The position numbers and the translations under genes were made by a program. Of a DNA stretch of 55,395 nt, positions 1 through 55,395 are shown piece after piece; position 1 is the stretch's first letter; the number at the start of each line of letters is the position of its first letter. The DNA is from Prorocentrum cordatum (taxonomy: Eukaryota). The notes under the pieces are model-generated. The model did not search any database, was not told the DNA's origin, and saw only the letters and a program-made list of their open reading frames with translations. The DNA lies in the NCBI GenBank assembly GCA_963575745.1, contig CAUYUJ010000164.1, positions 62,001-117,395 on the forward strand. Direction: 5' to 3'.

Positions 1-339
1 ACGGGTAGCTTCCGAAGTCGGGGATCGTCGGATGTCCTCGCGGCGGTGCGAGGGCGAGGCTCAAGGTTGAGATTCGGTAGGCCTCAGATGGCAGGCGTTT
101 GCGATGAGGAGAGTACGGTTTCAATGGTGATGCAGCTGGGGGCCGATGTGGCGGCAAAGAGGGATGATACAGTCCCCAGAAGAGGCAAACGGAGGAAGCG
201 GACCAGGAGGACGATGGACGAGCAGGATACCGATGCAGAAAGGGATCTAAGTCGCGTCGTCGTCTGAACCGACGTCGCCCGAAACGTCGCTACCGTTATC
301 ATTGATGAGGAATTGCGTCGCCATGGCAACCACCGTCAG

Positions 340-900
340 CATCATGATCATTAGTATCGCTGTCGGTGATCACCATCGGCATCATCATCGCCATCGCCAT
401 CACCGTTCTCCATCACCCTCATCATCGTAGTATTCGTCGCCATGGTTAGCATCAGCGTCGACGATATCGGCGTCAGTCGTCGAATGCGCGGCGCTAGCTC
501 CTGCCAAGCACAACTGGCCGATCGTGTCCGTCTGGGTACGCAGCGCCTCGGGACGCGGTGCGGAGGTGAGGAACGCGAGAGGCATATGCATGGGTCCTCA
601 TCCTCATCCCTCATCCTCACCCCTCGTCCTCATCCTCATCCTCGTCCCTCCTCGTCCTCATCCTCGTCCTCATCCTCAACCTCGCCCCCCTCCTCATCCT
701 CGTCCTCATCCTCATCTGCATCCTCCTCCTCATCGTCGAGCCCGATCGCCAATCCTGGTCCTCATCCTCATCCTCATCCTCATCCTTATCCTATCCGTGC
801 TCGTCCTCATCGTTCTCCGATCCATGTGCCTCGGGCTGAACTAATCCTAGAAACTCTGCCGATCGGAATTCTCATGTCCTCCTCGAGCTCCTACTCCTGG
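340..900. repeat. Low-complexity (CAT)n/(TCCTCA)n microsatellite region
   Basis: Runs of catcat and tcctcatcctcg; overlapping ORFs are poly-S/P/H. Confidence 0.8.
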
Positions 901-903
901 ACA

Positions 904-1790
904 GAAGAGGCGATCATCTGAATGTGGAATATACAAAACGCATATACACCATGCAGCGCGCGCGGGCGGGTCACCCGCGCGCGCGCCGCCCTCCACGCGC
1001 ATGTACATTTTGATACAACGGGGGCGATGTTAACTCGAAAACCCAATGGTGAAAACCCAATGTGAAAATTCATTCTCCGATCGGAAGAGGCGATCATCTG
1101 AATGTGGAATATACAAAACGCATATACACCATGCAGCGCGCGCGCGGGCGGGTCACCCGCGCGCGCGCCGCCCTCCACGCGCATGTAAATGTTGATACAA
1201 CAGGGGCGATGTTAACGCGAAAACCCAATGGTGAAAACCCAATGTAAAACTTCATTCTCTGGTCTCATCTGAATGTGGAAGATGCAATTTCGCATATACA
1301 CCATGCAGCGCGCGCGCCGCCCTCCGCGCCCTCGTATACATATTGATATACAACAGGAGCGATGTTAACTCGAAAACCCAATGGTGAAAACCCAATGCAA
1401 AAATTCATTCTCTGATCGGAAGAGGCGATCATCTGAATGTGGAATATACAAAACGCATATACACCATGCAGCGCGCGCGCGGGCGGGTCACCCGCGCGCG
1501 CGCCGCCCTCCACGCGTATGTACATTTTGATATACAACAGGGGCGATGTTAACTCGAAAACCCAATGGTGAAAACCCAATGTAAAACTTCATTCTCTGAT
1601 CTCATCTGAATTGGAATATACAGATTCGAATATACACCATGCAGCGCGCGCGCCGCCCTCCGCGCCCTCGTATACATATGGATATACAACGGGAGCGATG
1701 TTAACTCGAAAACCCAATGGTGAAAACCCAATGTGAACTTTCATTCTCTGATCGGAACGGGCGATTATCTGAACGTGGAATGCGCATGCG
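904..1790. repeat. Tandem minisatellite with long (~180 bp) and short (~155 bp) units; higher-order period ~335 bp
   Basis: GAAGAGGCGATCATCTGAATGTGGAA or a close variant recurs at 904, 1085, 1419, 1754; each unit has GAAAACCCAATG twice; long units carry a GC palindrome. Confidence 0.9.
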
Positions 1791-1999
1791 CCAACATAAT
1801 GCGGCGGCATCGGATTATTGCTCATGCGGTCGTTCAACGCGCGATCCAACAAAAAACAAGACATGCGCAACAAAAACAAGACATGATACAGAAAAACAAG
1901 ACATGCCCCAAAAAACAAGACAACGTCAACAACATCACAGCATGGCGCGAATTTCAAGACAAAACAGCAATCTTGAAAAAAATGCAGCTGGAGGATGTC

Positions 2000-3775
2000 A
2001 GGGTAACGGGCGGGTCGGGTCGGGTCGGGCGGGCGGACCCTAATGGGCGGGTCGGGTCGGGCCGGGCGGGCCCTAAAAAAAACAAACAAGAAGAACATAA
2101 ACAAAAATCAAAGAAACAAAAAACATAAAAGAAAAGAGACAAAAAAAAAAAAATTGGGGCGGGTCGGGCCGGGCGGGCGGGACATTAAAGCATGGTGCGT
2201 GCGCACTTGAAACGCGTGAACCCGAACGGGCGGGTCGGGTCGGGTGGGCGGACCCTAACGGGCTAGTCGGGTCGGGTCGGGCGGACCCTAACGGGCGGGT
2301 CGGGTCGCGCGGGCGGGACATTAAAGTATGGTGCGTGTTTATTTTTTTTAAGCGCTTGACACGCGTGAACCCCCCCCTAACGGGGCGGGTCGGGGCGGGT
2401 CGGGGCGGGCGGACGCCTAACGTGGGGTTGGGGTCGGGTCGGGCGGAAACATTAAAGCATGGGCGTGGTGCACTTGAACACGCGTGACCCTAAACGGGCG
2501 GGTCGGTCGGGTTCGGGCGGGCGGACCCTATCGGGCGGGTCGGGCGGGTCGGGTCGGGCCCTAACGGGCGGGCCGGGTCGGGCGGGCGGGGCATTAAAGT
2601 ATGGTGCGTGTACACTAGACACGCGTGAACCCTAACGGGCGGGTCGGGTCGGGTCGGGCGGGCGGGCCCTAACGGGCGGGTCGGGCCGGGTCGGGCGGGC
2701 CCTATAACGGGCGGGTCGGGTCGGGCGGGCGGCATTAACAAAAAAAAAAAAATACAAAAAAAACAATAAAAAAAAAACAACAAACAGCATGGTGTGCGCG
2801 TGCACATTGACGCGTGAACCCTAACGGGCGGGTCGGGTTCGGTTCGGGGCGGGCGGACCCTACCGGATTGGGGGTGGGGTGATGCGGGCCGGGTCCTGTT
2901 GGAACGGACCCTAACGGGCGGTCGGGTCGGGCGGGCGGGACAATTAAAGAAGTATGGTGCGTGTCGCTGACACGCGCGAGCCTAACGGGCGGGTCGGGGT
3001 CGCGTCGCGCGGGCGGGCCCCTACGGGCAGACAAAAAAAAACAAAAAAAACAAATGGTCAATCGTCGGGTCGGCGGAAGAACCCTAACGGGCGGTTTCGG
3101 TCGGCGGGGGCGGGGCCCTAAGATATGGTGCGGTGTACGCTTGACACGGTGAACCCTAACGGGCGGGTCGGGTCGGTCGGAGCGGCGGGCCGGACCCTAA
3201 CGGGCGAGTCGGGTCGGGTCGGGCGGGCCCTAACGGGCGGGTCGGGTCGGGCGGGCGGGGCGCTCAAGTATGGTGCGTGTGCACTTGACACGCGTGAGCC
3301 CTAACGGGCGGGTCGGGTCGGGTCGGGCGGGCGGGCCCTAACGGGCGGGTCGGGTCGGGTCGGGCGGGCCCTAATTCGGGCGGGTCGGGTCGGGCGGGCG
3401 GGGCATTCAATTATGGTGCGTGTGCACTTGGCACGCGTGAACCCTAACGGGCGGGTCGGGTCGGGTCGGGCGGGCGGGCCCTAGCGGGCGGGCCGGGTCG
3501 GGTCGGGCGGGCCCTAACGGGCGGGTCGGGCCGGCCGGGCGGGACATTAAAGTATGGTGCGCGTGCACTTGACACGCGCGAACCCTAACGGGCGGGTCGG
3601 GTCGGGCGGGCGGACCCTAACGGGCTAGTCGGGTCGGTCCGGGCAGACCCTAACGGGCGAGTCGGGTCGGGCGGGCGGGACATTAAAGTATGGTGCGTTT
3701 ACATTTGACACGCGTGAACCCTAACGGGCGGGTCGGGTCGGGTCGGGCGGGCGGGCCCTCGCGGGCGGGTCGGGC
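2000..3775 (+). repeat. G-rich satellite of CCCTAACGGGCGGGTCGGGTCGGG subunits with a recurring TAAAGTATGGTGCGTGTGCACTTGACACGCGTGAA spacer
   Basis: Dozens of CCCTAACGGGCGG subunits; the spacer recurs roughly every 120-240 bp. Confidence 0.9.
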
Positions 3776-6700
3776 AAAACAAGCCAAGGGGGCCCCCGGT
3801 GGCCCCGAAAACGGCCCAATAGAGCTTCGCACCCCCCCGAAAAGCCACGACCAGGCTCCGAGGAGACCCAGAAAAGGACCCCGTTCCCTGGAGCTGGCAC
3901 TCCCTGCTTGCCTCGAAGCCTCCTTTCGATCTTCTGCACCTCCCGACGAACGGATTCGACTGGATCTTGACCTTGTGCTGGTTCTGGCCCTGCTGGTCGC
4001 TGTGCTTGCTGCTCGCCGTTGTTAGCCTCCGAGCTGGCCGTAGGTACAGGAACCACGAACACCTTCGGCTGTTCTTCGTCCTTTCTGGCGATTGACTTCT
4101 CGTACTCGGCCCGACGCTGCTGGCATGTCCTGCTGTGATGTGGTGGCCGTCCTCGTCCGTGCTGACCTTTGGCTGCATACTCACACCCAGGGCATCCTTC
4201 CGTCGGCTGCCAGTTCTCGCCCTCGTAGACTCCAGCTCTAACCGAGGTCCTCCAAGGCGTCCAACGCATGGCTTTGAGCATCTCCATGTCGAAGCTCTCC
4301 TCAGTCGTCAGCTGCTTCACTGTCCTGGCCTGAACTACCCCCGTCGCCGTGCCGATAAGATGAGCATCACTCTTCGAACTGCGTCCCAGCCACAGTCCCT
4401 TGCACCAGGCTGTACCCAGCTTGTCCTGCAGCTCCGTGTGCTCCTTGCCGATCACTGTCTCTCCGAACTCCAGCATGGGTGAGGTGTACGGTGCCAACCT
4501 GAGCTCCTCGAAAGATGTGCGACCACTGCTCCTTCTCCGCTGGTACCTGTTGTGGCAGAATATCTGATGCCGAATCATCCAAGGTATGATAGGTACATCC
4601 TCAGTGAACTTCATGTTGTAACGCTTCTCCAGAGCCAAACGCCCAGTCCTGGCAAGACCTGCAACCGACTTGACTCCACTCTCAACTCCACCTTGAGAAG
4701 CGTGGCTTCCTTTTGGAACCAACCGTACTCGAAGTTGAGCTTCAGCTGCCTCTTTGCCGAGCTTCTTGATACGCTCCGAAATCACTCCATTCATGAGTGC
4801 CTCCAGTGCTGGTTCTCCGTCTAACTGAACTTCCATACTCATGTAGCCCAGCTCGTCCAGGTACTCGCTGATGGCCGCTATAGCGTAGCTCTGATTGCCT
4901 TTAGCTTCCACGACAACTCCCATGAGGTAGCCTGTCCTTCTGTCCTTGCCGACGGCCAGGGTAAGACGCTGACCTGATCCGTCTTCACCGAGACTGAGAA
5001 ACCCGTAGTCGAATGATACAACTGGAGTAGCCGATGCGTTTGGATCTCTCGCGCGATGAGGGTCCTCTTGCCCTCGTCCCATCATGCACTCCTGACACCA
5101 AGTTTCGAAAGGAATGTGACCTCTCCGAATGTGCGCTCTAACATATTCTCCTGACATCCGAGCTGGTCTCTTGAGCCCGGGTGCGACGGGCGTCCCCGTC
5201 TGATCTGGAACTCCTTCTGCGACACCACGTGGGCCATCACGTGAACTAGCCGCTCCACTGTCAGCCTGCACCTCCACAGGCTGCGTCTCGACAGGCTCCT
5301 CCTTCATCTGCTCGTCGTCCTTCTCAGGGAGGTCCTCGACATCGCCGATGATGGACTCGTAGCCTGTCGGATCCTTGAACTTCATGGGAAGAAGAAATGC
5401 ATTCACCTTCCGTCGCAACCGCAAAGTCACTGTCGACTCGATCGCCTTATCTAACTCGTGCTGCACATTCTTGTTGCTTTTGAACATCTTGGCTCCGTCA
5501 GGATCAAAGTGTACCGAATAACCTGCATCATTCATCTCTGCAACTGAAAGGGCACCTCTACGAACTTCAGCTGGCGTGACGTCTAGCTTCGCAGGGATCG
5601 ACGTGTTCGAATCGAAGACCTCACCCGTCAACGTCCGCTTATCCCAAGTCCGAATACCCTTACCAGTGATGGATCGCAGAGACTGACCTGGCTCGCCTGT
5701 GAGCTTGCACTTCTCCGTCATAGCCTTTGGTACAACATGAGTGTGAGCTCCACTATCCACGAGCATCTCGCATTCGTCCCCGTCAGTGTCGTCCGTGAAC
5801 GCAAAAATCCAACCCCCTTCGTCCTCTGGTAGTACTGCTGCCTGTACGCGTCCATTTCCACCTACTCGTGTCTGCGACGCTGAATCTCCTGGATGGACCG
5901 TACTTGCCGAGCCCGATCCTGGAGCTGGCTGAAGTCCTGGCTGGACCTCAGAAACGGATCGCTGACCTCCTCCAGGCTGGTAAGCGCCGCCGCCGTACTT
6001 CCTGCAGTCCGCGATCTTATGCCCGTACTTGCCGCAGTGGGGATTCGAACACCATCCGTCGAAGAGCTTCATCTCGCCCTTCTTGCTCTTCATCTTGTTC
6101 TTGCCGTCGCCCTTGCCACCTTTGCTGCCCGAACTCTGCCAAGCGCTCCTTTGACTGCTCGACTTGCCACCGCTGCCCTTCTGGTCTGACTTGCCGCCGT
6201 AGCCCTTGCCCTTGGAATCGCCCTTGCCGCCCTTGTTGAAAGCGTCTACGTCCATGGCGTTTGGGTCGAACTTCTTCTTGGTCACCTTCGGGTCGCGCTG
6301 CATCATCTGCTGAGCGAAGGCCTCGCAAGTCTCCCGTAGGATCTGGTGGTTTGTGAAGGTCTGCATCATCACCTGAGTCTTCAGTGGCTCGGGCGTGTTC
6401 TTCTTGATCAAGGCTTGGATGAGGGTGTCTGAGATCACTTCTGAAAACTTCTCTTGGTATCGGTTCATGTCCAGTAGAAACTTCGTGAGCTCCTCGACGT
6501 ATGTCTCCCACTTGCCTGAAAACTCTGTGTTCACTAGAAGCTGCAGCTGCGTTACCTTGTTGGAGCCAGTGGCCGCATCCTCGCGTAGACAGAGTCGTCG
6601 CCACTGCTCCAGGCCGTTGCCTGGTTCACAATTCATCACCAAGGTCAATGCGCTGCCTCCAAGCAACTGTGATAGGATGTATCCTGTCGTCGCTGCAAAC

Positions 6701-6897
6701 TGCTTGTTGTCATCACCCATCTCCGAAAGCGTGATGACACTGCCATGTGTCGCTGCTGTCGTAACTGCTTGTGCCAACCTCGGGTCGATCGCGCCCAGGT
6801 AGCTGATCAGCTGGTATCTGAAGGTCGGGAACTCATCGCGGTTACCTGAATACTTATTTGGTCGTCCCAGCAGGCGTGTGTCCACAAGACCAGCCAT
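3721..6897 (-). CDS. Copia Gag-Pol polyprotein fragment; retroelement-derived part ends near 3882, the rest runs into satellite
   Basis: Zn knuckle CSNPHCGKYGHKIADC; aspartic protease LVDSGA; integrase HHCC HIRRGHIPFETWCQEC; DDE residues SFDYG / QLDGE / GGVES. First ATG after the PBS is at 6897 (MAGLVDTR). Confidence 0.88.
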   Translation of the reverse strand: MAGLVDTRLLGRPNKYSGNRDEFPTFRYQLISYLGAIDPRLAQAVTTAATHGSVITLSEMGDDNKQFAATTGYILSQLLGGSALTLVMNCEPGNGLEQWRRLCLREDAATGSNKVTQLQLLVNTEFSGKWETYVEELTKFLLDMNRYQEKFSEVISDTLIQALIKKNTPEPLKTQVMMQTFTNHQILRETCEAFAQQMMQRDPKVTKKKFDPNAMDVDAFNKGGKGDSKGKGYGGKSDQKGSGGKSSSQRSAWQSSGSKGGKGDGKNKMKSKKGEMKLFDGWCSNPHCGKYGHKIADCRKYGGGAYQPGGGQRSVSEVQPGLQPAPGSGSASTVHPGDSASQTRVGGNGRVQAAVLPEDEGGWIFAFTDDTDGDECEMLVDSGAHTHVVPKAMTEKCKLTGEPGQSLRSITGKGIRTWDKRTLTGEVFDSNTSIPAKLDVTPAEVRRGALSVAEMNDAGYSVHFDPDGAKMFKSNKNVQHELDKAIESTVTLRLRRKVNAFLLPMKFKDPTGYESIIGDVEDLPEKDDEQMKEEPVETQPVEVQADSGAASSRDGPRGVAEGVPDQTGTPVAPGLKRPARMSGEYVRAHIRRGHIPFETWCQECMMGRGQEDPHRARDPNASATPVVSFDYGFLSLGEDGSGQRLTLAVGKDRRTGYLMGVVVEAKGNQSYAIAAISEYLDELGYMSMEVQLDGEPALEALMNGVISERIKKLGKEAAEAQLRVRLVPKGSHASQGGVESGVKSVAGLARTGRLALEKRYNMKFTEDVPIIPWMIRHQIFCHNRYQRRRSSGRTSFEELRLAPYTSPMLEFGETVIGKEHTELQDKLGTAWCKGLWLGRSSKSDAHLIGTATGVVQARTVKQLTTEESFDMEMLKAMRWTPWRTSVRAGVYEGENWQPTEGCPGCEYAAKGQHGRGRPPHHSRTCQQRRAEYEKSIARKDEEQPKVFVVPVPTASSEANNGEQQAQRPAGPEPAQGQDPVESVRREVQKIERRLRGKQGVPAPGNGVLFWVSSEPGRGFSGGCEALLGRFRGHRGPPWLVLPDPPARARPPDPTRPAR

Positions 6898-6910
6898 CGT
6901 GAGAAGAACA

Positions 6911-6929
6911 GAAACCAATCGCGCTACCA
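6911..6929 (-). promoter_or_regulatory. Primer-binding site, initiator tRNA-Met type
   Basis: TGGTAGCGCGATTGGTTTC directly follows the LTR-terminal CA; fits the TGGTAGC...GGTTTC pattern complementary to eukaryotic tRNAiMet 3' ends. Confidence 0.75.
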
Positions 6930-7129
6930 TGCAAGTACTGAAATGTTATCTTGATAACTTATGTAGCGGAGCTGGGGTCCACGGACCTGCCCGACAGGGC
7001 TGGTGAAATCCTTTTTCCACCTCAGCATGATCTGAGCCAGAACTGGCTCTCCACAGTACACAAAATGTCACAACAGCGCATGCACAACAATCCTCACTCA
7101 AATCACTGATATATACCTTGTTTCCTGCA
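6930..7129 (-). repeat. 5' LTR, ~200 bp
   Basis: Starts TGCAGG and ends CTTGCA (TG...CA, short inverted termini); abuts the PBS on one side and (TA)n on the other. No second LTR to confirm. Confidence 0.65.
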
Positions 7130-7235
7130 TATATATATATATGTATACATAGAGAGATATGTGTATGTATGTCTGTATGTATGTATGTATGTATGTATGT
7201 ATGCATGTATGTATGCATGTATATGCATATATACG
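7129..7235. repeat. (TA)n/(TATG)n microsatellite at the copia insertion site
   Basis: Direct reading. Confidence 0.9.
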
Positions 7236-7259
7236 GTATGCACACTTCTTGTTTTACCG

Positions 7260-7810
7260 TGGATTATGCGCAAGACTCTCTACACACAGTTTTTACCAAG
7301 GAAAGCGTGTGCCTGCGGACACCGTGATGTATCCGAGGATCCGAAACAAGGTGGCGCATTTCTCTTGAACGACACCCCCGAAAAAAAACAGTTGCTCGAA
7401 CAATCCGACTTTACCTGGGTATTCGCATCAAATAATTCCGCTCCTCGAAAAGCATGCGCGCGGGACGCGCCATCCTCGAGCGGGCACGTGACATGTCAAC
7501 TTTCCCATCATTTGGCTGGTAAGTTCTAGGGTATCCACACCTCGTGATTTATCGTGGGTTCTGCGCAATGCGTTCCGCATTCCGTTTTCTGTCATCGAAA
7601 AGGGTTTCTGCAGACCCCTGTTTTATCGAAGATCCGAAATAAGGGGGAACATTTTCTTCGAGCGGGCAAACGTGAAACGCATTCGTTTATAATCAACCAT
7701 TTTCTATACTATTGCAAATAATTCCGCCAGCCGTCTTCAAGTCGTCCCCAGGGGAAAAACCGCTAAAAGAGATCCCTGGGCCTTTGCCCTTTCCGGGAAA
7801 TTCCCCCCCA
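7260..7810 (+). repeat. Dispersed repeat with an internal diverged duplication; related sequence at ~10070-10200
   Basis: GATCCGAAA(C/T)AAGG block twice; TTCCGCCAGCC.TCTTCAA.TCGTCCCC...CCCTGGGCCT.TGCCCTTTCC shared with 10117-10190. Confidence 0.6.
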
Positions 7811-9429
7811 AAAAAAGAATCGCTCGCGCTCTTTGCGAATTGTCAAGAAAGCTGGTGGTTGTTCGCCATGTTCATGTAATTCTTCCAAACGGGCCTTTTC
7901 GAACCGCATGCTGATATCATTCGTACGCCCCTGCGCGCGTGCTGGGGCGGGGCACGATCCGTGTCCAATAACACCATGCGTGCCACTCTCGCGCGTCGGC
8001 CCCGCGCGCACGCGAGGACGCCGTCATCGTCGTCGGCGTGATCAACATCGGCTGCGTCACTGGCCGTGCCGTCGCCGTTGTCATCCTCGTCACCAGTACC
8101 ATCATCGCGTCTACCGCTGTCGACGTTGACATGACTCCGCGCCCGCCCAAGTGGCCGACTCGCGCGGAAGTGCCCGCTGGGAACCAGGAGGTCGGCGCCA
8201 CCGCGGCCGCGTCGGGCGCGCCAAACTAGCTGGCCGCTGCGCGCGCAAGCACGCGCGGACCAGCGCGGCTGCAGAGATGCACCATCCAACACAAAGCGCC
8301 CATCGCAATCGCCGCCGCATGGGTTTTGCAAACCGAGGTGCGGGTGGGCGGGTGGGATGATTGCGCGAGCAGTGGAGTTGACAACTGCGAGTTCCACAAG
8401 TGAGTTACACACATTGATTGCAAAGCAGAAGTTGCAAACAATTCTTTTACGTAGATGCCTTAACAAATATTGCACAAGAAAGAATGCACCACCTACATAG
8501 AACCACCTAAATTGACCACATAGACTCTCCTTTCTGTAAGAATAATAAATCACCCTCCCCCCGGAGTCAACGACTCCCCTTTTCGTGTTGAAATTTACAT
8601 GCGATTCTGCCCCATCGTCCATCCTAACTATGAATTCGTACCATCCCAGGCAGCCCAGATTTCGGTGCCCCCCTCATCCTCTGCAACATGATCGACCCAC
8701 GAACCCGGAAAGGAATATAGACATGTGTTGCACGGCAATGTGTTCAAGACGCCTGGTCGGGCGACGGGCAATTGCAATGCCGAGAATATCGATCTTGATG
8801 TACCGTGCCAAGGGCTGTGCCGTGTTGTGCCATGCCGCGATTGATCTCTACAGCGTTGTGGATCGAGTCATCATTTGCATCCGAGTCCTGACCGAACTGA
8901 TCTGGATCTGAAGCTTGGGCTGCCTGAGCACATAGTAGCTGCCCCAGAGCTAGTTAAGTGGAAACTTGCGGGACGTTCAATCAACTAGCCCTCAAAATCC
9001 GACTCAGCTCCGAAAAGGAAAGACACGACACGGGGCACAGGCTCACGGACGCGCCACAGGATGTGCCAGGGACGCAATAGGGGATGCGCCAGGGGGCGTG
9101 TCAGGGGACGTATCAGGGGATGTGCCCTGAACGTGTCAGGGACCTGCCGCGGGATGTGTCAAGGCGCGTGCCATGGGACAACCAAAGGACGTCGTGCCAA
9201 GAGACGTTGCAAGGGGCGCGTCACAGAACGGGCAGGGGAAACGCCTGGGGACGAGCCAGGAAAAGCGACAGAGGACGGGCCAGGAAACGTGCCACGCCGA
9301 GTGGCGTGCTAGGGGGCGTGCAAGGACACGTCACGCCAGAACGTCACAAGGGACGCGCCTGGGGACGCGCCAGCGCGCCAGGAGACGCCCCACGGACGGG
9401 CGGGGCTGGACAACGGTGCACTCTACTGC

Positions 9430-10080
9430 GACAAGCGTTTCGCTCGAGACACCCTCAACACATAGACATCCGCCTGGGCGACCAGAACACATGAAAACAA
9501 GCGTCTCGCTCGAGACATCCTCAACACATCCTCATGTTAGATATCCGCCTGGGCGACCTGGGCACGTGAAAACCAAACGTCTCGCTCGAGACGTTCTCAT
9601 CACCTCCTCATGCTAGACATCGGCCTGGGCAACCTGGACACGTGAAAACAAGTGGTTCGCTCGAGACATCCCTTCGCTCGAAACATTCTGCCCAAATCCT
9701 CACGTTAGGCATCTGCCTGGGCGACCTGGACACGTGAAACCAAGCGACTCGCTCGAGACGTTCTCATCACCTCCTCATGCTAGACATCCGCCTGGGCGAC
9801 CTGGACACTTGAAAACAAGCGGTTCGCTCGAGACATCCTCAAGACCTGGGCACGTGAAAACAAGGATTCCACCTGAGGCATCCTCTGAATTCTGGTCCCC
9901 ATAAGAGAAACAATATATAACACTAGCGTTTGCTCGAGGCATCCCAGACAAATTCTGCAAAACAATCGTTTCACTCGAGACATCCGCGACAGACAACAAT
10001 AAATACTTAACCATCCGTTTTGTCGATCGAAATTTCAATAACTAGCGTTTCGCTCGGGACACCCTCAAAAATAATTCCGC
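9430..10080 (+). repeat. Degenerate satellite with (T/C)TCGCTCGAGACATCC and CCTGGGCGACCTGGACACGTGAAA blocks
   Basis: Core repeated about 10 times. Confidence 0.8.
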
Positions 10081-11573
10081 CGGCCCTACGCGACCTCGTG
10101 ATTTATCGCAAATACTTCCGCCAGCCCTCTTCAAATCGTCCCCGAGGGGAGGCAAATCAAAGAGAACCCTGGGCCTCTGCCCTTTCCAGGAAAAACCCTA
10201 CGTCTCCTGCTTGCCTGTGCTCCGACCTGCCGCCGCCTGTGGCAGCGAGGGTGCCCGGCAGCGAGCGGTGTGCCGAAACGGGCGTGATGCCCGCACGCGA
10301 CACCCTCCCGGCAGCGGGCGGTGTGCCGAAATGGTGCGTGTAGCCCACCCTCGAACGGTGCAACTGGGGCCTTCGGTGGAGCTCCAGGCGGGGTCACGAA
10401 ACGCAGGAGGGGCGTGCCGAACATGGGGAAAACAAAAGGTACCGATACCGCTACTCCCCGGATCTCTCCCGGGGAGCGTTCTGACCAGAATCTCGAGCCG
10501 GATCCAGCAGTGGCGACGAACCCGGAAAGGAATATAGGAATGTAAGACATGGCAAAACGTTTCAAAGACACCTGATTGGGCCACGGGCACATGCAATGCT
10601 GAGTATATCGATCTTGATGTCCCGTGCCGAGGGCTGTACCAGTGGCCCTCCTCTGCGAAAAGGGTGCCTCGAGCCCCGCCGACACCTCCTGCGTGCCAGT
10701 GCTCCGAGCTGCCGCCGGCCTTGGCAGCGAGGGCGCCCCCGCGGGGCAGCCCAGGACCAGACAAGAGCAAGGGACCGCGCAGGGCAGAGAGCGCCGCAAA
10801 GGCGTCGGCGCTGGAAGAGGCACGTAGAGGAGGGCGTCCGAGGATGGCATTTAGGGGGCGACGGCGAGAAAGGCGACGCCGACGACGACGAGGGGGGCGA
10901 CGCCGTCCGTCGCAGCTTTGTTTCCTAAAGAGACGACGACGACGGCGACGACGACCACCACCACGACGACGACGACGAAGAACGACCGACGACGACGGCG
11001 GACGTCGACGAAGACGACTTTCTCGGTCTCTCCGCCCCCCCCTAATTAGGCGCGCCGCCGGGCCTCACCGCAGCAGCCGTCCCCGAGCACCTCCCCGCCG
11101 ACCTCGTAGTCGTCGGCGAGCTCATGGCCGTCTGCCGAGTGGTGGTAGCGCGGCGCGACCGAGGCGCGGGAGGAGGGGGAGGAGGAAGGGGCCCAGGGAC
11201 AAGCTCACATGCTCCACATGTCCTGGCTGTTCCTCTCCCCCTTCCACGTCCCATGTTCCATATTCTTGTGTCCGTGTGCCTTTTCCTCCTGAGGGGGGGA
11301 GGGAAGATCACAGGGAGGGGCCTTGTTGGAGGATGGGGGCGGCTCCCAGCAGGAGGATGTACCCCCTCTGCGCTGAGAGAGCCTGCGGCGCGGCCTCGCT
11401 CGTCGAGCGCGGTGGGCGCCCAGGGGGCCGAGGCCGCTGCTTCGTTTTTCCCTGCGCTGCTCTTTCAACCCCCCCCCGGCGGCGACGTCCGCTGGGGGGG
11501 GGGGTGGGCAGCTCCGCACTCGGATCTGATGCGATCAGCGACCAGCGACCAGGAGCAGGAGGAGGAAGAGAAG

Positions 11574-12260
11574 GGCCCGTGCAAACCCAGGACGCACCAA
11601 AGATGTTGCAATACACCTTCCCTCCAAGGTCCCTCTTCACAGGTCCCTGCAAGAGTGTATTTAGCTGAGGGAAGTGCCTCGTAAGAACACAACCGTATGA
11701 GAATCCCCAGCCGTGCCAACACGCAATTCCTGGACACCAGCGCCGCAAATCAGGGTGACTGTAGCGCCCAAACGATCATCAATCGAGCCAGAGCACCACC
11801 CTTGAGACTTGAGCCATACAAACCCTTACGACGAATGCGCACTTTAAATTCGAATGTACGCGGCGCTAGAGGGAGAGCCACATGTTGAAAATGAGCCGCC
11901 CTCCATCTTTGAGACTCTTGCGACTCTTAAAACGAATGCGCGCGGCGCGTAGGCGAGAGCCACATGTTGAACAAGACACGGAATGGTAGGACGAATCTGC
12001 GCGGCGCTAAGACGAAAGCCACATGTTTAAAACGACCTGCCTTCCATACTTGAACATATTGCATAACTTGTGTGACGAATGCACGCGGCGCTCAGGCGAG
12101 AGCCACATGATGAAGACGGCCCGTCCTCCATCCTTGAAGCTGCTGCACACTTTAAGACTCAGGATCGCTGGTGGCGAGGGAATCCAAGGCGGAACGCCCA
12201 GCCCTTCCCGTCCGAAGGACACGTCCGGGGGTGCGACGGGGAGGAGTTCTCTAAAAGGAG
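11574..12260 (-). mobile_element. Non-autonomous repeat module, copy 1 (unique body plus ~83-bp monomers)
   Basis: Homologous by eye to 37111-37975 and 49068-49836; GAG-rich tracts on both sides. Strand is inferred. Confidence 0.6.
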
Positions 12261-12279
12261 GGGCGAGGATGACGCGGAG

Positions 12280-12660
12280 GAGCAGGAGGAGGACTAGGAC
12301 GAGGACGCGGAAGACGAGGACGAGGTGAAGGATGCGGACGAGGACGACGGACGCCGACGAGCTGAACTGCTGAGCTGAAGATACCTAAGGGGCGACGTCG
12401 GGCGACGTCGCAGACGACGGACGACGGACGACGACGACGATAACGACGACGGACACCACGGACGCCGACGACGACGACGACGACGACGACGACGGCGGCG
12501 ACGACGGGGACGACGGCGGCGGCGACGACGCCGAGGCGACGGCCACGGCGCCGGCCACGGCGACGGCGACAACGGGGGCGTCGACGACGACGACGACGTC
12601 GACGACGACGACGACGACGACGACGACGGCGTCGGCGGCATCGACAGCCGGCGGCGGCGG
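12280..12660. repeat. (GAC)n/(GAG)n microsatellite; similar tract at ~10860-11015
   Basis: Direct reading. Confidence 0.85.
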
Positions 12661-13009
12661 CCGCGACCGAGGACGGGCTCCCGGACAGGCCGCGCGCCCT
12701 GTCGAGCGAGAGGGCGCGTGCCCGCGCCTCGCCGCCGCAGCGCCCACCGCGCCCGAGGCAGCGCCACATGGGAGCTCCGCCCACGCCGCCCGCCCTGAAG
12801 ATGTCGGCGGCGGCGCCGCCGCCGACGCCAACGTCCTCGCCCCGCCGCCTCTTCCGCCGCCCCCGTCTCCTCCGCCGCCTCCTGTCCGCTCCCCCCCCCA
12901 TCCCCACGGGGGCCTCCAGAGGCGTCAAGGAGGCCTCCAGGGAGGCCAGCTCCCTCTCCTCCGCCTCCTCCTCCGATCCCTCTTTACAGCCACCCCCTAT
13001 CAAGGCCAT

Positions 13010-13129
13010 GACCATGAACATGATCATGATGACGATCCTAATCGTCATCATCAGCAACAACATCTCCATCATCACCATCAAAAGCAGCGTCCTCGTCGTC
13101 GTCGTATTCGCCGTCGTCGTTCTCATAAC

Positions 13130-13177
<48 letters not shown>

Positions 13178-13178
13178 G

Positions 13179-13225
<47 letters not shown>

Positions 13226-13718
13226 CCAGCATCATCACCATCAGCAGCATCATCACCATCAGCAGCATCATCATCAGCATCATCATCATCAGCATCATCA
13301 TCATCCTCATCTTCATCCTCATACTCATCCTCATCTGCATCATCATCTTCATCATCATTAGCAGCAGCAACAGCAGCATCAGCAGCATCACCATCATCAT
13401 CATCAGCAGCATCAGCATTACTATCACCATCATCAGCATCGTCAGCAGAATCGTCATCATCGCCATAATCAGCATCACCAGTGTCACCACTACCATTAGC
13501 ACCCTCATCATCCTCATCCTCATCAGCATCATCACCATCACCATCATCATCACCATCATCATCATCACATTCATCATCACCACCACCCTCCTCCTCCTCC
13601 TCCTCCTCATCATCATCATCATCATCAGTAGCATCATTCTTATCATCACCAGCAGCAACAGCATCATCAGCATCATTATCATCATCGGCATCATCATCAT
13701 CACCATCACCATCACCAT

Positions 13719-13759
<41 letters not shown>

Positions 13760-13841
13760 TCGTCATCGTCATCATCATCATCAGCATCATCACTATCATC
13801 CTCCTCATCATCATCTTCATCTTCATCTTCATCTTCATCTG

Positions 13842-13894
<53 letters not shown>

Positions 13895-13903
13895 CCATCA
13901 CCA
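13010..13903. repeat. (CAT)n microsatellite array
   Basis: Direct reading; produces spurious poly-H/S/D/M ORFs. Confidence 0.95.
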
Positions 13904-13925
13904 TCCGTAGCCATTATGGCTCAAG
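13904..13925 (+). other. Genomic dinoflagellate spliced-leader (DinoSL) relic
   Basis: TCCGTAGCCATTATGGCTCAAG versus DinoSL DCCGTAGCCATTTTGGCTCAAG: 21/22 identical. Confidence 0.92.
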
Positions 13926-15346
13926 ACTGGCGCGAACCCCCCCTGGCGGGCGTTGCGAGCATGGTGGCTGCGGGAGGCCCTCGGGCGCCCCCTGGGGCGG
14001 CGCCTGGAGCAGGGCGACTGGGTGGGCGGGCCTGGGCCCGACGCTCGGCGGCCACGCTGGCACGCAGGCTGCGCAGGGAGCGTGTCCAGGCACGGGACGG
14101 GGCGGCTGCAGCCACTGCAGCTGGGGCGGAGCTGTCTCCCCCGCAGGCCCTGGCGGCGGCCCTGGAGGATCGCCTCGTGTGGCTCGGCAATGCGCTGCTG
14201 CTGCACCACAGGGCTGACGTCGCACTTGGCTGCCGTATGCATCGCCTGGTCGATGCTCTGCGCGCGGTGGCCAAGACGATGAACGTAGAGATGGACTTCG
14301 TGCACTGGGGCATGGAGATCAAGGGCGACGGCGACAAGGCGAGGCACGAGCCGCTCGTCGCTGCGGACATCAAGGTGGAGGTCTGCGTCGCGGAGCCCGC
14401 GCTGGAGCTCAGCGGCCAGGGGCGCTGGCTGGGAGTGCGGCAAGCGCCTGGGCCGCGCCGCGAAGCGGCGCCCTTTCACCCGCCTTCGTCCTGGACGCCG
14501 CTGCGGTCAGGCGCCCAGCCTTACGTGCCGGGGTGGGCGCGGGCAGAGGTGCTGCTGACCGAGCTGGGCTTCTCGAGCCAGGAGGCCGAGACGACTGCGC
14601 ACGCCGACGATCGCGCGAACGGGGTCGTCAAGGATGTGCTCGCCGACGACGCCAAGCTGAACGTGCTGGAGGCCCACGTGTCGGGGGACTGCGCGGGGGG
14701 CGAGCAGCAGGAGCCCGAGGCCCTCGGGTTTGAGCTGGACGACGTGGAGGAGCACGTCGACAAGAAGTTGCAGAGCGAGGTGATGCTGGACGCCCGCATG
14801 GTGCGCCACATCCTGGAGGTGGAGGCTCAGCTGCGCAGCTGAGAGGCGCTTTACAAGGTATTCGAGACGGGCCTGCTCGTGCGGGTCCGCGGCATGCTGG
14901 ACAGGCTCGGGTTCGAGCCACACGGCAAGCCTGCTGAGGGCGGCGCCCCGCCTGCGCGGAAATTGGCCGTGTCCCCGCCCGACTCGCCCATCCCGCGCGC
15001 GGGCGCGGGCGTCGCGGCCGCGGAAGCTGCGAGGTCATGCGACGGAGTGCGGGACGGGGACGCGTTGGAGCCTGACGTCCCCAGCCACAGCCTGCCTGCG
15101 AACTGCGACGGGGTGGTGGAGCGGCCGCCGTTCGCTGTGGAGGGCGAGGACGACGTGCCCCCGCCCCTGGGAAGACGAGCTCTTCTTCAACTACGACGAC
15201 TTGGAGGCGATGGTTGCCACAGCGAGAAGGCCGGTGGGCAGTGTGAGACGGCTGTGGGCCATCGCGTCGGGGCGGGTCGAGGACTCGCTATGCTGATGCA
15301 GTTTTGGGTGTGTCTGCGCGGAAATCCTGGGGAGGGGGCCCAATGA
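13916..15346 (+). pseudogene. SL-headed intronless retrocopy; one reading frame with an internal TGA at 14840-14842; product unknown
   Basis: Track ORFs 13481..14842 and 14879..15346 share a frame; unique sequence 13904-15415 is bounded by (CAT)n on both sides. Confidence 0.6.
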
Positions 15347-15414
15347 CCCAGTGGGTGAGTGAGAAGTTGCGGTGGGCACGAGCGGTTCGGCTCCGACTGC
15401 CCTTGGAGAGCGGG

Positions 15415-15415
<1 letters not shown>

Positions 15416-15490
<75 letters not shown>

Positions 15491-15943
15491 GCATCATCAT
15501 CATCATCATCACCACCATCATCACCATCATCATCATCACCACAATCATCACCATCATCACCATCATCATCACCATCATCACCATCACCATCATCATCATC
15601 ATCATCATCCTCATCAGCATTATCATCATCATCATCATCATTAGCATCATTAGCATCATCAGCATCATCAGCATCATCATCATCATCGTCACCATCATCA
15701 TCGTCATCGTCATCGGCATCATCACCGTCATGATGACAGTCGTCATCATCGTCGCCACCGGCATCATCAGCATCACCACACCGTAAGCATCAACAACATA
15801 AACATAATCAACAACATCGTCATCATCATGATCACCATAATCAACACACCACCACCATCCTCATGTTCCTCCTCCTCCCACTCCTCCTCCTCCTCCTCCT
15901 CCTCCGCCTCATCATCATCATCATATCATCATCATCATCATCA

Positions 15944-15976
<33 letters not shown>

Positions 15977-16016
15977 TCATCATCACTGCCATCACCACCA
16001 CCACCAGCATTAACAG

Positions 16017-16095
<79 letters not shown>

Positions 16096-16145
16096 CCATC
16101 ATCAGCAGCAGCAGCAGCATCAGCATCAGCATCAGCACCAGCATC
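15416..16145. repeat. (CAT)n array with (CCT)n, (CGT)n and (CAG)n patches
   Basis: Direct reading. Confidence 0.95.
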
Positions 16146-16149
16146 ACCG

Positions 16150-16993
16150 CTACCTCCGCAGCAGGGCGGTGGGGTGGCGTGCTCCGGGGCCAATCGTGGC
16201 CACCACGTCATGTCGAGCTTCGTCGGGAGGACCGCCATCGAGAAGAGGCCAGTGGCCATTATGTTCCTTGACCTCACGAAGGCTTTCGACAAGCTTGTGC
16301 GCGAAATGGCCTTCCACCTTGAAGCTGGCTCCACCACGGAGGCGGACCTGACCGCGCAGCTCAAGCAAGTAGGGGTTGACGACACGGCAGCCTCGCATCC
16401 GGCCAAAATACCTCATGCACCACGGTGGCATCTTGCAGCACATCGAAGTCCCCGAGCACCTCATCAGCTTGGTGGCCAACCTGCATAAGGACACCTGGCT
16501 CGCACTCTCTCCAGAGGGCAGGGTCATCCGAACAACGAGGGGATCACGCCAAGGCTGCCGCTTCGGCGCCTTGACCTTCAATATTGTGTACAGCGTAGCC
16601 CTGGGAGAGCTTCGAGTAGCGCTTGACGAGCTCAAACTCATATTCGCTGCGGAGTGCGAGCCCAGCGGCCCGCCATGGGCCAACCAGCAAGGCGCCTTCC
16701 CCACCCAGACCGTGCCAGTTGGAGAGGTCACGTACGTCGACGATGACGCCATATTGATTCAGGGCGAGGACAACGCGAGCCTCAACCGCAATGTCGCCAT
16801 GGTAGCCGAAGCGGCGCACCCCACCATGGAGAGTCACGGCATCCAGCTGAACCTGAAGCCTGGGAAATCAGAGGCCCTCATCATGTGGATGGGCAAGGGC
16901 GCCCGGGCCGCTAAGGCTGAGGCGATAATCGGCGAGCGCCCTGCCTTGGCCCTACCTGGAGTCCCAGGTATCGGGTGTCTCCTGGTATGCTAG
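16150..16993 (+). pseudogene. Non-LTR retrotransposon reverse transcriptase fragment, frameshifted near 16380-16400
   Basis: FLDLTKAFDKL in one frame; RGSRQGCRFGALTFN, YVDD and LNLKPGKSE in the next. Confidence 0.88.
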
Positions 16994-17339
16994 AACCTTC
17001 GCGCGCGCTTCGCGCGCGCTTCGCGCGCGCTCAGGTTCTGGTCGTGGGCGCGGCCTGGGCACTGAGGGGGGGATTCTTGCCACGAAGGCGGCGGAGTCTT
17101 CTCCCACCGGAAAGCGCGCTTCCGGAACATGGGGGGGAGCCCTCTGATCATTCTCATGCGCTCCTGCGCCCTATCCGCTCGCACCCTCGGCCCTGGACCC
17201 CTGCCTTCTGTACCTTGCGCGATCGTCGTCGTCGACGTCGGCGGTGCATGATCCCTTTCTCGTGTTCCGGAAAGCCTTATCCGGAACATGGGTGCGAAGA
17301 AAGGCCTCGCGCGGGTGGGGAAGGGCCTCCTCGGCTTGT

Positions 17340-17920
17340 GTTGGCCTGAAGGCTCTGTGGGGGCTCTTGGGGGTCTCTTGGGAGTCTCTGGAGGCCTGTA
17401 TTTGTCGTCTCTTGGAGTTTTTTGGAGGCCTCTTGGGGTCTCTTCGGATCTCCTTGGGGACTGTTGAGGGCCTCTGGGGACCTCTTCGGGCCCTCTTGGA
17501 GCCTCCTGGGGCCCTCTCGGGGCGGAGAACTGGATTTTTGAATGTTTCGTTGTCATCTAGGGCCCCTCTCGGGGCCGCCTTGGAGTCCTCTTGGGCTGTC
17601 TTGGGTGCCTCTTGGGCCGTCCGGGGAGCGTCTTTAGGGCCTCTTGGGCCGTCTTGGGGTGTCCTGGCGGGCCTCTTGGGCCGTCTTGGAGCGTCGGGAC
17701 GGCGAAAGGGCGAGAAGGCCAAAAACAAAGAAAAGCACGATGGACAATGATCAATGTTCCCTCCTCGGGATCCTCTGCGGAGACCTCTTGGGGACTCCTT
17801 GGAGCGTCTTGGCGGCCGCTTGGGCCGTCTTGGGCTCATCTTGGTCGTTGCGGGGGCCTCTGGGGATGTCTTGGGGGCCTGTGGGGACACTCTGGACTCG
17901 TCCTGGGGCTCTCCCCTAGA
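17340..17920. repeat. Degenerate TCTTGGGGCC/GGCCCCAAGA low-complexity repeat; opposite orientation at 18440-18610, 20520-21235, 23050-23180, 27510-27850
   Basis: Short ~10-11 bp motif variants in tandem. Confidence 0.8.
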
Positions 17921-17931
17921 AGACAAGACAT

Positions 17932-18200
17932 CGTAACCAAATCACGCGCCCAAAGTATTGTAATTTACGATGGTTTGTTGCGTGCACGTGCGTAACCAAA
18001 TCGGCCTCTTGTTGAGCCAAGTTCGTATGAGAGGGGTGCATTATTTTGATTTGGTTGCGCGCAATTTGATTACGAAATGTGATTTGGTTATGTTTTGGTT
18101 CTGAAACTATCAAATTTGGTTACGATTCGGTTACGCTGTATCAAATTTGGTCACGATTTGGTTACGTTTCCATATGGTTAAGATTTGGTTACGATTTGGC
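17932..18200. repeat. ATTTGGTTACG / CGTAACCAAAT repeat cluster; also 20222-20300 and 22590-22757
   Basis: Motif present in both orientations. Confidence 0.75.
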
Positions 18201-18889
18201 TAAACGGGGTCCGTCGTGGAAACGGATGATGTGCCCAAGCGCTGACTGGGAGGGTTTCTGTCGTCTTCTAAAGGACCCCCTCCGCGGGACGCGGACAGGC
18301 GACTGCACCACCCCCCTGCAAGGACCTTGCAAAGACCCTGCAAAGCCCCCCTGCAAAGACCCTGCAAAAACCGTAAAAAAACCGTGCAAAGCACCTGCAA
18401 TACCCTGCAAAGCCCCCTGCAAAGACCCTGCAATACCCCAGGAGGCCCCAAGAGGCCTCCAGAAAGCCCCAAGAGACCCCAAGAGGCCCCCTCCGAGAGG
18501 CAAAAATGAAGCCCGTGAAGAGGCCCCCAGACGGCCCCAAAGAGGCCTGCAAACTGCATCCAACAGGGCCCCGAGAAGCCCCCCACGATATCACAGGGAA
18601 CATCCAAGAGGCCTATAACCTACAACCCAGGCGCGGTGGCGGGACTTGCCGTAGGCAGCTGGATAGTTAGTGTTGCGAGGAGCCACGCCTGATGCAGCTG
18701 CATGTGACGTGGAGGCGATGCGAGCCGCAGGGCAGTCAGGATCGGGAGCTACCGACGAGGTGGGCAGGAGGGCACCGAACTCCCTGTGGGGCAAAGTACT
18801 TGTGAGGAAAGTGCTGAAATCGACGGGGGGCACATGTGGTCACGCCCGACAAGGCAAGAAGTGGAGCTTCCTGAGGAAACGATCCACGT

Positions 18890-19740
18890 AAGGGGTGTGC
18901 TGAAATGGGGGCGGCAGCGCCGTGCGAGCACCTCCATTCAAGCCATTGGTGGAATTCCCTGAGGGGCACGCTCCGCGTGAAGGGTGTGCCGACATGGGCA
19001 GGGACGCAATGCCAGCACAACCAGTGGGCAAGGTGAGGGTTTCCATGTGGCACGCCTCGCGTGAGGGTTGTGCTGCAATTGGCGGGGAAAGCGTATGCGC
19101 GGAATATATCCCAGTGGAACGCCCAAGCCCTACGGGGCAGATTTGGTAGCGGCGGCGCCATGCGGACGCACTGGTTAGGGCCATAGGCTATAGGTGGAGA
19201 CCCACGAGGGGCACGAGCCTCATGGAAAATGTGCCGACACGGGGACGGCGGTGCCATCCGGACACCCGCTGAGGCCATAGCTGGAGTTCCCTATGAGGCA
19301 CGATCCTATGAAGAGCATGCTGAAATAGGGAACGGACGCACCTGTTGGTGCCACGGGTAGAATTCCCTATGAGGCGCAATCTCGAGAGGGGTTTGCCGAC
19401 ACGGGGACGGCTCCATGCGGACGCACCCGCTGGAGGCATAGGTCGAGCTCCAAACTGTCCGTGGTCATTGTGAGGTGTAAGCTGAAATGGGGACGACGGC
19501 ACCATGCGGAAGCACCCAGCAGGGCCACAGGCGGAGCTTCTTATGGGGCGCGACTCTTGCAAAGGATGTGCCAGCACGGGGACGGCGGCGCCTTGTGGAC
19601 GCACCTGCTTGGGCCATGAGTGGAGCCCCCTATGGGGCGTGATCCTCGTAACAGGTATCTCGAGTGACGACGGCGCCATGCGGACGCACCCACTGGGGAC
19701 ATGGGTCCAACTTGCACGATCCTCGTGAGGGATGCGCCGC
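18890..19740 (+). repeat. Diverged tandem repeat of ~80-95 bp (GGGGACGGCGGCGCCATGCGGACGCACC core)
   Basis: Core near 19158, 19255, 19413, 19502, 19592, 19676. Confidence 0.75.
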
Positions 19741-21479
19741 ACTGGGCGGCGTGACGCGTGTGAGGAGGAAGAAAGAGGATGATGATGAGGAGGAGGAGGA
19801 GATGAGGATAATGAGAAAGCTCAATGAAAAGGAGGAGGAGGGCGAGGAGGCGGAGGAGGAACGGGGAAAATAAGGGAGGATGAGGAAGAGGAGGAGGGGG
19901 AGGAGGAGGAGGAGGAGGAGGAGGAGGAGGAGGAGGTGGAGGAGGAGGAGGAGGAAACATGCGAGATACTGAATGAGTGAGACGCGCGGCGGTGCGGACA
20001 CAGAACGATAATTCAAAACAAAATAAGTTTGGGAAACAACTTCCGTTACGGCCCTTGCTCCTTCAAGTCGTAATGCAACGGCCGTTTTGCGTGAGAGCTG
20101 TGCTGCTGCCGTTCGCTTGCTCGAGACATCACCGCCTGCTCAGTTCCTTCGAAGATTTGGCCGCATGGCTTCTAGCTCTTCTTTGTGGAGGCGGAAACAG
20201 ATTCCAGGTTGAGGCATGCATGATTTGATTATGGTTTGGTTACGATTTGGTTATGATTTGGTTACGATGTATGCAATGTTGTTATGATTTGGTTACGAAA
20301 ATTGGAACTCTCCCAGTGCGACCCTACCTAGGAGTTGGAGCCTCTAGGAAAGCAACATGCATGGAACATACGTGCGCACACACATATAAGTACAAATCCG
20401 CCGACCCCCTGGGTCATCGGCGTGTGAGATGCTTCCCTCTCCCCAAACCCCTCCCCCGGGAACCCGGTCCGGTCGATTTGGAGGGGGGGGGGGTGCCCAC
20501 GACGAGCGACTCGCGACGCTCTTCCGGGCCCAAAAAGGCCCAAATACGGGCCAAGAAGGCCCCAAGAGGCCTCCCAGACGTTCCACGAGGCCCCCAGACG
20601 CCCCAAGAGACCGCCTAGACGCCCTAAGAAGCGCCCAAGAAGCCCCAGGAGGCTTCCAAGACGCCCCACGAGGGCTCCAAGACGCCCGAAGAGACCTCCA
20701 AGACGCCCCAAGAGACCTCCAAGAGGCCCCCGAGGAGCGCCCCAAGAGGCCAAAATCGTTGATTTTCATTTGTTTTTTTTCGATGTTTTCGTCATTTTCG
20801 CCTTTTCGGCCTTCCGACGCTCCAAGACAGCCCAAGAAGCTCCCAAGACTGCTCCAAAACGGCACAAGAGGCCTCCACGACGCCCCCAAGACGGCCCAAG
20901 AGAGCCCCCAGACGGCCCAAGAGCCGCCCAAGGCGGCCCAAGAGAGCCCCCAGACGGCCCAAGAGCCGCCCAAGACGGCCCAAAAATCTCCCGGAGACGG
21001 GCCCAAGAGGGGCTCCAGAGAGAGACCACGCACCGGAAGACCCAGCCTTACGCCCCAAGAGGCCCCCAAAAGGCCCCCAGAGGCCCCAAAGAGGCCCCAA
21101 GAACCCCCCAAGAGGCCCCCAAGACGTTCCAAGACGCGCCCAAGAAGCCACAAAGAGGTCCCAAAACGGCCCCCAAGAGCCTTCGAAACTGCTCCAAGAG
21201 GCCCGCAAGAACCCCCCCCGCAAGATCCCAACGGACATCCCTGAACACACCGGTTTTTCGAGTCGCGCCCAGCCCCATAACCCGGAGCCTCATCTCAGCG
21301 TCCCCGTCCTCCTCCTCTTCCTCCTCCTCCTCCTACACTTCCTCCTCGTTCCCCTCCTCCTCTTCCTGCCCCGCTTCAGCTCATCCTCACCGATGCTTCT
21401 CCCCCCCATGTTCCGCCTCACCCCCCATCCTCCTCTTCCCGTCCTCCCTTTCTGCCCAGTGCGCGCAACCGATTGGGCA

Positions 21480-21975
21480 TCAGTTGCACGTCTTGCACTT
21501 TAGGGTGCCCTTCTTTGCGTCGCGCGGGACATTGTGAGGGTCGGGGAACGCCGACTTTGGTAGTCCTCTCTTGCACGCGCCGCTGCACTGATAAGCCTGG
21601 CAACTGCGCGCTGTGAACCCGAGTTCCTCGCAGCTTCTGCACACCACTTTAGCTCCTTTCGCCGCTCGATGATGTTCCACTTGCTTCTGCTTCAAATGTT
21701 TCGTGTCCGAGAACGCGCCTTTGCACGCCGCGCACGTCAGCGGCTTCGCGTCCGCCTCTGCTTTCCGCTTGCGATTATCTGCATCCGCCGTCTCGTTCCG
21801 CCCACCCTTCTCGTTGCGGGCGCACGCCCTGCAAAGCCTCTCTCCCGCATCTTTCGAGTCGTACTGGTTCGCCGCCACTTCCGCCTCCGTCTTCAAGAAA
21901 TTCTTGCACTTCGCGCACCGAATCTGGAATTTCTCCTGAATCTGAGAGGCCTCTGAACCACAACTCAGGCACGGT
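21480..21975 (-). CDS. Cys-rich fragment with tandem CxxC...CxxC zinc-binding units (exon or TE fragment)
   Basis: CLSC, CAKC..CRAC, CAAC..CRSC, CSGAC..CKTC in one open frame with protein-like composition. Confidence 0.55.
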
Positions 21976-22139
21976 GGCGGGATGGGCCGACTACTGGGAG
22001 GAGGAGCAAAGACGACGACGATAGGAATGCGGGGGATAAAGTCGGGCCATGACGCCCCCAAGACGTCCAAGATTGCCTCAAAAAAATACAAGGGGTCCGC
22101 GGTGTGGCGCAAGCCTGAAGAATCTATAGCAGCAATAGT

Positions 22140-22425
22140 GGATGCTGTGCTGCGCTATGCTATGCTATGTTCTGCTCTGCTCTGCTCTGCAGTGTTATGC
22201 TATGCTATGCTATGCTATGCTATGCTATGCTATGCTATGCTATGCTATGCTATGCTATGCTATGCTGCGCAAATGCTATGCTGGGCTAGGCTAGGTTAGG
22301 CTATGCTATGCTATGCTATGCTGCGCTATGATATGCTGCGCTATGCTATGCTATGATATGCTATGCTATGCTATGCTATGTGTTTGCTTTGCCTTTGCTT
22401 TTGCCTTCACGTTTGCCTTTGCTTG
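22140..22425. repeat. (CTATG)n pentanucleotide microsatellite followed by (TTTGCC)n-like tract
   Basis: Direct reading. Confidence 0.95.
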
Positions 22426-23236
22426 GCACCCAGGGAGCGCAACTGGGAGAACCGCGCGTTTGCTTTTACCTTTGCTGTTGATTTTGCTTGGCCCCCAGGG
22501 GACTGGGGGAACCGCCCGGAGCGGTTTATACTGCCCGGCCCCTTTAAGCCAACAGAGTAAGAACCCTTCTAGGCAGAGCCTAGGTAGGGAAATATGGTTA
22601 CGATTTGGTTATGCGAACATCTTCCCGGGAAGATTTTGGTTACGGGGATGTTGAATGCATTTTGATGGTTCAAGTGTGAGGGGTCGATCGTAACCAAATT
22701 CTTCGCGTTTTGGTTACGCGCAACAGTTCCGAGCGTAACCATATGATTTGGTTACGTACACTAGGGTCTAGACAGGTTCACGGGACGGCCGGGACTCTCC
22801 GGGGGACCTGACGCCACCATGGCGACCGGGGGCAGCTGGGCGAAGGCCCTTCGCCCCCGGTACCCCGATATTCCTCTTCCTATATTTTTACACGCCCAGG
22901 CGGGGGGACCCCTCCCCCCAAAACCGGACTCCCGGGATCTGGGGCTTTGGGGCCCTCTGGACGGGCCTCGAAGCGGCCCCCCAGGCCTCGCAGGGCGTTT
23001 TGCCAAGCCTTCCCAGCACACCTAAGGCGATCAGGGGGGTCATCGGAGAAGTCCCAGAGACCCCCAAGACAGCACAAGAGCGCTCCAAGAGTGACCGACG
23101 TGACCTCAAGATGGCCCAAGAGGCCTCCAGGACGGCCCCAAAGAGGCCTCCAAGAGCACTCCCAAGAATGCGCCAAGAGGCAACAATCATTTATTTTCTT
23201 CTTCCCCAAACAGCTTGCTGAACGGGGTGCTGTTGT

Positions 23237-26200
23237 GATAGAAGCTAACTCTGGCCGAGGGAAGTCGGAGCAGAGACATCCTCACAAAAATTTGATGGTC
23301 CGGGCCGTTTCGCTTGAGACATCCTCACAACTGTCGTTTCTGAATTGGCCGGGATTGGCCGTTTCGCCTGAGACATCCTCGAAAAGCTGCGCTCCAGGAC
23401 GCCGCGCGAGAGGTGGTCCAGGCCGTTTCGCTTGAGACATCCTCGAAACTCTGAGCCCCGAGGTGCCGTGCGAAAGGTGGTCTGGGCCGTTTCGCCTGAG
23501 ACATCCTCCTCGAAACTCTGAGCTCTGAGATGCCCTGCGCGAGGTGGTCCGGCCCGTTTCGCCTGAGACATCCTCGAAACTCTTACCTCGGGGATGCCGC
23601 GCGAGAGGTGGTCCGGCCCGTTTCGCCTGAGACATCCTCGAACTTCTGAGCTCTGAGATGCCTTGCGCGAGGTGGTCCGGCCCGTCTCGCCTGAGACATC
23701 CTCGCAACTCTGAGCTCTGAGATGCCGTGCGCAAGGTGGTCCGGCCTGTTTCGCACAAGACATTCGCGCAACTCTGAGCTCCCAGATGCCGCGCAAGAGG
23801 TGGTCCAGCCTGGGGGCCCAGAAGACCACATGTTACATATCCTCCCTGGGACCCTCGGAGCCCGCCTGAGACATCCTCGAACTTCTGAGCTCTGAGATGC
23901 CCTGCGCGAGGTGGTCCGGCCCGTCTCGCCTGAGACATCCTCGCAACTCTGAGCTCTGAGATGCCGTGCGAAAGGTGGTCCGGCCTGTTTCGCACAAGAC
24001 ATTCGAAGACCACATGTTACATATCCTCCCTGGGACCCTCGGAGCCCCAGGAGGCCCCAGAGAGCTCCAGAAGGCCGCAGGACGCCCATGACAGGGCCCA
24101 GGGGTCCCCAGGAGATTCCCAGGTGGCTCCCAGGAGGCCCCAGCAGGCCCCCTTATCAGAACGTGTCAAGTTAATACACATCCGGTGTCGATTCGTTGAT
24201 TATTCCTGCTCTTGTGCCCCCCCCTCCATTTTAAGAGGCCCAAGCGGCCACAGGTTAGATATCCCCCCTGGGAGCCCCAAGAAGCTTCAGGAAGCCCCAG
24301 GAGGAGCTCAGGAGGCCACAGGAGGCCCAGGAGGAAGCCCCAGGAGGTCCCCAGGAGGTCCCAGGAGGCCCCAGGAGGCCCCCACAACTCGGAGCTCTGA
24401 GACGCCGCGCTCGAGGTGGTCCGGCCCGTTCCGCATGAGACTTCCTCGCAGCACGTTTCGCCCGAGACACTGGCCCGTCTCGCCTGAGACATCCTTGCAA
24501 CTCTGAGCCCTGAGATGCCGCGCGCAAGTTGGGCCGGCCCGTTTCGCACAAGACATTCGCGCAACTCTGAGCTGCCAGATGCCGCGCAAGAGGTGGTCCA
24601 GCCTGGGGGCCCAGAAGACCACATGTTACATATCCCCCCTGGGACCCTGGGAGCCCCAGGAGGCCCCAGAGAGCTTCAGGCAGCCGCAGGACGCCCAGGA
24701 CAGGGCCCAGGGGTCCGCAGGAGATTCCCAGAGGCTCCCAGGAGGCCCCAGGAGGCCCCCTATCAGAACGTGTCAAGTTAATAAACATCCGGTGTCGATT
24801 CGTTGATTTTTCCTGCTCTTGTGCCCCCCCCCCATTTTGGGGGGCCCCGACGGCCACAGGTTAGATATCACCCCCTGGGAGCCCCAAGAGGCTTCAGGAA
24901 GCCCCAGGTGGGGTCCAGGAGGCCACAGGAGGCCCAGGAGGAAGCTCCAGTCACCAGGAGGCCCCAGGAGGCCCCAGGAGGCCCACGCAACTCGGAGCTC
25001 TGAGACGCCGCGCTCGAGGTGGTCCAGCCCGTTTCGCATGAGACTTCCTCGCAGCACGTTTCGCCCGAGATATCGTCGCAACTCTGGGGTCCGAAATGCC
25101 GCGCGCGAGGTGGTCCAGCCCGTCACGCTGGAGACATCCTCGCAACTCTGGGCTCCGAGATGCCCTGCGCGAGGTGGTCCGGCCCATCTCGCCTGAGACA
25201 TCCTCGCAACTCTGAGCTCTGAGATGCCGTGCGCAAGGTGGTCTGGCCCGTTTCGCACAAGACATTCTCGCAACTCTGAGCTCTCAGATGCTGCGCAAGA
25301 GGTGGTCCAGCCTGGGGGCCCAGAAGACCACATGTTACATATCCCCCCTGGGACCCTGGGAGCCCCAGGAGGCCCCAGAGAGCTTCAGGAGGCCGCGGAC
25401 GCCCAGGACAGGCCCCAGGGGTCCGCAGGAGATTCCCAGGAGGCTCCCAGGAGGCCCCAGGAGGCCCCCTATCAGAACGTGTCAAGTTAATAAACATCCG
25501 GTGTCGATTCGTTGATTTTTCCTGCCCCCCCCATTTTGGGGGGCCCCGACGGCCACAGGTTAGATATCCCCCCCTGGGAGCCCCAAGAGGCTTCAGGAAA
25601 CCCCAGGTGGGGTCACCAGGAGGTCCCCAGGAGGCCCCAGGAGGCCCCCGCAACTCGGAGCTCTGAGACGCCGCGCTCGAGGTGGTCCGGCCCGTTTCGC
25701 CTGAGACTTCCTCGCAGCACGTTTCGCCCGAGACATCGTCGCAACTCTGGGGTCCGAAATGCCGCGCGCGAGGTGGTCCAGCCCGTTTCGCTGGAGACAT
25801 CCTCGCAACTCTGGGCTCCGAGATGCCGTTCGGGATGAAGAGGAGGTGGAGGTGGAGGAGGAGGAGGAGGAGGAGGAGGAGGAGGAGGCATGTTTTAACA
25901 TGCCATGCCAGCCCGCACTGCACGGGCACGCAATCGACCTTGGAAACCGCCGTGGGTCTAAAAACCCTGTTTGGGGATACTGCACTCCGGCTATAATGAT
26001 AGAAGCTAACTCCGGCCGAGGGAAATCGGAGCAGAGACATCCTCACAAAAACTTGAAGGTCCGGGCCGTTTCGCTTGAGACATCCTCACAACTGTCGTTT
26101 CTGAATTGGCCGGGATTGGCCGTTTCGCCTGAGACATCCTCGAAAAGCTGCGCTCCGGGACGCCGCGCGAGAGGTGGTCCGGGCCGTTTCGCTTGAGACA

Positions 26201-27455
26201 TCCTCGAAACTCTGAGCCCCGAGGTGCCGTGCGAGAGGTAACTCTTACCTCGGAGATGCCGCGCGAGAGGTGGTCCGGCCCGTTTCGCCTGAGACATCCT
26301 CGAACTTCCGAGCTCTGAGATGCCTTGCGCGAGGTGGTCCAGCCCGTCTCGCCTGAGACATCCTCGCAACTCTGCGCTCTGAGATGCCGTGCGCAAGGTG
26401 GTCCGGCCTGTTTCGCACAAGACATTCTCACAACTCTGAGCTCCCAGATGCCGCGCAAGAGGTGGTCCAGCCTGGGGGCCCAGAAGACCACATGTTACAT
26501 ATCCCCCCTGGGACCCTGGGAGCCCGCCTGAGACATCCTCGAAACTCTAACCTCGGAGATGCCCTGCGCGAGGTGGTCCGGCCCATCTCGCCTGAGACAT
26601 CCTCGCAACTCTGAGCTCTGAGATGCCGTGCGCAAGGTGGTCCGGCCCGTTTCGCACAAGACATTCTCGCAACTCTGAGCTCTCAGATGCTGCGCAAGAG
26701 GTAATCCAGCCTGGGGGCCCAGAAGACCACATGTTACATATCCCCCCTGGGACCCTGGGAGCCCCAGGAGGCCCCAGAGAGCTTCAGGAGGCCGCGGGAC
26801 GCCCAGGACAGGCCCCAGGGGTCCGCAGGAGATTCCCAGGAGGCTCCCAGGAGGCCCCAAGAGGCCCCCTATCAGAACGTGTCAAGTTAATACACATCCG
26901 GTGTCGATTCGTTGATTTTTCCTGCTCTTGTGCCTCCCCCCCCATTTTGGGGGGCCCCGACGGCCACATGTTAGATATCCCCCCCTGGGAGCCCCAAGAG
27001 GCTTCAGGAAGCCACAGGTGGGGTCCAGGAGGCCACAGGCGGCCCAGGAGGAAGCCCCAGGAGGTCACCAGGAGGTCCCAGGAGGCCCCAGGAGGCCCCC
27101 GCAACTCGGAGCTCTGAGACGCCTCGCTCGAGGTGGTCCGGCCCGTTTCGCCTGAGACTTCCTCGCAGCATGTTTCGCCCGAGACATCGTCGCAACTCTG
27201 GGGTCCGAAATGCCGCGCGCGAGGTGGTCCAGCCCGTTTCGCTGGAGACATCCTCGCAACTCTGGGCTCCGAGATGCCGTTCGGGATGAAGAGGAGGTGG
27301 AGGAGGAGGAGGAGGAGGAGGAGGAGGAGGAGGAGGAAGAGGAGGAGGAGGCATGTTTTAACATGCCATGCCAGCCCGCACTGGACGGGCACGCAATCGA
27401 CCTTGGAAACCGCAGTGGGTCTAAAAGCCCTGCTTGGGGATACTGCACTCCGGCT
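23237..27455 (+). repeat. Composite satellite of ~62-65 bp monomers (GAGGTGGTCCGGCCCGTTTCGCCTGAGACATCCTCGCAACTCTGAGCTCTGAGATGCC) in duplicated blocks
   Basis: Monomer spacing 23411/23476/23541/23607/23669; block copies 23237~25997 and 25620-25990~27070-27455; ATCAGAACGTGTCAAGTTAATA block four times. Confidence 0.92.
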
Positions 27456-29217
27456 ATAATTGGTTTTTGGTGAGTTGGGGGGTTTTCCCTTTTTCGGCTT
27501 CCCGACGCTCCAAGACGGCGGTCCTCTGGGCGTCCGAAGCCGCCTGGGAGGCCCCCAAATCGCCCCACAACCATCCGAAAAGGGCTTCCCGGCAGTCCAA
27601 GAGAGCCCTAAAACGGCACAACACGGGTCCTAAATGGCCCCCAGAGAGCCCCATGGCGGCCCAAGATGGCCCCAAGACACCCTCCGAAGCATTCCAAATC
27701 GTGACCCGGTCGTTCAGGGAGACCGCGGTTGGAGGCAGGGTGGCCCGAGGAAGCCCCCACAGGCCCCCAGAATACGCCCAGGAGGCCTCCAGAAGGCCTA
27801 AAAAAACAGAAACAACTTTTGTGAGGCTCCCAGAGGCTCTCCAAGGAGGAGCCTCCGCAAAAAAGAGCTGAGTAGGATGGAGAGAATGCGCATGGTATGG
27901 CGAAAATGAGAAAAAGAAACATGGAGGAAGGATAACGAATAACACGATTATCGCGGCGATGCCGGACAAGGCAACGAGAAGTTATCGCTAAATTGTCGGC
28001 TTGACCTTCCTGCTATTCCGCCGGCGAACCAAACTTTCAGGACATATGGCGCGAAACGCCAGTGCATACATACATATGTATATACATATATATATATATA
28101 TATGTATATGCATCGGTGCTCCGAAAGTTTATTCCGATTTGAGAGGATCGGCGCCGCGCGAATGCAGCGCAAACGCTACGCTGGAAGGGCGCGGCAATGC
28201 ATGCCCCCAGGACAGGCGAGAGCAACCGCGCCCCCGTGTGAACCCCGATCCCGCGCGGGGCGCGCTCCCGTTGAGAATGGCTCATCCGGGAAACCGTTTC
28301 TTGTGCAGGAAGTCCTGAACGGTCTGCCCATCGGCGGCTCCTTCGGACGAGGCCCGGAAAAACCGAGAAACCGTTTGTGATAGGATGTTCTAAGCGGTTT
28401 GCCCATGTTCGGTTTCTTCGGACTGAGCCCGAAGACCTCGAAAACGATGTTGTTGCGAGGAGTCCTAGGCGGTTTGCACATTTTCGGGTCGTTCGAAGTG
28501 GACCTGGTTTTTTGGGGGGCACAAGTCGTATGGGATTTGGCCACTTTCAGGTCGGCCGATCAATTTTTCGGGTCGTCGCATGACCGAACCCGGAAGCTTT
28601 TTTCGAGGAGCTCCTATGCCGTTTGCTCATGTTCGGGTCAGCACACCGTTTGGGAGTTAAAATCTTGAATTGGAAAGGGGAACCCGATCCCGCGACCCCA
28701 GGCCGGGGTTAGGCTCTGCCTTTGCATTGTACTGGGTCCCTCTGGCCAAACGGGGTGCTGGGCTGCCCATCGGCGCGCCGACTCTGGTTTCGCGACATCG
28801 CCCCCATCCGCCCTCGGGCCCCGCGAGTCTTATCCTGCGCGCGCCACCCCAGATGGCCGCGGCGAGCACGGTGGCGAAATTGGGGGAACTTTCGGATCGG
28901 CGCAGAATATTTTATCTGTGTGTAAATATATAAACAAATAAATACATATGCGCCGCTGCCTCTCGGAGGCGGAGGAAGAGGAGAATATAGGGGGCAAACA
29001 AACCTACCTCGCTTTTGACCACCCTCGCTTCCAAGAGATACCAAGCGATGCCAAACTACGGCCTGTACTGGTCAGGCCGCTTGACGAGGAGGCGCGTGGT
29101 ATGAGTTGGTTTTGCGGGGAAGCGAAAGCGGGGTAGGTAATTCGCGCTCTGAGAATAGGGAAGGCCCACCCAACTGCCAAGCCCGAGAAGAGTTGTCGCG
29201 GACGAGAGGGTGTGCCT

Positions 29218-29412
29218 ACACCACCACCACCACCACCACCACCACCACCACCACCACCACCACCACAAACACTGCAACCACCGTCACCACCGTCACCACC
29301 ACCGCCACCGCCACCGCCACCACCACCACCACCACCACCTCCACCACCACCACCACCACCACCACCACCACCACCACCACCACCACCACCACCACCACCA
29401 CCACCACCACCA
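29218..29412. repeat. (CCA)n microsatellite
   Basis: Direct reading. Confidence 0.95.
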
Positions 29413-29947
29413 CTGCGCTGGACTGCGGCTTGCTCCAACGCTTGTCTGCTCAGCGCCTCAGCATGGCCCTTCGAGCAAAGATCGGGAGGGGAAGGGGGAG
29501 GGTTTTTCCCAGGGCTGCGGGCGGCCTCAGGACCTCCTCCGGGCCAGCTCCATATGGGAGCCAAAGGAAAGAGGCGCCCGTGAGAGAAGGGTCGCCGCAC
29601 AAGGAAGGTGGCAGGCACCAACTGTTCAGGCCCTCGCAGCCGACCCCCTTAGGCCGTCTTGGGGCCGCTTTGGCCGTCTTGGGGCCGCTTTGGGCACTCT
29701 CTCGGGGCGCTTCTGGGACTGGCCGTTGGGATACTCTACGACTGTATTGGGGGCATTTCAGAGCCAGTTTCTTTTTCCCTTGCCCCAAACGGCGTACGCA
29801 CGGTGCGAAAGCACCGCAACTGAAAGGCTAATAAACGTGAGCCTGGGGCAATTTGTTCCCCAGGCAATCGACAACCGCCGGCCGACGTATGTGCACTATT
29901 GTGCCGGCCTCCACCTGAATATCCAACTTCGCTGCTGGTGCTGCTGC

Positions 29948-30582
29948 TCCCCCTCCCCCTCTCCTCCTCCTCCTCCTCCTCCTCCTCCTCCTCCTCCTCC
30001 TCCTCCTCCTCCTCCTCCTCCTCCTCCTCCTCCTCCTCCTCCTCCTCCCTTTCCTCCTCCTCCCCCTCCTCCCTTTCCTCCTCCTCCTCCTTCTCCTCCT
30101 CCTCCTCCTCCTCCTCCTCCTCCTCCTCACCCTTGCGGGCGCGAGCCCTTTCGAGCCGCCCAAAGCGGTTAGGGAATCTCGCCGGGTGCTTCGACCCCGC
30201 CGGCGCTGCGCGGCAAAGCGCGGCGCGCCTGGCGCCCGGCCCTGCGCAACGGTTGTCGCTGCATCGAGGCGGGTGCGACCGGCGCTGAGGAAGAGCCTGC
30301 GCGAGAAGACAGAGGGGGAACGGGGGAGGGGCAGGAGGAGGGGGACGGGGGAAAGGGAAAGGAGGAGAAGGAGGAAAAGGAGGAGGAGGAGGAGGAGAAG
30401 GCGAAGGAAAAGGGGAAGGCGGAGAGGAGGAGGAGGAGGAGGAGGAGGAGGAGGAGGAGGAGGAGGAGCAGGAGGAGGAGGAGCAGAGGGAGGAGGAGGA
30501 TGAGGAGGTTCAGGAGGGAGGAGGAGGAGGAGGAGGAGGAGGAGGAGGAGGAGGAGGAGGGAGGAGGAGGAAGAGAAGGAAC
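29948..30582. repeat. (CCT)n tract (29948-30128) and (GAG)n tract (~30305-30582) around a short spacer
   Basis: Direct reading. Confidence 0.9.
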
Positions 30583-30584
30583 TC

Positions 30585-33500
30585 ACGCATGCAAGACCTC
30601 CGCCGTCCCCTCCGAGTTGCCATCCCCCCCTTCCCTCTTGGAGTTCACCTGAAAGCGCACTCGCATGCTCGCAGCGTCAGAGGAGAAACAGGAGGATGAG
30701 GAGGAACCGCACCACCCAAGGGAGAGAGCGGACACGACGCGAGCAAGGGAGAAGAGCAAGAGGGCAAGCGGACAAGAGAGTGAAGGGGAGAGAACCCGTC
30801 CACCGTCCTGACACACGATTCCGAATGGGATGCTTCACCTGACTAGAGAGGCTGGCCTCTCAGGAGGAGGCCAGCTTGCCATGATAATTTTCTCAAGGAT
30901 CCAGCCCGAGCTTCAACTAAGTGACTGCTGAATGGAAAGTCTCTGCCCCTTACCTACACGAAGGGAGTTCATAACACTACACATGATTTCAATAGCCATA
31001 GCTACACTGCGCAATCCAGACCTAGAAGACAATTCCAAGAACGCAGGAATACATTGCTTTTGGTAGTCGCCTTCGCCCAAGAAGCCAGGAAGAAAGGGGG
31101 GAGAGGCCCTCGCAGCTTCGAGTAGAACAGGACACCGCATGTAGTGATCAAGAGAATTCCCTCCCACTGCCATACATCTGCACAGGCAACCCAGAGCCCC
31201 AATCCGATATCTCCGAGAAGTGTTCAATGCATTGCACCATGTCTTCAATACTGCTGTCAGCACGAACGGCGGCAGCACCCCTGCGATGACCCGCAGGCGA
31301 AAAAAGGACAGTCCAATCTGAAGAATCTGGGCATCCGAAATGCCAATCTGCCACCTCTTCAGCCCCGGGGTTCCTCGACACTGGACGTCGGAGAAGCAGC
31401 CGCGATAGTTTTCCTGGCGAGGGCATGTGGAGGTTCAAACCATCAGGGTTCTCGGGGGCTTGTGGTAGCGCTTCGACACTCTGAGCAGTATCTATCATAT
31501 ATGTCAGAATAGACGTCTTGTATGACGGATGATACTCAGATGCGATAGTAGAGTCATCACCATGTAGGATATACTCCAACTCCTCCTTCCAATGCAGAAA
31601 TGCCGAACTCCTCTTAGCCGTCCAAAATGCCGCCGCCCTCCCCCACGTAACAATGTGGTTACATTCCAAAGCATTGCCCACTGCCTTGAGCTGGAACGCC
31701 AGTGCTGGCGGGATGGCGTTGAAGGGTCCTGCAGTCAAAAAATGGGCCGCCTCTCTCTCTGCGCGCCCATCGCCACCGGCAGCGCTGGTCGCACTTGGGA
31801 GACGGAGCTGAGGACAGGGAAGACGAAGGTGTTGTAAGCGAAAATGTTAAAGGAGCACGAGAGCGACATGGGGCGAATTTGCCGCGCCCGTCTCTTCAGG
31901 CTGGGACTAGGGCCGCGCCGACGCTCTTCCGTGGCCCCGCACCAAGTCCAATCACAACTCCAAGGCACCTGGCGTTGCAGAAGGTTTTCAGCTTCTGTAT
32001 CCGAAGGGCCCGTCTCTGAAACTCTGCCCCAATCCAATCATAAGCAAGGTTGTTCGGGAAGATCAGGCAGATTTTCTCGGGGGTGAACGAGCAGCCCAGT
32101 CATGTTGGCCAAATCCAACAGGCCCTAACGAGCCCAGGAAGAGCATCGAACAATTTGGTTGGCGCGTGGGCAAGGTCGTCGGCAAATCCGCACAGGGAAC
32201 AACTCAGGGATGCTGGCAGGCTGTGTCCCAGGAAGCGAATCATAGTGTCAACCACCAGAACAAGAAGCACCCCGCTCAGCGAGCCGCCCTGTTGAATCCC
32301 TCTGAAGATCTCAAACTAGACATTCGAGCTTCCCCGAGAGCAAACGTGCACCCTGACATTGCGTCACAGTTGGCGGACGGCGCGCAGCGCGACTTCTGGG
32401 GCCATCATCTTCTCACGAAATGGAACATGAAGCAATGCGCAAGCGAAGCAAATTCAGATTCGATGTCGAAGAGAGCGGCGCCCGCACGCACTAGGTTGCT
32501 CAGCCCTGTCCAAGGCGCCCTCTGCGAATCAATCGAGATGATGCGGTCCATCATGCTACGCCCCGCGAGAAACCATGCCATAATTCTGTCGACCACGATG
32601 CTAGCAGAGTGCGAAATAGGAGAAGCAATGGCACATGATCCGATCTTGATATCGGCGATCACGCCAGCGGCCGCGTCTTCCCTGGGTCCCTGTCTTCTCC
32701 GCTGTCATCGCCACGTGCGTCATCGCCTTTCGGCAAGAAGCATCCAGAGCAACATTGAAACCGTCGTCCACCGCCACGGCCCCCTATCGGTATACATATA
32801 TACAAAATAGAGCCATGCAAACTGTAGAAGGTGCCCCAAAACATGCGCCCCCTCGTTTTTCCCAGGCAGCACAGGGCACCCCCGTCCATTCCAGGCGCAG
32901 AATCGCGTTTCCTCCAGGTAGGCTTACAGAACAGGCCCCCTCGAGGGCGGCCCAGACGGCGGTCTTGGCGACCGTTTGGACGAAGGGGTCGACTTCGCGA
33001 AAGCATTCGGGCGCCGAGGGCCATGGGCGCCAAATGTCCCCCCCAGCGGGCAGCCAGAGCACGCGCGCACCCTTCAGGGCTGACGAGAGCCCCGCCGTCA
33101 TCTGCGATGATGCGTCGAAGGAAGACCCTCCGATGGCGTGGTGCCCATGCAGCGGCAAGTGAACAAGAGCGCCTGAGGTGGCCGTTCGTCCGCGCCTCCG
33201 TCATCTCCTCACCCTTCGCAACCTCCCTCTCCCCCGTGTCAAACTGGGCCCGCATCGGCCGGCAGAGAAACTCGTTGCGCGCGGGGAACGCGCTCCAGCC
33301 AGCCGAGCTGGACGTCGCAGCTGTCCGAGAGACGCGGAAATGCACGACGAGCCCCATTGACCGCAACCGCCTGGCCACGGCGGCGGGCTCGAACGAGAGC
33401 GCGGCACCAGGCCACCTGTTCGGGAGTACTCCTAGGGCTCCTTTTCTCCAGGATGTGTTTGGTCCGCGCGGCATCAACGCGCATGGGGTCTTCGATGCGT

Positions 33501-33833
33501 TTCGCGGCCCCCGCGGGACAAGACGGGAGATCGTGCCCCTCCGCCAGGGCCGCCAGGATCTCCCCATGTTCATCAGAGCGAGCAATCCACCTAGGATACA
33601 GACCAATAAACACTGGAGCATGATCACTAACGCTGCCAGGTTGGAGAACATCCCAACGCGTCCCAAAGACAGGGCCGAAGTCCGGGATGTCGCAGGTAGG
33701 AGTAGTTATGTAGATGCGGTCATTACGCCCGAGAGACATCGGTGCCCAATGGTCGTCAGCTTGATGCGATCGAAGAATATATCTAGATTTTTCCATCTCA
33801 GCCAGGCACGGGAATGCAGGATCGAAGTGCCCC

Positions 33834-33864
<31 letters not shown>

Positions 33865-35607
33865 ACACACGCACCCCGCCCCCAAAGATATCGCAGCCCA
33901 TCTCCTGGAACGAATCAGCGAGCCTCAATCGGCCCTCTCCAACCGCAGCAAAGTTAAAAAGTCACCAGCAAGAACGGACGCGGCCAGGTGCGGAGGAGGA
34001 AGATGAACAGAGATCGTGTTGAGAATGTCCTAAGCCTCGGCGCGGTGGGGGGGGGAAGGAGGGGCCAAGGTGGAAGTTGAGGACGCGGAGCGAGCCGCAG
34101 TCGCCCGATAGTGCGAGATGAGACAGCCGCCCTGGATCAGCAGCCCCCCCCGCCTGATCTCCCAGTTCGGAGAGGGCGAATGAGCTAAAGTAGCGAGCAA
34201 TCCGCCCGCAGAAGGTCTGGCAGTACAAGGACCCCACGTCTTCCATTCAGGATGCAACTTCCGAAATTTTTCAAATGCCCTAGAGCCCGTGAGTCTCTGG
34301 GATGAAAACAATATCGAAGCTGGCCGCTAACCTCCGAGAAGCGCCGTAAGTTCCTCGAACATTATCACTGGACGTCCATATAGATCCAAACGAAGTATGC
34401 GCATTCCAAGACACCAGCCTAAGCGGCCCATGGAAAGGAAGGAAGGGCGTGGATGGGGAAAATCTAAAAGGCCCTGGGGGAGGTAGGTGACATGTATAAC
34501 AGGCGCAACCAGAACAGGGCAGGACTCAGGATTGGGGGACTCACTCAGGCGCTGCCGGGGTTCGGCGCTCTCCACCATGTCACAGGGCGATGGGCTCAAT
34601 CAAGTCCGCGACGCTCTTCTCATTCGCATTGATAGCGGCGAAGCTCGAGAGGACAGGGGTGAATGTGGAGCTATCTCCTCGCCGCTCGTGATGTGCACCA
34701 TCTCGAACACCTCGTCGCTGGACGCGTAGCGCATCGGCCCCTGATAGCCGTGCGCTCCGAGCCTGAAGCCTGTCACGTCCTTGCCCCCATTACGGAGCAA
34801 AGTCATCCCGCCTTCGTGCAGCTTGTTTGCCGCCCTCTGGCGCTGGCGCACGTCGATCGGCATGTCCCTCCTCGGGTAGACTTCGCGCGCGCGGCCGTCC
34901 CTGGGATCCGCCCAGGAAAGATCATGATCTCGAAGGAGATTGCTGAACTCCTTGGCTGGCAACACAGTGGCAAACGTAAAGCCGTAGCTGTTGCCCACCC
35001 ACGCGATCGTGACCGTCACGGGGTCCCTGATGTGGTGCGGTAGCTTGGGCTCTACGATCTGCTCGCAGTGCTCACTCCGCTGCTTCCCGGTGAGGCTGCG
35101 CGGGAATGTCCCCATCCAGCGCCGCTTCTTCTTCTTCTGGTCCTGCACATATTCAGCTGGGTTCCCTCTAACTCTGCGATGCTTTGACGATGCGCCATCA
35201 CTCGCACTGCTCGCCCCCTGATGATGCACACGAAGCTGCTACCGCCGCGTAAGATGGCAGCTGCTCCTGCTTGGACTTGAGCTCGGCAATCTCGCTCTGC
35301 TGTGCTTTGACCACCTCGGAGAAATATTTGACATTGTCTGCTAGACCTGCCAGCTGAGCTACCTGCTCAGCCAGTCCTTTGTTCACCGCGGAGGCGAGGT
35401 CCGTCATCTTCTCATTGAGGCTGGATCGAAACGTCGCGAAGAGCTGCGCAATCTCGACCACTGCAGCAACTGAGGTTTGTTGGGGAGCCCTGCCCCGTCG
35501 TGCAAGAAAGAGAAGAATTCGTGTCCGCCTGGGCTCAACAGCCAGATTGCCCTCTGAAGAGAGCTGCCCGCCCAAATTGGACCTGTTCCCACTTGAGCCA
35601 AATTGGC
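30585..35607 (-). mobile_element. Decayed, near full-length non-LTR retrotransposon (ORF1 + APE-RT-Zn, L1/Tx1-like), many frameshifts
   Basis: ORF1 coiled-coil-like segment (35198-35520) continuing into 34600-35229; APE remnants SWNAH, DIVFIPETHG (~34290-34320), LAGDF, DRIY, SDHAPV; RT remnants SAPGMDG, FLPKG..KTRPL, GFADDLA (~32168-32188); C-terminal CLCRC...LDHYMRCP. Clade is inferred; the 3' boundary is approximate. Confidence 0.82.
35592..35607 (-). other. Partial DinoSL relic at the 5' end of the L1/Tx1-like element
   Basis: GCCAATTTGGCTCAAG versus GCCATTTTGGCTCAAG: 15/16. Confidence 0.75.
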
Positions 35608-36047
35608 AAAGGAAGGAGGAAGAGGAGGAGGAGGAGGAGTAGCAGCAGCAGCTTGGGCGCGTAGTGCGGCGGACTCCAGACAACGCGACGCAAGCTACCG
35701 CACTCAGGTCGTCATTAAGCGGCCCTTCGCGGCGTCGAAAGCCTTTTGATGGATGAAGCAAGTGGTGCCGCTCTCGGAGCGGTGGAGGACGACGGGGAGA
35801 AGGAGGGGGAGGAAAAGGAGAAGAAGGAACAGGAGCGCCTGTGGCTCACCAGGTTTGCCCTTCGCCGCGCAGACCGCGGGCGTGCGGACTTGGGGCTCTT
35901 ACTTTGACAGCCTGTCGAGGGTCGCCGTGAAGCAGTTGTAGTGGATATGTTACTTCTTGGGGGGTTCGTTGAAGGTGCAGACTCTCACCTCCAAGCATCA
36001 CTAGTAAAGGAATGCGATGTTCCGAATGGTCATCCTCATGGAGTGCT

Positions 36048-36335
36048 CAGGACGAGGGGGAGGACGAGGGGGAGGAGGAGGAGGAGGGAGCAGGAGGAAG
36101 AGGGAGGAGGGGGAGGGGGAGGGGGAGGGGAAGGACGAGGAGGAGGAGGAGGAGGAGGAGGAGGACGACGACGAGGAAGAGGAGGGGGAGGAGGAGGAGG
36201 AGCAGGAGGAGGAGGAGGAGGAGGAGGAGGAGGAGGAGCAGGAGCAGGAGGGAGCAGGAGGAAGAGGAGGAGCAGGAGGAGGAGCAGGAGGAGGAGGAGG
36301 AGCAGGAGGAGGAGGAGGAGGAGGAGGGGGAGCGG
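36048..36335. repeat. (GAG)n microsatellite
   Basis: Direct reading. Confidence 0.9.
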
Positions 36336-37110
36336 TGGAGCGCGCAAGCGCGCGCGCCCCCAAACGCGGCGCCCTCAGAGCCGGCAGCTGGCGCCCTGGA
36401 AGGGCCGGAACGGGCCGGGCATCTTGTGGCCCACCTGGGGGGAGCGATGGGGGGGGAGGGCTCGATTCGGCGAGGCACAGCTGCCGGAGAGCACCCCGAG
36501 GCTGGACAACCGCCGAGAACATCGAAAACGCCCTCCACCTGTCGTTTTGCCCCTGGCCACCGCCTCCGGCTCTCGGCGAGGCGCAGCTGCTGGAGAGCAT
36601 CTCGCGGCTGGAAAACTGGAAAACCGCCGAGAACAGCGAGAACGCCCTGAGGCCAAAATCGTTTCTCACGATTCGCGAGAACGGCCATTACCCAGGATGC
36701 TCCCCGCTTCCCCACCCCACCTGGTAACGTCACGCTTCGCGCTGGCGCCTTTTGGGACTTGCTGCAAGGGTGTACTAGCTCCCAAACGGCGCCGGCGCAA
36801 AGCGTGACGTCACCAGCCCTCTCGCCCACCCTCTACCCCCCCTGTAACGACCGTTATCGCGAAGGATTAAAAAACGGGCCCCTCGTTCGTCTTGATTTTT
36901 CATAACATCGACCTTCAGAGGTCTCGCCCCACTCCACGGGACCGGTTTCTCATCCTGAGTCCTTCTTTGGCGGTCCAGAGGCCCTGCAAGGGCCCCCAGA
37001 GGTCGAAAACAACCGAAAACCTACCGCCCAGATTGTTGCATTATTCGAGAGGGTCTGGGTTGCCTCACGCAGGGAGGAGGAGGAGGGAGGAGGGAGGAGG
37101 AGGAGGATGA

Positions 37111-37975
37111 GGACCAGTGTAAACCCAAGAGTCATCAACGACGTTGGAGTAAACCCTCCCTCCAAGCTCCATCTTCATAGGCCCGTACAACTGTTCATTT
37201 CCATTGTTGGAACTGCCTCGTTGGAAGACACCCGCTTGAAGACCCTGAAGCAATCCCAAGCATTGTTCTCGGGGTTCCAACGCCACGGATCAACCTGATT
37301 GTTGCGTCCTGACGATCCTGAATCGTGCGAGAAAGCCGTTCCTAGGACATCAGCACAGAGAATCAACGTAACTGTTGCACCCGCATAATCCAGAATCCTT
37401 CCCAAACACAGATTTTGGTACGTTGATGATGGGAATGTGTGAAACTCTTGAAAACTTAGTAAACGAATGTGCGCGGCGCTAGGGCGATAACCACATTTTG
37501 AAAAGGAATCGCCCTCAATCCGTGAAGCTCTTGCAAATATTTAAAACGAATGTGCGCTGCGCTAAGGCGAAAGACACATGTTGAAAACGACCTGCCCTCA
37601 ATCCGCGAAGCTCTTGCAAATGTTTAAAACGAATGTGCTCCGCGCTAAGGCGATAGCCACAATTTGAAAACCACCCGCCCTCAATCCGTTACGCTCTTGC
37701 AGACTTGTACAATGAATGTGCGCGGCGCTGAGGCGAGAGCCACATCCAAAAAACGGCCCGCCCTCAATCCGCGAAGCTCTTGCAATTTTGTTAAACGAAT
37801 GTGCGCCGCGCTAAAGCGAGAGCCACAGTTTGAAAACCACCCGCCGTCCGTCTGTGAAACTCTTGCCAATGTTTGAGCTTCAGGGTCATAAGTGGTAAAA
37901 CAATATGAGGCGAAAGCCCTAGAAACTGGACGCGGTCGGGGTGCGACGCGGAGAAAATACTTATAAGGAACAGGA
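37111..37975 (-). mobile_element. Non-autonomous repeat module, copy 2 (~320 bp body plus five 83-bp monomers)
   Basis: Monomer anchor (C/T)GAATGTG at 37464, 37547, 37630, 37713, 37796; GAG tracts on both sides. Strand is inferred. Confidence 0.7.
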
Positions 37976-38289
37976 ATGGTGGATGAGGAGGAGGAAAAGG
38001 AGGAGGAGGAGGAAGAAGAGGAGGAGGAGAGGACGCAGGGAGGAGGAGAAGGGGGATAAGGAGAGGATGCAGGGAGAAGGAGAAGAAGGAGGAGGAGGAG
38101 GAGGGGAAGGAGGAGAGGAATTTTTTGACATCAACATCAAGGGAGAGAGCCTGCCCAGACAATTAGGGCAGGACGGCTGGTCAAGCCAGCAAATACTAAC
38201 ACCTGAAAAGCGAGGAAAAGCAGCGGGCCACAGGGACATCTCCAGCTGGCTGGAGGATACCCCGTGGCCCGCTGCTTCTCCCCCAGGCG

Positions 38290-41200
38290 TTAGTCCGAAC
38301 TCGAGTCGCCCTCATCACGGTGCGCGAGCACCGAGATAAACGACGCCTCTCTGGCCTCACTACGAGAAGAGGCCGGGGCACAGGGCATTCCAAGAAGGGG
38401 GGGAGGAGGAGGAGGAGAAGGAGGGCCCTGAAAAAGAAAACGAGAGGCTTCTTCGTCCGCCTCCCAGTCCTGCAACCAAGCGTGCTCGGACACAGTCGCT
38501 CCCCCCCCCGCTCCCCGCTCCACCCCGTCCCCACGGTCCTCGGCGGCGGTGGCGGGGCGCGGAGAGCCGTGCTCCTGCGCCGCGGCGGCACCTGCATCGG
38601 CAACCTGATGGCCTCCTCCCTTCTGCGCCCAAGGCCCTCTCTCTACCGAGACTCCTGGACGCTTTGGATGGAGGCCTTTACAAATCGGGTGCCAACTGTT
38701 GTGCTTCTTTGATCTGGTCGGGCCGCTGCAAACATCCGCAAGGCCCGACGCACGACCATGAGACGAATAAGAATAGCACTTGGTGCAGATCACCAAAGTC
38801 GAATTGTCTGAGCAGGCCAGCGTCAAACACCTGTGTCCCCGCGCCTCCAAAACCTGCGCCTCCATCCCTCGAACAGGGGAGCACTTAGAGGAGGGAGGCG
38901 GGGGACCGTGGGTGGAAAGACGGCTGACTTTTGCACACCTCGAACACTTCCAAAAGCCCGAGACGGAACCAAGCTCGAAAATCTGGATGGGCTGCCAATC
39001 GCAAAGCACAGAAGAAACCACCTGGGGGGGGTCCTTAGGCGGCTGAATCCACACAACGTCTTGGAGGTCTAATTTGGGCCACAAAGGCATCAGCTTAGCA
39101 GACAGTGATGCCACAGCCCTAGAAAACTTAATGTCGAGATCAAGCCTGCACCTGTCCTCCTCCGACGGCTGTGGGTGCCCCAGGTACCCTTCCCCCGCAG
39201 AAGCGCTTTTAGCTCCTACATCAGCATGGTGGTTCCCAAAACGGCACATCTTGTCATGATTGTCGGTCCACTCATCCAAGGAGCGATGCGCTTTCACTTT
39301 GTTCAAAGAGCGGACCTTCCAGAAATCCGAAAGGAGGGAGAGGGAGAACCCGCTGTAGCATCGCTTAGGTGAAAGCTGGTCAATCTGAGGGCGACCGAAG
39401 TGGTCTTTGACCAGCTGAGCATCTGTATAAAAATCCGAAGGTCCTCCTGAGAAAAGTATGGCTTGACAAATCGCAGCAAACTCGCCCGCAGGGGCAGTCT
39501 GGGGGTAGCACGGGGGGACGGGGCCGTAGAGCTTTCCCAAGAGGTCCCCCTGGTCGTCCACAGCCACAAAACACCAGCCTGCCCTGCTGAGCTCGCGAAC
39601 TATATGCTTACATGCGCTACCGTCGGTGAAAATATTGTTTGTGAAAGGAAATTGGCCTACCTCCTGGGGAAGGTCCTCCCTGGCCCAGAAAGTACCAGAC
39701 GACTCGGCCGCGGGACCAGGAAAATAATCCCCAGGGTGGGCAAAAGCTCCAAAACAAGATCGAATCGAATTGGGCTCCTCCAGGGCCTTGCAAACAAGCT
39801 CGGGAGTAACGAGACTGGAACGGACCTCGACAACTTCCTGGCACCTGCAGACCCAGAGTCGGTGGTGGAGCGTGTCGGGGGCTGAGCCGCAGAGGTGGCA
39901 CGTGGGGTCTATCTGGTAACCCTTTCGCAAAGCTTTTGCACGAGTCCACACTGCGTCCGTAGCAACAGCCCGAATACACCCTTTCTCGAGCGCTGAGTAT
40001 TTTTTGCGGCGGAGCTCGAACTTCACCACGTCAAAGCACAGACGATGAGGCACATCCCATTTAGCGCCAGCTTCCCACTCGAGAACCCTGAAGACTGCCC
40101 CACGGAGATGCTGCTTGACAAGCTGGGGGGACATGAGGGTCATGGAAAGCTCGATCCCCTTGTCAGTGACGAAAGTGGCGAAGTCCCTCATCGTCCACGA
40201 GATCCTCTCCAAGGACTTGCGCATGGCGGCCACAGGACCACCTACCGCCCTCCACGAGGGGGAATCCTGAAGAAAAACACCTTCCCACGCTTGCCTCAGC
40301 TCCCTGAAAGGAATCGAGCCTTCAAAGGCCCTGACCTGAGAGCACCAAACTTCCTTGTGCCACCGCAAGATCGGGGAAACGGCCCCAACCCAAGCAGGGT
40401 CGCCTTCGAGGTGGGAAAGCACCGTCAGGGAGCGTTGGCCAGCTGAAGGCTTAATAGTCCTGGCCGCCGCACGGCGGATGAGCATCAGCTCGTAGTCTGT
40501 AACCCCTCTAACCTCGCTGCCATACAGCAAGCCAGGGAGCGGTCCTGCAGTGAAAACTCGCAAAGTTCTCCTGGAACCGAGGGTCTTACGAAGTTTAGCC
40601 ACACGGCCAGTGCGTTTGATGAAAAGACGCCTCCTAATCACCAGCTTTTTGTTACGACCCTGGGTCCGAGAACTCTTCCCCACCGTGTCGTCCACCCCAA
40701 GGTTAACAGCACTGGAAGTAATGGGACCCGTGAGCTCAACTCCCAGTTTGGCCTGAATGGCCCTGCCTAGCTTGGCCGAGGAACAAATCAGGCTGGATTT
40801 GTCAGCCGCCACCTGCGCACCAATGCCATCAACGATGGCAGCGTGGAGCTGGGGCGCGCCTTCCGTGATGGCGTCCACAACAAAATTGAAACTGCCGACA
40901 GCACTGAGGCCAGAATCGTCGATGTAGAGCGCCAGTTGAGCACCCTGCCGTAACCTAACAGAATCGAGCGACTCCACAGCGTTAACCCTGATCAGGGTCG
41001 TGGCCAACGAACACCCCGCTATGATTCCAGAAGAAGCGTACCACGGACCGTCGATGCAGCCACCCAAGGAAAGAAACCTCGTGGCCCTGTAGGCCCTAAC
41101 AGCCAACTTGGCCATAGCAATAGGGAAACCCAATCTTATACATCGACCGAGGAGTCGCTCGAGATCAATGAGCTCGTAGTATTTAAACATGTCCTGCAGG

Positions 41201-43179
41201 AGGGTAGCCGCATGTAAGTTGTGAGTGGCCCCACTCTCGCTGCGGACGCTTTGCCGCCACACAACGTCTGAGGCCCCCTGGTACTTGCCCGCCGCAAAGT
41301 AGGGGCGAGCGTGCGCCCCCTCCCAGCTCTCGGCAAGGCACCGCCGCGCTTTCCCCCAGATGCGGTAAGGACCCATGAAAATCCCGATAGGGCGGAACCC
41401 TCCAGTAGGTTTCCCCAGGAGCGCCAACACTGTGGCATCAAGCTGAAAAGGCAACATGCTGGAGATTTCCATGACCTGCAGGATCCTACACAGCGCCGTG
41501 ACCCCAGGAAGGGAAATCATACTGAAATGTTTCATGTGGAAACCGTCCACGCCCACCGCCGAATTCATCTTGTAGCTCCTCGAAATACGGACCAACTCGT
41601 TGGGGTCCAAAAGGGGGAGCTCAGGGGCAGGAGCGAAATCGGCAATAGGTCCCAACTCCAGCGGGGAGTCAAAAGCACGCCATAAATGAATAAACTTGTT
41701 GCGTTCAGCCTCGAGAAGGGACCTGGGGTCACTGACCACACAGCCGTTGGACGAGAGAGTGGAAGTAGGTTTCCAGGGCTTGGGTTCAGAAGTGACCATG
41801 TGAGCTCGCTTGGCCCCCTGATCGATGTTCTCTCTCAGCCAACTACGCCAGGAAGCTAAACTGCGGTCCCTAGCACTGGCTTCTGCCTGCGCGACCACGT
41901 CGGAGACCGAGAGATACAGATCGAGAACGTCCTGCTCGAGCTCTCCGCTCGAGTTCAAATCAGCACGGGTGATCATGGACTGCAAAGTGATAAGCAGCTC
42001 CTTATGGGCACCCAGATTCTCGACCACGAAAGGGGGAGGGTGAAAAATGTAGGACCTCAGGGCCCTCGCAAAATCACCTCCACCACTCTTGGCCTTTTGG
42101 GAATAAGACGAAATATACACCTTGCAGTCCAAGATGCGATTATACAGCCACCTGACAGAGTACAGAAAGGGGTGCCTAAGAGGTTCCTTGTCCTTCGAGA
42201 AAACAGGCTTCCACATAAGCTGAGGACCCTTGCCTCTCGCACCCCAAACCGGAAGCACCGATTGAGTGGCGTTGGCCACCTCCACTTCCGCTAGGTTGGC
42301 CCACCACTTGTAGGTGAGATTGAGCAGCCTTTGAGTTTCAGCCCCCCTCCCCGCCCTGGCAGCTACCAGAGCCGCCTCCAGCACATCGAGAACAGGGTCC
42401 CAAGATGGGGGTTCCCGAGTGGGCCCTATGGCCCTTTGGGGGGGAAGGGGGGGAGGTTTCCGAAATTCCAAAACGTTGAGTTGAGCAGGCGAAGGGAAAA
42501 GCTCCAGATCCACAGGGGAGTGGGGGGTGAGAGGGGAATTGTAGTTGACACTCACCTGCCTGATAACCTTCGCGATGCCTGCCGAGACGACAAAGAAATC
42601 AGATACTTTGAGGCCCCCCGTGCTGCGGAGCGTGTAGCCTCCGTCTGTCGGGGTGATCATCTGGCCTTTGAACTCCGAAACGAAATGCGACTTCTGAAAC
42701 TCACCTGGAGTCATGTTGAAGTCGCCTCCCGCGATGACAGGGAGATCAGAATGTGAAAGTCCAGCTCCGAGACGCGACAAGATCTCCACGTTGCGCTCAG
42801 AAAGACCTTCGACGTCGTGAAGGTAGATCGATCCGACAAGGACCTGAAAACCTCCTGGAATATCTATAACACAAGCTCCAGCACGATGAGGGGACAGTAC
42901 GAAGCCCGACGACAACGTGTGAAGCCCGAGGTACGATCTAGCCATAACAGCAACTCCTCCAGAAGACCCAGTGCCCTCCCCACGAGCGGCCGCCGCCCAA
43001 CACGACTTCCACCCATGACGAAAGAGCCATTCAGACGCCTTGGAGATGTCTTCGTCTGAGCACAAGTGATGTTCTTGAACTAACAAAACGTGTGCCGTGG
43101 TCATTGGCAGCCACTTATTCTTAAGTGACTGCCATCCTGAAACATTGCAAGTCTGCACACAGAGCCCGAAATTATCCAA
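38290..43179 (-). CDS. ORF2: AP-like endonuclease, reverse transcriptase, CCHC finger, RNase H, C-terminal Cys/His domain (1629 aa)
   Basis: APE TCNVSG, LVQEHH, GGDFN, PHSPV; RT AVGVDG, GFRPIG, LQDMFKYYE, GIIAGC, YIDD; CHLC..TLHHRLWVC; RNase H FTDGS, AGEFAA, YTDAQ, KVKAH, GNHHAD. The start codon in the track is TTG. Confidence 0.95.
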   Translation of the reverse strand: MDNFGLCVQTCNVSGWQSLKNKWLPMTTAHVLLVQEHHLCSDEDISKASEWLFRHGWKSCWAAAARGEGTGSSGGVAVMARSYLGLHTLSSGFVLSPHRAGACVIDIPGGFQVLVGSIYLHDVEGLSERNVEILSRLGAGLSHSDLPVIAGGDFNMTPGEFQKSHFVSEFKGQMITPTDGGYTLRSTGGLKVSDFFVVSAGIAKVIRQVSVNYNSPLTPHSPVDLELFPSPAQLNVLEFRKPPPLPPQRAIGPTREPPSWDPVLDVLEAALVAARAGRGAETQRLLNLTYKWWANLAEVEVANATQSVLPVWGARGKGPQLMWKPVFSKDKEPLRHPFLYSVRWLYNRILDCKVYISSYSQKAKSGGGDFARALRSYIFHPPPFVVENLGAHKELLITLQSMITRADLNSSGELEQDVLDLYLSVSDVVAQAEASARDRSLASWRSWLRENIDQGAKRAHMVTSEPKPWKPTSTLSSNGCVVSDPRSLLEAERNKFIHLWRAFDSPLELGPIADFAPAPELPLLDPNELVRISRSYKMNSAVGVDGFHMKHFSMISLPGVTALCRILQVMEISSMLPFQLDATVLALLGKPTGGFRPIGIFMGPYRIWGKARRCLAESWEGAHARPYFAAGKYQGASDVVWRQSVRSESGATHNLHAATLLQDMFKYYELIDLERLLGRCIRLGFPIAMAKLAVRAYRATRFLSLGGCIDGPWYASSGIIAGCSLATTLIRVNAVESLDSVRLRQGAQLALYIDDSGLSAVGSFNFVVDAITEGAPQLHAAIVDGIGAQVAADKSSLICSSAKLGRAIQAKLGVELTGPITSSAVNLGVDDTVGKSSRTQGRNKKLVIRRRLFIKRTGRVAKLRKTLGSRRTLRVFTAGPLPGLLYGSEVRGVTDYELMLIRRAAARTIKPSAGQRSLTVLSHLEGDPAWVGAVSPILRWHKEVWCSQVRAFEGSIPFRELRQAWEGVFLQDSPSWRAVGGPVAAMRKSLERISWTMRDFATFVTDKGIELSMTLMSPQLVKQHLRGAVFRVLEWEAGAKWDVPHRLCFDVVKFELRRKKYSALEKGCIRAVATDAVWTRAKALRKGYQIDPTCHLCGSAPDTLHHRLWVCRCQEVVEVRSSLVTPELVCKALEEPNSIRSCFGAFAHPGDYFPGPAAESSGTFWAREDLPQEVGQFPFTNNIFTDGSACKHIVRELSRAGWCFVAVDDQGDLLGKLYGPVPPCYPQTAPAGEFAAICQAILFSGGPSDFYTDAQLVKDHFGRPQIDQLSPKRCYSGFSLSLLSDFWKVRSLNKVKAHRSLDEWTDNHDKMCRFGNHHADVGAKSASAGEGYLGHPQPSEEDRCRLDLDIKFSRAVASLSAKLMPLWPKLDLQDVVWIQPPKDPPQVVSSVLCDWQPIQIFELGSVSGFWKCSRCAKVSRLSTHGPPPPSSKCSPVRGMEAQVLEARGHRCLTLACSDNSTLVICTKCYSYSSHGRASGLADVCSGPTRSKKHNSWHPICKGLHPKRPGVSVERGPWAQKGGGHQVADAGAAAAQEHGSPRPATAAEDRGDGVERGAGGGATVSEHAWLQDWEADEEASRFLFQGPPSPPPPPPLLGMPCAPASSRSEAREASFISVLAHRDEGDSSSD

Positions 43180-43283
43180 ATCAGGCGGAGGATGGGGGCT
43201 GGAGAGAGCCTTCTACAAGCACTCCCGCGGCCACATCCTGACTGAGGAGGGGAGACGAGCCAGCCGACATCGGCTGAGGTGGG

Positions 43284-44348
43284 CTAGGAAGGAGTCCGAG
43301 GAGCAGGAGCCTCGGTAGGAGTGGCAGCCATCGTCCTGGCACGCTTGGCCGCTGCCTCGATAAAAGTCGAGACGCGCTGCCTCGACTCACTCGAGACTTC
43401 CTCCGACTGTGCCTGCTGCCATTCATGTAAAAAGTTCTGGAACGCTTCTGAGTCCGCAGCCTCGACCTGAGGCATTGCTTCATCAGAGTGAGTAGGTTCA
43501 CCCGTCTCCACCCCAGCCTCACCACCCGTCCCCCCACCACTGTCAGAAGCAGCAGGAGCAGCTCCACTGCCTGCGGCTTCCTTCTGGGCAACGGATTGGC
43601 AGCTGGTCTTGAGTTTGGCCCAGCCCTCACGAATTGCGGCCAGGTCGCCAGACTCCAGCACGCTGTCGAAGTTGGACAAATGCCCCTGGAGCTCCGCCTG
43701 CGGCGGGGGCGGGAGGTCGGCCACCTTGGCCGCCAGCTCCAGGTACCTGGCCTTGAGCTGCACCTGCTGGGTTGCGGTCTCCGCCCTCTTCTCCTTGAGC
43801 TCCGCGAGGCGCGACTCGGTGTCTGCGATCTGGGAGTCGAGCGAGTTGAGGGCGCGAACATTCTTGTCAAGAGCCTGCTGAGCCTCGGATGCCTGCTGCC
43901 GAAGGGGACGAGCTTCAGACTGCTGGGAACGGATGGCTGAAGCCGACGCCGCGATGGAGCTGGCCACTGCTGCACGCTCTGGGAAGTCGTCCTTGAGCTG
44001 ACCCATGAGCAGCTGAAGCTGGGCGAGGAGGGACGACGGGTCCGCAGGATGAGCCAAAGCGCCTCCACGACCGCCAGGTCCTCCCCCGACGCCGCCGCCT
44101 CCGCCACTCCCAAACCCGCCTTTGCCACGTCCACCACCTTTGGGTCCTTGACCTTTGTGAGAACCTTTTGGGCCTGGAACTGCAGGGCCACTTTGCCACA
44201 CACCCCCAGGATCGCGAGGAGCGCCAGGAGAAACGTGCGGAATGGGGGCCCAACAATTCGCACACCATTTGTACCACGGTTTGTTGCACTTCGCAGCACC
44301 ACACGAGAGACATTTCGCACCGATGATCTCATGCTGCTTTGGTCCCAT
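43284..44348 (-). CDS. ORF1: N-terminal C4 zinc finger, Gly-rich RGG-like linker, coiled coil (354 aa)
   Basis: CLSC...WCANC; GGGRGKGGFG; heptad-like LNSLDSQIADTESRLAELKEK; lies upstream of ORF2. Confidence 0.85.
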   Translation of the reverse strand: MGPKQHEIIGAKCLSCGAAKCNKPWYKWCANCWAPIPHVSPGAPRDPGGVWQSGPAVPGPKGSHKGQGPKGGGRGKGGFGSGGGGGVGGGPGGRGGALAHPADPSSLLAQLQLLMGQLKDDFPERAAVASSIAASASAIRSQQSEARPLRQQASEAQQALDKNVRALNSLDSQIADTESRLAELKEKRAETATQQVQLKARYLELAAKVADLPPPPQAELQGHLSNFDSVLESGDLAAIREGWAKLKTSCQSVAQKEAAGSGAAPAASDSGGGTGGEAGVETGEPTHSDEAMPQVEAADSEAFQNFLHEWQQAQSEEVSSESRQRVSTFIEAAAKRARTMAATPTEAPAPRTPS

Positions 44349-44443
44349 GGGAGACGCCGCGAACGATGCTACTGTCTGAACGAGCCACTTGACCCGCTAG
44401 CGCAGTGTGCCGTTCTGAAGTATACGCTAGCAAGCCCAAATCA

Positions 44444-44460
44444 CCTGGGCCAGAACGGCT
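44444..44460 (-). other. Degenerate DinoSL-like relic at the element 5' boundary
   Basis: AGCCGTTCTGGCCCAGG versus AGCCATTTTGGCTCAAG: 13/17, all four mismatches are transitions; sits at the microsatellite junction. Confidence 0.5.
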
Positions 44461-45155
44461 GGAAGGAGGAGAGGAAGGAGCGATGGGGAAGAGGGGGGGG
44501 GGAGGAGAAGGAGGAGGGAAGGAAGAGGAGAAGGAGGAGGAGGAGGAATAGGAGGAGCGGGAGGAGGAGAAGGAGGAGGAGGAGGGAGGAGAGGAAGAGG
44601 AGAAGGAGGAGGAGGAAAGGAGAAGGAAGGAAGGAGGAGAAAGATCCTCTCGAGGAGGAGGAGGAGGAAAACAGGGAGGGAGGAGGAGGAGGAGGAGAAT
44701 GAGGAGGAAGAAGGATAAGGAGGAGGAGGAGGAGGAGGAGGAGAGGGAGGAGGGAGAGGAGGAGGAGGGAGGGAGGAGGGAAGACGAGAAGGGAGGGAGA
44801 AGGAAAAGGAGGAGAGGAGAAGAGAAGGATGAGGAGGAGAAGGAGGAGGAGGAGGAGAGGAGGAGGAGGAGGAGGAGCGGAGGAGGAGGGGAGGAGGAGG
44901 GAGGGGAGGGGGAAGATGGGAGGAGGAGAGCCCGAGGAGAGGCCGGAGGAGGAGGAGAGAGGAGGAGGAGGAGGAGGGAGAGAGCGGAGGAAGAGGAGGA
45001 GGGGGAGGAGGAGAGGAAGCAGCGGGGAGGAAGGGGGAGGAGGAAGGAGGGAGAAGGAGAAGGCAGAGGAAGAGAACGAGGAGGAGGATCATGAGGATAA
45101 CAGAGACGAGGAGGAGACCAGAGAGGAAGAGGAGGAGGAGGAGGAGGAGGAGGAT
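44461..45155. repeat. ~700 bp polypurine (GAG/GGA)n tract
   Basis: Very few pyrimidines on the + strand. Confidence 0.95.
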
Positions 45156-46914
45156 TGTCAAGCTCGCTATAGGTTTATAGGGTACCTAAACCATCTCTAA
45201 GGCTTTGGCAGCTGTTGCCAAAATCTTAAACTTTATTGGATGGCAGAAGCCTGGAGCCAGAGGCTGGGGAGGGGGTAAGCCCGCGGTGTAGCCTTTTGTC
45301 TGGCCCGAGTCCACGGGTAGGGAGGGGAAAATGCCTCTGTTCTGGGTTTCGGCGGTCGTGTCCCGACTGCGGGGGTCTCTTAGGGCCAGAAGGGAAACAA
45401 CCCTAACGACCCCCCGACTGGTAGGGCAGCCCGTGTCCCATCCCCGTCCCCTTCCTCCCCCCCTTGTGCCAGGAGGGAAAGGTTGATGGGGATAGGCCGA
45501 GCTGGCCAGGCGCCTCGGCGGCGCAACTGCGAAGCAAAATTGGGGCCCTCGTGTAGCCGCACTCGGTGCGGATGCCCCGACGGAGGTCCAATCAGGAACT
45601 ACCCTAACAAGACCCCCCCCATGGACTGTGGGACTGTGGGGCAGCGCCCCTGGTCCAGACGCCTCGGCAATGGGCCCTCGTGGAACCACACTCTGCGTGG
45701 ATAGTCCCGACCGGGGCGTCTCTTAGGACCAAGGGGAACAGTCCTGACGACCCCCCTGACCATCCAGTGTTTCCTCGAGGCCCCTGTGCTGACGGCCTGA
45801 CTGTGCGGTTGAAGTGTTCTCGCGCACGATTGAAAGTAAAACGCTGTGCAGAACGACAAAACTGAGGTTTCAAGATTTTCTTCAGAAAAGACACTTCCTG
45901 AAAACATGCGTTTCGGCAGAAAACCAATGAGTCAAGGAGCCTCAGGAGGGAGGACGAGAGGAGGAGATTCCGGAAGAGAGGAAGGGGGAGGCTTCACGAA
46001 GGCCATCTTAGAATGCAAAGGCCGCGAGCCACGGCAAAGAGGGGAAACAAAAACCCACCAACGGCATCTTAGAAGGCAAAGGGCAGGGGGACCGGAAGCA
46101 CGCTGCTCGGAAAAACGTGTCGCATGTATTATTCAGCTCGGAGGAGGTGGAGGAGAGGGAAGACGAGGTTGATACCGAAAGCCAATCCCTGGTCGCCCCC
46201 CCCTTGACCGCTGTTGCGGCCAGGGGGGACCACTCGAGTCAGCCCGAGACGCCAGGTTCAACATCGAGGACTAGTCCTCCAGCTCACACGAAGGACCAAG
46301 CAGGAGGAGAAGAAGGAGGAGGTGAGGGCAGAGGAGGATGCCGAAGACCGATCCCTTGGTCGCCCCCTCATTGACCGCTCTTGCGGCCAGGGGGTTGCTC
46401 ACGGGACAAAACTCACTCCGAGAGCCAAGTCCCTGGACTCCCCTCGTTGACCACTCCTGCTGATGGCCTGTAAGGGGGCATCAACCGTTGAGCACCTCCC
46501 GATGCATGTTGACTGACGGCACCCAGTACCCCCAGAAAAAGAAAAAGAAGAAGGAGAAAGAGAAAGAGGAAGAGAAAGAGAAAAAGGGGCCACACTTTGT
46601 TGTGGCATGCTGGGGCTCTCACCAAACGGGGATGGCCACCAAACTCGCCAAGGAGTGATGATTAAAACGGCGTGTGAGTTCAAGTCTTCGCTACACAATT
46701 TTGGCCACGTTCGCAGGACAGCCTCCTTGAGGGCTGATCCATGGCCGAACGTGTATTCAGAGATGCGGGGGGGTGTTAACAATTCGCCCCCACCCCCTGG
46801 TGTAGCAAGTTCCACTCTCGCGAGCGCATGCTGGAAATGTGTGCGATGTATTTTCTCCGCTGACCTACTCATATACATCATCACCGACTCACATGTTTGA
46901 CACACTCGAAACGG

Positions 46915-48590
46915 ACAGCTCCGACTGGGGGGTCTCTTAGAGCCAAAGCGGAACAGCCCTAACGACCCCCCATGACCTGGGCAACGCCCCTGGTCCAGCC
47001 GCCTCGGCGGCGGCCTCCGCAACAGAAGATCGGCCCCTCGTGGAGCCAACACTCGGAGCAGACAGCTCCGACTGGGGGGGTCTCTCAGGGCCAAAGGGGG
47101 ACAGCCCTAACGACCCCCCCATGACCTGTGGGGCGGCGCCCCTGGTCCAGCCGCCTCGGCGGCGCCTCTCACGAGAGAAGATTGGCTGGAAGCACGCTCG
47201 GGACGGACAGCTCCGACTGGGGGGTCTCTTAGGGCCAAAGGGGAACAGCCCTAACGACCCCCCCATGACCTGTGGGGCAGCGCCCCTGGTCCAGCCGCCT
47301 CGGCGGCGCCTCTCACGAGAGAAGATTGGCCCCTCGTGGAGCCAACACTCGGAGCAGACAGCCCCGACCGGGGGGTCTCTTAGGGCCAAAGGGGAACAGC
47401 CCTAACGACCCCCCCATGACCTGTGGGGCAGCGCCCCTGGTCCAGCCGCCTCGGCGGCGCCTCTCACGAGCAGAAGATTGGCCCCTCATGGAGCCAACCT
47501 TAGGGCCGGACAGCCCCGACCGGGGGGTCACTTAGGGCCACAGGGGACAGCCCTAACAACCCCCCCATGACCTGTGGGGCGGCGCCCCTGGTCCGGGCGC
47601 CTCGGCGGCGCCTCTCACGAGCAGAAGATTGGCTGGAAGCACGCTCGGGACGGACAGCTCCGACTGGGGGGTCTCTTAGGGCCAAAGGGGAACCGCCCTA
47701 ACGACCCCCCCCTGACATGTGAGGCCGCGCCCCTGGTCCAGGCGCCTCGGCGGCGGCCTCCGCAACAGAAGGTTGGCCCCTCGCGGAGCCACACTCGGAG
47801 CGGACAGTCTGGACTGGGGGGTCTCTTAGGGCCAAAGGGGAGCAGTCCTAACGACCCCCCGGTGACCTGTGATGTGCTCCCTTGAATTCCGAGGCGCTGT
47901 AACCCTGGAGTTCCCCCCGAGGCACTAGCCCTTCTGCCGAGTTTGGGGCCATGGCTCTCCTCACAAAAACTTGTCTTGCCGTGCCCATGGTAGCCCCCTA
48001 GAAAGTTTCCTTCGGAAGGGAAACGCACGTTCATGGCCGAACTCGGAGGTTCTACTTTGCTGCGCCCGCCCAACGGCCCTCAGAGAAGCCTCGGCCCGAC
48101 TGGGGGGTCTCTTAGGACCAAAGGGGGGCGACAGCCCTAACGACCCCCCCATAACCTGCGGGGCAGCGCCCCTGGTCCAGGCGCCTGGCAACGCAGCTCC
48201 GCAGCAGAAGATGGGGTCCTCGTGGAGCCACACTGGTAGCGGATAGCTCCGACTGGGGGATCTCTTAAGGCCAAAGGGGAACAGCCCTAACGCCCCCCAT
48301 GACCTGTGGGGCAGCACCCCTGGTCCAGGCGCTTCGGCGGCGCACCTCTGCAGCAGTCAGTGGGGCAATCGGAGAGCCACACTCGGAGCGGGTATCCCCG
48401 ACCAGGGGGCTCTTAGTGCCAAAGGGGAACAACCCTGACGACCCCCCCGGGAATGTTAGGCAGCGCTCCCTGTCGAATGCGTGGGCACGCATGGAGCCGC
48501 ACTCGGGGTGGATAGTCCAAATTGGGGGGTCTCTTAAGACCAAACGGGAACAGCCTTAACGACCCCCCTGGCCTGTGGGGCAGCGCTCCT
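46915..48590 (+). repeat. ~145-152 bp satellite with an internal TTAGGGC/GCCCTAA hairpin; diverged copies at 45360-45760
   Basis: CCGAC(T/C)GGGGG-type anchor near 46921, 47068, 47213, 47364, 47516, 47660, 47811. Confidence 0.92.
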
Positions 48591-48754
48591 GGCCTGGGCG
48601 GAGGGGTCCGACCCCTCCTGCCCCTTCCCAATTTCGGCAATCCTGGAGATCGGCGAATTGGGAAATGTGTTGGAACCGTTAGTAGTGGGTGGTAGGGTGG
48701 CCAGTGCCCCCCTACCACCTTAAGCCCTCACACCGCGTCAAGGTGGTTCCTTGG

Positions 48755-49070
48755 GAGGGAGGAGGAGGAGGAGGAGGAGGAGGAGGAGGAGGAGGAGGAG
48801 GAGGAAGAGGAGGAAGGAGGGAAAAGGGAGGAGGCGATCAATGAGGGAGAGGGGGGGGGGAAGGGGAGGGGGAAGGGTGGATACGAACGAGGAGGACGAG
48901 GAGGAAGACGAGGAGGAAGAGGAGGATGAGGAGGAGGAAGAGGAGGCGGGGGAGGAGAAGAAGGGGAGGAGAAGCAGGAGGAGGAGGAGGAGGAAGAGGG
49001 GGAGGAGAAAGATCCCGAGGGATGATGATGATGATGATGAGGAGGAGGAGGAGTAGGAGGAGGAGGAGGA
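48755..49070. repeat. (GAG)n microsatellite
   Basis: Direct reading. Confidence 0.9.
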
Positions 49071-49836
49071 CCAGTGGAAACCCAAGAGTCATCAACGATG
49101 TTGGGATTACCCCCCCTCGAAGCTCCCTCTTCACAGGCTCCTACAACGGTTCACTTCCATTTGGGGAACTGCCTCGCTGGAAGACGACAGTTTGAAGATC
49201 CTGAAGCGTGCCAAAACATGGGTCTCGGGATTATCAACCTGACTGCTGCGTCTTGACGATCCAGAACCGTGCCAGCACGCCATTTTGGGGACGTCAACAC
49301 AGCGAATCATCATAGCTGTTGCGCCCGCATAATCCTGAATCCTTCCCAAACACAACCTCTGGTACGTTGATCATACGAACCCGTGAAACTCTTGCAAGTG
49401 TTAAAAAAAAACTGCGCGCGGCACTAAGGCGAGAGCCGCATTTTGAAAAGGATCAGTCCTCGATCCGTGAAGTTTTTGCAAATGTTTAAAACGAATGTGC
49501 GCGGCGCTAAGGCGAGAGCCACATGTTGAAAAAGGAACCGCACTCACTCCGTGAAGCCCTTGCAAATGTTTAAAACTAATGTGCCCGGAACTAAAGCGAG
49601 AACCACAATTTGAAAACCACCCACCCTCAATCCGTGAAGCTCTTGCAAATGTTTACAACAAATGTGCGCGGCTCTGAGGCGAGAGCAACAGTTTGAAAAC
49701 CACCCGACCTCAATCCTTGAAGCTCTTGCAATGTGTTAAAACGAGAGTGCGCGGCACTACGGGCAGAACCACATTTTGAAAGCGATCCGCCCTCCATCTG
49801 TGAATCCGCTGTCACTGTTTCAGAGTCGTGAGTAGT
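49068..49836 (-). mobile_element. Non-autonomous repeat module, copy 3
   Basis: Body aligns with copy 2 (ACCCAAGAGTCATCAACGA...GCATAATCC.GAATCCTTCCCAAACAC); monomers at 49492, 49576, 49659, 49742. Strand is inferred. Confidence 0.7.
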
Positions 49837-50111
49837 GAGGAAGGAGGAGGAGGAAGAGGAGGAGGAGGAGGCGCGCGCGGACCGCACGCCACCAGCAAGA
49901 GGCAAGCCTCGAGCTGGTGGTCCGGTACAATCAGCACTCAGCACACGCCAGGGCGTGGGCCGAGCGGGCGGGCCGCCCCGCCTGCCTGGCCACGTCGCAC
50001 GCCATCCTCCCCAGCGCCGAGAGCACCAGGAAGAGGTACACGTATGCGGCGGGGGAAGGGGAGACGACGGGCGACAGACTACAAGGTCGGCCCAAGAAAA
50101 ACAAAACGAGT

Positions 50112-52139
50112 TTAATCAGACCCTGAGCTCGCTCCATCGGGAACGGGTTCGGGAACACTGGCCGCTTCCAGCGGCCTCGAACTATCAGCACTGCGGAGCT
50201 CCGCGCGGTCATCGCCGCGCTCGGTGGCCCCAGCTATCTTCACGCCCGTTCTAGGGTGACACCCGCGCTCCAGCCGTCTAATCGACATTCTCTGGTTGGC
50301 GGCAGTGCTCGGGACCTTGGACCTCCCTTTACATTGCTGCGTGAGGTTCCGCAGCGAGCCAAGAGATCCGCGAGCCCCGCACAACTTACAACAGTACACA
50401 TGCAGATGACGGAAAACGTCGTGCCCAAGGTCCCGAAACACAGAAAACTCGTCCGACGGCTCAGGCGTAGCCACAGGAGTCGGGGGACCTTGGACTTCAT
50501 CATTGCACACACGCTGAGCTTCGTCAGCGGCAGCCAGAGCAACCCTCACTGCTTCAAGCTGCACGGGCCTAAAAGCCGCCCCAAACTCGCGAAACCACTG
50601 GTCGCACACGTGTCGCTGGATCGAAGACGGAGAACAATCACGATAGTCCCTGCTCGTGAGCAGGCTCTTAAGCGACTCTAGAGTGCGAGCCACGCGGCCA
50701 CAGCTCCTGCACTTGTAAGTGCTGGTGGCCTCGCAGCGAAATAACACATGGCTGGTGACCGTGACCTTAGGAGGGGCAGGGGCTCTCAAGAGGCGGAGGG
50801 GACGATCAGGGTCAACATGTGTCCATGTGCCTGACTCGAGCAAACGCTGAGCAGCCCACGCAATGAACCGCACCGTGGACTTGTGATATTTTAATTCGCC
50901 TGAAACCGCCGCACAGAAACCTTCAGCTAGCGTGTGAGAGCTAGCCCCTAGTTTTGCGAAAAAATCAGCCCACAGGTTCCCAGCCCAACTTTTGATACAC
51001 AGCCCACGCTCCAAAACGTCGTCAAAACTCAGATGGGCAGGGAACCACGAGAACTGGGGGTGACTAGACTTCAAGTCAAAAATGGACCTCCAGATCGATG
51101 CATGCTTGGACATGCCTTGGGAAAGATGCAGGCTCCAAGAGTTGCCTTCACGCACTACTGCCTGGAGGTCCGACACAATACTCTGATGCTGTGGGTGATA
51201 AGCCAGACCCTGCCGCACTGCCCACCGTTCAGCGCGACCTATGGTCTGACGCTCCCCTGGAAGCGCTCCATATACTGCCCTCAAAGGAAGCAGGCAATCA
51301 AATAACTGCACCACGCTCCAACCAGCTCTGGAGACCTCTGGGACCCCAGAGTGAAAGCAACTACCGTCAGTGAAAGACTGTGGGCCCCAGGGCCCAGAGA
51401 CGTCCCCAAACTCAAAAATGGGCGGGTTGGCAAGCGGAGCGGGAATATTAGTGGGCAGAGGTGGGATGCCATAAGTTAAATAATTAGAGTGTACATCGGG
51501 CTCCCCAGTGATAGAGGCCCGAGACTCAATCAGAACGCGCCTATGCTTAGCTAGGGCCTCAGGAACCTCGTCACCCAAAGCGTCAATCCCGTCGTCAGTG
51601 ATGAACTTAGAACAGGCATACCACACATGTCCGTACGTACCTTGAGGAGCGGAGCAGGCAAGGCACACGGGTGGTACGTCATATTGTAGAGCAGAAAGTG
51701 CAGCAGGTAGCGGAACCACATTCCCCCAGACGGCCGCCAGGGCCCCAAGAGCCCGCTGGTCTTTTACAGCACGTATGCCATTACGTAGCGCACGAAACCA
51801 AGGCTCCCCTTCTGGAGGGTCAGTGTTATAGAGATGCTGCTGCAACCGACGTATCTGCCACCGCTGCACACCTTCAATAATCGCAATACGCACATCACTA
51901 GGACACACCACCAGCAGCGAAATATCTGTACCAAGATCGCTGCGAAAGGTGTGGGCATTGACCATCGTCCAGCCGATGCGAAGCAGGCTGAGCCACACCG
52001 CCGACAGCGGACCTCGAGCCTGCTGCCAAGTAGGGTTGTCGGACATGATGTCTCTCAGACGGGTCCAAGCACGTTGAAGTCTCGATAACTGAATCCTTCC
52101 GTCCCAGACGAACGTGGCGAACTTAACACACACACACAC
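50112..52139 (-). CDS. Zn finger, RNase H and C-terminal Cys/His part of ORF2, frameshifted from the RT at (AC)7
   Basis: CLAC..GTYGHVWYAC; FTDGS, RAERWA, VSDLQ, PAH, GNLWAD; CKLCG...C.G...GCHP. Confidence 0.88.
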   Translation of the reverse strand: MCVCVKFATFVWDGRIQLSRLQRAWTRLRDIMSDNPTWQQARGPLSAVWLSLLRIGWTMVNAHTFRSDLGTDISLLVVCPSDVRIAIIEGVQRWQIRRLQQHLYNTDPPEGEPWFRALRNGIRAVKDQRALGALAAVWGNVVPLPAALSALQYDVPPVCLACSAPQGTYGHVWYACSKFITDDGIDALGDEVPEALAKHRRVLIESRASITGEPDVHSNYLTYGIPPLPTNIPAPLANPPIFEFGDVSGPWGPQSFTDGSCFHSGVPEVSRAGWSVVQLFDCLLPLRAVYGALPGERQTIGRAERWAVRQGLAYHPQHQSIVSDLQAVVREGNSWSLHLSQGMSKHASIWRSIFDLKSSHPQFSWFPAHLSFDDVLERGLCIKSWAGNLWADFFAKLGASSHTLAEGFCAAVSGELKYHKSTVRFIAWAAQRLLESGTWTHVDPDRPLRLLRAPAPPKVTVTSHVLFRCEATSTYKCRSCGRVARTLESLKSLLTSRDYRDCSPSSIQRHVCDQWFREFGAAFRPVQLEAVRVALAAADEAQRVCNDEVQGPPTPVATPEPSDEFSVFRDLGHDVFRHLHVYCCKLCGARGSLGSLRNLTQQCKGRSKVPSTAANQRMSIRRLERGCHPRTGVKIAGATERGDDRAELRSADSSRPLEAASVPEPVPDGASSGSD

Positions 52140-54047
52140 CAGTAGTGGAGTCGTAGATCGGGTCGTATTGCGGATCGGCCTGCGTCAGCAGATACGAAGT
52201 AATGCCACCGTGCTGCTTGGCCCCTGCGATCGTAGCCGCAAGCTGCCTCAAATACTTCAGCGCAGTGTCTGAGATGCCCGACACGGAGCCCCCGTGTCCA
52301 GCTGCTGGGAGAGCTCCAGTCCTCCACAGTCGGGTTGCACGCTTGCCACTTGCATGTTTCAGCGCAACGAACTTGTCTCGACGACGTTTGAGAGCCTGTA
52401 ACCTTTTCTTCTCCTGCGTGCGAACAACCCGACCAGCAGCTAATTCATGCCCGAGATTTCTCATCCATTTACAAACAGGTAGATGCAGCCGAATAGCCAT
52501 CCTCGAAAACACCTTCCGAGCCACTTTGTTCCCAGCAGTGAGCCCCGACTTCTTGACATGGGAGTGGAGCCCCAGGACCTTGGCATCTTCAGTGAACACT
52601 TTCACCGCACGCTCCAGGAAACGGACGTCCCGAGGATCCGAAGTGACGAGCTGAATCGAGATGTCGTCGACTAGGGCTCTCGGTGTAATACAGGGCGAAA
52701 TGTCATTGAGCCTACGCACAGCGCGCAGCGTGAGGAGGAAAAGCATGCCTGTCGCATGATTGCACCCAGCAAGGATGCCTTGATGCGAGCAGAACTGCAC
52801 AGACAGACTGCCGAAAGCTCGAAGACGTCGTGGCTGCCTGTACAGATCCACCAACATCCAAGCTAGCCGCATTGGAAAGTGCAAAGCTTCAGCTTCTTTC
52901 AGCAGCTGCTCCGAGTGTACCATCTCGAAGCATTTGATCATATCTAAGAGGACAGAAATGGAAATATCACCGACTAGCGCCGCCATCTCGGCAGCAATGT
53001 TATGAGCAAAAGCACTGTCTGAGGAGCTGTGGCCCCGACGAGTCCCCCAAACAGCGTGGCAGTCATTACGCTCTTGCCAGTCGAAGGTGATGGGCTTGCG
53101 AACTTTGCCCCAGACACGGCACAGCAAAGAGACGGGCGCGATCAGTCGAGTCCCACCATCTGGTTTGGCAAGACGACACATCTCATTACAGACGCGCTCT
53201 CTAGGCCAGGCCAGGTGCAGCTCGCAAAGGTTAAAGAGTTCTGCAATCGCCGAGAAAGCCTGTCTAGGCAGGTGTATTAAAGCTCTCGGATGAATCCCCA
53301 TCATGCCTCCAGCAGTGCGAGTGGGGTAAGTGTGAACAGCATCCTCCACCTGAGCGGCCGTGATGCGCGGCAGACTGGGCCAGCTGGTGGACCCACGCGG
53401 AACCTCGAGAACGGAACGACCGTGGGACAACCAAACCTCCTTCCAGGGAACGAGTTCCGCATCGGCCTGCTGGTGGGGAGCCTCACGCGCCTGGTTGCTT
53501 AAAACCTCTTGGATGGCCTTCACCTTTGAGAACCTGTGAGCCTTCGAGGCGCCAGCAGAGAAAGCGTCCCTAGCCCATTGCCTCCAAGCCTGGGACGCCG
53601 CGTTCTCCGCACGAGCGATTGCAGACTTCGCCCGAATGTAGATAGTAGTAAGCATTCTGGCAACATCGGGACGTGCAAGGACGGCGAAGCCGCCATTGAA
53701 GAAATCACGCACATCAGAGTCAAGGCAACCAAGAACTTTTTTACAGCGGGCGATGTTGGCCATGAAACGATTGAACTCCTCAAAAGCCGAAATAAGCTTG
53801 CGACATTGGCGAGGCGCAGCAGCGCACGGAGCATCGTTAACTTGCAACAGCCTAATTTGCTCACTGAGATGTTCTCTGGCCTTGCCAAGGTGTTTGGCCC
53901 ACCCAAGAGCGACGGCCCAGGCTCGTGCCTGTGGATCCTTATAAGTCCTCCTTCTGGGGGGAGTCCAGACAAGCTTTTTGAAATGGACCTCAAGAGGCCC
54001 ACTGCGGCCACGTAGGCCTCGGCGGCAACGCCAACACGGCCCCACCT
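52123..54047 (-). CDS. Reverse transcriptase part of truncated ORF2
   Basis: KPDGGTRLIA, LLDMIKCFE, GILAGCNHAT, LVDD, RNLG. Confidence 0.88.
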
Positions 54048-54242
54048 GGAGAGGAGGAGGAGGAGGAGGGGGAGGAGGAGGAGGAGGAGGAGGAGGAGAG
54101 AAAGGAGGAGAGAATGGAGGGAAGAGGGAGGAGGGAGGAGGGAGCAGGAAGGCGGGAGGAGGAAAAGGCGGAGGAGGAGAAGGAGGAGGAGAAGGAGGAG
54201 GAGGAGGAGGAGGAGGAGGAGGAGGGGGAGAACAGAGAGTTG

Positions 54243-55395
54243 TTTTTTTGCCCCGCAGGGTAAAACTCAAACCTGTTTATCTATGGAGGAAGCTGGCGGC
54301 CTCCTCTTCAGCCTCAAGGTCAAGCTCTGGAGCAAACGGCTCCTGGGCCTGTCCCTGCATCCCCTGGAGGGGCTCCTGAGCAGATCGCCGCTGCTCTGGA
54401 GCCCTCAAAACATGATCCTGAAAACCAGCCGCCTCCTCTCGTGCTGCTATCCGCTGCCTCAACCTCTCCAGTCCTGGGATTAAACTGCTGCCTGGAAGAT
54501 CAACGGAAGGGCACTGAAACCACACAGCACGCTGGGGGCGCTGTTGGGTATCCAGAAGCCTCTGGCGCTCCGCATCACTTAAGATATGGAGCACAACACC
54601 TGGGGCAGCTCGATTGGACTGGGGATGCAGACCACGGAGCATACGATTGAGGCGGCACTTACTCGCAGAGGATACTACATATCCACGACACTGCTTTTCC
54701 AACTGGTGGCTGAGGCGCTCTGTGCTGTAGGCGCCACACCGCCTGCCAAATGCCAGATTGGGACCTGACGACAGCCGTGTATAGACCGGGTCGTGTCCGA
54801 GCGTCGGGCGAGCGAGAAAAGATAAATTCTGTCTCCTTCCAGGGCGCCCCGACATATCAAGTGAAGCCGCATTCGTACCTGCACGACGTGCATGACAATC
54901 ATGACAGATGAAAGAGCCAGGTGCGCCAGGCACTGCCGTCCAAGCATGCCAACGGTGCGCACCCGTACTTCTTGGCCGAGGAACCTTCTTACGCTCAGGG
55001 AGCTGGGGTGACGGGAAAAGGGGCAGCACAGAGCCCATCACCCGAGCCACAGCACGGACCTTGCCAATCGTGGCGTTCAATTCATCCCAGGAGGCTTGAG
55101 GTTCCTGGGCGTGCATCGCAAGAGCTTCCTTCGCAAATCGATCCGCTAGAAAGTTAGCTATCGCGATCCTCCGCTCATCTTGCGGTAGGTTATAAATTAC
55201 CTCCATACTGCGGTGGGCAGGGGTGTGGGTGCAGGGGCCGGCGTCTATCTCCCAAAAACCCCTACGAAGCCCCACGTACTTATTTCTGGAGGAGACTTGC
55301 TGGACAGCTGGCATGGTATGGTACCCCACAGGACCCAAACAATCGGACCACACATTTATCTGGTGAGCCAGCTGTCCAGTGTAAAAAACTTATCG
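54243..55395 (-). mobile_element. 3' end of a third RNase H-type non-LTR element (ORF 54277..55353), running off the window
   Basis: WSDC, TPAH, IANFLADRFAK (RNase H C-half); CHDC; RRCGAY...CRG...RGLHP; A7 tail at 54243-54249 followed by (CCT)n. Confidence 0.82.

What the first reader, a model, noticed from the sequence alone, without database searches (positions are those of the whole stretch)
13904..44460. Spliced-leader sequence marks the 5' boundary of three different microsatellite-embedded retroelements
Seen: SL or SL-like sequence at the junction between microsatellite and unique DNA at 13904-13925 (+, 21/22), 35592-35607 (-, 15/16) and 44444-44460 (-, 13/17). In each case it is on the sense strand of the downstream ORF. 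Known: dinoflagellate mRNAs are trans-spliced to the 22-nt DinoSL and retroposed genes keep relict SLs; non-LTR elements normally define their 5' end by an internal promoter or a self-cleaving ribozyme. Inference: these LINEs may be cut out of read-through transcripts and capped by host SL trans-splicing, so the SL becomes the element's 5' end. That would be a promoter-free retrotransposition cycle used by at least two LINE lineages.
Basis: partly seen in the sequence, partly recalled or inferred. Interest (0 to 1): 0.85.

Follow-up and report, generated by a model that had tools for sequence, protein, structure and literature searches.

The report
Spliced-leader-headed retroelements inside microsatellites
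In a dinoflagellate genome a jumping gene (LINE), a decayed relative and an unrelated retro-copied gene each begin with a DNA copy of the short leader that the cell splices onto its messenger RNAs and each sits inside a simple repeat, so they were copied back from processed messages, which extends a known dinoflagellate habit to the jumping genes themselves.

Summary
Sites 1 and 2 are far beyond chance. Site 3 alone is not. It is shown to be real by ~98%-identical copies in two public runs, which carry a perfect 22-nt DinoSL directly in front of it, and by a 16-bp target-site duplication that puts it at the element's first base.

- Element 3 is a nearly intact APE+RT LINE of 6,340 bp.
- Element 2 is a decayed RT element.
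- Element 1 is a 1.5-kb retrocopy of an unknown multi-copy ORF. No APE or RT was found in it, so it is not shown to be a LINE.

Best reading: these are retro-insertions of SL-trans-spliced RNAs into microsatellites. This is the known "recycled cDNA" mechanism, here acting on LINE mRNAs, at least twice in the element 3 lineage.

The promoter-free cycle is untested because no RNA run was available. In element 3 the fresh leader joins at the canonical internal AG, not at the AG that ends the relic.

Perfect leaders in metagenome contigs abut microsatellites 13 of 97 times, against 1.8% at random positions.

This scan had already noted leader-headed LINEs on other pieces of this genome.

The parts
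13130..13903 (.). (TCA)n array upstream of element 1
   Evidence: TRF period 3, 258.7 copies; sequence read
13904..13925 (+). Element 1: full-length DinoSL relic, 21 of 22. The T>A change at leader position 13 creates ATG 13916, which is in frame with the ORF.
13926..15414 (+). Element 1 body: a pseudogenised copy of an unknown multi-copy ORF, then about 120 nt of 3' UTR. The family frame runs from 13916 to about 15296. The window copy has TGA at 14840-14842 where relatives have W, and a frameshift near 15165.
   Evidence: Six annotated relatives named Prorocentrum cordatum, 64-76% identity. Translation. No Pfam family found.
15415..16146 (.). (ATC)n array downstream of element 1, the same repeat as upstream
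   Evidence: TRF; sequence; 35-nt identical repeat stretch on both flanks
16147..17000 (+). Separate 5'-truncated RT fragment that starts right after the (ATC)n array. Not shown to belong to element 1.
   Evidence: RVT_1 E=0.0053. Motifs FLDLTKAFD, RQGC and YVDD read. Weak tblastn match to P0011, E=0.01.
35592..35613 (-). Element 2: full-length DinoSL relic, 19 of 22
30581..35591 (-). Element 2 body: a decayed LINE-like element with several in-frame stops and at least one frameshift. The 3' limit is inferred from the start of the (CCT)n run.
   Evidence: Frame map. phmmer hit P0011, which carries RVT_1 at 8e-22. tblastn of P0011 is colinear at 33628-33362, 33246-32662, 32653-32408 and 31275-31117, E=3.2e-18. 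3' end read.
30360..30580 (-). (CCT)n on the sense strand downstream of element 2
   Evidence: TRF AGG array
35614..35652 (-). Short CTG/CTC/CTT run directly upstream of the element 2 leader. A longer (CCT)n lies at 36049-36332.
44461..44476 (-). Element 3: 5' copy of the 16-bp target-site duplication
   Evidence: The 16-mer occurs exactly twice in the window, counting both strands
44444..44460 (-). Element 3: first 17 bases, AG plus a worn 15-nt leader relic (11 of 15; all 4 changes are transitions)
   Evidence: Loose ends at place 44460 in X1 and X5 supply the perfect leader in other copies.
44349..44443 (-). Element 3 5' UTR
   Evidence: ATG at 44348
43284..44348 (-). Element 3 ORF1: 354 aa plus stop, with a CxxC...CxxC N-terminus, a Gly-rich stretch and a coiled-coil-like middle
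   Evidence: Translation and GC by codon position. Only weak coiled-coil-type Pfam matches.
38290..43270 (-). Element 3 ORF2 (APE + RT + zf-RVT). In the window copy ATG 43270 is out of frame with the APE, because of one extra base at about 43193, next to a G5 run.
   Evidence: Exo_endo_phos 32.8 bits against cut-off 24.5; RVT_1 E=0.04. tblastn to the RVT_1-bearing ORF of the neighbouring LINE, E=3.4e-44. The base is absent in all 4 runs. Frame consequences.
38121..38126 (-). Element 3 3' end: A6 run
38105..38120 (-). Element 3: 3' copy of the 16-bp target-site duplication, inside the (TCC)n run 37981-38119
44477..45154 (-). Remainder of the (CCT)n array upstream of element 3
   Evidence: TRF

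Best explanation
The three motifs are DNA copies of the dinoflagellate spliced leader. They mark the 5' ends of sequences that were reverse-transcribed from leader-capped (trans-spliced) RNA and inserted into microsatellites.

Element 3 is a nearly intact bicistronic APE+RT LINE: 44460-38121, 6,340 bp, with a 16-bp target-site duplication inside a (TCC)n array. Its lineage went through the cycle at least twice. An old leader decayed to the 15-nt relic. Later RNA was trans-spliced again at the AG just before that relic, giving copies that begin with a perfect 22-nt leader plus the relic. The window copy starts at that AG. Either its cDNA stopped 20 nt short of the RNA's 5' end, or it represents the source-type copy.

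Element 2 is an older, decayed RT element with a full-length relic. Element 1 is a processed copy of an unknown multi-copy ORF. It was probably mobilised in trans by such LINEs, or it is an ORF-only non-autonomous element.

Shown: the relics, their positions, the LINE anatomy, the duplication, and the perfect leader in other copies.

Inferred: that trans-splicing, not a promoter, defines the element's 5' end, and that transcription is read-through.
For: - Match counts and the chance control for sites 1 and 2.
- Element 3 anatomy. APE passes Pfam's cut-off, and RT is shown by homology to the neighbouring LINE's RVT_1-bearing ORF. The ORF1 frame is supported by codon-position GC.
- The 16-mer occurs only twice in the window, flanking 44460 and the A6 end.
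-, loose ends at place 44460. X5 has one contig of 1878 nt with 30 differences over 42605-44460. X1 has one contig of 399 nt with 2 differences over 44077-44460. Both continue with letters whose reverse complement is the first 20 leader letters, preceded by TCC in X5. With the window's AG this makes a perfect 22-nt DinoSL followed by the 15-nt relic, the structure described for recycled retrogenes (PMC7245778 and PMC12014239 passages).
- Element 2: tblastn of the RVT_1-bearing P0011 is colinear on the minus strand behind the relic, E=3.2e-18.
- Element 1: a family of six annotated relatives that read through the window's stop.
- The leaders are not leader-RNA genes. In 33 leader-gene-like metagenome sites the leader is followed by GTA-type intron starts and a T-run. 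Here it is followed by element sequence.
- Song et al. 2017 report the GO term 'RNA-dependent DNA replication' enriched among leader-relict genes (PMC5585692 passage). This fits RT genes carrying relicts.
Against: - No RNA evidence was available.
- The perfect leader rests on one contig in each of two runs. The other two runs have no contig reaching the place (X7 stops at 44440; X8 has no cover there). 166 further loose ends were not shown, so copies without a leader cannot be counted.
- The runs' kind is only guessed as DNA.
- All runs differ from the window by about 1.6-2%. I cannot tell whether the leader-bearing copy is another insertion or the same locus in another strain.
- The window copy of element 3 itself lacks leader positions 1-20.
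- Site 3 alone is within chance.
- Element 1 has no APE or RT. One relative (P0001) has non-leader residues where the window has the leader. This fits a host gene family with retrocopies better than a transposon.
- Of the 126 loci returned by a row-capped scan for the perfect leader in metagenome contigs, none matched the window's LINE proteins at E<=0.1.
- Among 98 downstream ORFs of 150 aa or more in those loci, none had RVT_1. One had Exo_endo_phos, on an AT-rich virus-like contig. Leader-headed LINEs are therefore not common in that sample.
Confidence: 0.75

Rival explanations
1. Template switching, not trans-splicing. At the end of reverse transcription the LINE enzyme jumps from the element RNA onto a leader-bearing RNA. 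The leader would then be a chimeric add-on, as in U6-L1 chimeras (recalled), and not the 5' end of the element's own RNA.
For: LINE enzymes are known to switch templates (recalled). All three leaders sit exactly at the 5' junction. The window copy of element 3 lacks the leader although a close copy has it.
Against: - A jump onto leader RNA would copy its intron part too. None is present here: the leader is followed by element sequence, unlike the GTA-type continuation in 33 leader-gene-like sites.
- The fresh leader in element 3 is joined precisely at an AG, leaving the canonical 15-nt relic. That is what splicing predicts and what template jumps do not.
Confidence: 0.08
2. Element 1 is an ordinary host retrogene: a processed copy of a cellular multi-copy gene made in trans. 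It is not a retroelement, so only two of the three units are transposons.
For: - No APE or RT lies between 13926 and 15414.
- Six relatives are annotated as stand-alone or chimeric gene models, in an annotation whose pipeline removed transposon-like models (PMC10666404 methods passage).
- P0001 has non-leader residues upstream of the shared part.
- Two metagenome units of 3.2-3.4 kb with unknown ORFs are likewise leader-headed and lie between two runs of one microsatellite.
Against: - The family is multi-copy with indels and pseudogene-like members.
- It ends directly in a microsatellite with no A-run.
- An RT fragment follows on the same strand after the repeat. An ORF1-only non-autonomous element, or a LINE with an internal loss, is therefore not excluded.
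Confidence: 0.5
3. Site-specific insertion next to pre-existing leader sequence. The elements would target leader genes or older leader relics, as SLACS/CZAR/CRE do in trypanosomatids (recalled), so the leader would be flank and not part of the element.
For: Leader-targeting LINEs exist in another trans-splicing lineage (recalled).
Against: - The flanks are microsatellites, not leader-gene units.
- No leader intron or second half of the leader lies at the 3' junctions.
- In element 3 the target-site duplication lies outside the AG-plus-relic, so the relic is inside the inserted unit.
Confidence: 0.02
4. Site 3 is a chance resemblance, and only sites 1 and 2 are relics.
For: 13 of 17 is expected about 1.5 times per shuffled window.
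Against: - It is the first 17 bases inside the target-site duplication.
- In two runs a perfect leader is fused exactly where the recycling model predicts, 15 nt before its end.
Confidence: 0.03

Closest known systems
DinoSL-relict retrogenes ('recycled processed cDNAs'). Slamovits and Keeling 2008 is known to me only as cited in PMC7245778 and PMC12014239. For Song et al. 2017 (PMC5585692) I saw passages only.
   Same: - Leader sequence in genomic DNA at the 5' end, on the sense strand.
- Full leader followed by a 15-nt truncated relic after a second round.
- Re-splicing at the AG of leader positions 6-7.
   Different: - Here the recycled RNA is the mRNA of an autonomous APE+RT LINE (element 3) and of a second RT element (element 2), not a host gene.
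- The units are embedded in microsatellites, and element 3 has a defined target-site duplication.
- None of the passages I read in the papers states that LINEs start with the leader.
[quoted passage not shown]
SymbioLINE elements of Symbiodinium (de Mendoza et al. 2018, PMC5890265; passages seen)
   Same: Dinoflagellate LINEs with ORF1 plus an APE/RT ORF2, target-site duplications and no long poly-A tail.
   Different: - No DNMT domain was found in ORF1 here.
- The terms 'spliced leader' and 'DinoSL' do not occur in that paper's main text.
- Relatedness of the reverse transcriptases was not tested.
L1Tc/ingi elements of trypanosomatids with the Pr77 internal promoter (PMC1874656 and PMC8190864; abstracts seen)
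   Same: LINEs living in a host where mRNAs are made by leader trans-splicing of long transcripts.
   Different: Those elements carry a 77-nt internal promoter and give unspliced transcripts. Here the 5' end is the host leader itself.
SLACS/CZAR/CRE leader-gene-specific LINEs (recalled; no call)
   Same: An association between a LINE and spliced-leader sequence.
   Different: Those insert into the leader exon of leader-RNA genes, so the leader is target DNA. Here the leader lies inside the duplication and the target is a microsatellite.
Microsatellite-specific LINEs such as Waldo, Mino, Kibi, Koshi and Dong (recalled; no call)
   Same: Insertion inside a simple repeat in one orientation, with the same repeat on both sides (elements 1-3).
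   Different: - Family-wide target specificity was not tested here.
- The clade was not determined.
- Those elements are not reported, as far as I recall, to carry a host leader.

Membership tests
DinoSL-relict retrocopy | Leader sequence encoded in DNA at the 5' end, on the sense strand of the copied transcript | tested here: met
   21 of 22, 19 of 22 and 13 of 17. Chance controls.
DinoSL-relict retrocopy | Leader joined directly to transcript sequence, with no leader-gene intron | tested here: met
   The sequence behind the three leaders lacks the GTA-type start and T-run seen in 33 leader-gene-like sites.
DinoSL-relict retrocopy | After re-expression: a full 22-nt leader followed by a 15-nt truncated relic | tested here: met
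   Element 3 lineage only: loose ends at 44460 in X1 and X5. No second relic of 10 of 15 or better lies behind elements 1 or 2.
DinoSL-relict retrocopy | Leader-capped transcripts of the locus exist | not testable with these tools
APE-type non-LTR retrotransposon (LINE): element 3 | Apurinic-like endonuclease domain | tested here: met
   Exo_endo_phos 32.8 bits, cut-off 24.5
APE-type non-LTR retrotransposon (LINE): element 3 | Reverse transcriptase domain | tested here: met
   RVT_1 directly is only E=0.04. However, aa 431-940 match the ORF of the neighbouring LINE that passes RVT_1 (30.0 bits against 29.6) at E=3.4e-44. zf-RVT E=0.0077.
APE-type non-LTR retrotransposon (LINE): element 3 | Target-site duplication and a 3' A-run or simple-repeat end | tested here: met
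   16-bp duplication present only at the two ends; A6 at 38126-38121
APE-type non-LTR retrotransposon (LINE): element 2 | Reverse transcriptase homology behind the leader, on the same strand | tested here: met
   tblastn of P0011 (RVT_1 8e-22) is colinear, E=3.2e-18. No Pfam match directly.
APE-type non-LTR retrotransposon (LINE): element 2 | Endonuclease domain and target-site duplication | tested here: inconclusive
   Only a weak reciprocal match to the end of the element 3 APE, E=0.07-0.9. The flanks are perfect repeats, so a duplication cannot be read.
APE-type non-LTR retrotransposon (LINE): element 1 | Endonuclease or reverse transcriptase inside the unit 13904-15414 | tested here: not met
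   No such Pfam match even at E up to 5. No tblastn match to the window's LINE proteins. The RT fragment at 16147-17000 lies beyond the repeat array.
Leader-gene-specific LINEs (SLACS/CZAR/CRE type) | Element interrupts a leader-RNA gene, with leader halves on both sides | tested here: not met
   The flanks are microsatellites, and the relic lies inside the duplication.
Microsatellite-targeting LINEs | Family-wide insertion into one repeat type in one orientation | not tested
   Only this window's copies were seen: elements 2 and 3 in sense-strand (CCT)n, element 1 in (TCA)n. No genome is held.

The most novel reading that the evidence does not exclude
Dinoflagellate LINEs have given up an internal promoter. 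They are transcribed as passengers of the host's long unidirectional transcripts. The host's trans-splicing machinery excises, caps and makes them translatable, so the leader becomes their genetically inherited 5' end.

The same microsatellite-targeting LINE machinery would be the long-sought agent that copies leader-capped host mRNAs back into DNA. It would leave a shared signature, leader-headed units embedded in simple repeats, across dinoflagellates.
Probability: 0.3. Interest if true: 0.75.

Novelty: new variant of a known kind. Interest (0 to 1): 0.55.

Why it matters
Dinoflagellate genomes are full of leader-tagged retrocopies. Which machinery makes them is stated as unknown in Song et al. 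2017 (PMC5585692 passage).

A LINE whose own copies carry stacked leaders shows that the candidate machinery passes through the same leader-capped RNA stage as its cargo. The shared embedding in microsatellites points the same way: elements 1-3 here, and 13 of 97 perfect-leader sites in metagenome contigs against 1.8% at random positions. This gives a concrete, countable integration signature that links LINEs to host-gene retroposition.

It also offers a contrast with trypanosomatid LINEs, which use an internal promoter. And stacked relics give a way to count rounds of retrotransposition.

Tried and rejected
**Wrong frame.** In some searches (protein 2), 13, 18, 32, 36, 61, 62 and 67 I used the 395-codon frame 43184-44368 as 'ORF1' of element 3. 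Searches show it is an overlapping alternative frame; the true ORF1 is 44348-43287. Those searches therefore say nothing about ORF1. I repeated what I could with the true ORF1:
- Pfam gave only weak coiled-coil-type matches;
- no look-alike among the scan's notes;
- no tblastn match in the window or in the 126 loci.

No protein-database search was left for it.

**ORF1-ORF2 fusion.** My first reading of the missing base at about 43193 was an ORF1-ORF2 fusion. I rejected it in favour of a frameshift 77 nt into ORF2. The base lies next to a G5 run, so it could also be an assembly error.

**No RNA holder listed**. No statement on expression is made from this.

**No genome held**, so a census of copies was not possible.

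**Collection scans that found nothing:**
- element 1 family in metagenome contigs;
- element 3 ORF2 in viral contigs and genome contigs;
- P0011 in viral contigs.

**Protein Atlas:** no usable hit for the element 1 ORF.

**PDB sequence search** with ORF2: 0 matches.

**Scan-note look-ups by sequence** for the ORFs of elements 1 and 2: nothing.

**Further, older relics** behind the three leaders: none at 10 of 15 or better. The stretches CCAATTTGG (element 2) and GATTTGGGCT (element 3) just downstream are suggestive only.

**Target-site duplications** for elements 1 and 2 cannot be decided in perfect repeats.

**Polypyrimidine acceptor idea.** I considered that the (CCT)n array is selected as a polypyrimidine tract for the trans-splice acceptor. 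The repeats abutting leaders in metagenome contigs are of many kinds: GGGT, TG, CA, TA, TCA, TC and T-runs. Repeat-targeted integration therefore explains the pattern more simply.

**The 83-nt tandem-repeat block as part of element 3:** rejected, because it lies outside the target-site duplication.
Full report
**Observation.** I read the three sites and compared them with DinoSL as printed in PMC7245778.
- Site 1 (13904-13925, +) matches 21 of 22.
- Site 2 matches 15 of 16 over 35607-35592, and 19 of 22 over the whole leader length 35613-35592.
- Site 3 (44460-44444, -) matches 13 of 17.

Each site sits at the border between a simple repeat and unique sequence. With up to 3 mismatches over 21 nt the window has two hits, sites 1 and 2, and none of 100 shuffles had any. 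With up to 4 mismatches over 17 nt the window has exactly these three sites, but 30 shuffles average 1.47. Site 3 therefore needed other evidence.

**Element 3 (minus strand).** The long frame 43212-38290 carries Exo_endo_phos (32.8 bits, cut-off 24.5) and zf-RVT, but only a weak RVT_1 (E=0.04). Its residues 431-940 match, at E=3.4e-44, the ORF of the neighbouring LINE at 50115-55389, which passes RVT_1.

The true ORF1 is 44348-43287, 354 aa. It has a CxxC...CxxC N-terminus, a Gly-rich stretch and a coiled-coil-like middle. GC is lowest at codon position 2, as in ORF2.

A 16-mer that occurs only twice in the whole window lies immediately 5' of base 44460 and immediately 3' of an A6 run at 38126-38121. 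This is a target-site duplication inside a (TCC)n array. It defines a unit of 6,340 bp whose first bases are AG plus a worn 15-nt relic (11 of 15; all four changes are transitions).

All four runs laid lack one base at about 43193. Without it, ATG 43270, 13 nt after the ORF1 stop, reads into the endonuclease. The window copy thus has a frameshift 77 nt into ORF2, next to a G5 run.

**The decisive result.** No genome is held. I searched public runs with 38290-44462. There were 11 holders, none on record as RNA, and the best share of words was 0.56. I then laid the contigs of X1, X7, X5 and X8 on 38120-44480 at 80% likeness.

The runs share the same differences from the window, about 1.6-2%. None holds the window's own copy.

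At place 44460, one X5 contig (1878 nt, 30 differences over 42605-44460) and one X1 contig (399 nt, 2 differences over 44077-44460) leave the window. They continue with TGAGCCAAAATGGCTACGGAGGA (X5) and TGAGCCAAAATGGCT (X1) on the + strand. The reverse complement is TCC followed by leader positions 1-20. With the window's AG this gives a perfect 22-nt leader directly followed by the 15-nt relic.

That is the leader-plus-truncated-relic structure described for recycled retrogenes (passages). It means re-splicing at the AG of relic positions 6-7.

X7's contig stops at 44440 and X8 has no cover there, so two of four runs are informative. 166 loose ends were not listed, so copies without the leader cannot be counted. 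The runs' kind is only guessed as DNA. If they were RNA, the contigs would be direct evidence of trans-splicing at this AG.

I cannot tell whether the leader-bearing copy is another insertion or the same locus in another strain. Because the duplication abuts the AG in the window, I favour either a separate insertion or a cDNA that stopped 20 nt short.

**Element 2 (minus strand).** Behind the 19 of 22 relic the frames are broken by stops and at least one shift, and Pfam finds nothing.

A phmmer search of the 348-aa piece 33705-32662 against 1.84 billion representatives gave 6 hits at E<=0.001. One of them, P0011 (942 aa), carries RVT_1 at 8e-22. tblastn of P0011 is colinear on the minus strand at 33628-33362, 33246-32662, 32653-32408 and 31275-31117, with E=3.2e-18.

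Sense-strand (CCT)n lies upstream (36332-36049, plus a short run at 35652-35614) and downstream (30580-30360).

Element 2 is therefore a decayed RT element of about 5 kb headed by a leader relic. It shows no detectable similarity to element 3 at E<=0.001.

**Element 1 (plus strand).** The unit 13904-15414 lies between two blocks of one (TCA)n array.

Its frame has six annotated relatives named Prorocentrum cordatum, at 64-76% identity. They read W where the window has TGA at 14840, and they end at the position of about 15296. The window copy is therefore a pseudogene of a family encoding about 460 aa of unknown function.

No APE or RT is found inside it. One relative has non-leader residues where the window has the leader.

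The RT fragment at 16147-17000 starts only after the repeat and begins at RT motif A. I treat it as a separate 5'-truncated LINE.

Element 1 is thus a leader-headed retrocopy, not a demonstrated LINE.

- None of the loci matched the window's LINE or element proteins at E<=0.1.
- Of 98 sense ORFs of 150 aa or more behind non-gene leaders, none had RVT_1. One had Exo_endo_phos, on a contig of 17% GC.
- Of 97 distinct non-gene sites with at least 20 nt upstream, 13 abut a microsatellite. The comparison figures are 366 of 20,000 random positions and 1 of 32 leader-gene-like sites.
- I checked nine loci with a repeat-abutted leader: eight of those 13 sites plus L066, which has under 20 nt upstream. 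Four of the nine had more than 1.4 kb downstream. Two of these four (L070, L066) show the same repeat again after 3.2-3.4 kb. The other two (L019, L059) do not within 1.4-1.7 kb. Their ORFs have no RT or APE.

Microsatellite embedding is therefore a property of leader-headed retrocopies in general. The repeat types are too varied for a polypyrimidine-tract explanation.

**Literature.** I ran four full-text searches and read passages in:
- PMC7245778, PMC3229502, PMC12014239, PMC11453091, PMC5890265 and PMC8045281;
- PMC3942190, PMC7789003 and PMC10666404;
- PMC5585692;
- PMC5776459 (none of the terms occurs in it);
- 10.1101/783902 and PMC10235124.

Leader relicts upstream of genes are well known. 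Song et al. 2017 note RT-related GO terms enriched among such genes. [quoted passage not shown] None of the passages states that LINE copies begin with the leader. I did not read whole texts or supplements, and subscription papers are not covered.

**Earlier notes of this scan.** One search lists many follow-ups on other pieces of this genome that describe leader-headed LINEs, one of them inside a (TCC)n repeat. One search lists one that weighed the splice-acceptor idea. I used these as leads only. My own tests are.

**Verdict.** Promoter independence is untested. One of the three units is not a demonstrated retroelement.

Noticed in passing
Loci L002, L003, L014, L016-L018, L030, L043, L045-L047, L061-L063, L069, L077 and others (metagenome contigs): 33 of the 141 perfect-leader sites lie in 22 AT-rich loci (GC 0.17-0.35). 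15 of them are preceded by TTTTA, against 2 of 108 sites in GC-richer loci that are preceded by TTA. Several sites lie on one contig, directly upstream of ORFs. These contigs carry giant-virus-like genes: NCLDV major capsid (L074), PolX (L047), RecQ-type helicase (L061) and FtsJ (L017). This looks like large DNA viruses with the host leader encoded in front of their genes.
   Followed up: partly
Loci L019, L054, L059, L066, L070, L084, L096, L112, L116 and others: Perfect leaders in metagenome contigs abut microsatellites of many kinds: 13 of 97 sites against 1.8% at random positions. L070 and L066 are units of 3.2-3.4 kb lying between two runs of one CA/AC repeat.
   Followed up: yes
window 37074-37877, 49033-49823, 11551-12344: Three copies of a block built from 83-nt tandem repeats, 66-80% alike, all in one orientation. 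Each lies beside a (TCC)n or (GAC)n run, and two lie just 3' of LINEs. The block lies outside the target-site duplication of element 3, so it is a separate repeat or a non-autonomous element.
   Followed up: partly
window 50115-55395 (-): Another LINE, with RVT_1 at 30 bits and a weak RNase_H match. It is about 25% identical to ORF2 of element 3. Its 5' end runs off the window, so its head could not be checked.
   Followed up: partly
window 33166-33567 (-): P0007, a 134-aa protein whose source is given as eukprot, is 100% identical to a stretch of the decayed element 2. It is read in a frame that crosses the region where the P0011 match changes frame. This may come from a transcript of this locus.
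   Followed up: partly
window 3724-6945 (-) and 2004-3775: A 1074-codon frame with weak aspartyl-protease matches, possibly an LTR-type element. Beside it are arrays of 33-141-nt repeats rich in CCCTAA and GGGTC motifs.
   Followed up: no
window 23236-27460: A large block of 64-nt tandem repeats and a GCCCCAGGAG-type 10-mer array, duplicated several times.
   Followed up: no
window 13916: The single mismatch in the element 1 leader (T>A) creates an ATG in frame with the family ORF.
   Followed up: partly

What the first reader, a model, noticed from the sequence alone, without database searches (positions are those of the whole stretch)
30300..55395. Strand-specific cluster of LINEs inserted into (CCT)n/(GAG)n microsatellites
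Seen: four elements (30585-35607, 38121-44460, 49871-54047, 54243-end) are all on the minus strand. Every end visible in the window abuts a tract reading (CCT)n on the element's sense strand, including a 5'-truncation point (54047) and short A tails (38121, 54243). Known: some APE-type non-LTR elements target microsatellites (Waldo and Mino at (AC)n; Kibi and Koshi at TC/TTC repeats). Inference: sequence-specific targeting of (CCT)n by an RNase H-bearing family and separately by an L1/Tx1-like family. TSDs cannot be resolved inside the repeats.
Basis: partly seen in the sequence, partly recalled or inferred. Interest (0 to 1): 0.75.

Follow-up and report, generated by a model that had tools for sequence, protein, structure and literature searches.

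The report
Dinoflagellate LINEs inserted into (CCT)n microsatellites
In a dinoflagellate genome, several unrelated jumping genes (LINEs and a small dependent element) have all landed, in the same orientation, inside runs of the three-letter repeat CCT, and they carry the dinoflagellate mRNA leader at their front ends, which points to how these algae copy RNAs back into their DNA.

Summary
Between 30.3 and 55.4 kb, nine (AGG)n tracts lie on the + strand and none in the opposite sense. Every unit between them reads on the minus strand. Four are LINEs: elt2 is intact, elt3 is 5'-truncated, elt4 is a 3' part, and elt1 is a decayed second family.

Three things are new. First, the host is a dinoflagellate: the 5' ends carry relics of its spliced leader, DinoSL. 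Second, target-site duplications can be read. Elt2 has an exact 16-nt duplication found nowhere else in the window, so (CCT)n was a pre-existing target and not merely a tail. Third, a non-autonomous retroposon, X, has three copies with one shared 3' end and variable 5' ends. All three sit in CCT-type tracts on the minus strand, one of them 25 kb away.

Elt2, elt3 and elt4 belong to one RNase H-bearing superfamily, not two kinds. Nothing shows that the endonuclease makes the choice. One outside elt2 copy has a non-(CCT)n 3' flank. Plus-strand retrocopies sit in (CAT)n, and leader-tagged retrocopies of other dinoflagellates abut other microsatellites (4 of 10). No genome-wide tally was possible.

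Verdict: a real new variant of microsatellite-directed retrotransposition.

The parts
54243..55395 (-). elt4: 3' part of a LINE (RNase H-homologous region and C-terminus). It runs off the window. Stop codon at 54277-54279, A7 at 54243-54249.
   Evidence: Matches ORF2 profile positions 1391-1636 (E 4.8e-14). P0003 residues 1450-1692 align. Sequence read.
54044..54235 (-). (CCT)n tract between elt4 and elt3
49877..54043 (-). elt3: 5'-truncated LINE with RT and RNase H but no APE or ORF1. It has no poly(A). The two ORFs overlap at 52123-52184, which indicates a frameshift. A 17-nt direct repeat, a candidate target-site duplication, flanks it.
   Evidence: RVT_1 30 bits and RNase_H E 2.3e-4. Profile positions 546-1555 only. 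Candidate duplication; it is weak, with 7 occurrences in the window.
49834..49876 (-). (CCT)n tract between elt3 and Xb
49076..49833 (-). Xb: non-autonomous retroposon with about 5 internal copies of an 83-bp repeat. It is about 85 nt shorter at the 5' end than Xa.
   Evidence: 80% identity to Xa. Alignment shows the same 3' end ...GGGTTTMCACTGGT followed by (CCT)n.
48747..49075 (-). (CCT)n tract
45163..48746 (.). U5: unidentified unit holding a 148-151-bp satellite (46901-48472). CCT tracts flank it on both sides.
   Evidence: No Pfam hit for its ORFs.
44461..45162 (-). (CCT)n tract of about 700 bp upstream of elt2. Its last 16 nt (44476-44461) are the upstream copy of the target-site duplication.
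38121..44460 (-). elt2: intact LINE. Its 5' end reads AG plus a decayed truncated leader relic (44460-44444). ORF1 runs from the ATG at 44348 to the stop at 43181. The ORF2 frame is 43212-38293, with APE at aa 40-184, RT around aa 600-770, zf-RVT at aa 1082-1125 and RNase H around aa 1193-1337. The A6 tail is at 38126-38121.
   Evidence: Ends are confirmed by contigs of other runs. Exact 16-nt target-site duplication.
37980..38120 (-). (CCT)n tract downstream of elt2. Its first 16 nt (38120-38105) are the downstream copy of the target-site duplication.
37118..37979 (-). Xa: full-length copy of retroposon X. A 9-nt repeat TCCTCATCC lies at both junctions.
37066..37117 (-). (CCT)n tract
36338..37065 (.). 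U7: unidentified unit between CCT tracts
36057..36337 (-). (CCT)n tract
35645..36056 (.). U8: unidentified unit between CCT tracts
35613..35644 (-). (CCT)n tract upstream of elt1
30582..35612 (-). elt1: decayed LINE of a second family. It starts with a DinoSL relic (35612-35592; 18 of 21 letters) and has no poly(A).
   Evidence: Relic. Collinear tblastn hits to the RT protein P0012 at 33628-33362, 33246-32662, 32653-32408 and 31275-31117 (summed E 3e-18).
30359..30581 (-). (CCT)n tract downstream of elt1, the last tract of the array
11578..12255 (-). Xc: third copy of retroposon X, 25 kb from the cluster. A 25-nt CCT-type tract follows its 3' end and a mixed CCT/GTC tract precedes its 5' end. 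A 16-nt direct repeat lies in both flanks, starting at 12293 and at 11566 and read downward on the minus strand.
13905..15414 (+). R: retrogene on the + strand. It starts with a DinoSL relic (20 of 21 letters) and has no poly(A). (CAT)n lies on both sides (13130-13904 and 15415-16146).
16150..16990 (+). elt5: 5'-truncated RT fragment on the + strand. It starts right behind the (ATC)n/(AGC)n tract.
   Evidence: RVT_1 E 0.0053, below the cut-off. Motifs FLDLTKAFD, SRQGC and YVDD read. Weak tblastn hit to P0012.

Best explanation
The window comes from a dinoflagellate. One long, imperfect polypyrimidine microsatellite, (CCT)n on the minus strand, has been hit again and again by target-primed reverse transcription, always with the element's sense strand on the CCT strand.

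The inserts are LINEs of at least two unrelated families (elt2/3/4 and elt1), a non-autonomous retroposon (X), and some unidentified units. The transposition intermediates are mRNAs capped by trans-splicing with the dinoflagellate spliced leader. Full-length copies therefore begin with a leader relic.

Shown:
- These are insertions into a pre-existing tract, with a staggered break of about 16 bp.
- The 3' ends are constant and the 5' ends vary.
- The orientation is fixed.
- The RNA carried the leader.

Inferred: the first nick falls in the purine (AGG)n strand. The choice of tract comes from an endonuclease preference, from pairing between that nicked strand and a (CCU)n stretch at the RNA's 3' end, or from both. 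Such a stretch would arise by read-through from a source copy that already sits in (CCT)n. Most copies lack poly(A), which fits this.

This use of (CCT)n looks like the local form of a wider habit of dinoflagellate retroposition to land in microsatellites.
For: 1. Dinoflagellate host and leader-capped RNA.
- Contigs of runs X1 and X3 continue past 44460 with the complete 22-nt DinoSL, joined to CCGTTCTGG....
- The DinoSL sequence was read in passages of PMC7245778 and PMC6050394.
- The window holds relics at 35612-35592 (elt1), 44460-44444 (elt2) and 13905-13925 (R).
- Metagenome contig L004 encodes a relative of elt2 (70% aa identity over ORF2 residues 13-65). It starts with (CCT)n, then AG, then two tandem leader relics.

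2. The tract is a target and not only a tail.
- An exact 16-nt repeat, TTCCTCTCCTCCTTCC, ends right before elt2's first base and starts right after its A6 tail.
- It occurs only at these two places in the window.
- Identical impure 16-mers from two different tracts occur in 0.024% of random pairs, and any identical 16-mers in 0.44%.
- Xc has a 16-nt flanking repeat and elt3 a 17-nt one. Both are weaker, with 7 occurrences each.

3. Retroposon anatomy. The three X copies share one 3' end directly followed by CCT. Xb is about 85 nt shorter at its 5' end than Xa, and it still abuts CCT. Elt3 lacks APE and ORF1.

4. Orientation and adjacency.
- 9 of 9 tracts in the region lie in one sense.
- 7 of 7 recognisable elements show CCT on the sense strand at 13 of 13 visible ends.
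- 4 of 6 independently defined boundaries lie within 5 nt of a strict tract (p 2.7e-5).

5. Missing poly(A). Elt1, elt3, the three X copies and R have none.

6. Independent assemblies. Contigs from other runs reach 5 nt (X3) and 11 nt (X2) into the same flanks. They may come from the sample that gave the window.
Against: - One elt2 copy in run X1 has poly(A)9 followed by non-(CCT)n sequence at its 3' end. Not every copy lies in (CCT)n.
- In X1 and X3, only 3 letters (TCC) are known upstream of the full leader, which proves nothing about that flank.
- All but one of the in-tract cases come from a single 55-kb window. Most come from one array, where successive hits are not independent if elements prefer one another's surroundings.
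- Dinoflagellate genomes are very rich in simple repeats: 25% in Polarella and 13% in Alexandrium (passages).
- Elt2 itself ends in poly(A). The primer end inferred from its duplication (...GGAA) would not pair with A or with CCU, so the pairing model does not explain elt2.
- Plus-strand retrocopies sit in (CAT)n. This argues against a (CCT)n-specific protein as the general cause.
- No RNA data were examined.
Confidence: 0.6

Rival explanations
1. Passive accumulation. The genome is laden with kilobase-scale trinucleotide repeats and is organised in one-directional blocks. Insertions land at random, and they survive or get assembled mainly in repeat-rich, gene-poor stretches. Adjacency to (CCT)n and the shared strand would then be by-products.
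For: - Simple repeats make up 13-25% of other dinoflagellate genomes (passages of PMC7245778 and PMC3229502).
- About half of dinoflagellate genes lie in one-directional groups (passage of PMC11453091).
- The first 30 kb of the window also hold 7 AGG/CCT tracts.
- The X1 copy of elt2 has a non-(CCT)n flank.
Against: - Strict AGG tracts plus margins cover only 3.7% of this window, yet 13 of 13 visible element ends touch CCT-type tracts.
- The surrounding DNA is itself non-coding repeat, so selection has no evident reason to spare only the tracts.
- Dead-on-arrival copies (elt3, Xb) show the same orientation, so selection for expression cannot explain it.
- Xc, 25 kb away in a (GAC)n-rich stretch, still has CCT-type flanks.
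Confidence: 0.12
2. Tail, not target. Each element carries its own (CCT)n 3' tail, as other LINEs carry (TAA)n or similar tails. The array arose because new copies insert next to older ones, so the upstream tract of each element is only its neighbour's tail.
For: - Elt1, elt3 and the three X copies end without poly(A), directly in CCT.
- In Xc, about 11 nt of CCT-like sequence lie between the X body and the candidate duplication, like a short templated tail.
Against: - Elt2 has a poly(A) tail, and its 16-nt duplication shows that CCT sequence lay on both sides before it inserted.
- Upstream of elt2 there is 700 bp of tract, more than any tail downstream of a neighbour would explain.
- L004's 5' end lies behind at least 37 nt of CCT.
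- Even on this reading, new copies must choose CCT tracts. The tail model is therefore a mechanism for targeting and not an alternative to it.
Confidence: 0.15
3. Recombination cassettes. Units flanked by the same microsatellite are moved or duplicated by homologous or slipped recombination between tracts, for example through excised circles, and not by reverse transcription into the tract.
For: - The same motif in the same sense flanks every unit, including units of unknown nature (U5, U7, U8).
- The tracts are long enough for recombination.
Against: - The exact 16-nt duplication with a poly(A) tail at elt2 is the signature of target-primed reverse transcription.
- Leader relics sit exactly at 5' ends.
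- The X family has constant 3' ends and variable 5' ends.
- Xa and Xb have different neighbours on both sides.
Confidence: 0.05

Closest known systems
Microsatellite-targeting APE-type LINEs: Waldo (ACAY)n, Mino (AC)n, Kibi (TC)n, Koshi (TTC)n, Dong (TAA)n. Listed in the review PMC3812793 (passages read).
   Same: Autonomous APE/RT elements found inside one kind of microsatellite in a fixed orientation. The mechanism is also unresolved there; the review says endonuclease specificity is only 'believed' to be the cause.
   Different: - The target motif (CCT)n is not among the five listed. 'CCT' occurs 0 times in that review.
- The host is a dinoflagellate, not an insect, fish or snail.
- The elements carry RNase H and spliced-leader relics.
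- At least two unrelated LINE families and a non-autonomous element share the target.
- Other retrocopies in the same window use (CAT)n.
- Clade membership (R1, Tx1, R4) was not tested.
DinoSL-tagged retrogenes, i.e. mRNA recycling in dinoflagellates. Slamovits and Keeling 2008 is recalled, and is cited in PMC6050394, PMC7245778 and PMC12014239 (passages read).
   Same: Genomic copies begin with a complete or truncated leader relic. Tandem relics mark repeated rounds (L004). The truncated relic form CCATTTTGGCTCAAG described in PMC12014239 matches elt2's decayed CCGTTCTGGCCCAGG.
   Different: - Here the tagged RNAs are the retrotransposons themselves, with intact ORF1 and ORF2. The retrocopies also have readable junctions: a 16-bp duplication, microsatellite flanks, and mostly no poly(A).
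- The passages I read leave the mediator of retroposition open. PMC6050394 favours LTR elements. PMC12014239 says retrotransposons, with retroviruses not ruled out.
Target-specific LINEs whose read-through 3' sequence pairs with the target (R1, TRAS, SART types).
   Same: This is a model in which RNA 3' sequence identical to the target guides where reverse transcription starts. It would explain the missing poly(A) and the same motif on both sides.
   Different: Pairing is not shown here. Elt2 has a poly(A) tail. No RNA 3' ends were seen.
Head-to-tail arrays of retroelements in repeat tracts, such as telomeric TRAS/SART in (TTAGG)n and Zepp clusters in Chlorella. Recalled.
   Same: One-directional arrays built by repeated insertion into the same repeat or into one another.
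   Different: The tract here is an internal trinucleotide microsatellite. Several unrelated families take part.

Membership tests
APE-type non-LTR retrotransposon (LINE) | Apurinic-like endonuclease domain at the N-terminus of ORF2 | tested here: met
   - elt2: Exo_endo_phos at 28 bits (cut-off 24.5), aa 40-184.
- elt1: only the C-terminal SDHAPV stretch, aligned to SDHVPV of P0012.
- elt3 and elt4: absent through truncation.
APE-type non-LTR retrotransposon (LINE) | Reverse transcriptase domain | tested here: met
   - elt3: RVT_1 at 30 bits (cut-off 29.6).
- elt2: RVT_1 at only 11.4 bits (E 0.25). It aligns over 86-91% of its length to P0001 and P0003; P0001 has RVT_1 at 31.4 bits.
- elt1: aligns to P0012, which has RVT_1 at 78 bits.
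APE-type non-LTR retrotransposon (LINE) | Target-primed insertion marks: target-site duplication, 3' tail, 5' truncation | tested here: met
   - elt2: exact 16-nt duplication and an A6 tail, A9 in a copy from run X1.
- elt3 and Xb are 5'-truncated.
Microsatellite-specific LINEs (Waldo/Mino/Kibi/Koshi/Dong kind) | Most genomic copies lie in one kind of microsatellite | tested here: inconclusive
   - Window: 7 of 7 elements.
- Outside the window: L004 yes at the 5' end; the X1 3' end no; the X1/X3 5' end unreadable, with only 3 nt known.
- No genome is held.
Microsatellite-specific LINEs (Waldo/Mino/Kibi/Koshi/Dong kind) | Fixed orientation relative to the repeat | tested here: met
   7 of 7 elements in the window, and L004, have CCT on the sense strand. 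If orientation were random the chance would be about 0.004, but members of one array may not be independent.
Microsatellite-specific LINEs (Waldo/Mino/Kibi/Koshi/Dong kind) | Endonuclease cleaves the repeat specifically | not testable with these tools
   This needs a nicking assay. The nick sites inferred from three duplications all lie in the purine strand but give no consensus.
   - No reference RTs were available for a tree.
- elt2 has an RNase H-like region: Pfam E 0.0057, covering profile positions 5-139 of 141.
- Its relatives P0001 and P0003 have RNase_H hits.
- elt4 aligns to the RNase H part of P0003.
- No PDB match.
DinoSL-tagged retrocopy | Relic of DCCGTAGCCATTTTGGCTCAAG at the 5' end of the genomic copy | tested here: met
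   - R: 20 of 21 letters. elt1: 18 of 21. elt2: 13 of 17 of the core. Shuffled windows give about 1 hit at these thresholds.
- The full leader stands on X1 and X3 contigs.
- L004 has two tandem relics.

The most novel reading that the evidence does not exclude
Retroposition in dinoflagellates is guided by microsatellites. This covers LINEs, their dependents and the many recycled mRNAs. RNAs that read through into the repeat downstream of their source copy pair with a nicked copy of the same repeat elsewhere, and this primes reverse transcription. That would explain four things: the same motif and sense on both flanks, the missing poly(A) tails, the sharing of one motif by unrelated families, and the different motifs seen in other species.

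For the (CCT)n users, the polypyrimidine tract may also serve as the signal for spliced-leader trans-splicing. Promoter-less elements inserted in the sense orientation would then be cut out of host read-through transcripts, capped with the leader and transposed again. On this reading LINEs, and not LTR elements or retroviruses, are the engine of dinoflagellate mRNA recycling.
Probability: 0.3. Interest if true: 0.8.

Novelty: new variant of a known kind. Interest (0 to 1): 0.65.

Why it matters
Dinoflagellates recycle a large share of their mRNAs into the genome. Over 20% of genes in two Symbiodinium genomes are retrogenes (passage of PMC6050394). The reviews I read still leave open which machinery does this and where the copies land.

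This window shows an intact LINE whose own RNA carries the spliced leader. It also shows a dependent retroposon and a retrogene, all with readable insertion junctions inside microsatellites. That makes the question testable with long-read genomes and Iso-Seq data that already exist.

The window also adds a new motif, (CCT)n, and a new host phylum to the short list of microsatellite-directed LINEs. Because unrelated families share one target, it suggests that the target may be chosen by the RNA tail or by the state of the DNA, and not by each family's endonuclease.

Finally, it offers one reason why dinoflagellate genomes pair huge simple-repeat loads with massive retroposition.

Tried and rejected
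1. More copies with flanks.
- A protein search with the C-terminal 550 aa of elt2 ORF2 in metagenome contigs found no relative.
- Alignment A1 in viral contigs and in prokaryote genome contigs found none.
- A1 in metagenome contigs gave 5 loci, of which only L004 reaches an element end.

2. Naming the organism or the family.
- Cluster look-up gave no names.
- The protein atlas gave no taxa.
- The PDB sequence search gave no hit.
- Earlier findings held nothing for this genome or sequence.

3. Loose ends inside elt2 (for example at 40080, 40227, 40928 and 42282) are not (AGG)n. At 85% likeness they may simply mark where related subfamilies stop aligning, and 79 further loose ends were not shown. 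I draw nothing from them.

4. Stuttering of the reverse transcriptase on the leader's first letters (TCC) as the source of (CCT)n: rejected. Truncated copies and 3' flanks have the tract too, and other retrocopies abut other motifs.

5. My first reading was that the AG at 44460-44459 belongs to the flank, and that the window copy is the parent of the X1/X3 copy. I dropped it as shown fact after the 16-nt duplication placed AG inside the insert. The window copy and the X1/X3 copy are better read as siblings from one leader-capped RNA, with the window copy 20 nt short at its 5' end. The polypyrimidine-acceptor idea survives only as a hypothesis.

6. A leader relic at elt3's 5' end: not supported at 4 or fewer mismatches.

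7. elt1 against Pfam (13 ORF pieces, none matching an RT or endonuclease family), against the elt2-type profile and against the other elements by tblastx: no hits. It was identified only through P0012.

8. Shared 3'-end motifs between X and elt2: only about 8 nt (GTTGATG) are shared, which is not significant.

9. Literature searches listed no paper on (CCT)n-targeting LINEs, on LINEs tagged with DinoSL, or on retrogenes abutting microsatellites. Subscription journals are not covered.

Full report
WHAT IS THERE

The window is G+C-rich (about 59%) and dense in repeats. No whole genome is held for it.

From 30.3 kb to the window end, nine (AGG)n-type tracts lie on the + strand: 30359-30581, 35607-35644, 36057-36337, 37066-37117, 37980-38122, 44464-45162, 48747-49075, 49834-49876 and 54044-54235. 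None lies in the opposite sense there. The last (CTC)n on the + strand ends at 30137. In the first 30 kb the senses are mixed: 3 loci with AGG on + and 4 intervals with CCT on +.

THE FOUR ELEMENTS

- Elt2 (38121-44460) is intact. ORF1 runs from the ATG at 44348 to the stop at 43181. It has a Cys-rich start, a Gly-rich stretch and a coiled-coil-like part. The ORF2 frame is 1640 aa. It has APE at 28 bits against a cut-off of 24.5, zf-RVT, a weak RVT_1 hit and an RNase H-like region (E 0.0057, covering nearly the whole Pfam profile).
- Elt2's nearest database relatives are P0001-P0003, at 27-35% identity and unnamed. P0001 and P0003 carry RNase H.
- I built a profile from elt2 and six relatives (1701 positions). 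It matches elt3 at positions 546-1555 only.
- The same profile matches elt4 at positions 1391-1636.
- Elt2, elt3 and elt4 are thus distant members (about 25-30% aa identity) of one APE-RT-RNase H superfamily. They are not an 'RNase H family' plus an 'L1/Tx1-like family'.
- Elt1 (30582-35612) gave nothing with Pfam, that profile or tblastx. A HMMER search of one of its ORFs over 1.8 billion proteins then found P0012 (E 1.3e-4), which has RVT_1 at 78 bits. P0012 aligns collinearly to four minus-strand stretches of elt1: the end of the endonuclease (SDHVPV against SDHAPV), the linker, RT motif A and a C-terminal Cys motif (summed E 3e-18).
- Elt1 is therefore a decayed LINE of a second, unrelated family.

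A FIFTH FAMILY: RETROPOSON X

The self-comparison showed that 37074-37858 and 49033-49804 are 80% identical. A third, more diverged copy lies at about 11578-12255.

Read on the minus strand, the three copies share one 3' end (...GGGTTTNCAC(T/G)GG), directly followed by CCT-type sequence. Their 5' ends differ: Xb is about 85 nt shorter than Xa. Each 5' end is directly preceded by CCT-type sequence.

A constant 3' end with variable 5' ends is the mark of a non-autonomous retroposon. The two cluster copies, Xa and Xb, have different neighbours. Xc lies 25 kb away in a stretch dominated by (GAC)n, yet it has a 25-nt CCT tract behind it and a mixed CCT/GTC tract in front.

THE HOST IS A DINOFLAGELLATE, AND THE RNAs ARE LEADER-CAPPED

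I laid Logan contigs of four runs on elt2.

- Contigs of X2 and X3 reproduce the window's two junctions for 11 and 5 nt. They may come from the same sample as the window.
- Contigs of X1 and X3 diverge after 44460. On the element's strand they read TCC-TCCGTAGCCATTTTGGCTCAAG-CCGTTCTGG....

The 22 letters are the dinoflagellate spliced leader, DinoSL (DCCGTAGCCATTTTGGCTCAAG), as given in passages of PMC7245778 and PMC6050394.

A scan of the window for the leader found three relics, against about one hit in shuffles:
- the 5' end of elt1 (35612-35592; 18 of 21 letters);
- the 5' end of elt2 (13 of 17 of the core, in the truncated form that the literature describes for relics);
- 13905-13925 on the + strand (20 of 21 letters).

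An alignment-based scan of metagenome contigs returned five loci. One of them, L004, encodes ORF1 and the start of ORF2 of a close relative of elt2 (70% aa identity over residues 13-65). It begins with (CCT)n running to the contig edge, then AG, then a complete leader, then a second decayed complete leader. This is an independent insertion of a related element. It too lies right behind (CCT)n, and it has been through at least two rounds of trans-splicing and reinsertion.

TARGET OR TAIL? THE DUPLICATIONS CAN BE READ

The tracts are imperfect, so flanks can be compared.

- For elt2, the 16 nt TTCCTCTCCTCCTTCC end exactly before the first base of the insert (AG-CCGTTCTGG...) and start exactly after the A6 tail.
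- This 16-mer occurs nowhere else in the window.
- Random pairs of 16-mers from different tracts are identical in 0.44% of draws, and identical and impure in 0.024%.

Elt2 therefore entered a pre-existing CCT tract by target-primed reverse transcription with a 16-bp stagger. The 700-bp tract upstream and the 143-bp tract downstream were once one tract.

Other candidate duplications:
- Xc is flanked by a 16-nt repeat (TCCTCCTCCTGCTCCT). It occurs 7 times in the window, but only these two copies lie in the first 30 kb.
- Elt3 is flanked by a 17-nt repeat. This is weak, being nearly pure CCT.
- Xa has 9 nt containing an odd CAT.
- In Xc, about 11 nt of CCT-like sequence lie between the X body and the repeat, as a short templated tail would.

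With the duplication as ruler, the elt2 insert begins with AG. That is the last two letters of a leader, followed by a truncated older relic. The window copy and the X1/X3 copy are best read as siblings from one leader-capped RNA, with the window copy 20 nt short. L004 also starts with AG right behind the tract. I cannot explain that coincidence.

IS IT MORE THAN CHANCE?

- Six boundaries can be placed without looking at the repeats: elt2's 3' end (divergence in X1), elt2's 5' end (leader join), elt1's 5' end (relic), and the three X 3' ends. Four lie within 5 nt of a strictly defined AGG tract, where 3.7% of positions do (p 2.7e-5).
- The other two lie beside a degenerate stretch that TRF counts as tract (44464 onward) and beside Xc's short tract.
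- All 13 visible ends of the 7 recognisable elements touch CCT-type sequence on the sense strand.
- If orientation were free, 8 of 8 (with L004) would have a chance of about 0.004. Members of one array may not be independent.

WHAT SPEAKS AGAINST A SIMPLE '(CCT)n-SPECIFIC ENDONUCLEASE'

1. An elt2 copy in X1 has A9 followed by sequence that is not (CCT)n.
2. Two unrelated LINE families and a non-autonomous element share the target.
3. Most copies (elt1, elt3, the three X copies) have no poly(A).
4. On the + strand, a leader-tagged retrogene R (13905-15414; ORF to 14842; no poly(A)) lies between two (CAT)n tracts of 776 and 732 bp in the same sense. Right behind the second tract starts a 5'-truncated RT fragment, elt5 (16150-16990; motifs FLDLTKAFD, SRQGC, YVDD; RVT_1 E 0.0053).
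5. A scan of prokaryote genome contigs for the 21-letter leader gave 20 loci, evidently dinoflagellate contamination of MAGs.
   - 8 loci are leader RNA genes, where GT follows the leader: L130, L131 and L132 (the same contig), L134, L137, L141, L143 and L144.
   - 2 loci (L135, L139) lie too close to a contig end to read.
   - The other 10 are relic-type sites with at least 30 nt of upstream sequence. In 4 of them a microsatellite lies directly upstream: (GT)n, (TCA)n, (GA)n or (GACA)n.
   - In the other 6 (L126, L127, L129, L133, L136, L142) none does.

Landing in microsatellites thus looks like a wider habit of dinoflagellate retroposition, with the motif differing from case to case.

MECHANISM I THINK MOST LIKELY

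Shown: repeated, orientation-specific, target-primed insertion of leader-capped retroelement RNAs into a pre-existing (CCT)n tract, with a stagger of about 16 bp.

Inferred:
- The first nick is in the purine strand. From the duplications, it falls at ...GGAA/GGAG for elt2 and in or at the edge of AGG runs for Xc and elt3.
- The tract is chosen by endonuclease preference, by pairing of a read-through (CCU)n RNA end with the nicked (AGG)n strand, or by both.
- The pairing idea explains the shared target of unrelated families, the missing poly(A) and the (CAT)n cases. It does not fit elt2's own poly(A) junction.

Speculative: the polypyrimidine tract in front of each sense-oriented copy helps spliced-leader trans-splicing, so that promoter-less copies are expressed from read-through transcription.

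RIVALS

The rivals are passive accumulation in a repeat-laden, one-directional genome, element-borne tails only, and recombination between tracts. They are weighed in the Rival explanations section of this report. The elt2 duplication, the X anatomy and the distant Xc copy speak against each of them as the whole story.

COMPARISON WITH WHAT IS KNOWN

Microsatellite-directed APE LINEs are known for five motifs: Waldo, Mino, Kibi, Koshi and Dong (PMC3812793, passages). (CCT)n is not among them, and none is from an alveolate.

DinoSL relics on retrogenes are well known. The passages I read leave the mediating element open, and one review favours LTR elements.

My searches listed no paper on leader-tagged LINEs, on (CCT)n targeting, or on retrogenes abutting microsatellites. 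The library lacks most subscription journals, and I read passages only, not whole papers.

VERDICT

It is wrong on the family split and on the duplications, and unproven on the role of the endonuclease.

It is a new variant of a known kind. Its added interest is that it ties the dinoflagellate habit of recycling mRNAs to LINEs and to microsatellites.

The main weakness is that nearly all the evidence comes from one 55-kb window, and no genome-wide tally or RNA data could be obtained.

Noticed in passing
viral-contig loci from L006 onward, e.g. L010, L018, L031, L059, L064: The 17-letter core of the dinoflagellate spliced leader occurs in 119 stretches of IMG/VR. Most are AT-rich contigs (GC 15-30%) of giant-virus MAGs. 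Each occurrence is preceded by AAAATTGA-like sequence, about 35 AT-rich nt and TACC, and is followed by AG. That is, a mimivirus-type early promoter with a genome-encoded host leader in front of many genes. An earlier finding of this scan (e1-5545970) already describes such cassettes.
   Followed up: partly
L125, L128, L138, L140 (prokaryote MAG contigs): Exact leader relics in contigs filed under bacterial MAGs, evidently dinoflagellate contamination. (GT)n, (TCA)n, (GA)n or (GACA)n runs directly up to the relic. This holds for 4 of the 10 relic-type sites that have readable upstream sequence.
   Followed up: partly
L133:2001-2021: A bare 21-letter leader flanked on both sides by the same 19 nt (TTTTGCTTGCAGGCGTGAG). 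It looks like a retro-insertion of the leader alone, with a target duplication.
   Followed up: no
window 13905-15414 (+), with 13130-13904 and 15415-16146: Retrogene R has a leader relic with 20 of 21 letters, an ORF to 14842 with no Pfam family, and no poly(A). It is embedded in about 1.5 kb of (CAT)n.
   Followed up: partly
window 16150-16990 (+): A 5'-truncated reverse-transcriptase fragment (elt5) begins right behind the (ATC)n/(AGC)n tract. It ends at a (CTTCGCGCGCG)3 repeat.
   Followed up: partly
window 44461 and L004:38-39: Two independent copies of the elt2 family begin with AG directly behind the CCT tract. In elt2 the duplication places AG inside the insert. Why the 5' ends stop at the same two letters of the leader is unexplained.
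   Followed up: no
window 29946-30137 and 30359-30581: (CTC)n and (GAG)n on the same strand face each other across 220 bp of G+C-rich DNA at the downstream edge of the array. This inverted pair of tracts could mark a strand-switch point.
   Followed up: no
window 2000-3800: 141-bp tandem units made of CCCTAA(A) followed by (CGGGT/CGGGC)n. They are telomere-like and G-run-rich.
   Followed up: no
window 3721-6945 (-): A 1074-aa open frame with a weak retroviral-type aspartyl protease hit (E 5.5e-4, below the cut-off). It may be a decayed LTR-type element. Its flanks were not examined.
   Followed up: no
window 37441-37870, 49381-49804, 11780-12150; 46901-48472: Retroposon X carries about 5 internal copies of an 83-bp repeat. 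The unidentified unit U5 carries about 10 copies of a 148-151-bp repeat. Satellites inside mobile units may seed the short tandem arrays reported for dinoflagellate genomes.
   Followed up: no
window 17350-18550, 20340-21300, 23236-27460: Long arrays of 10-11-bp (CCCCAAGAGG-like) and 64-bp repeats fill much of the first 30 kb. No ordinary host gene was recognised anywhere in the window.
   Followed up: no
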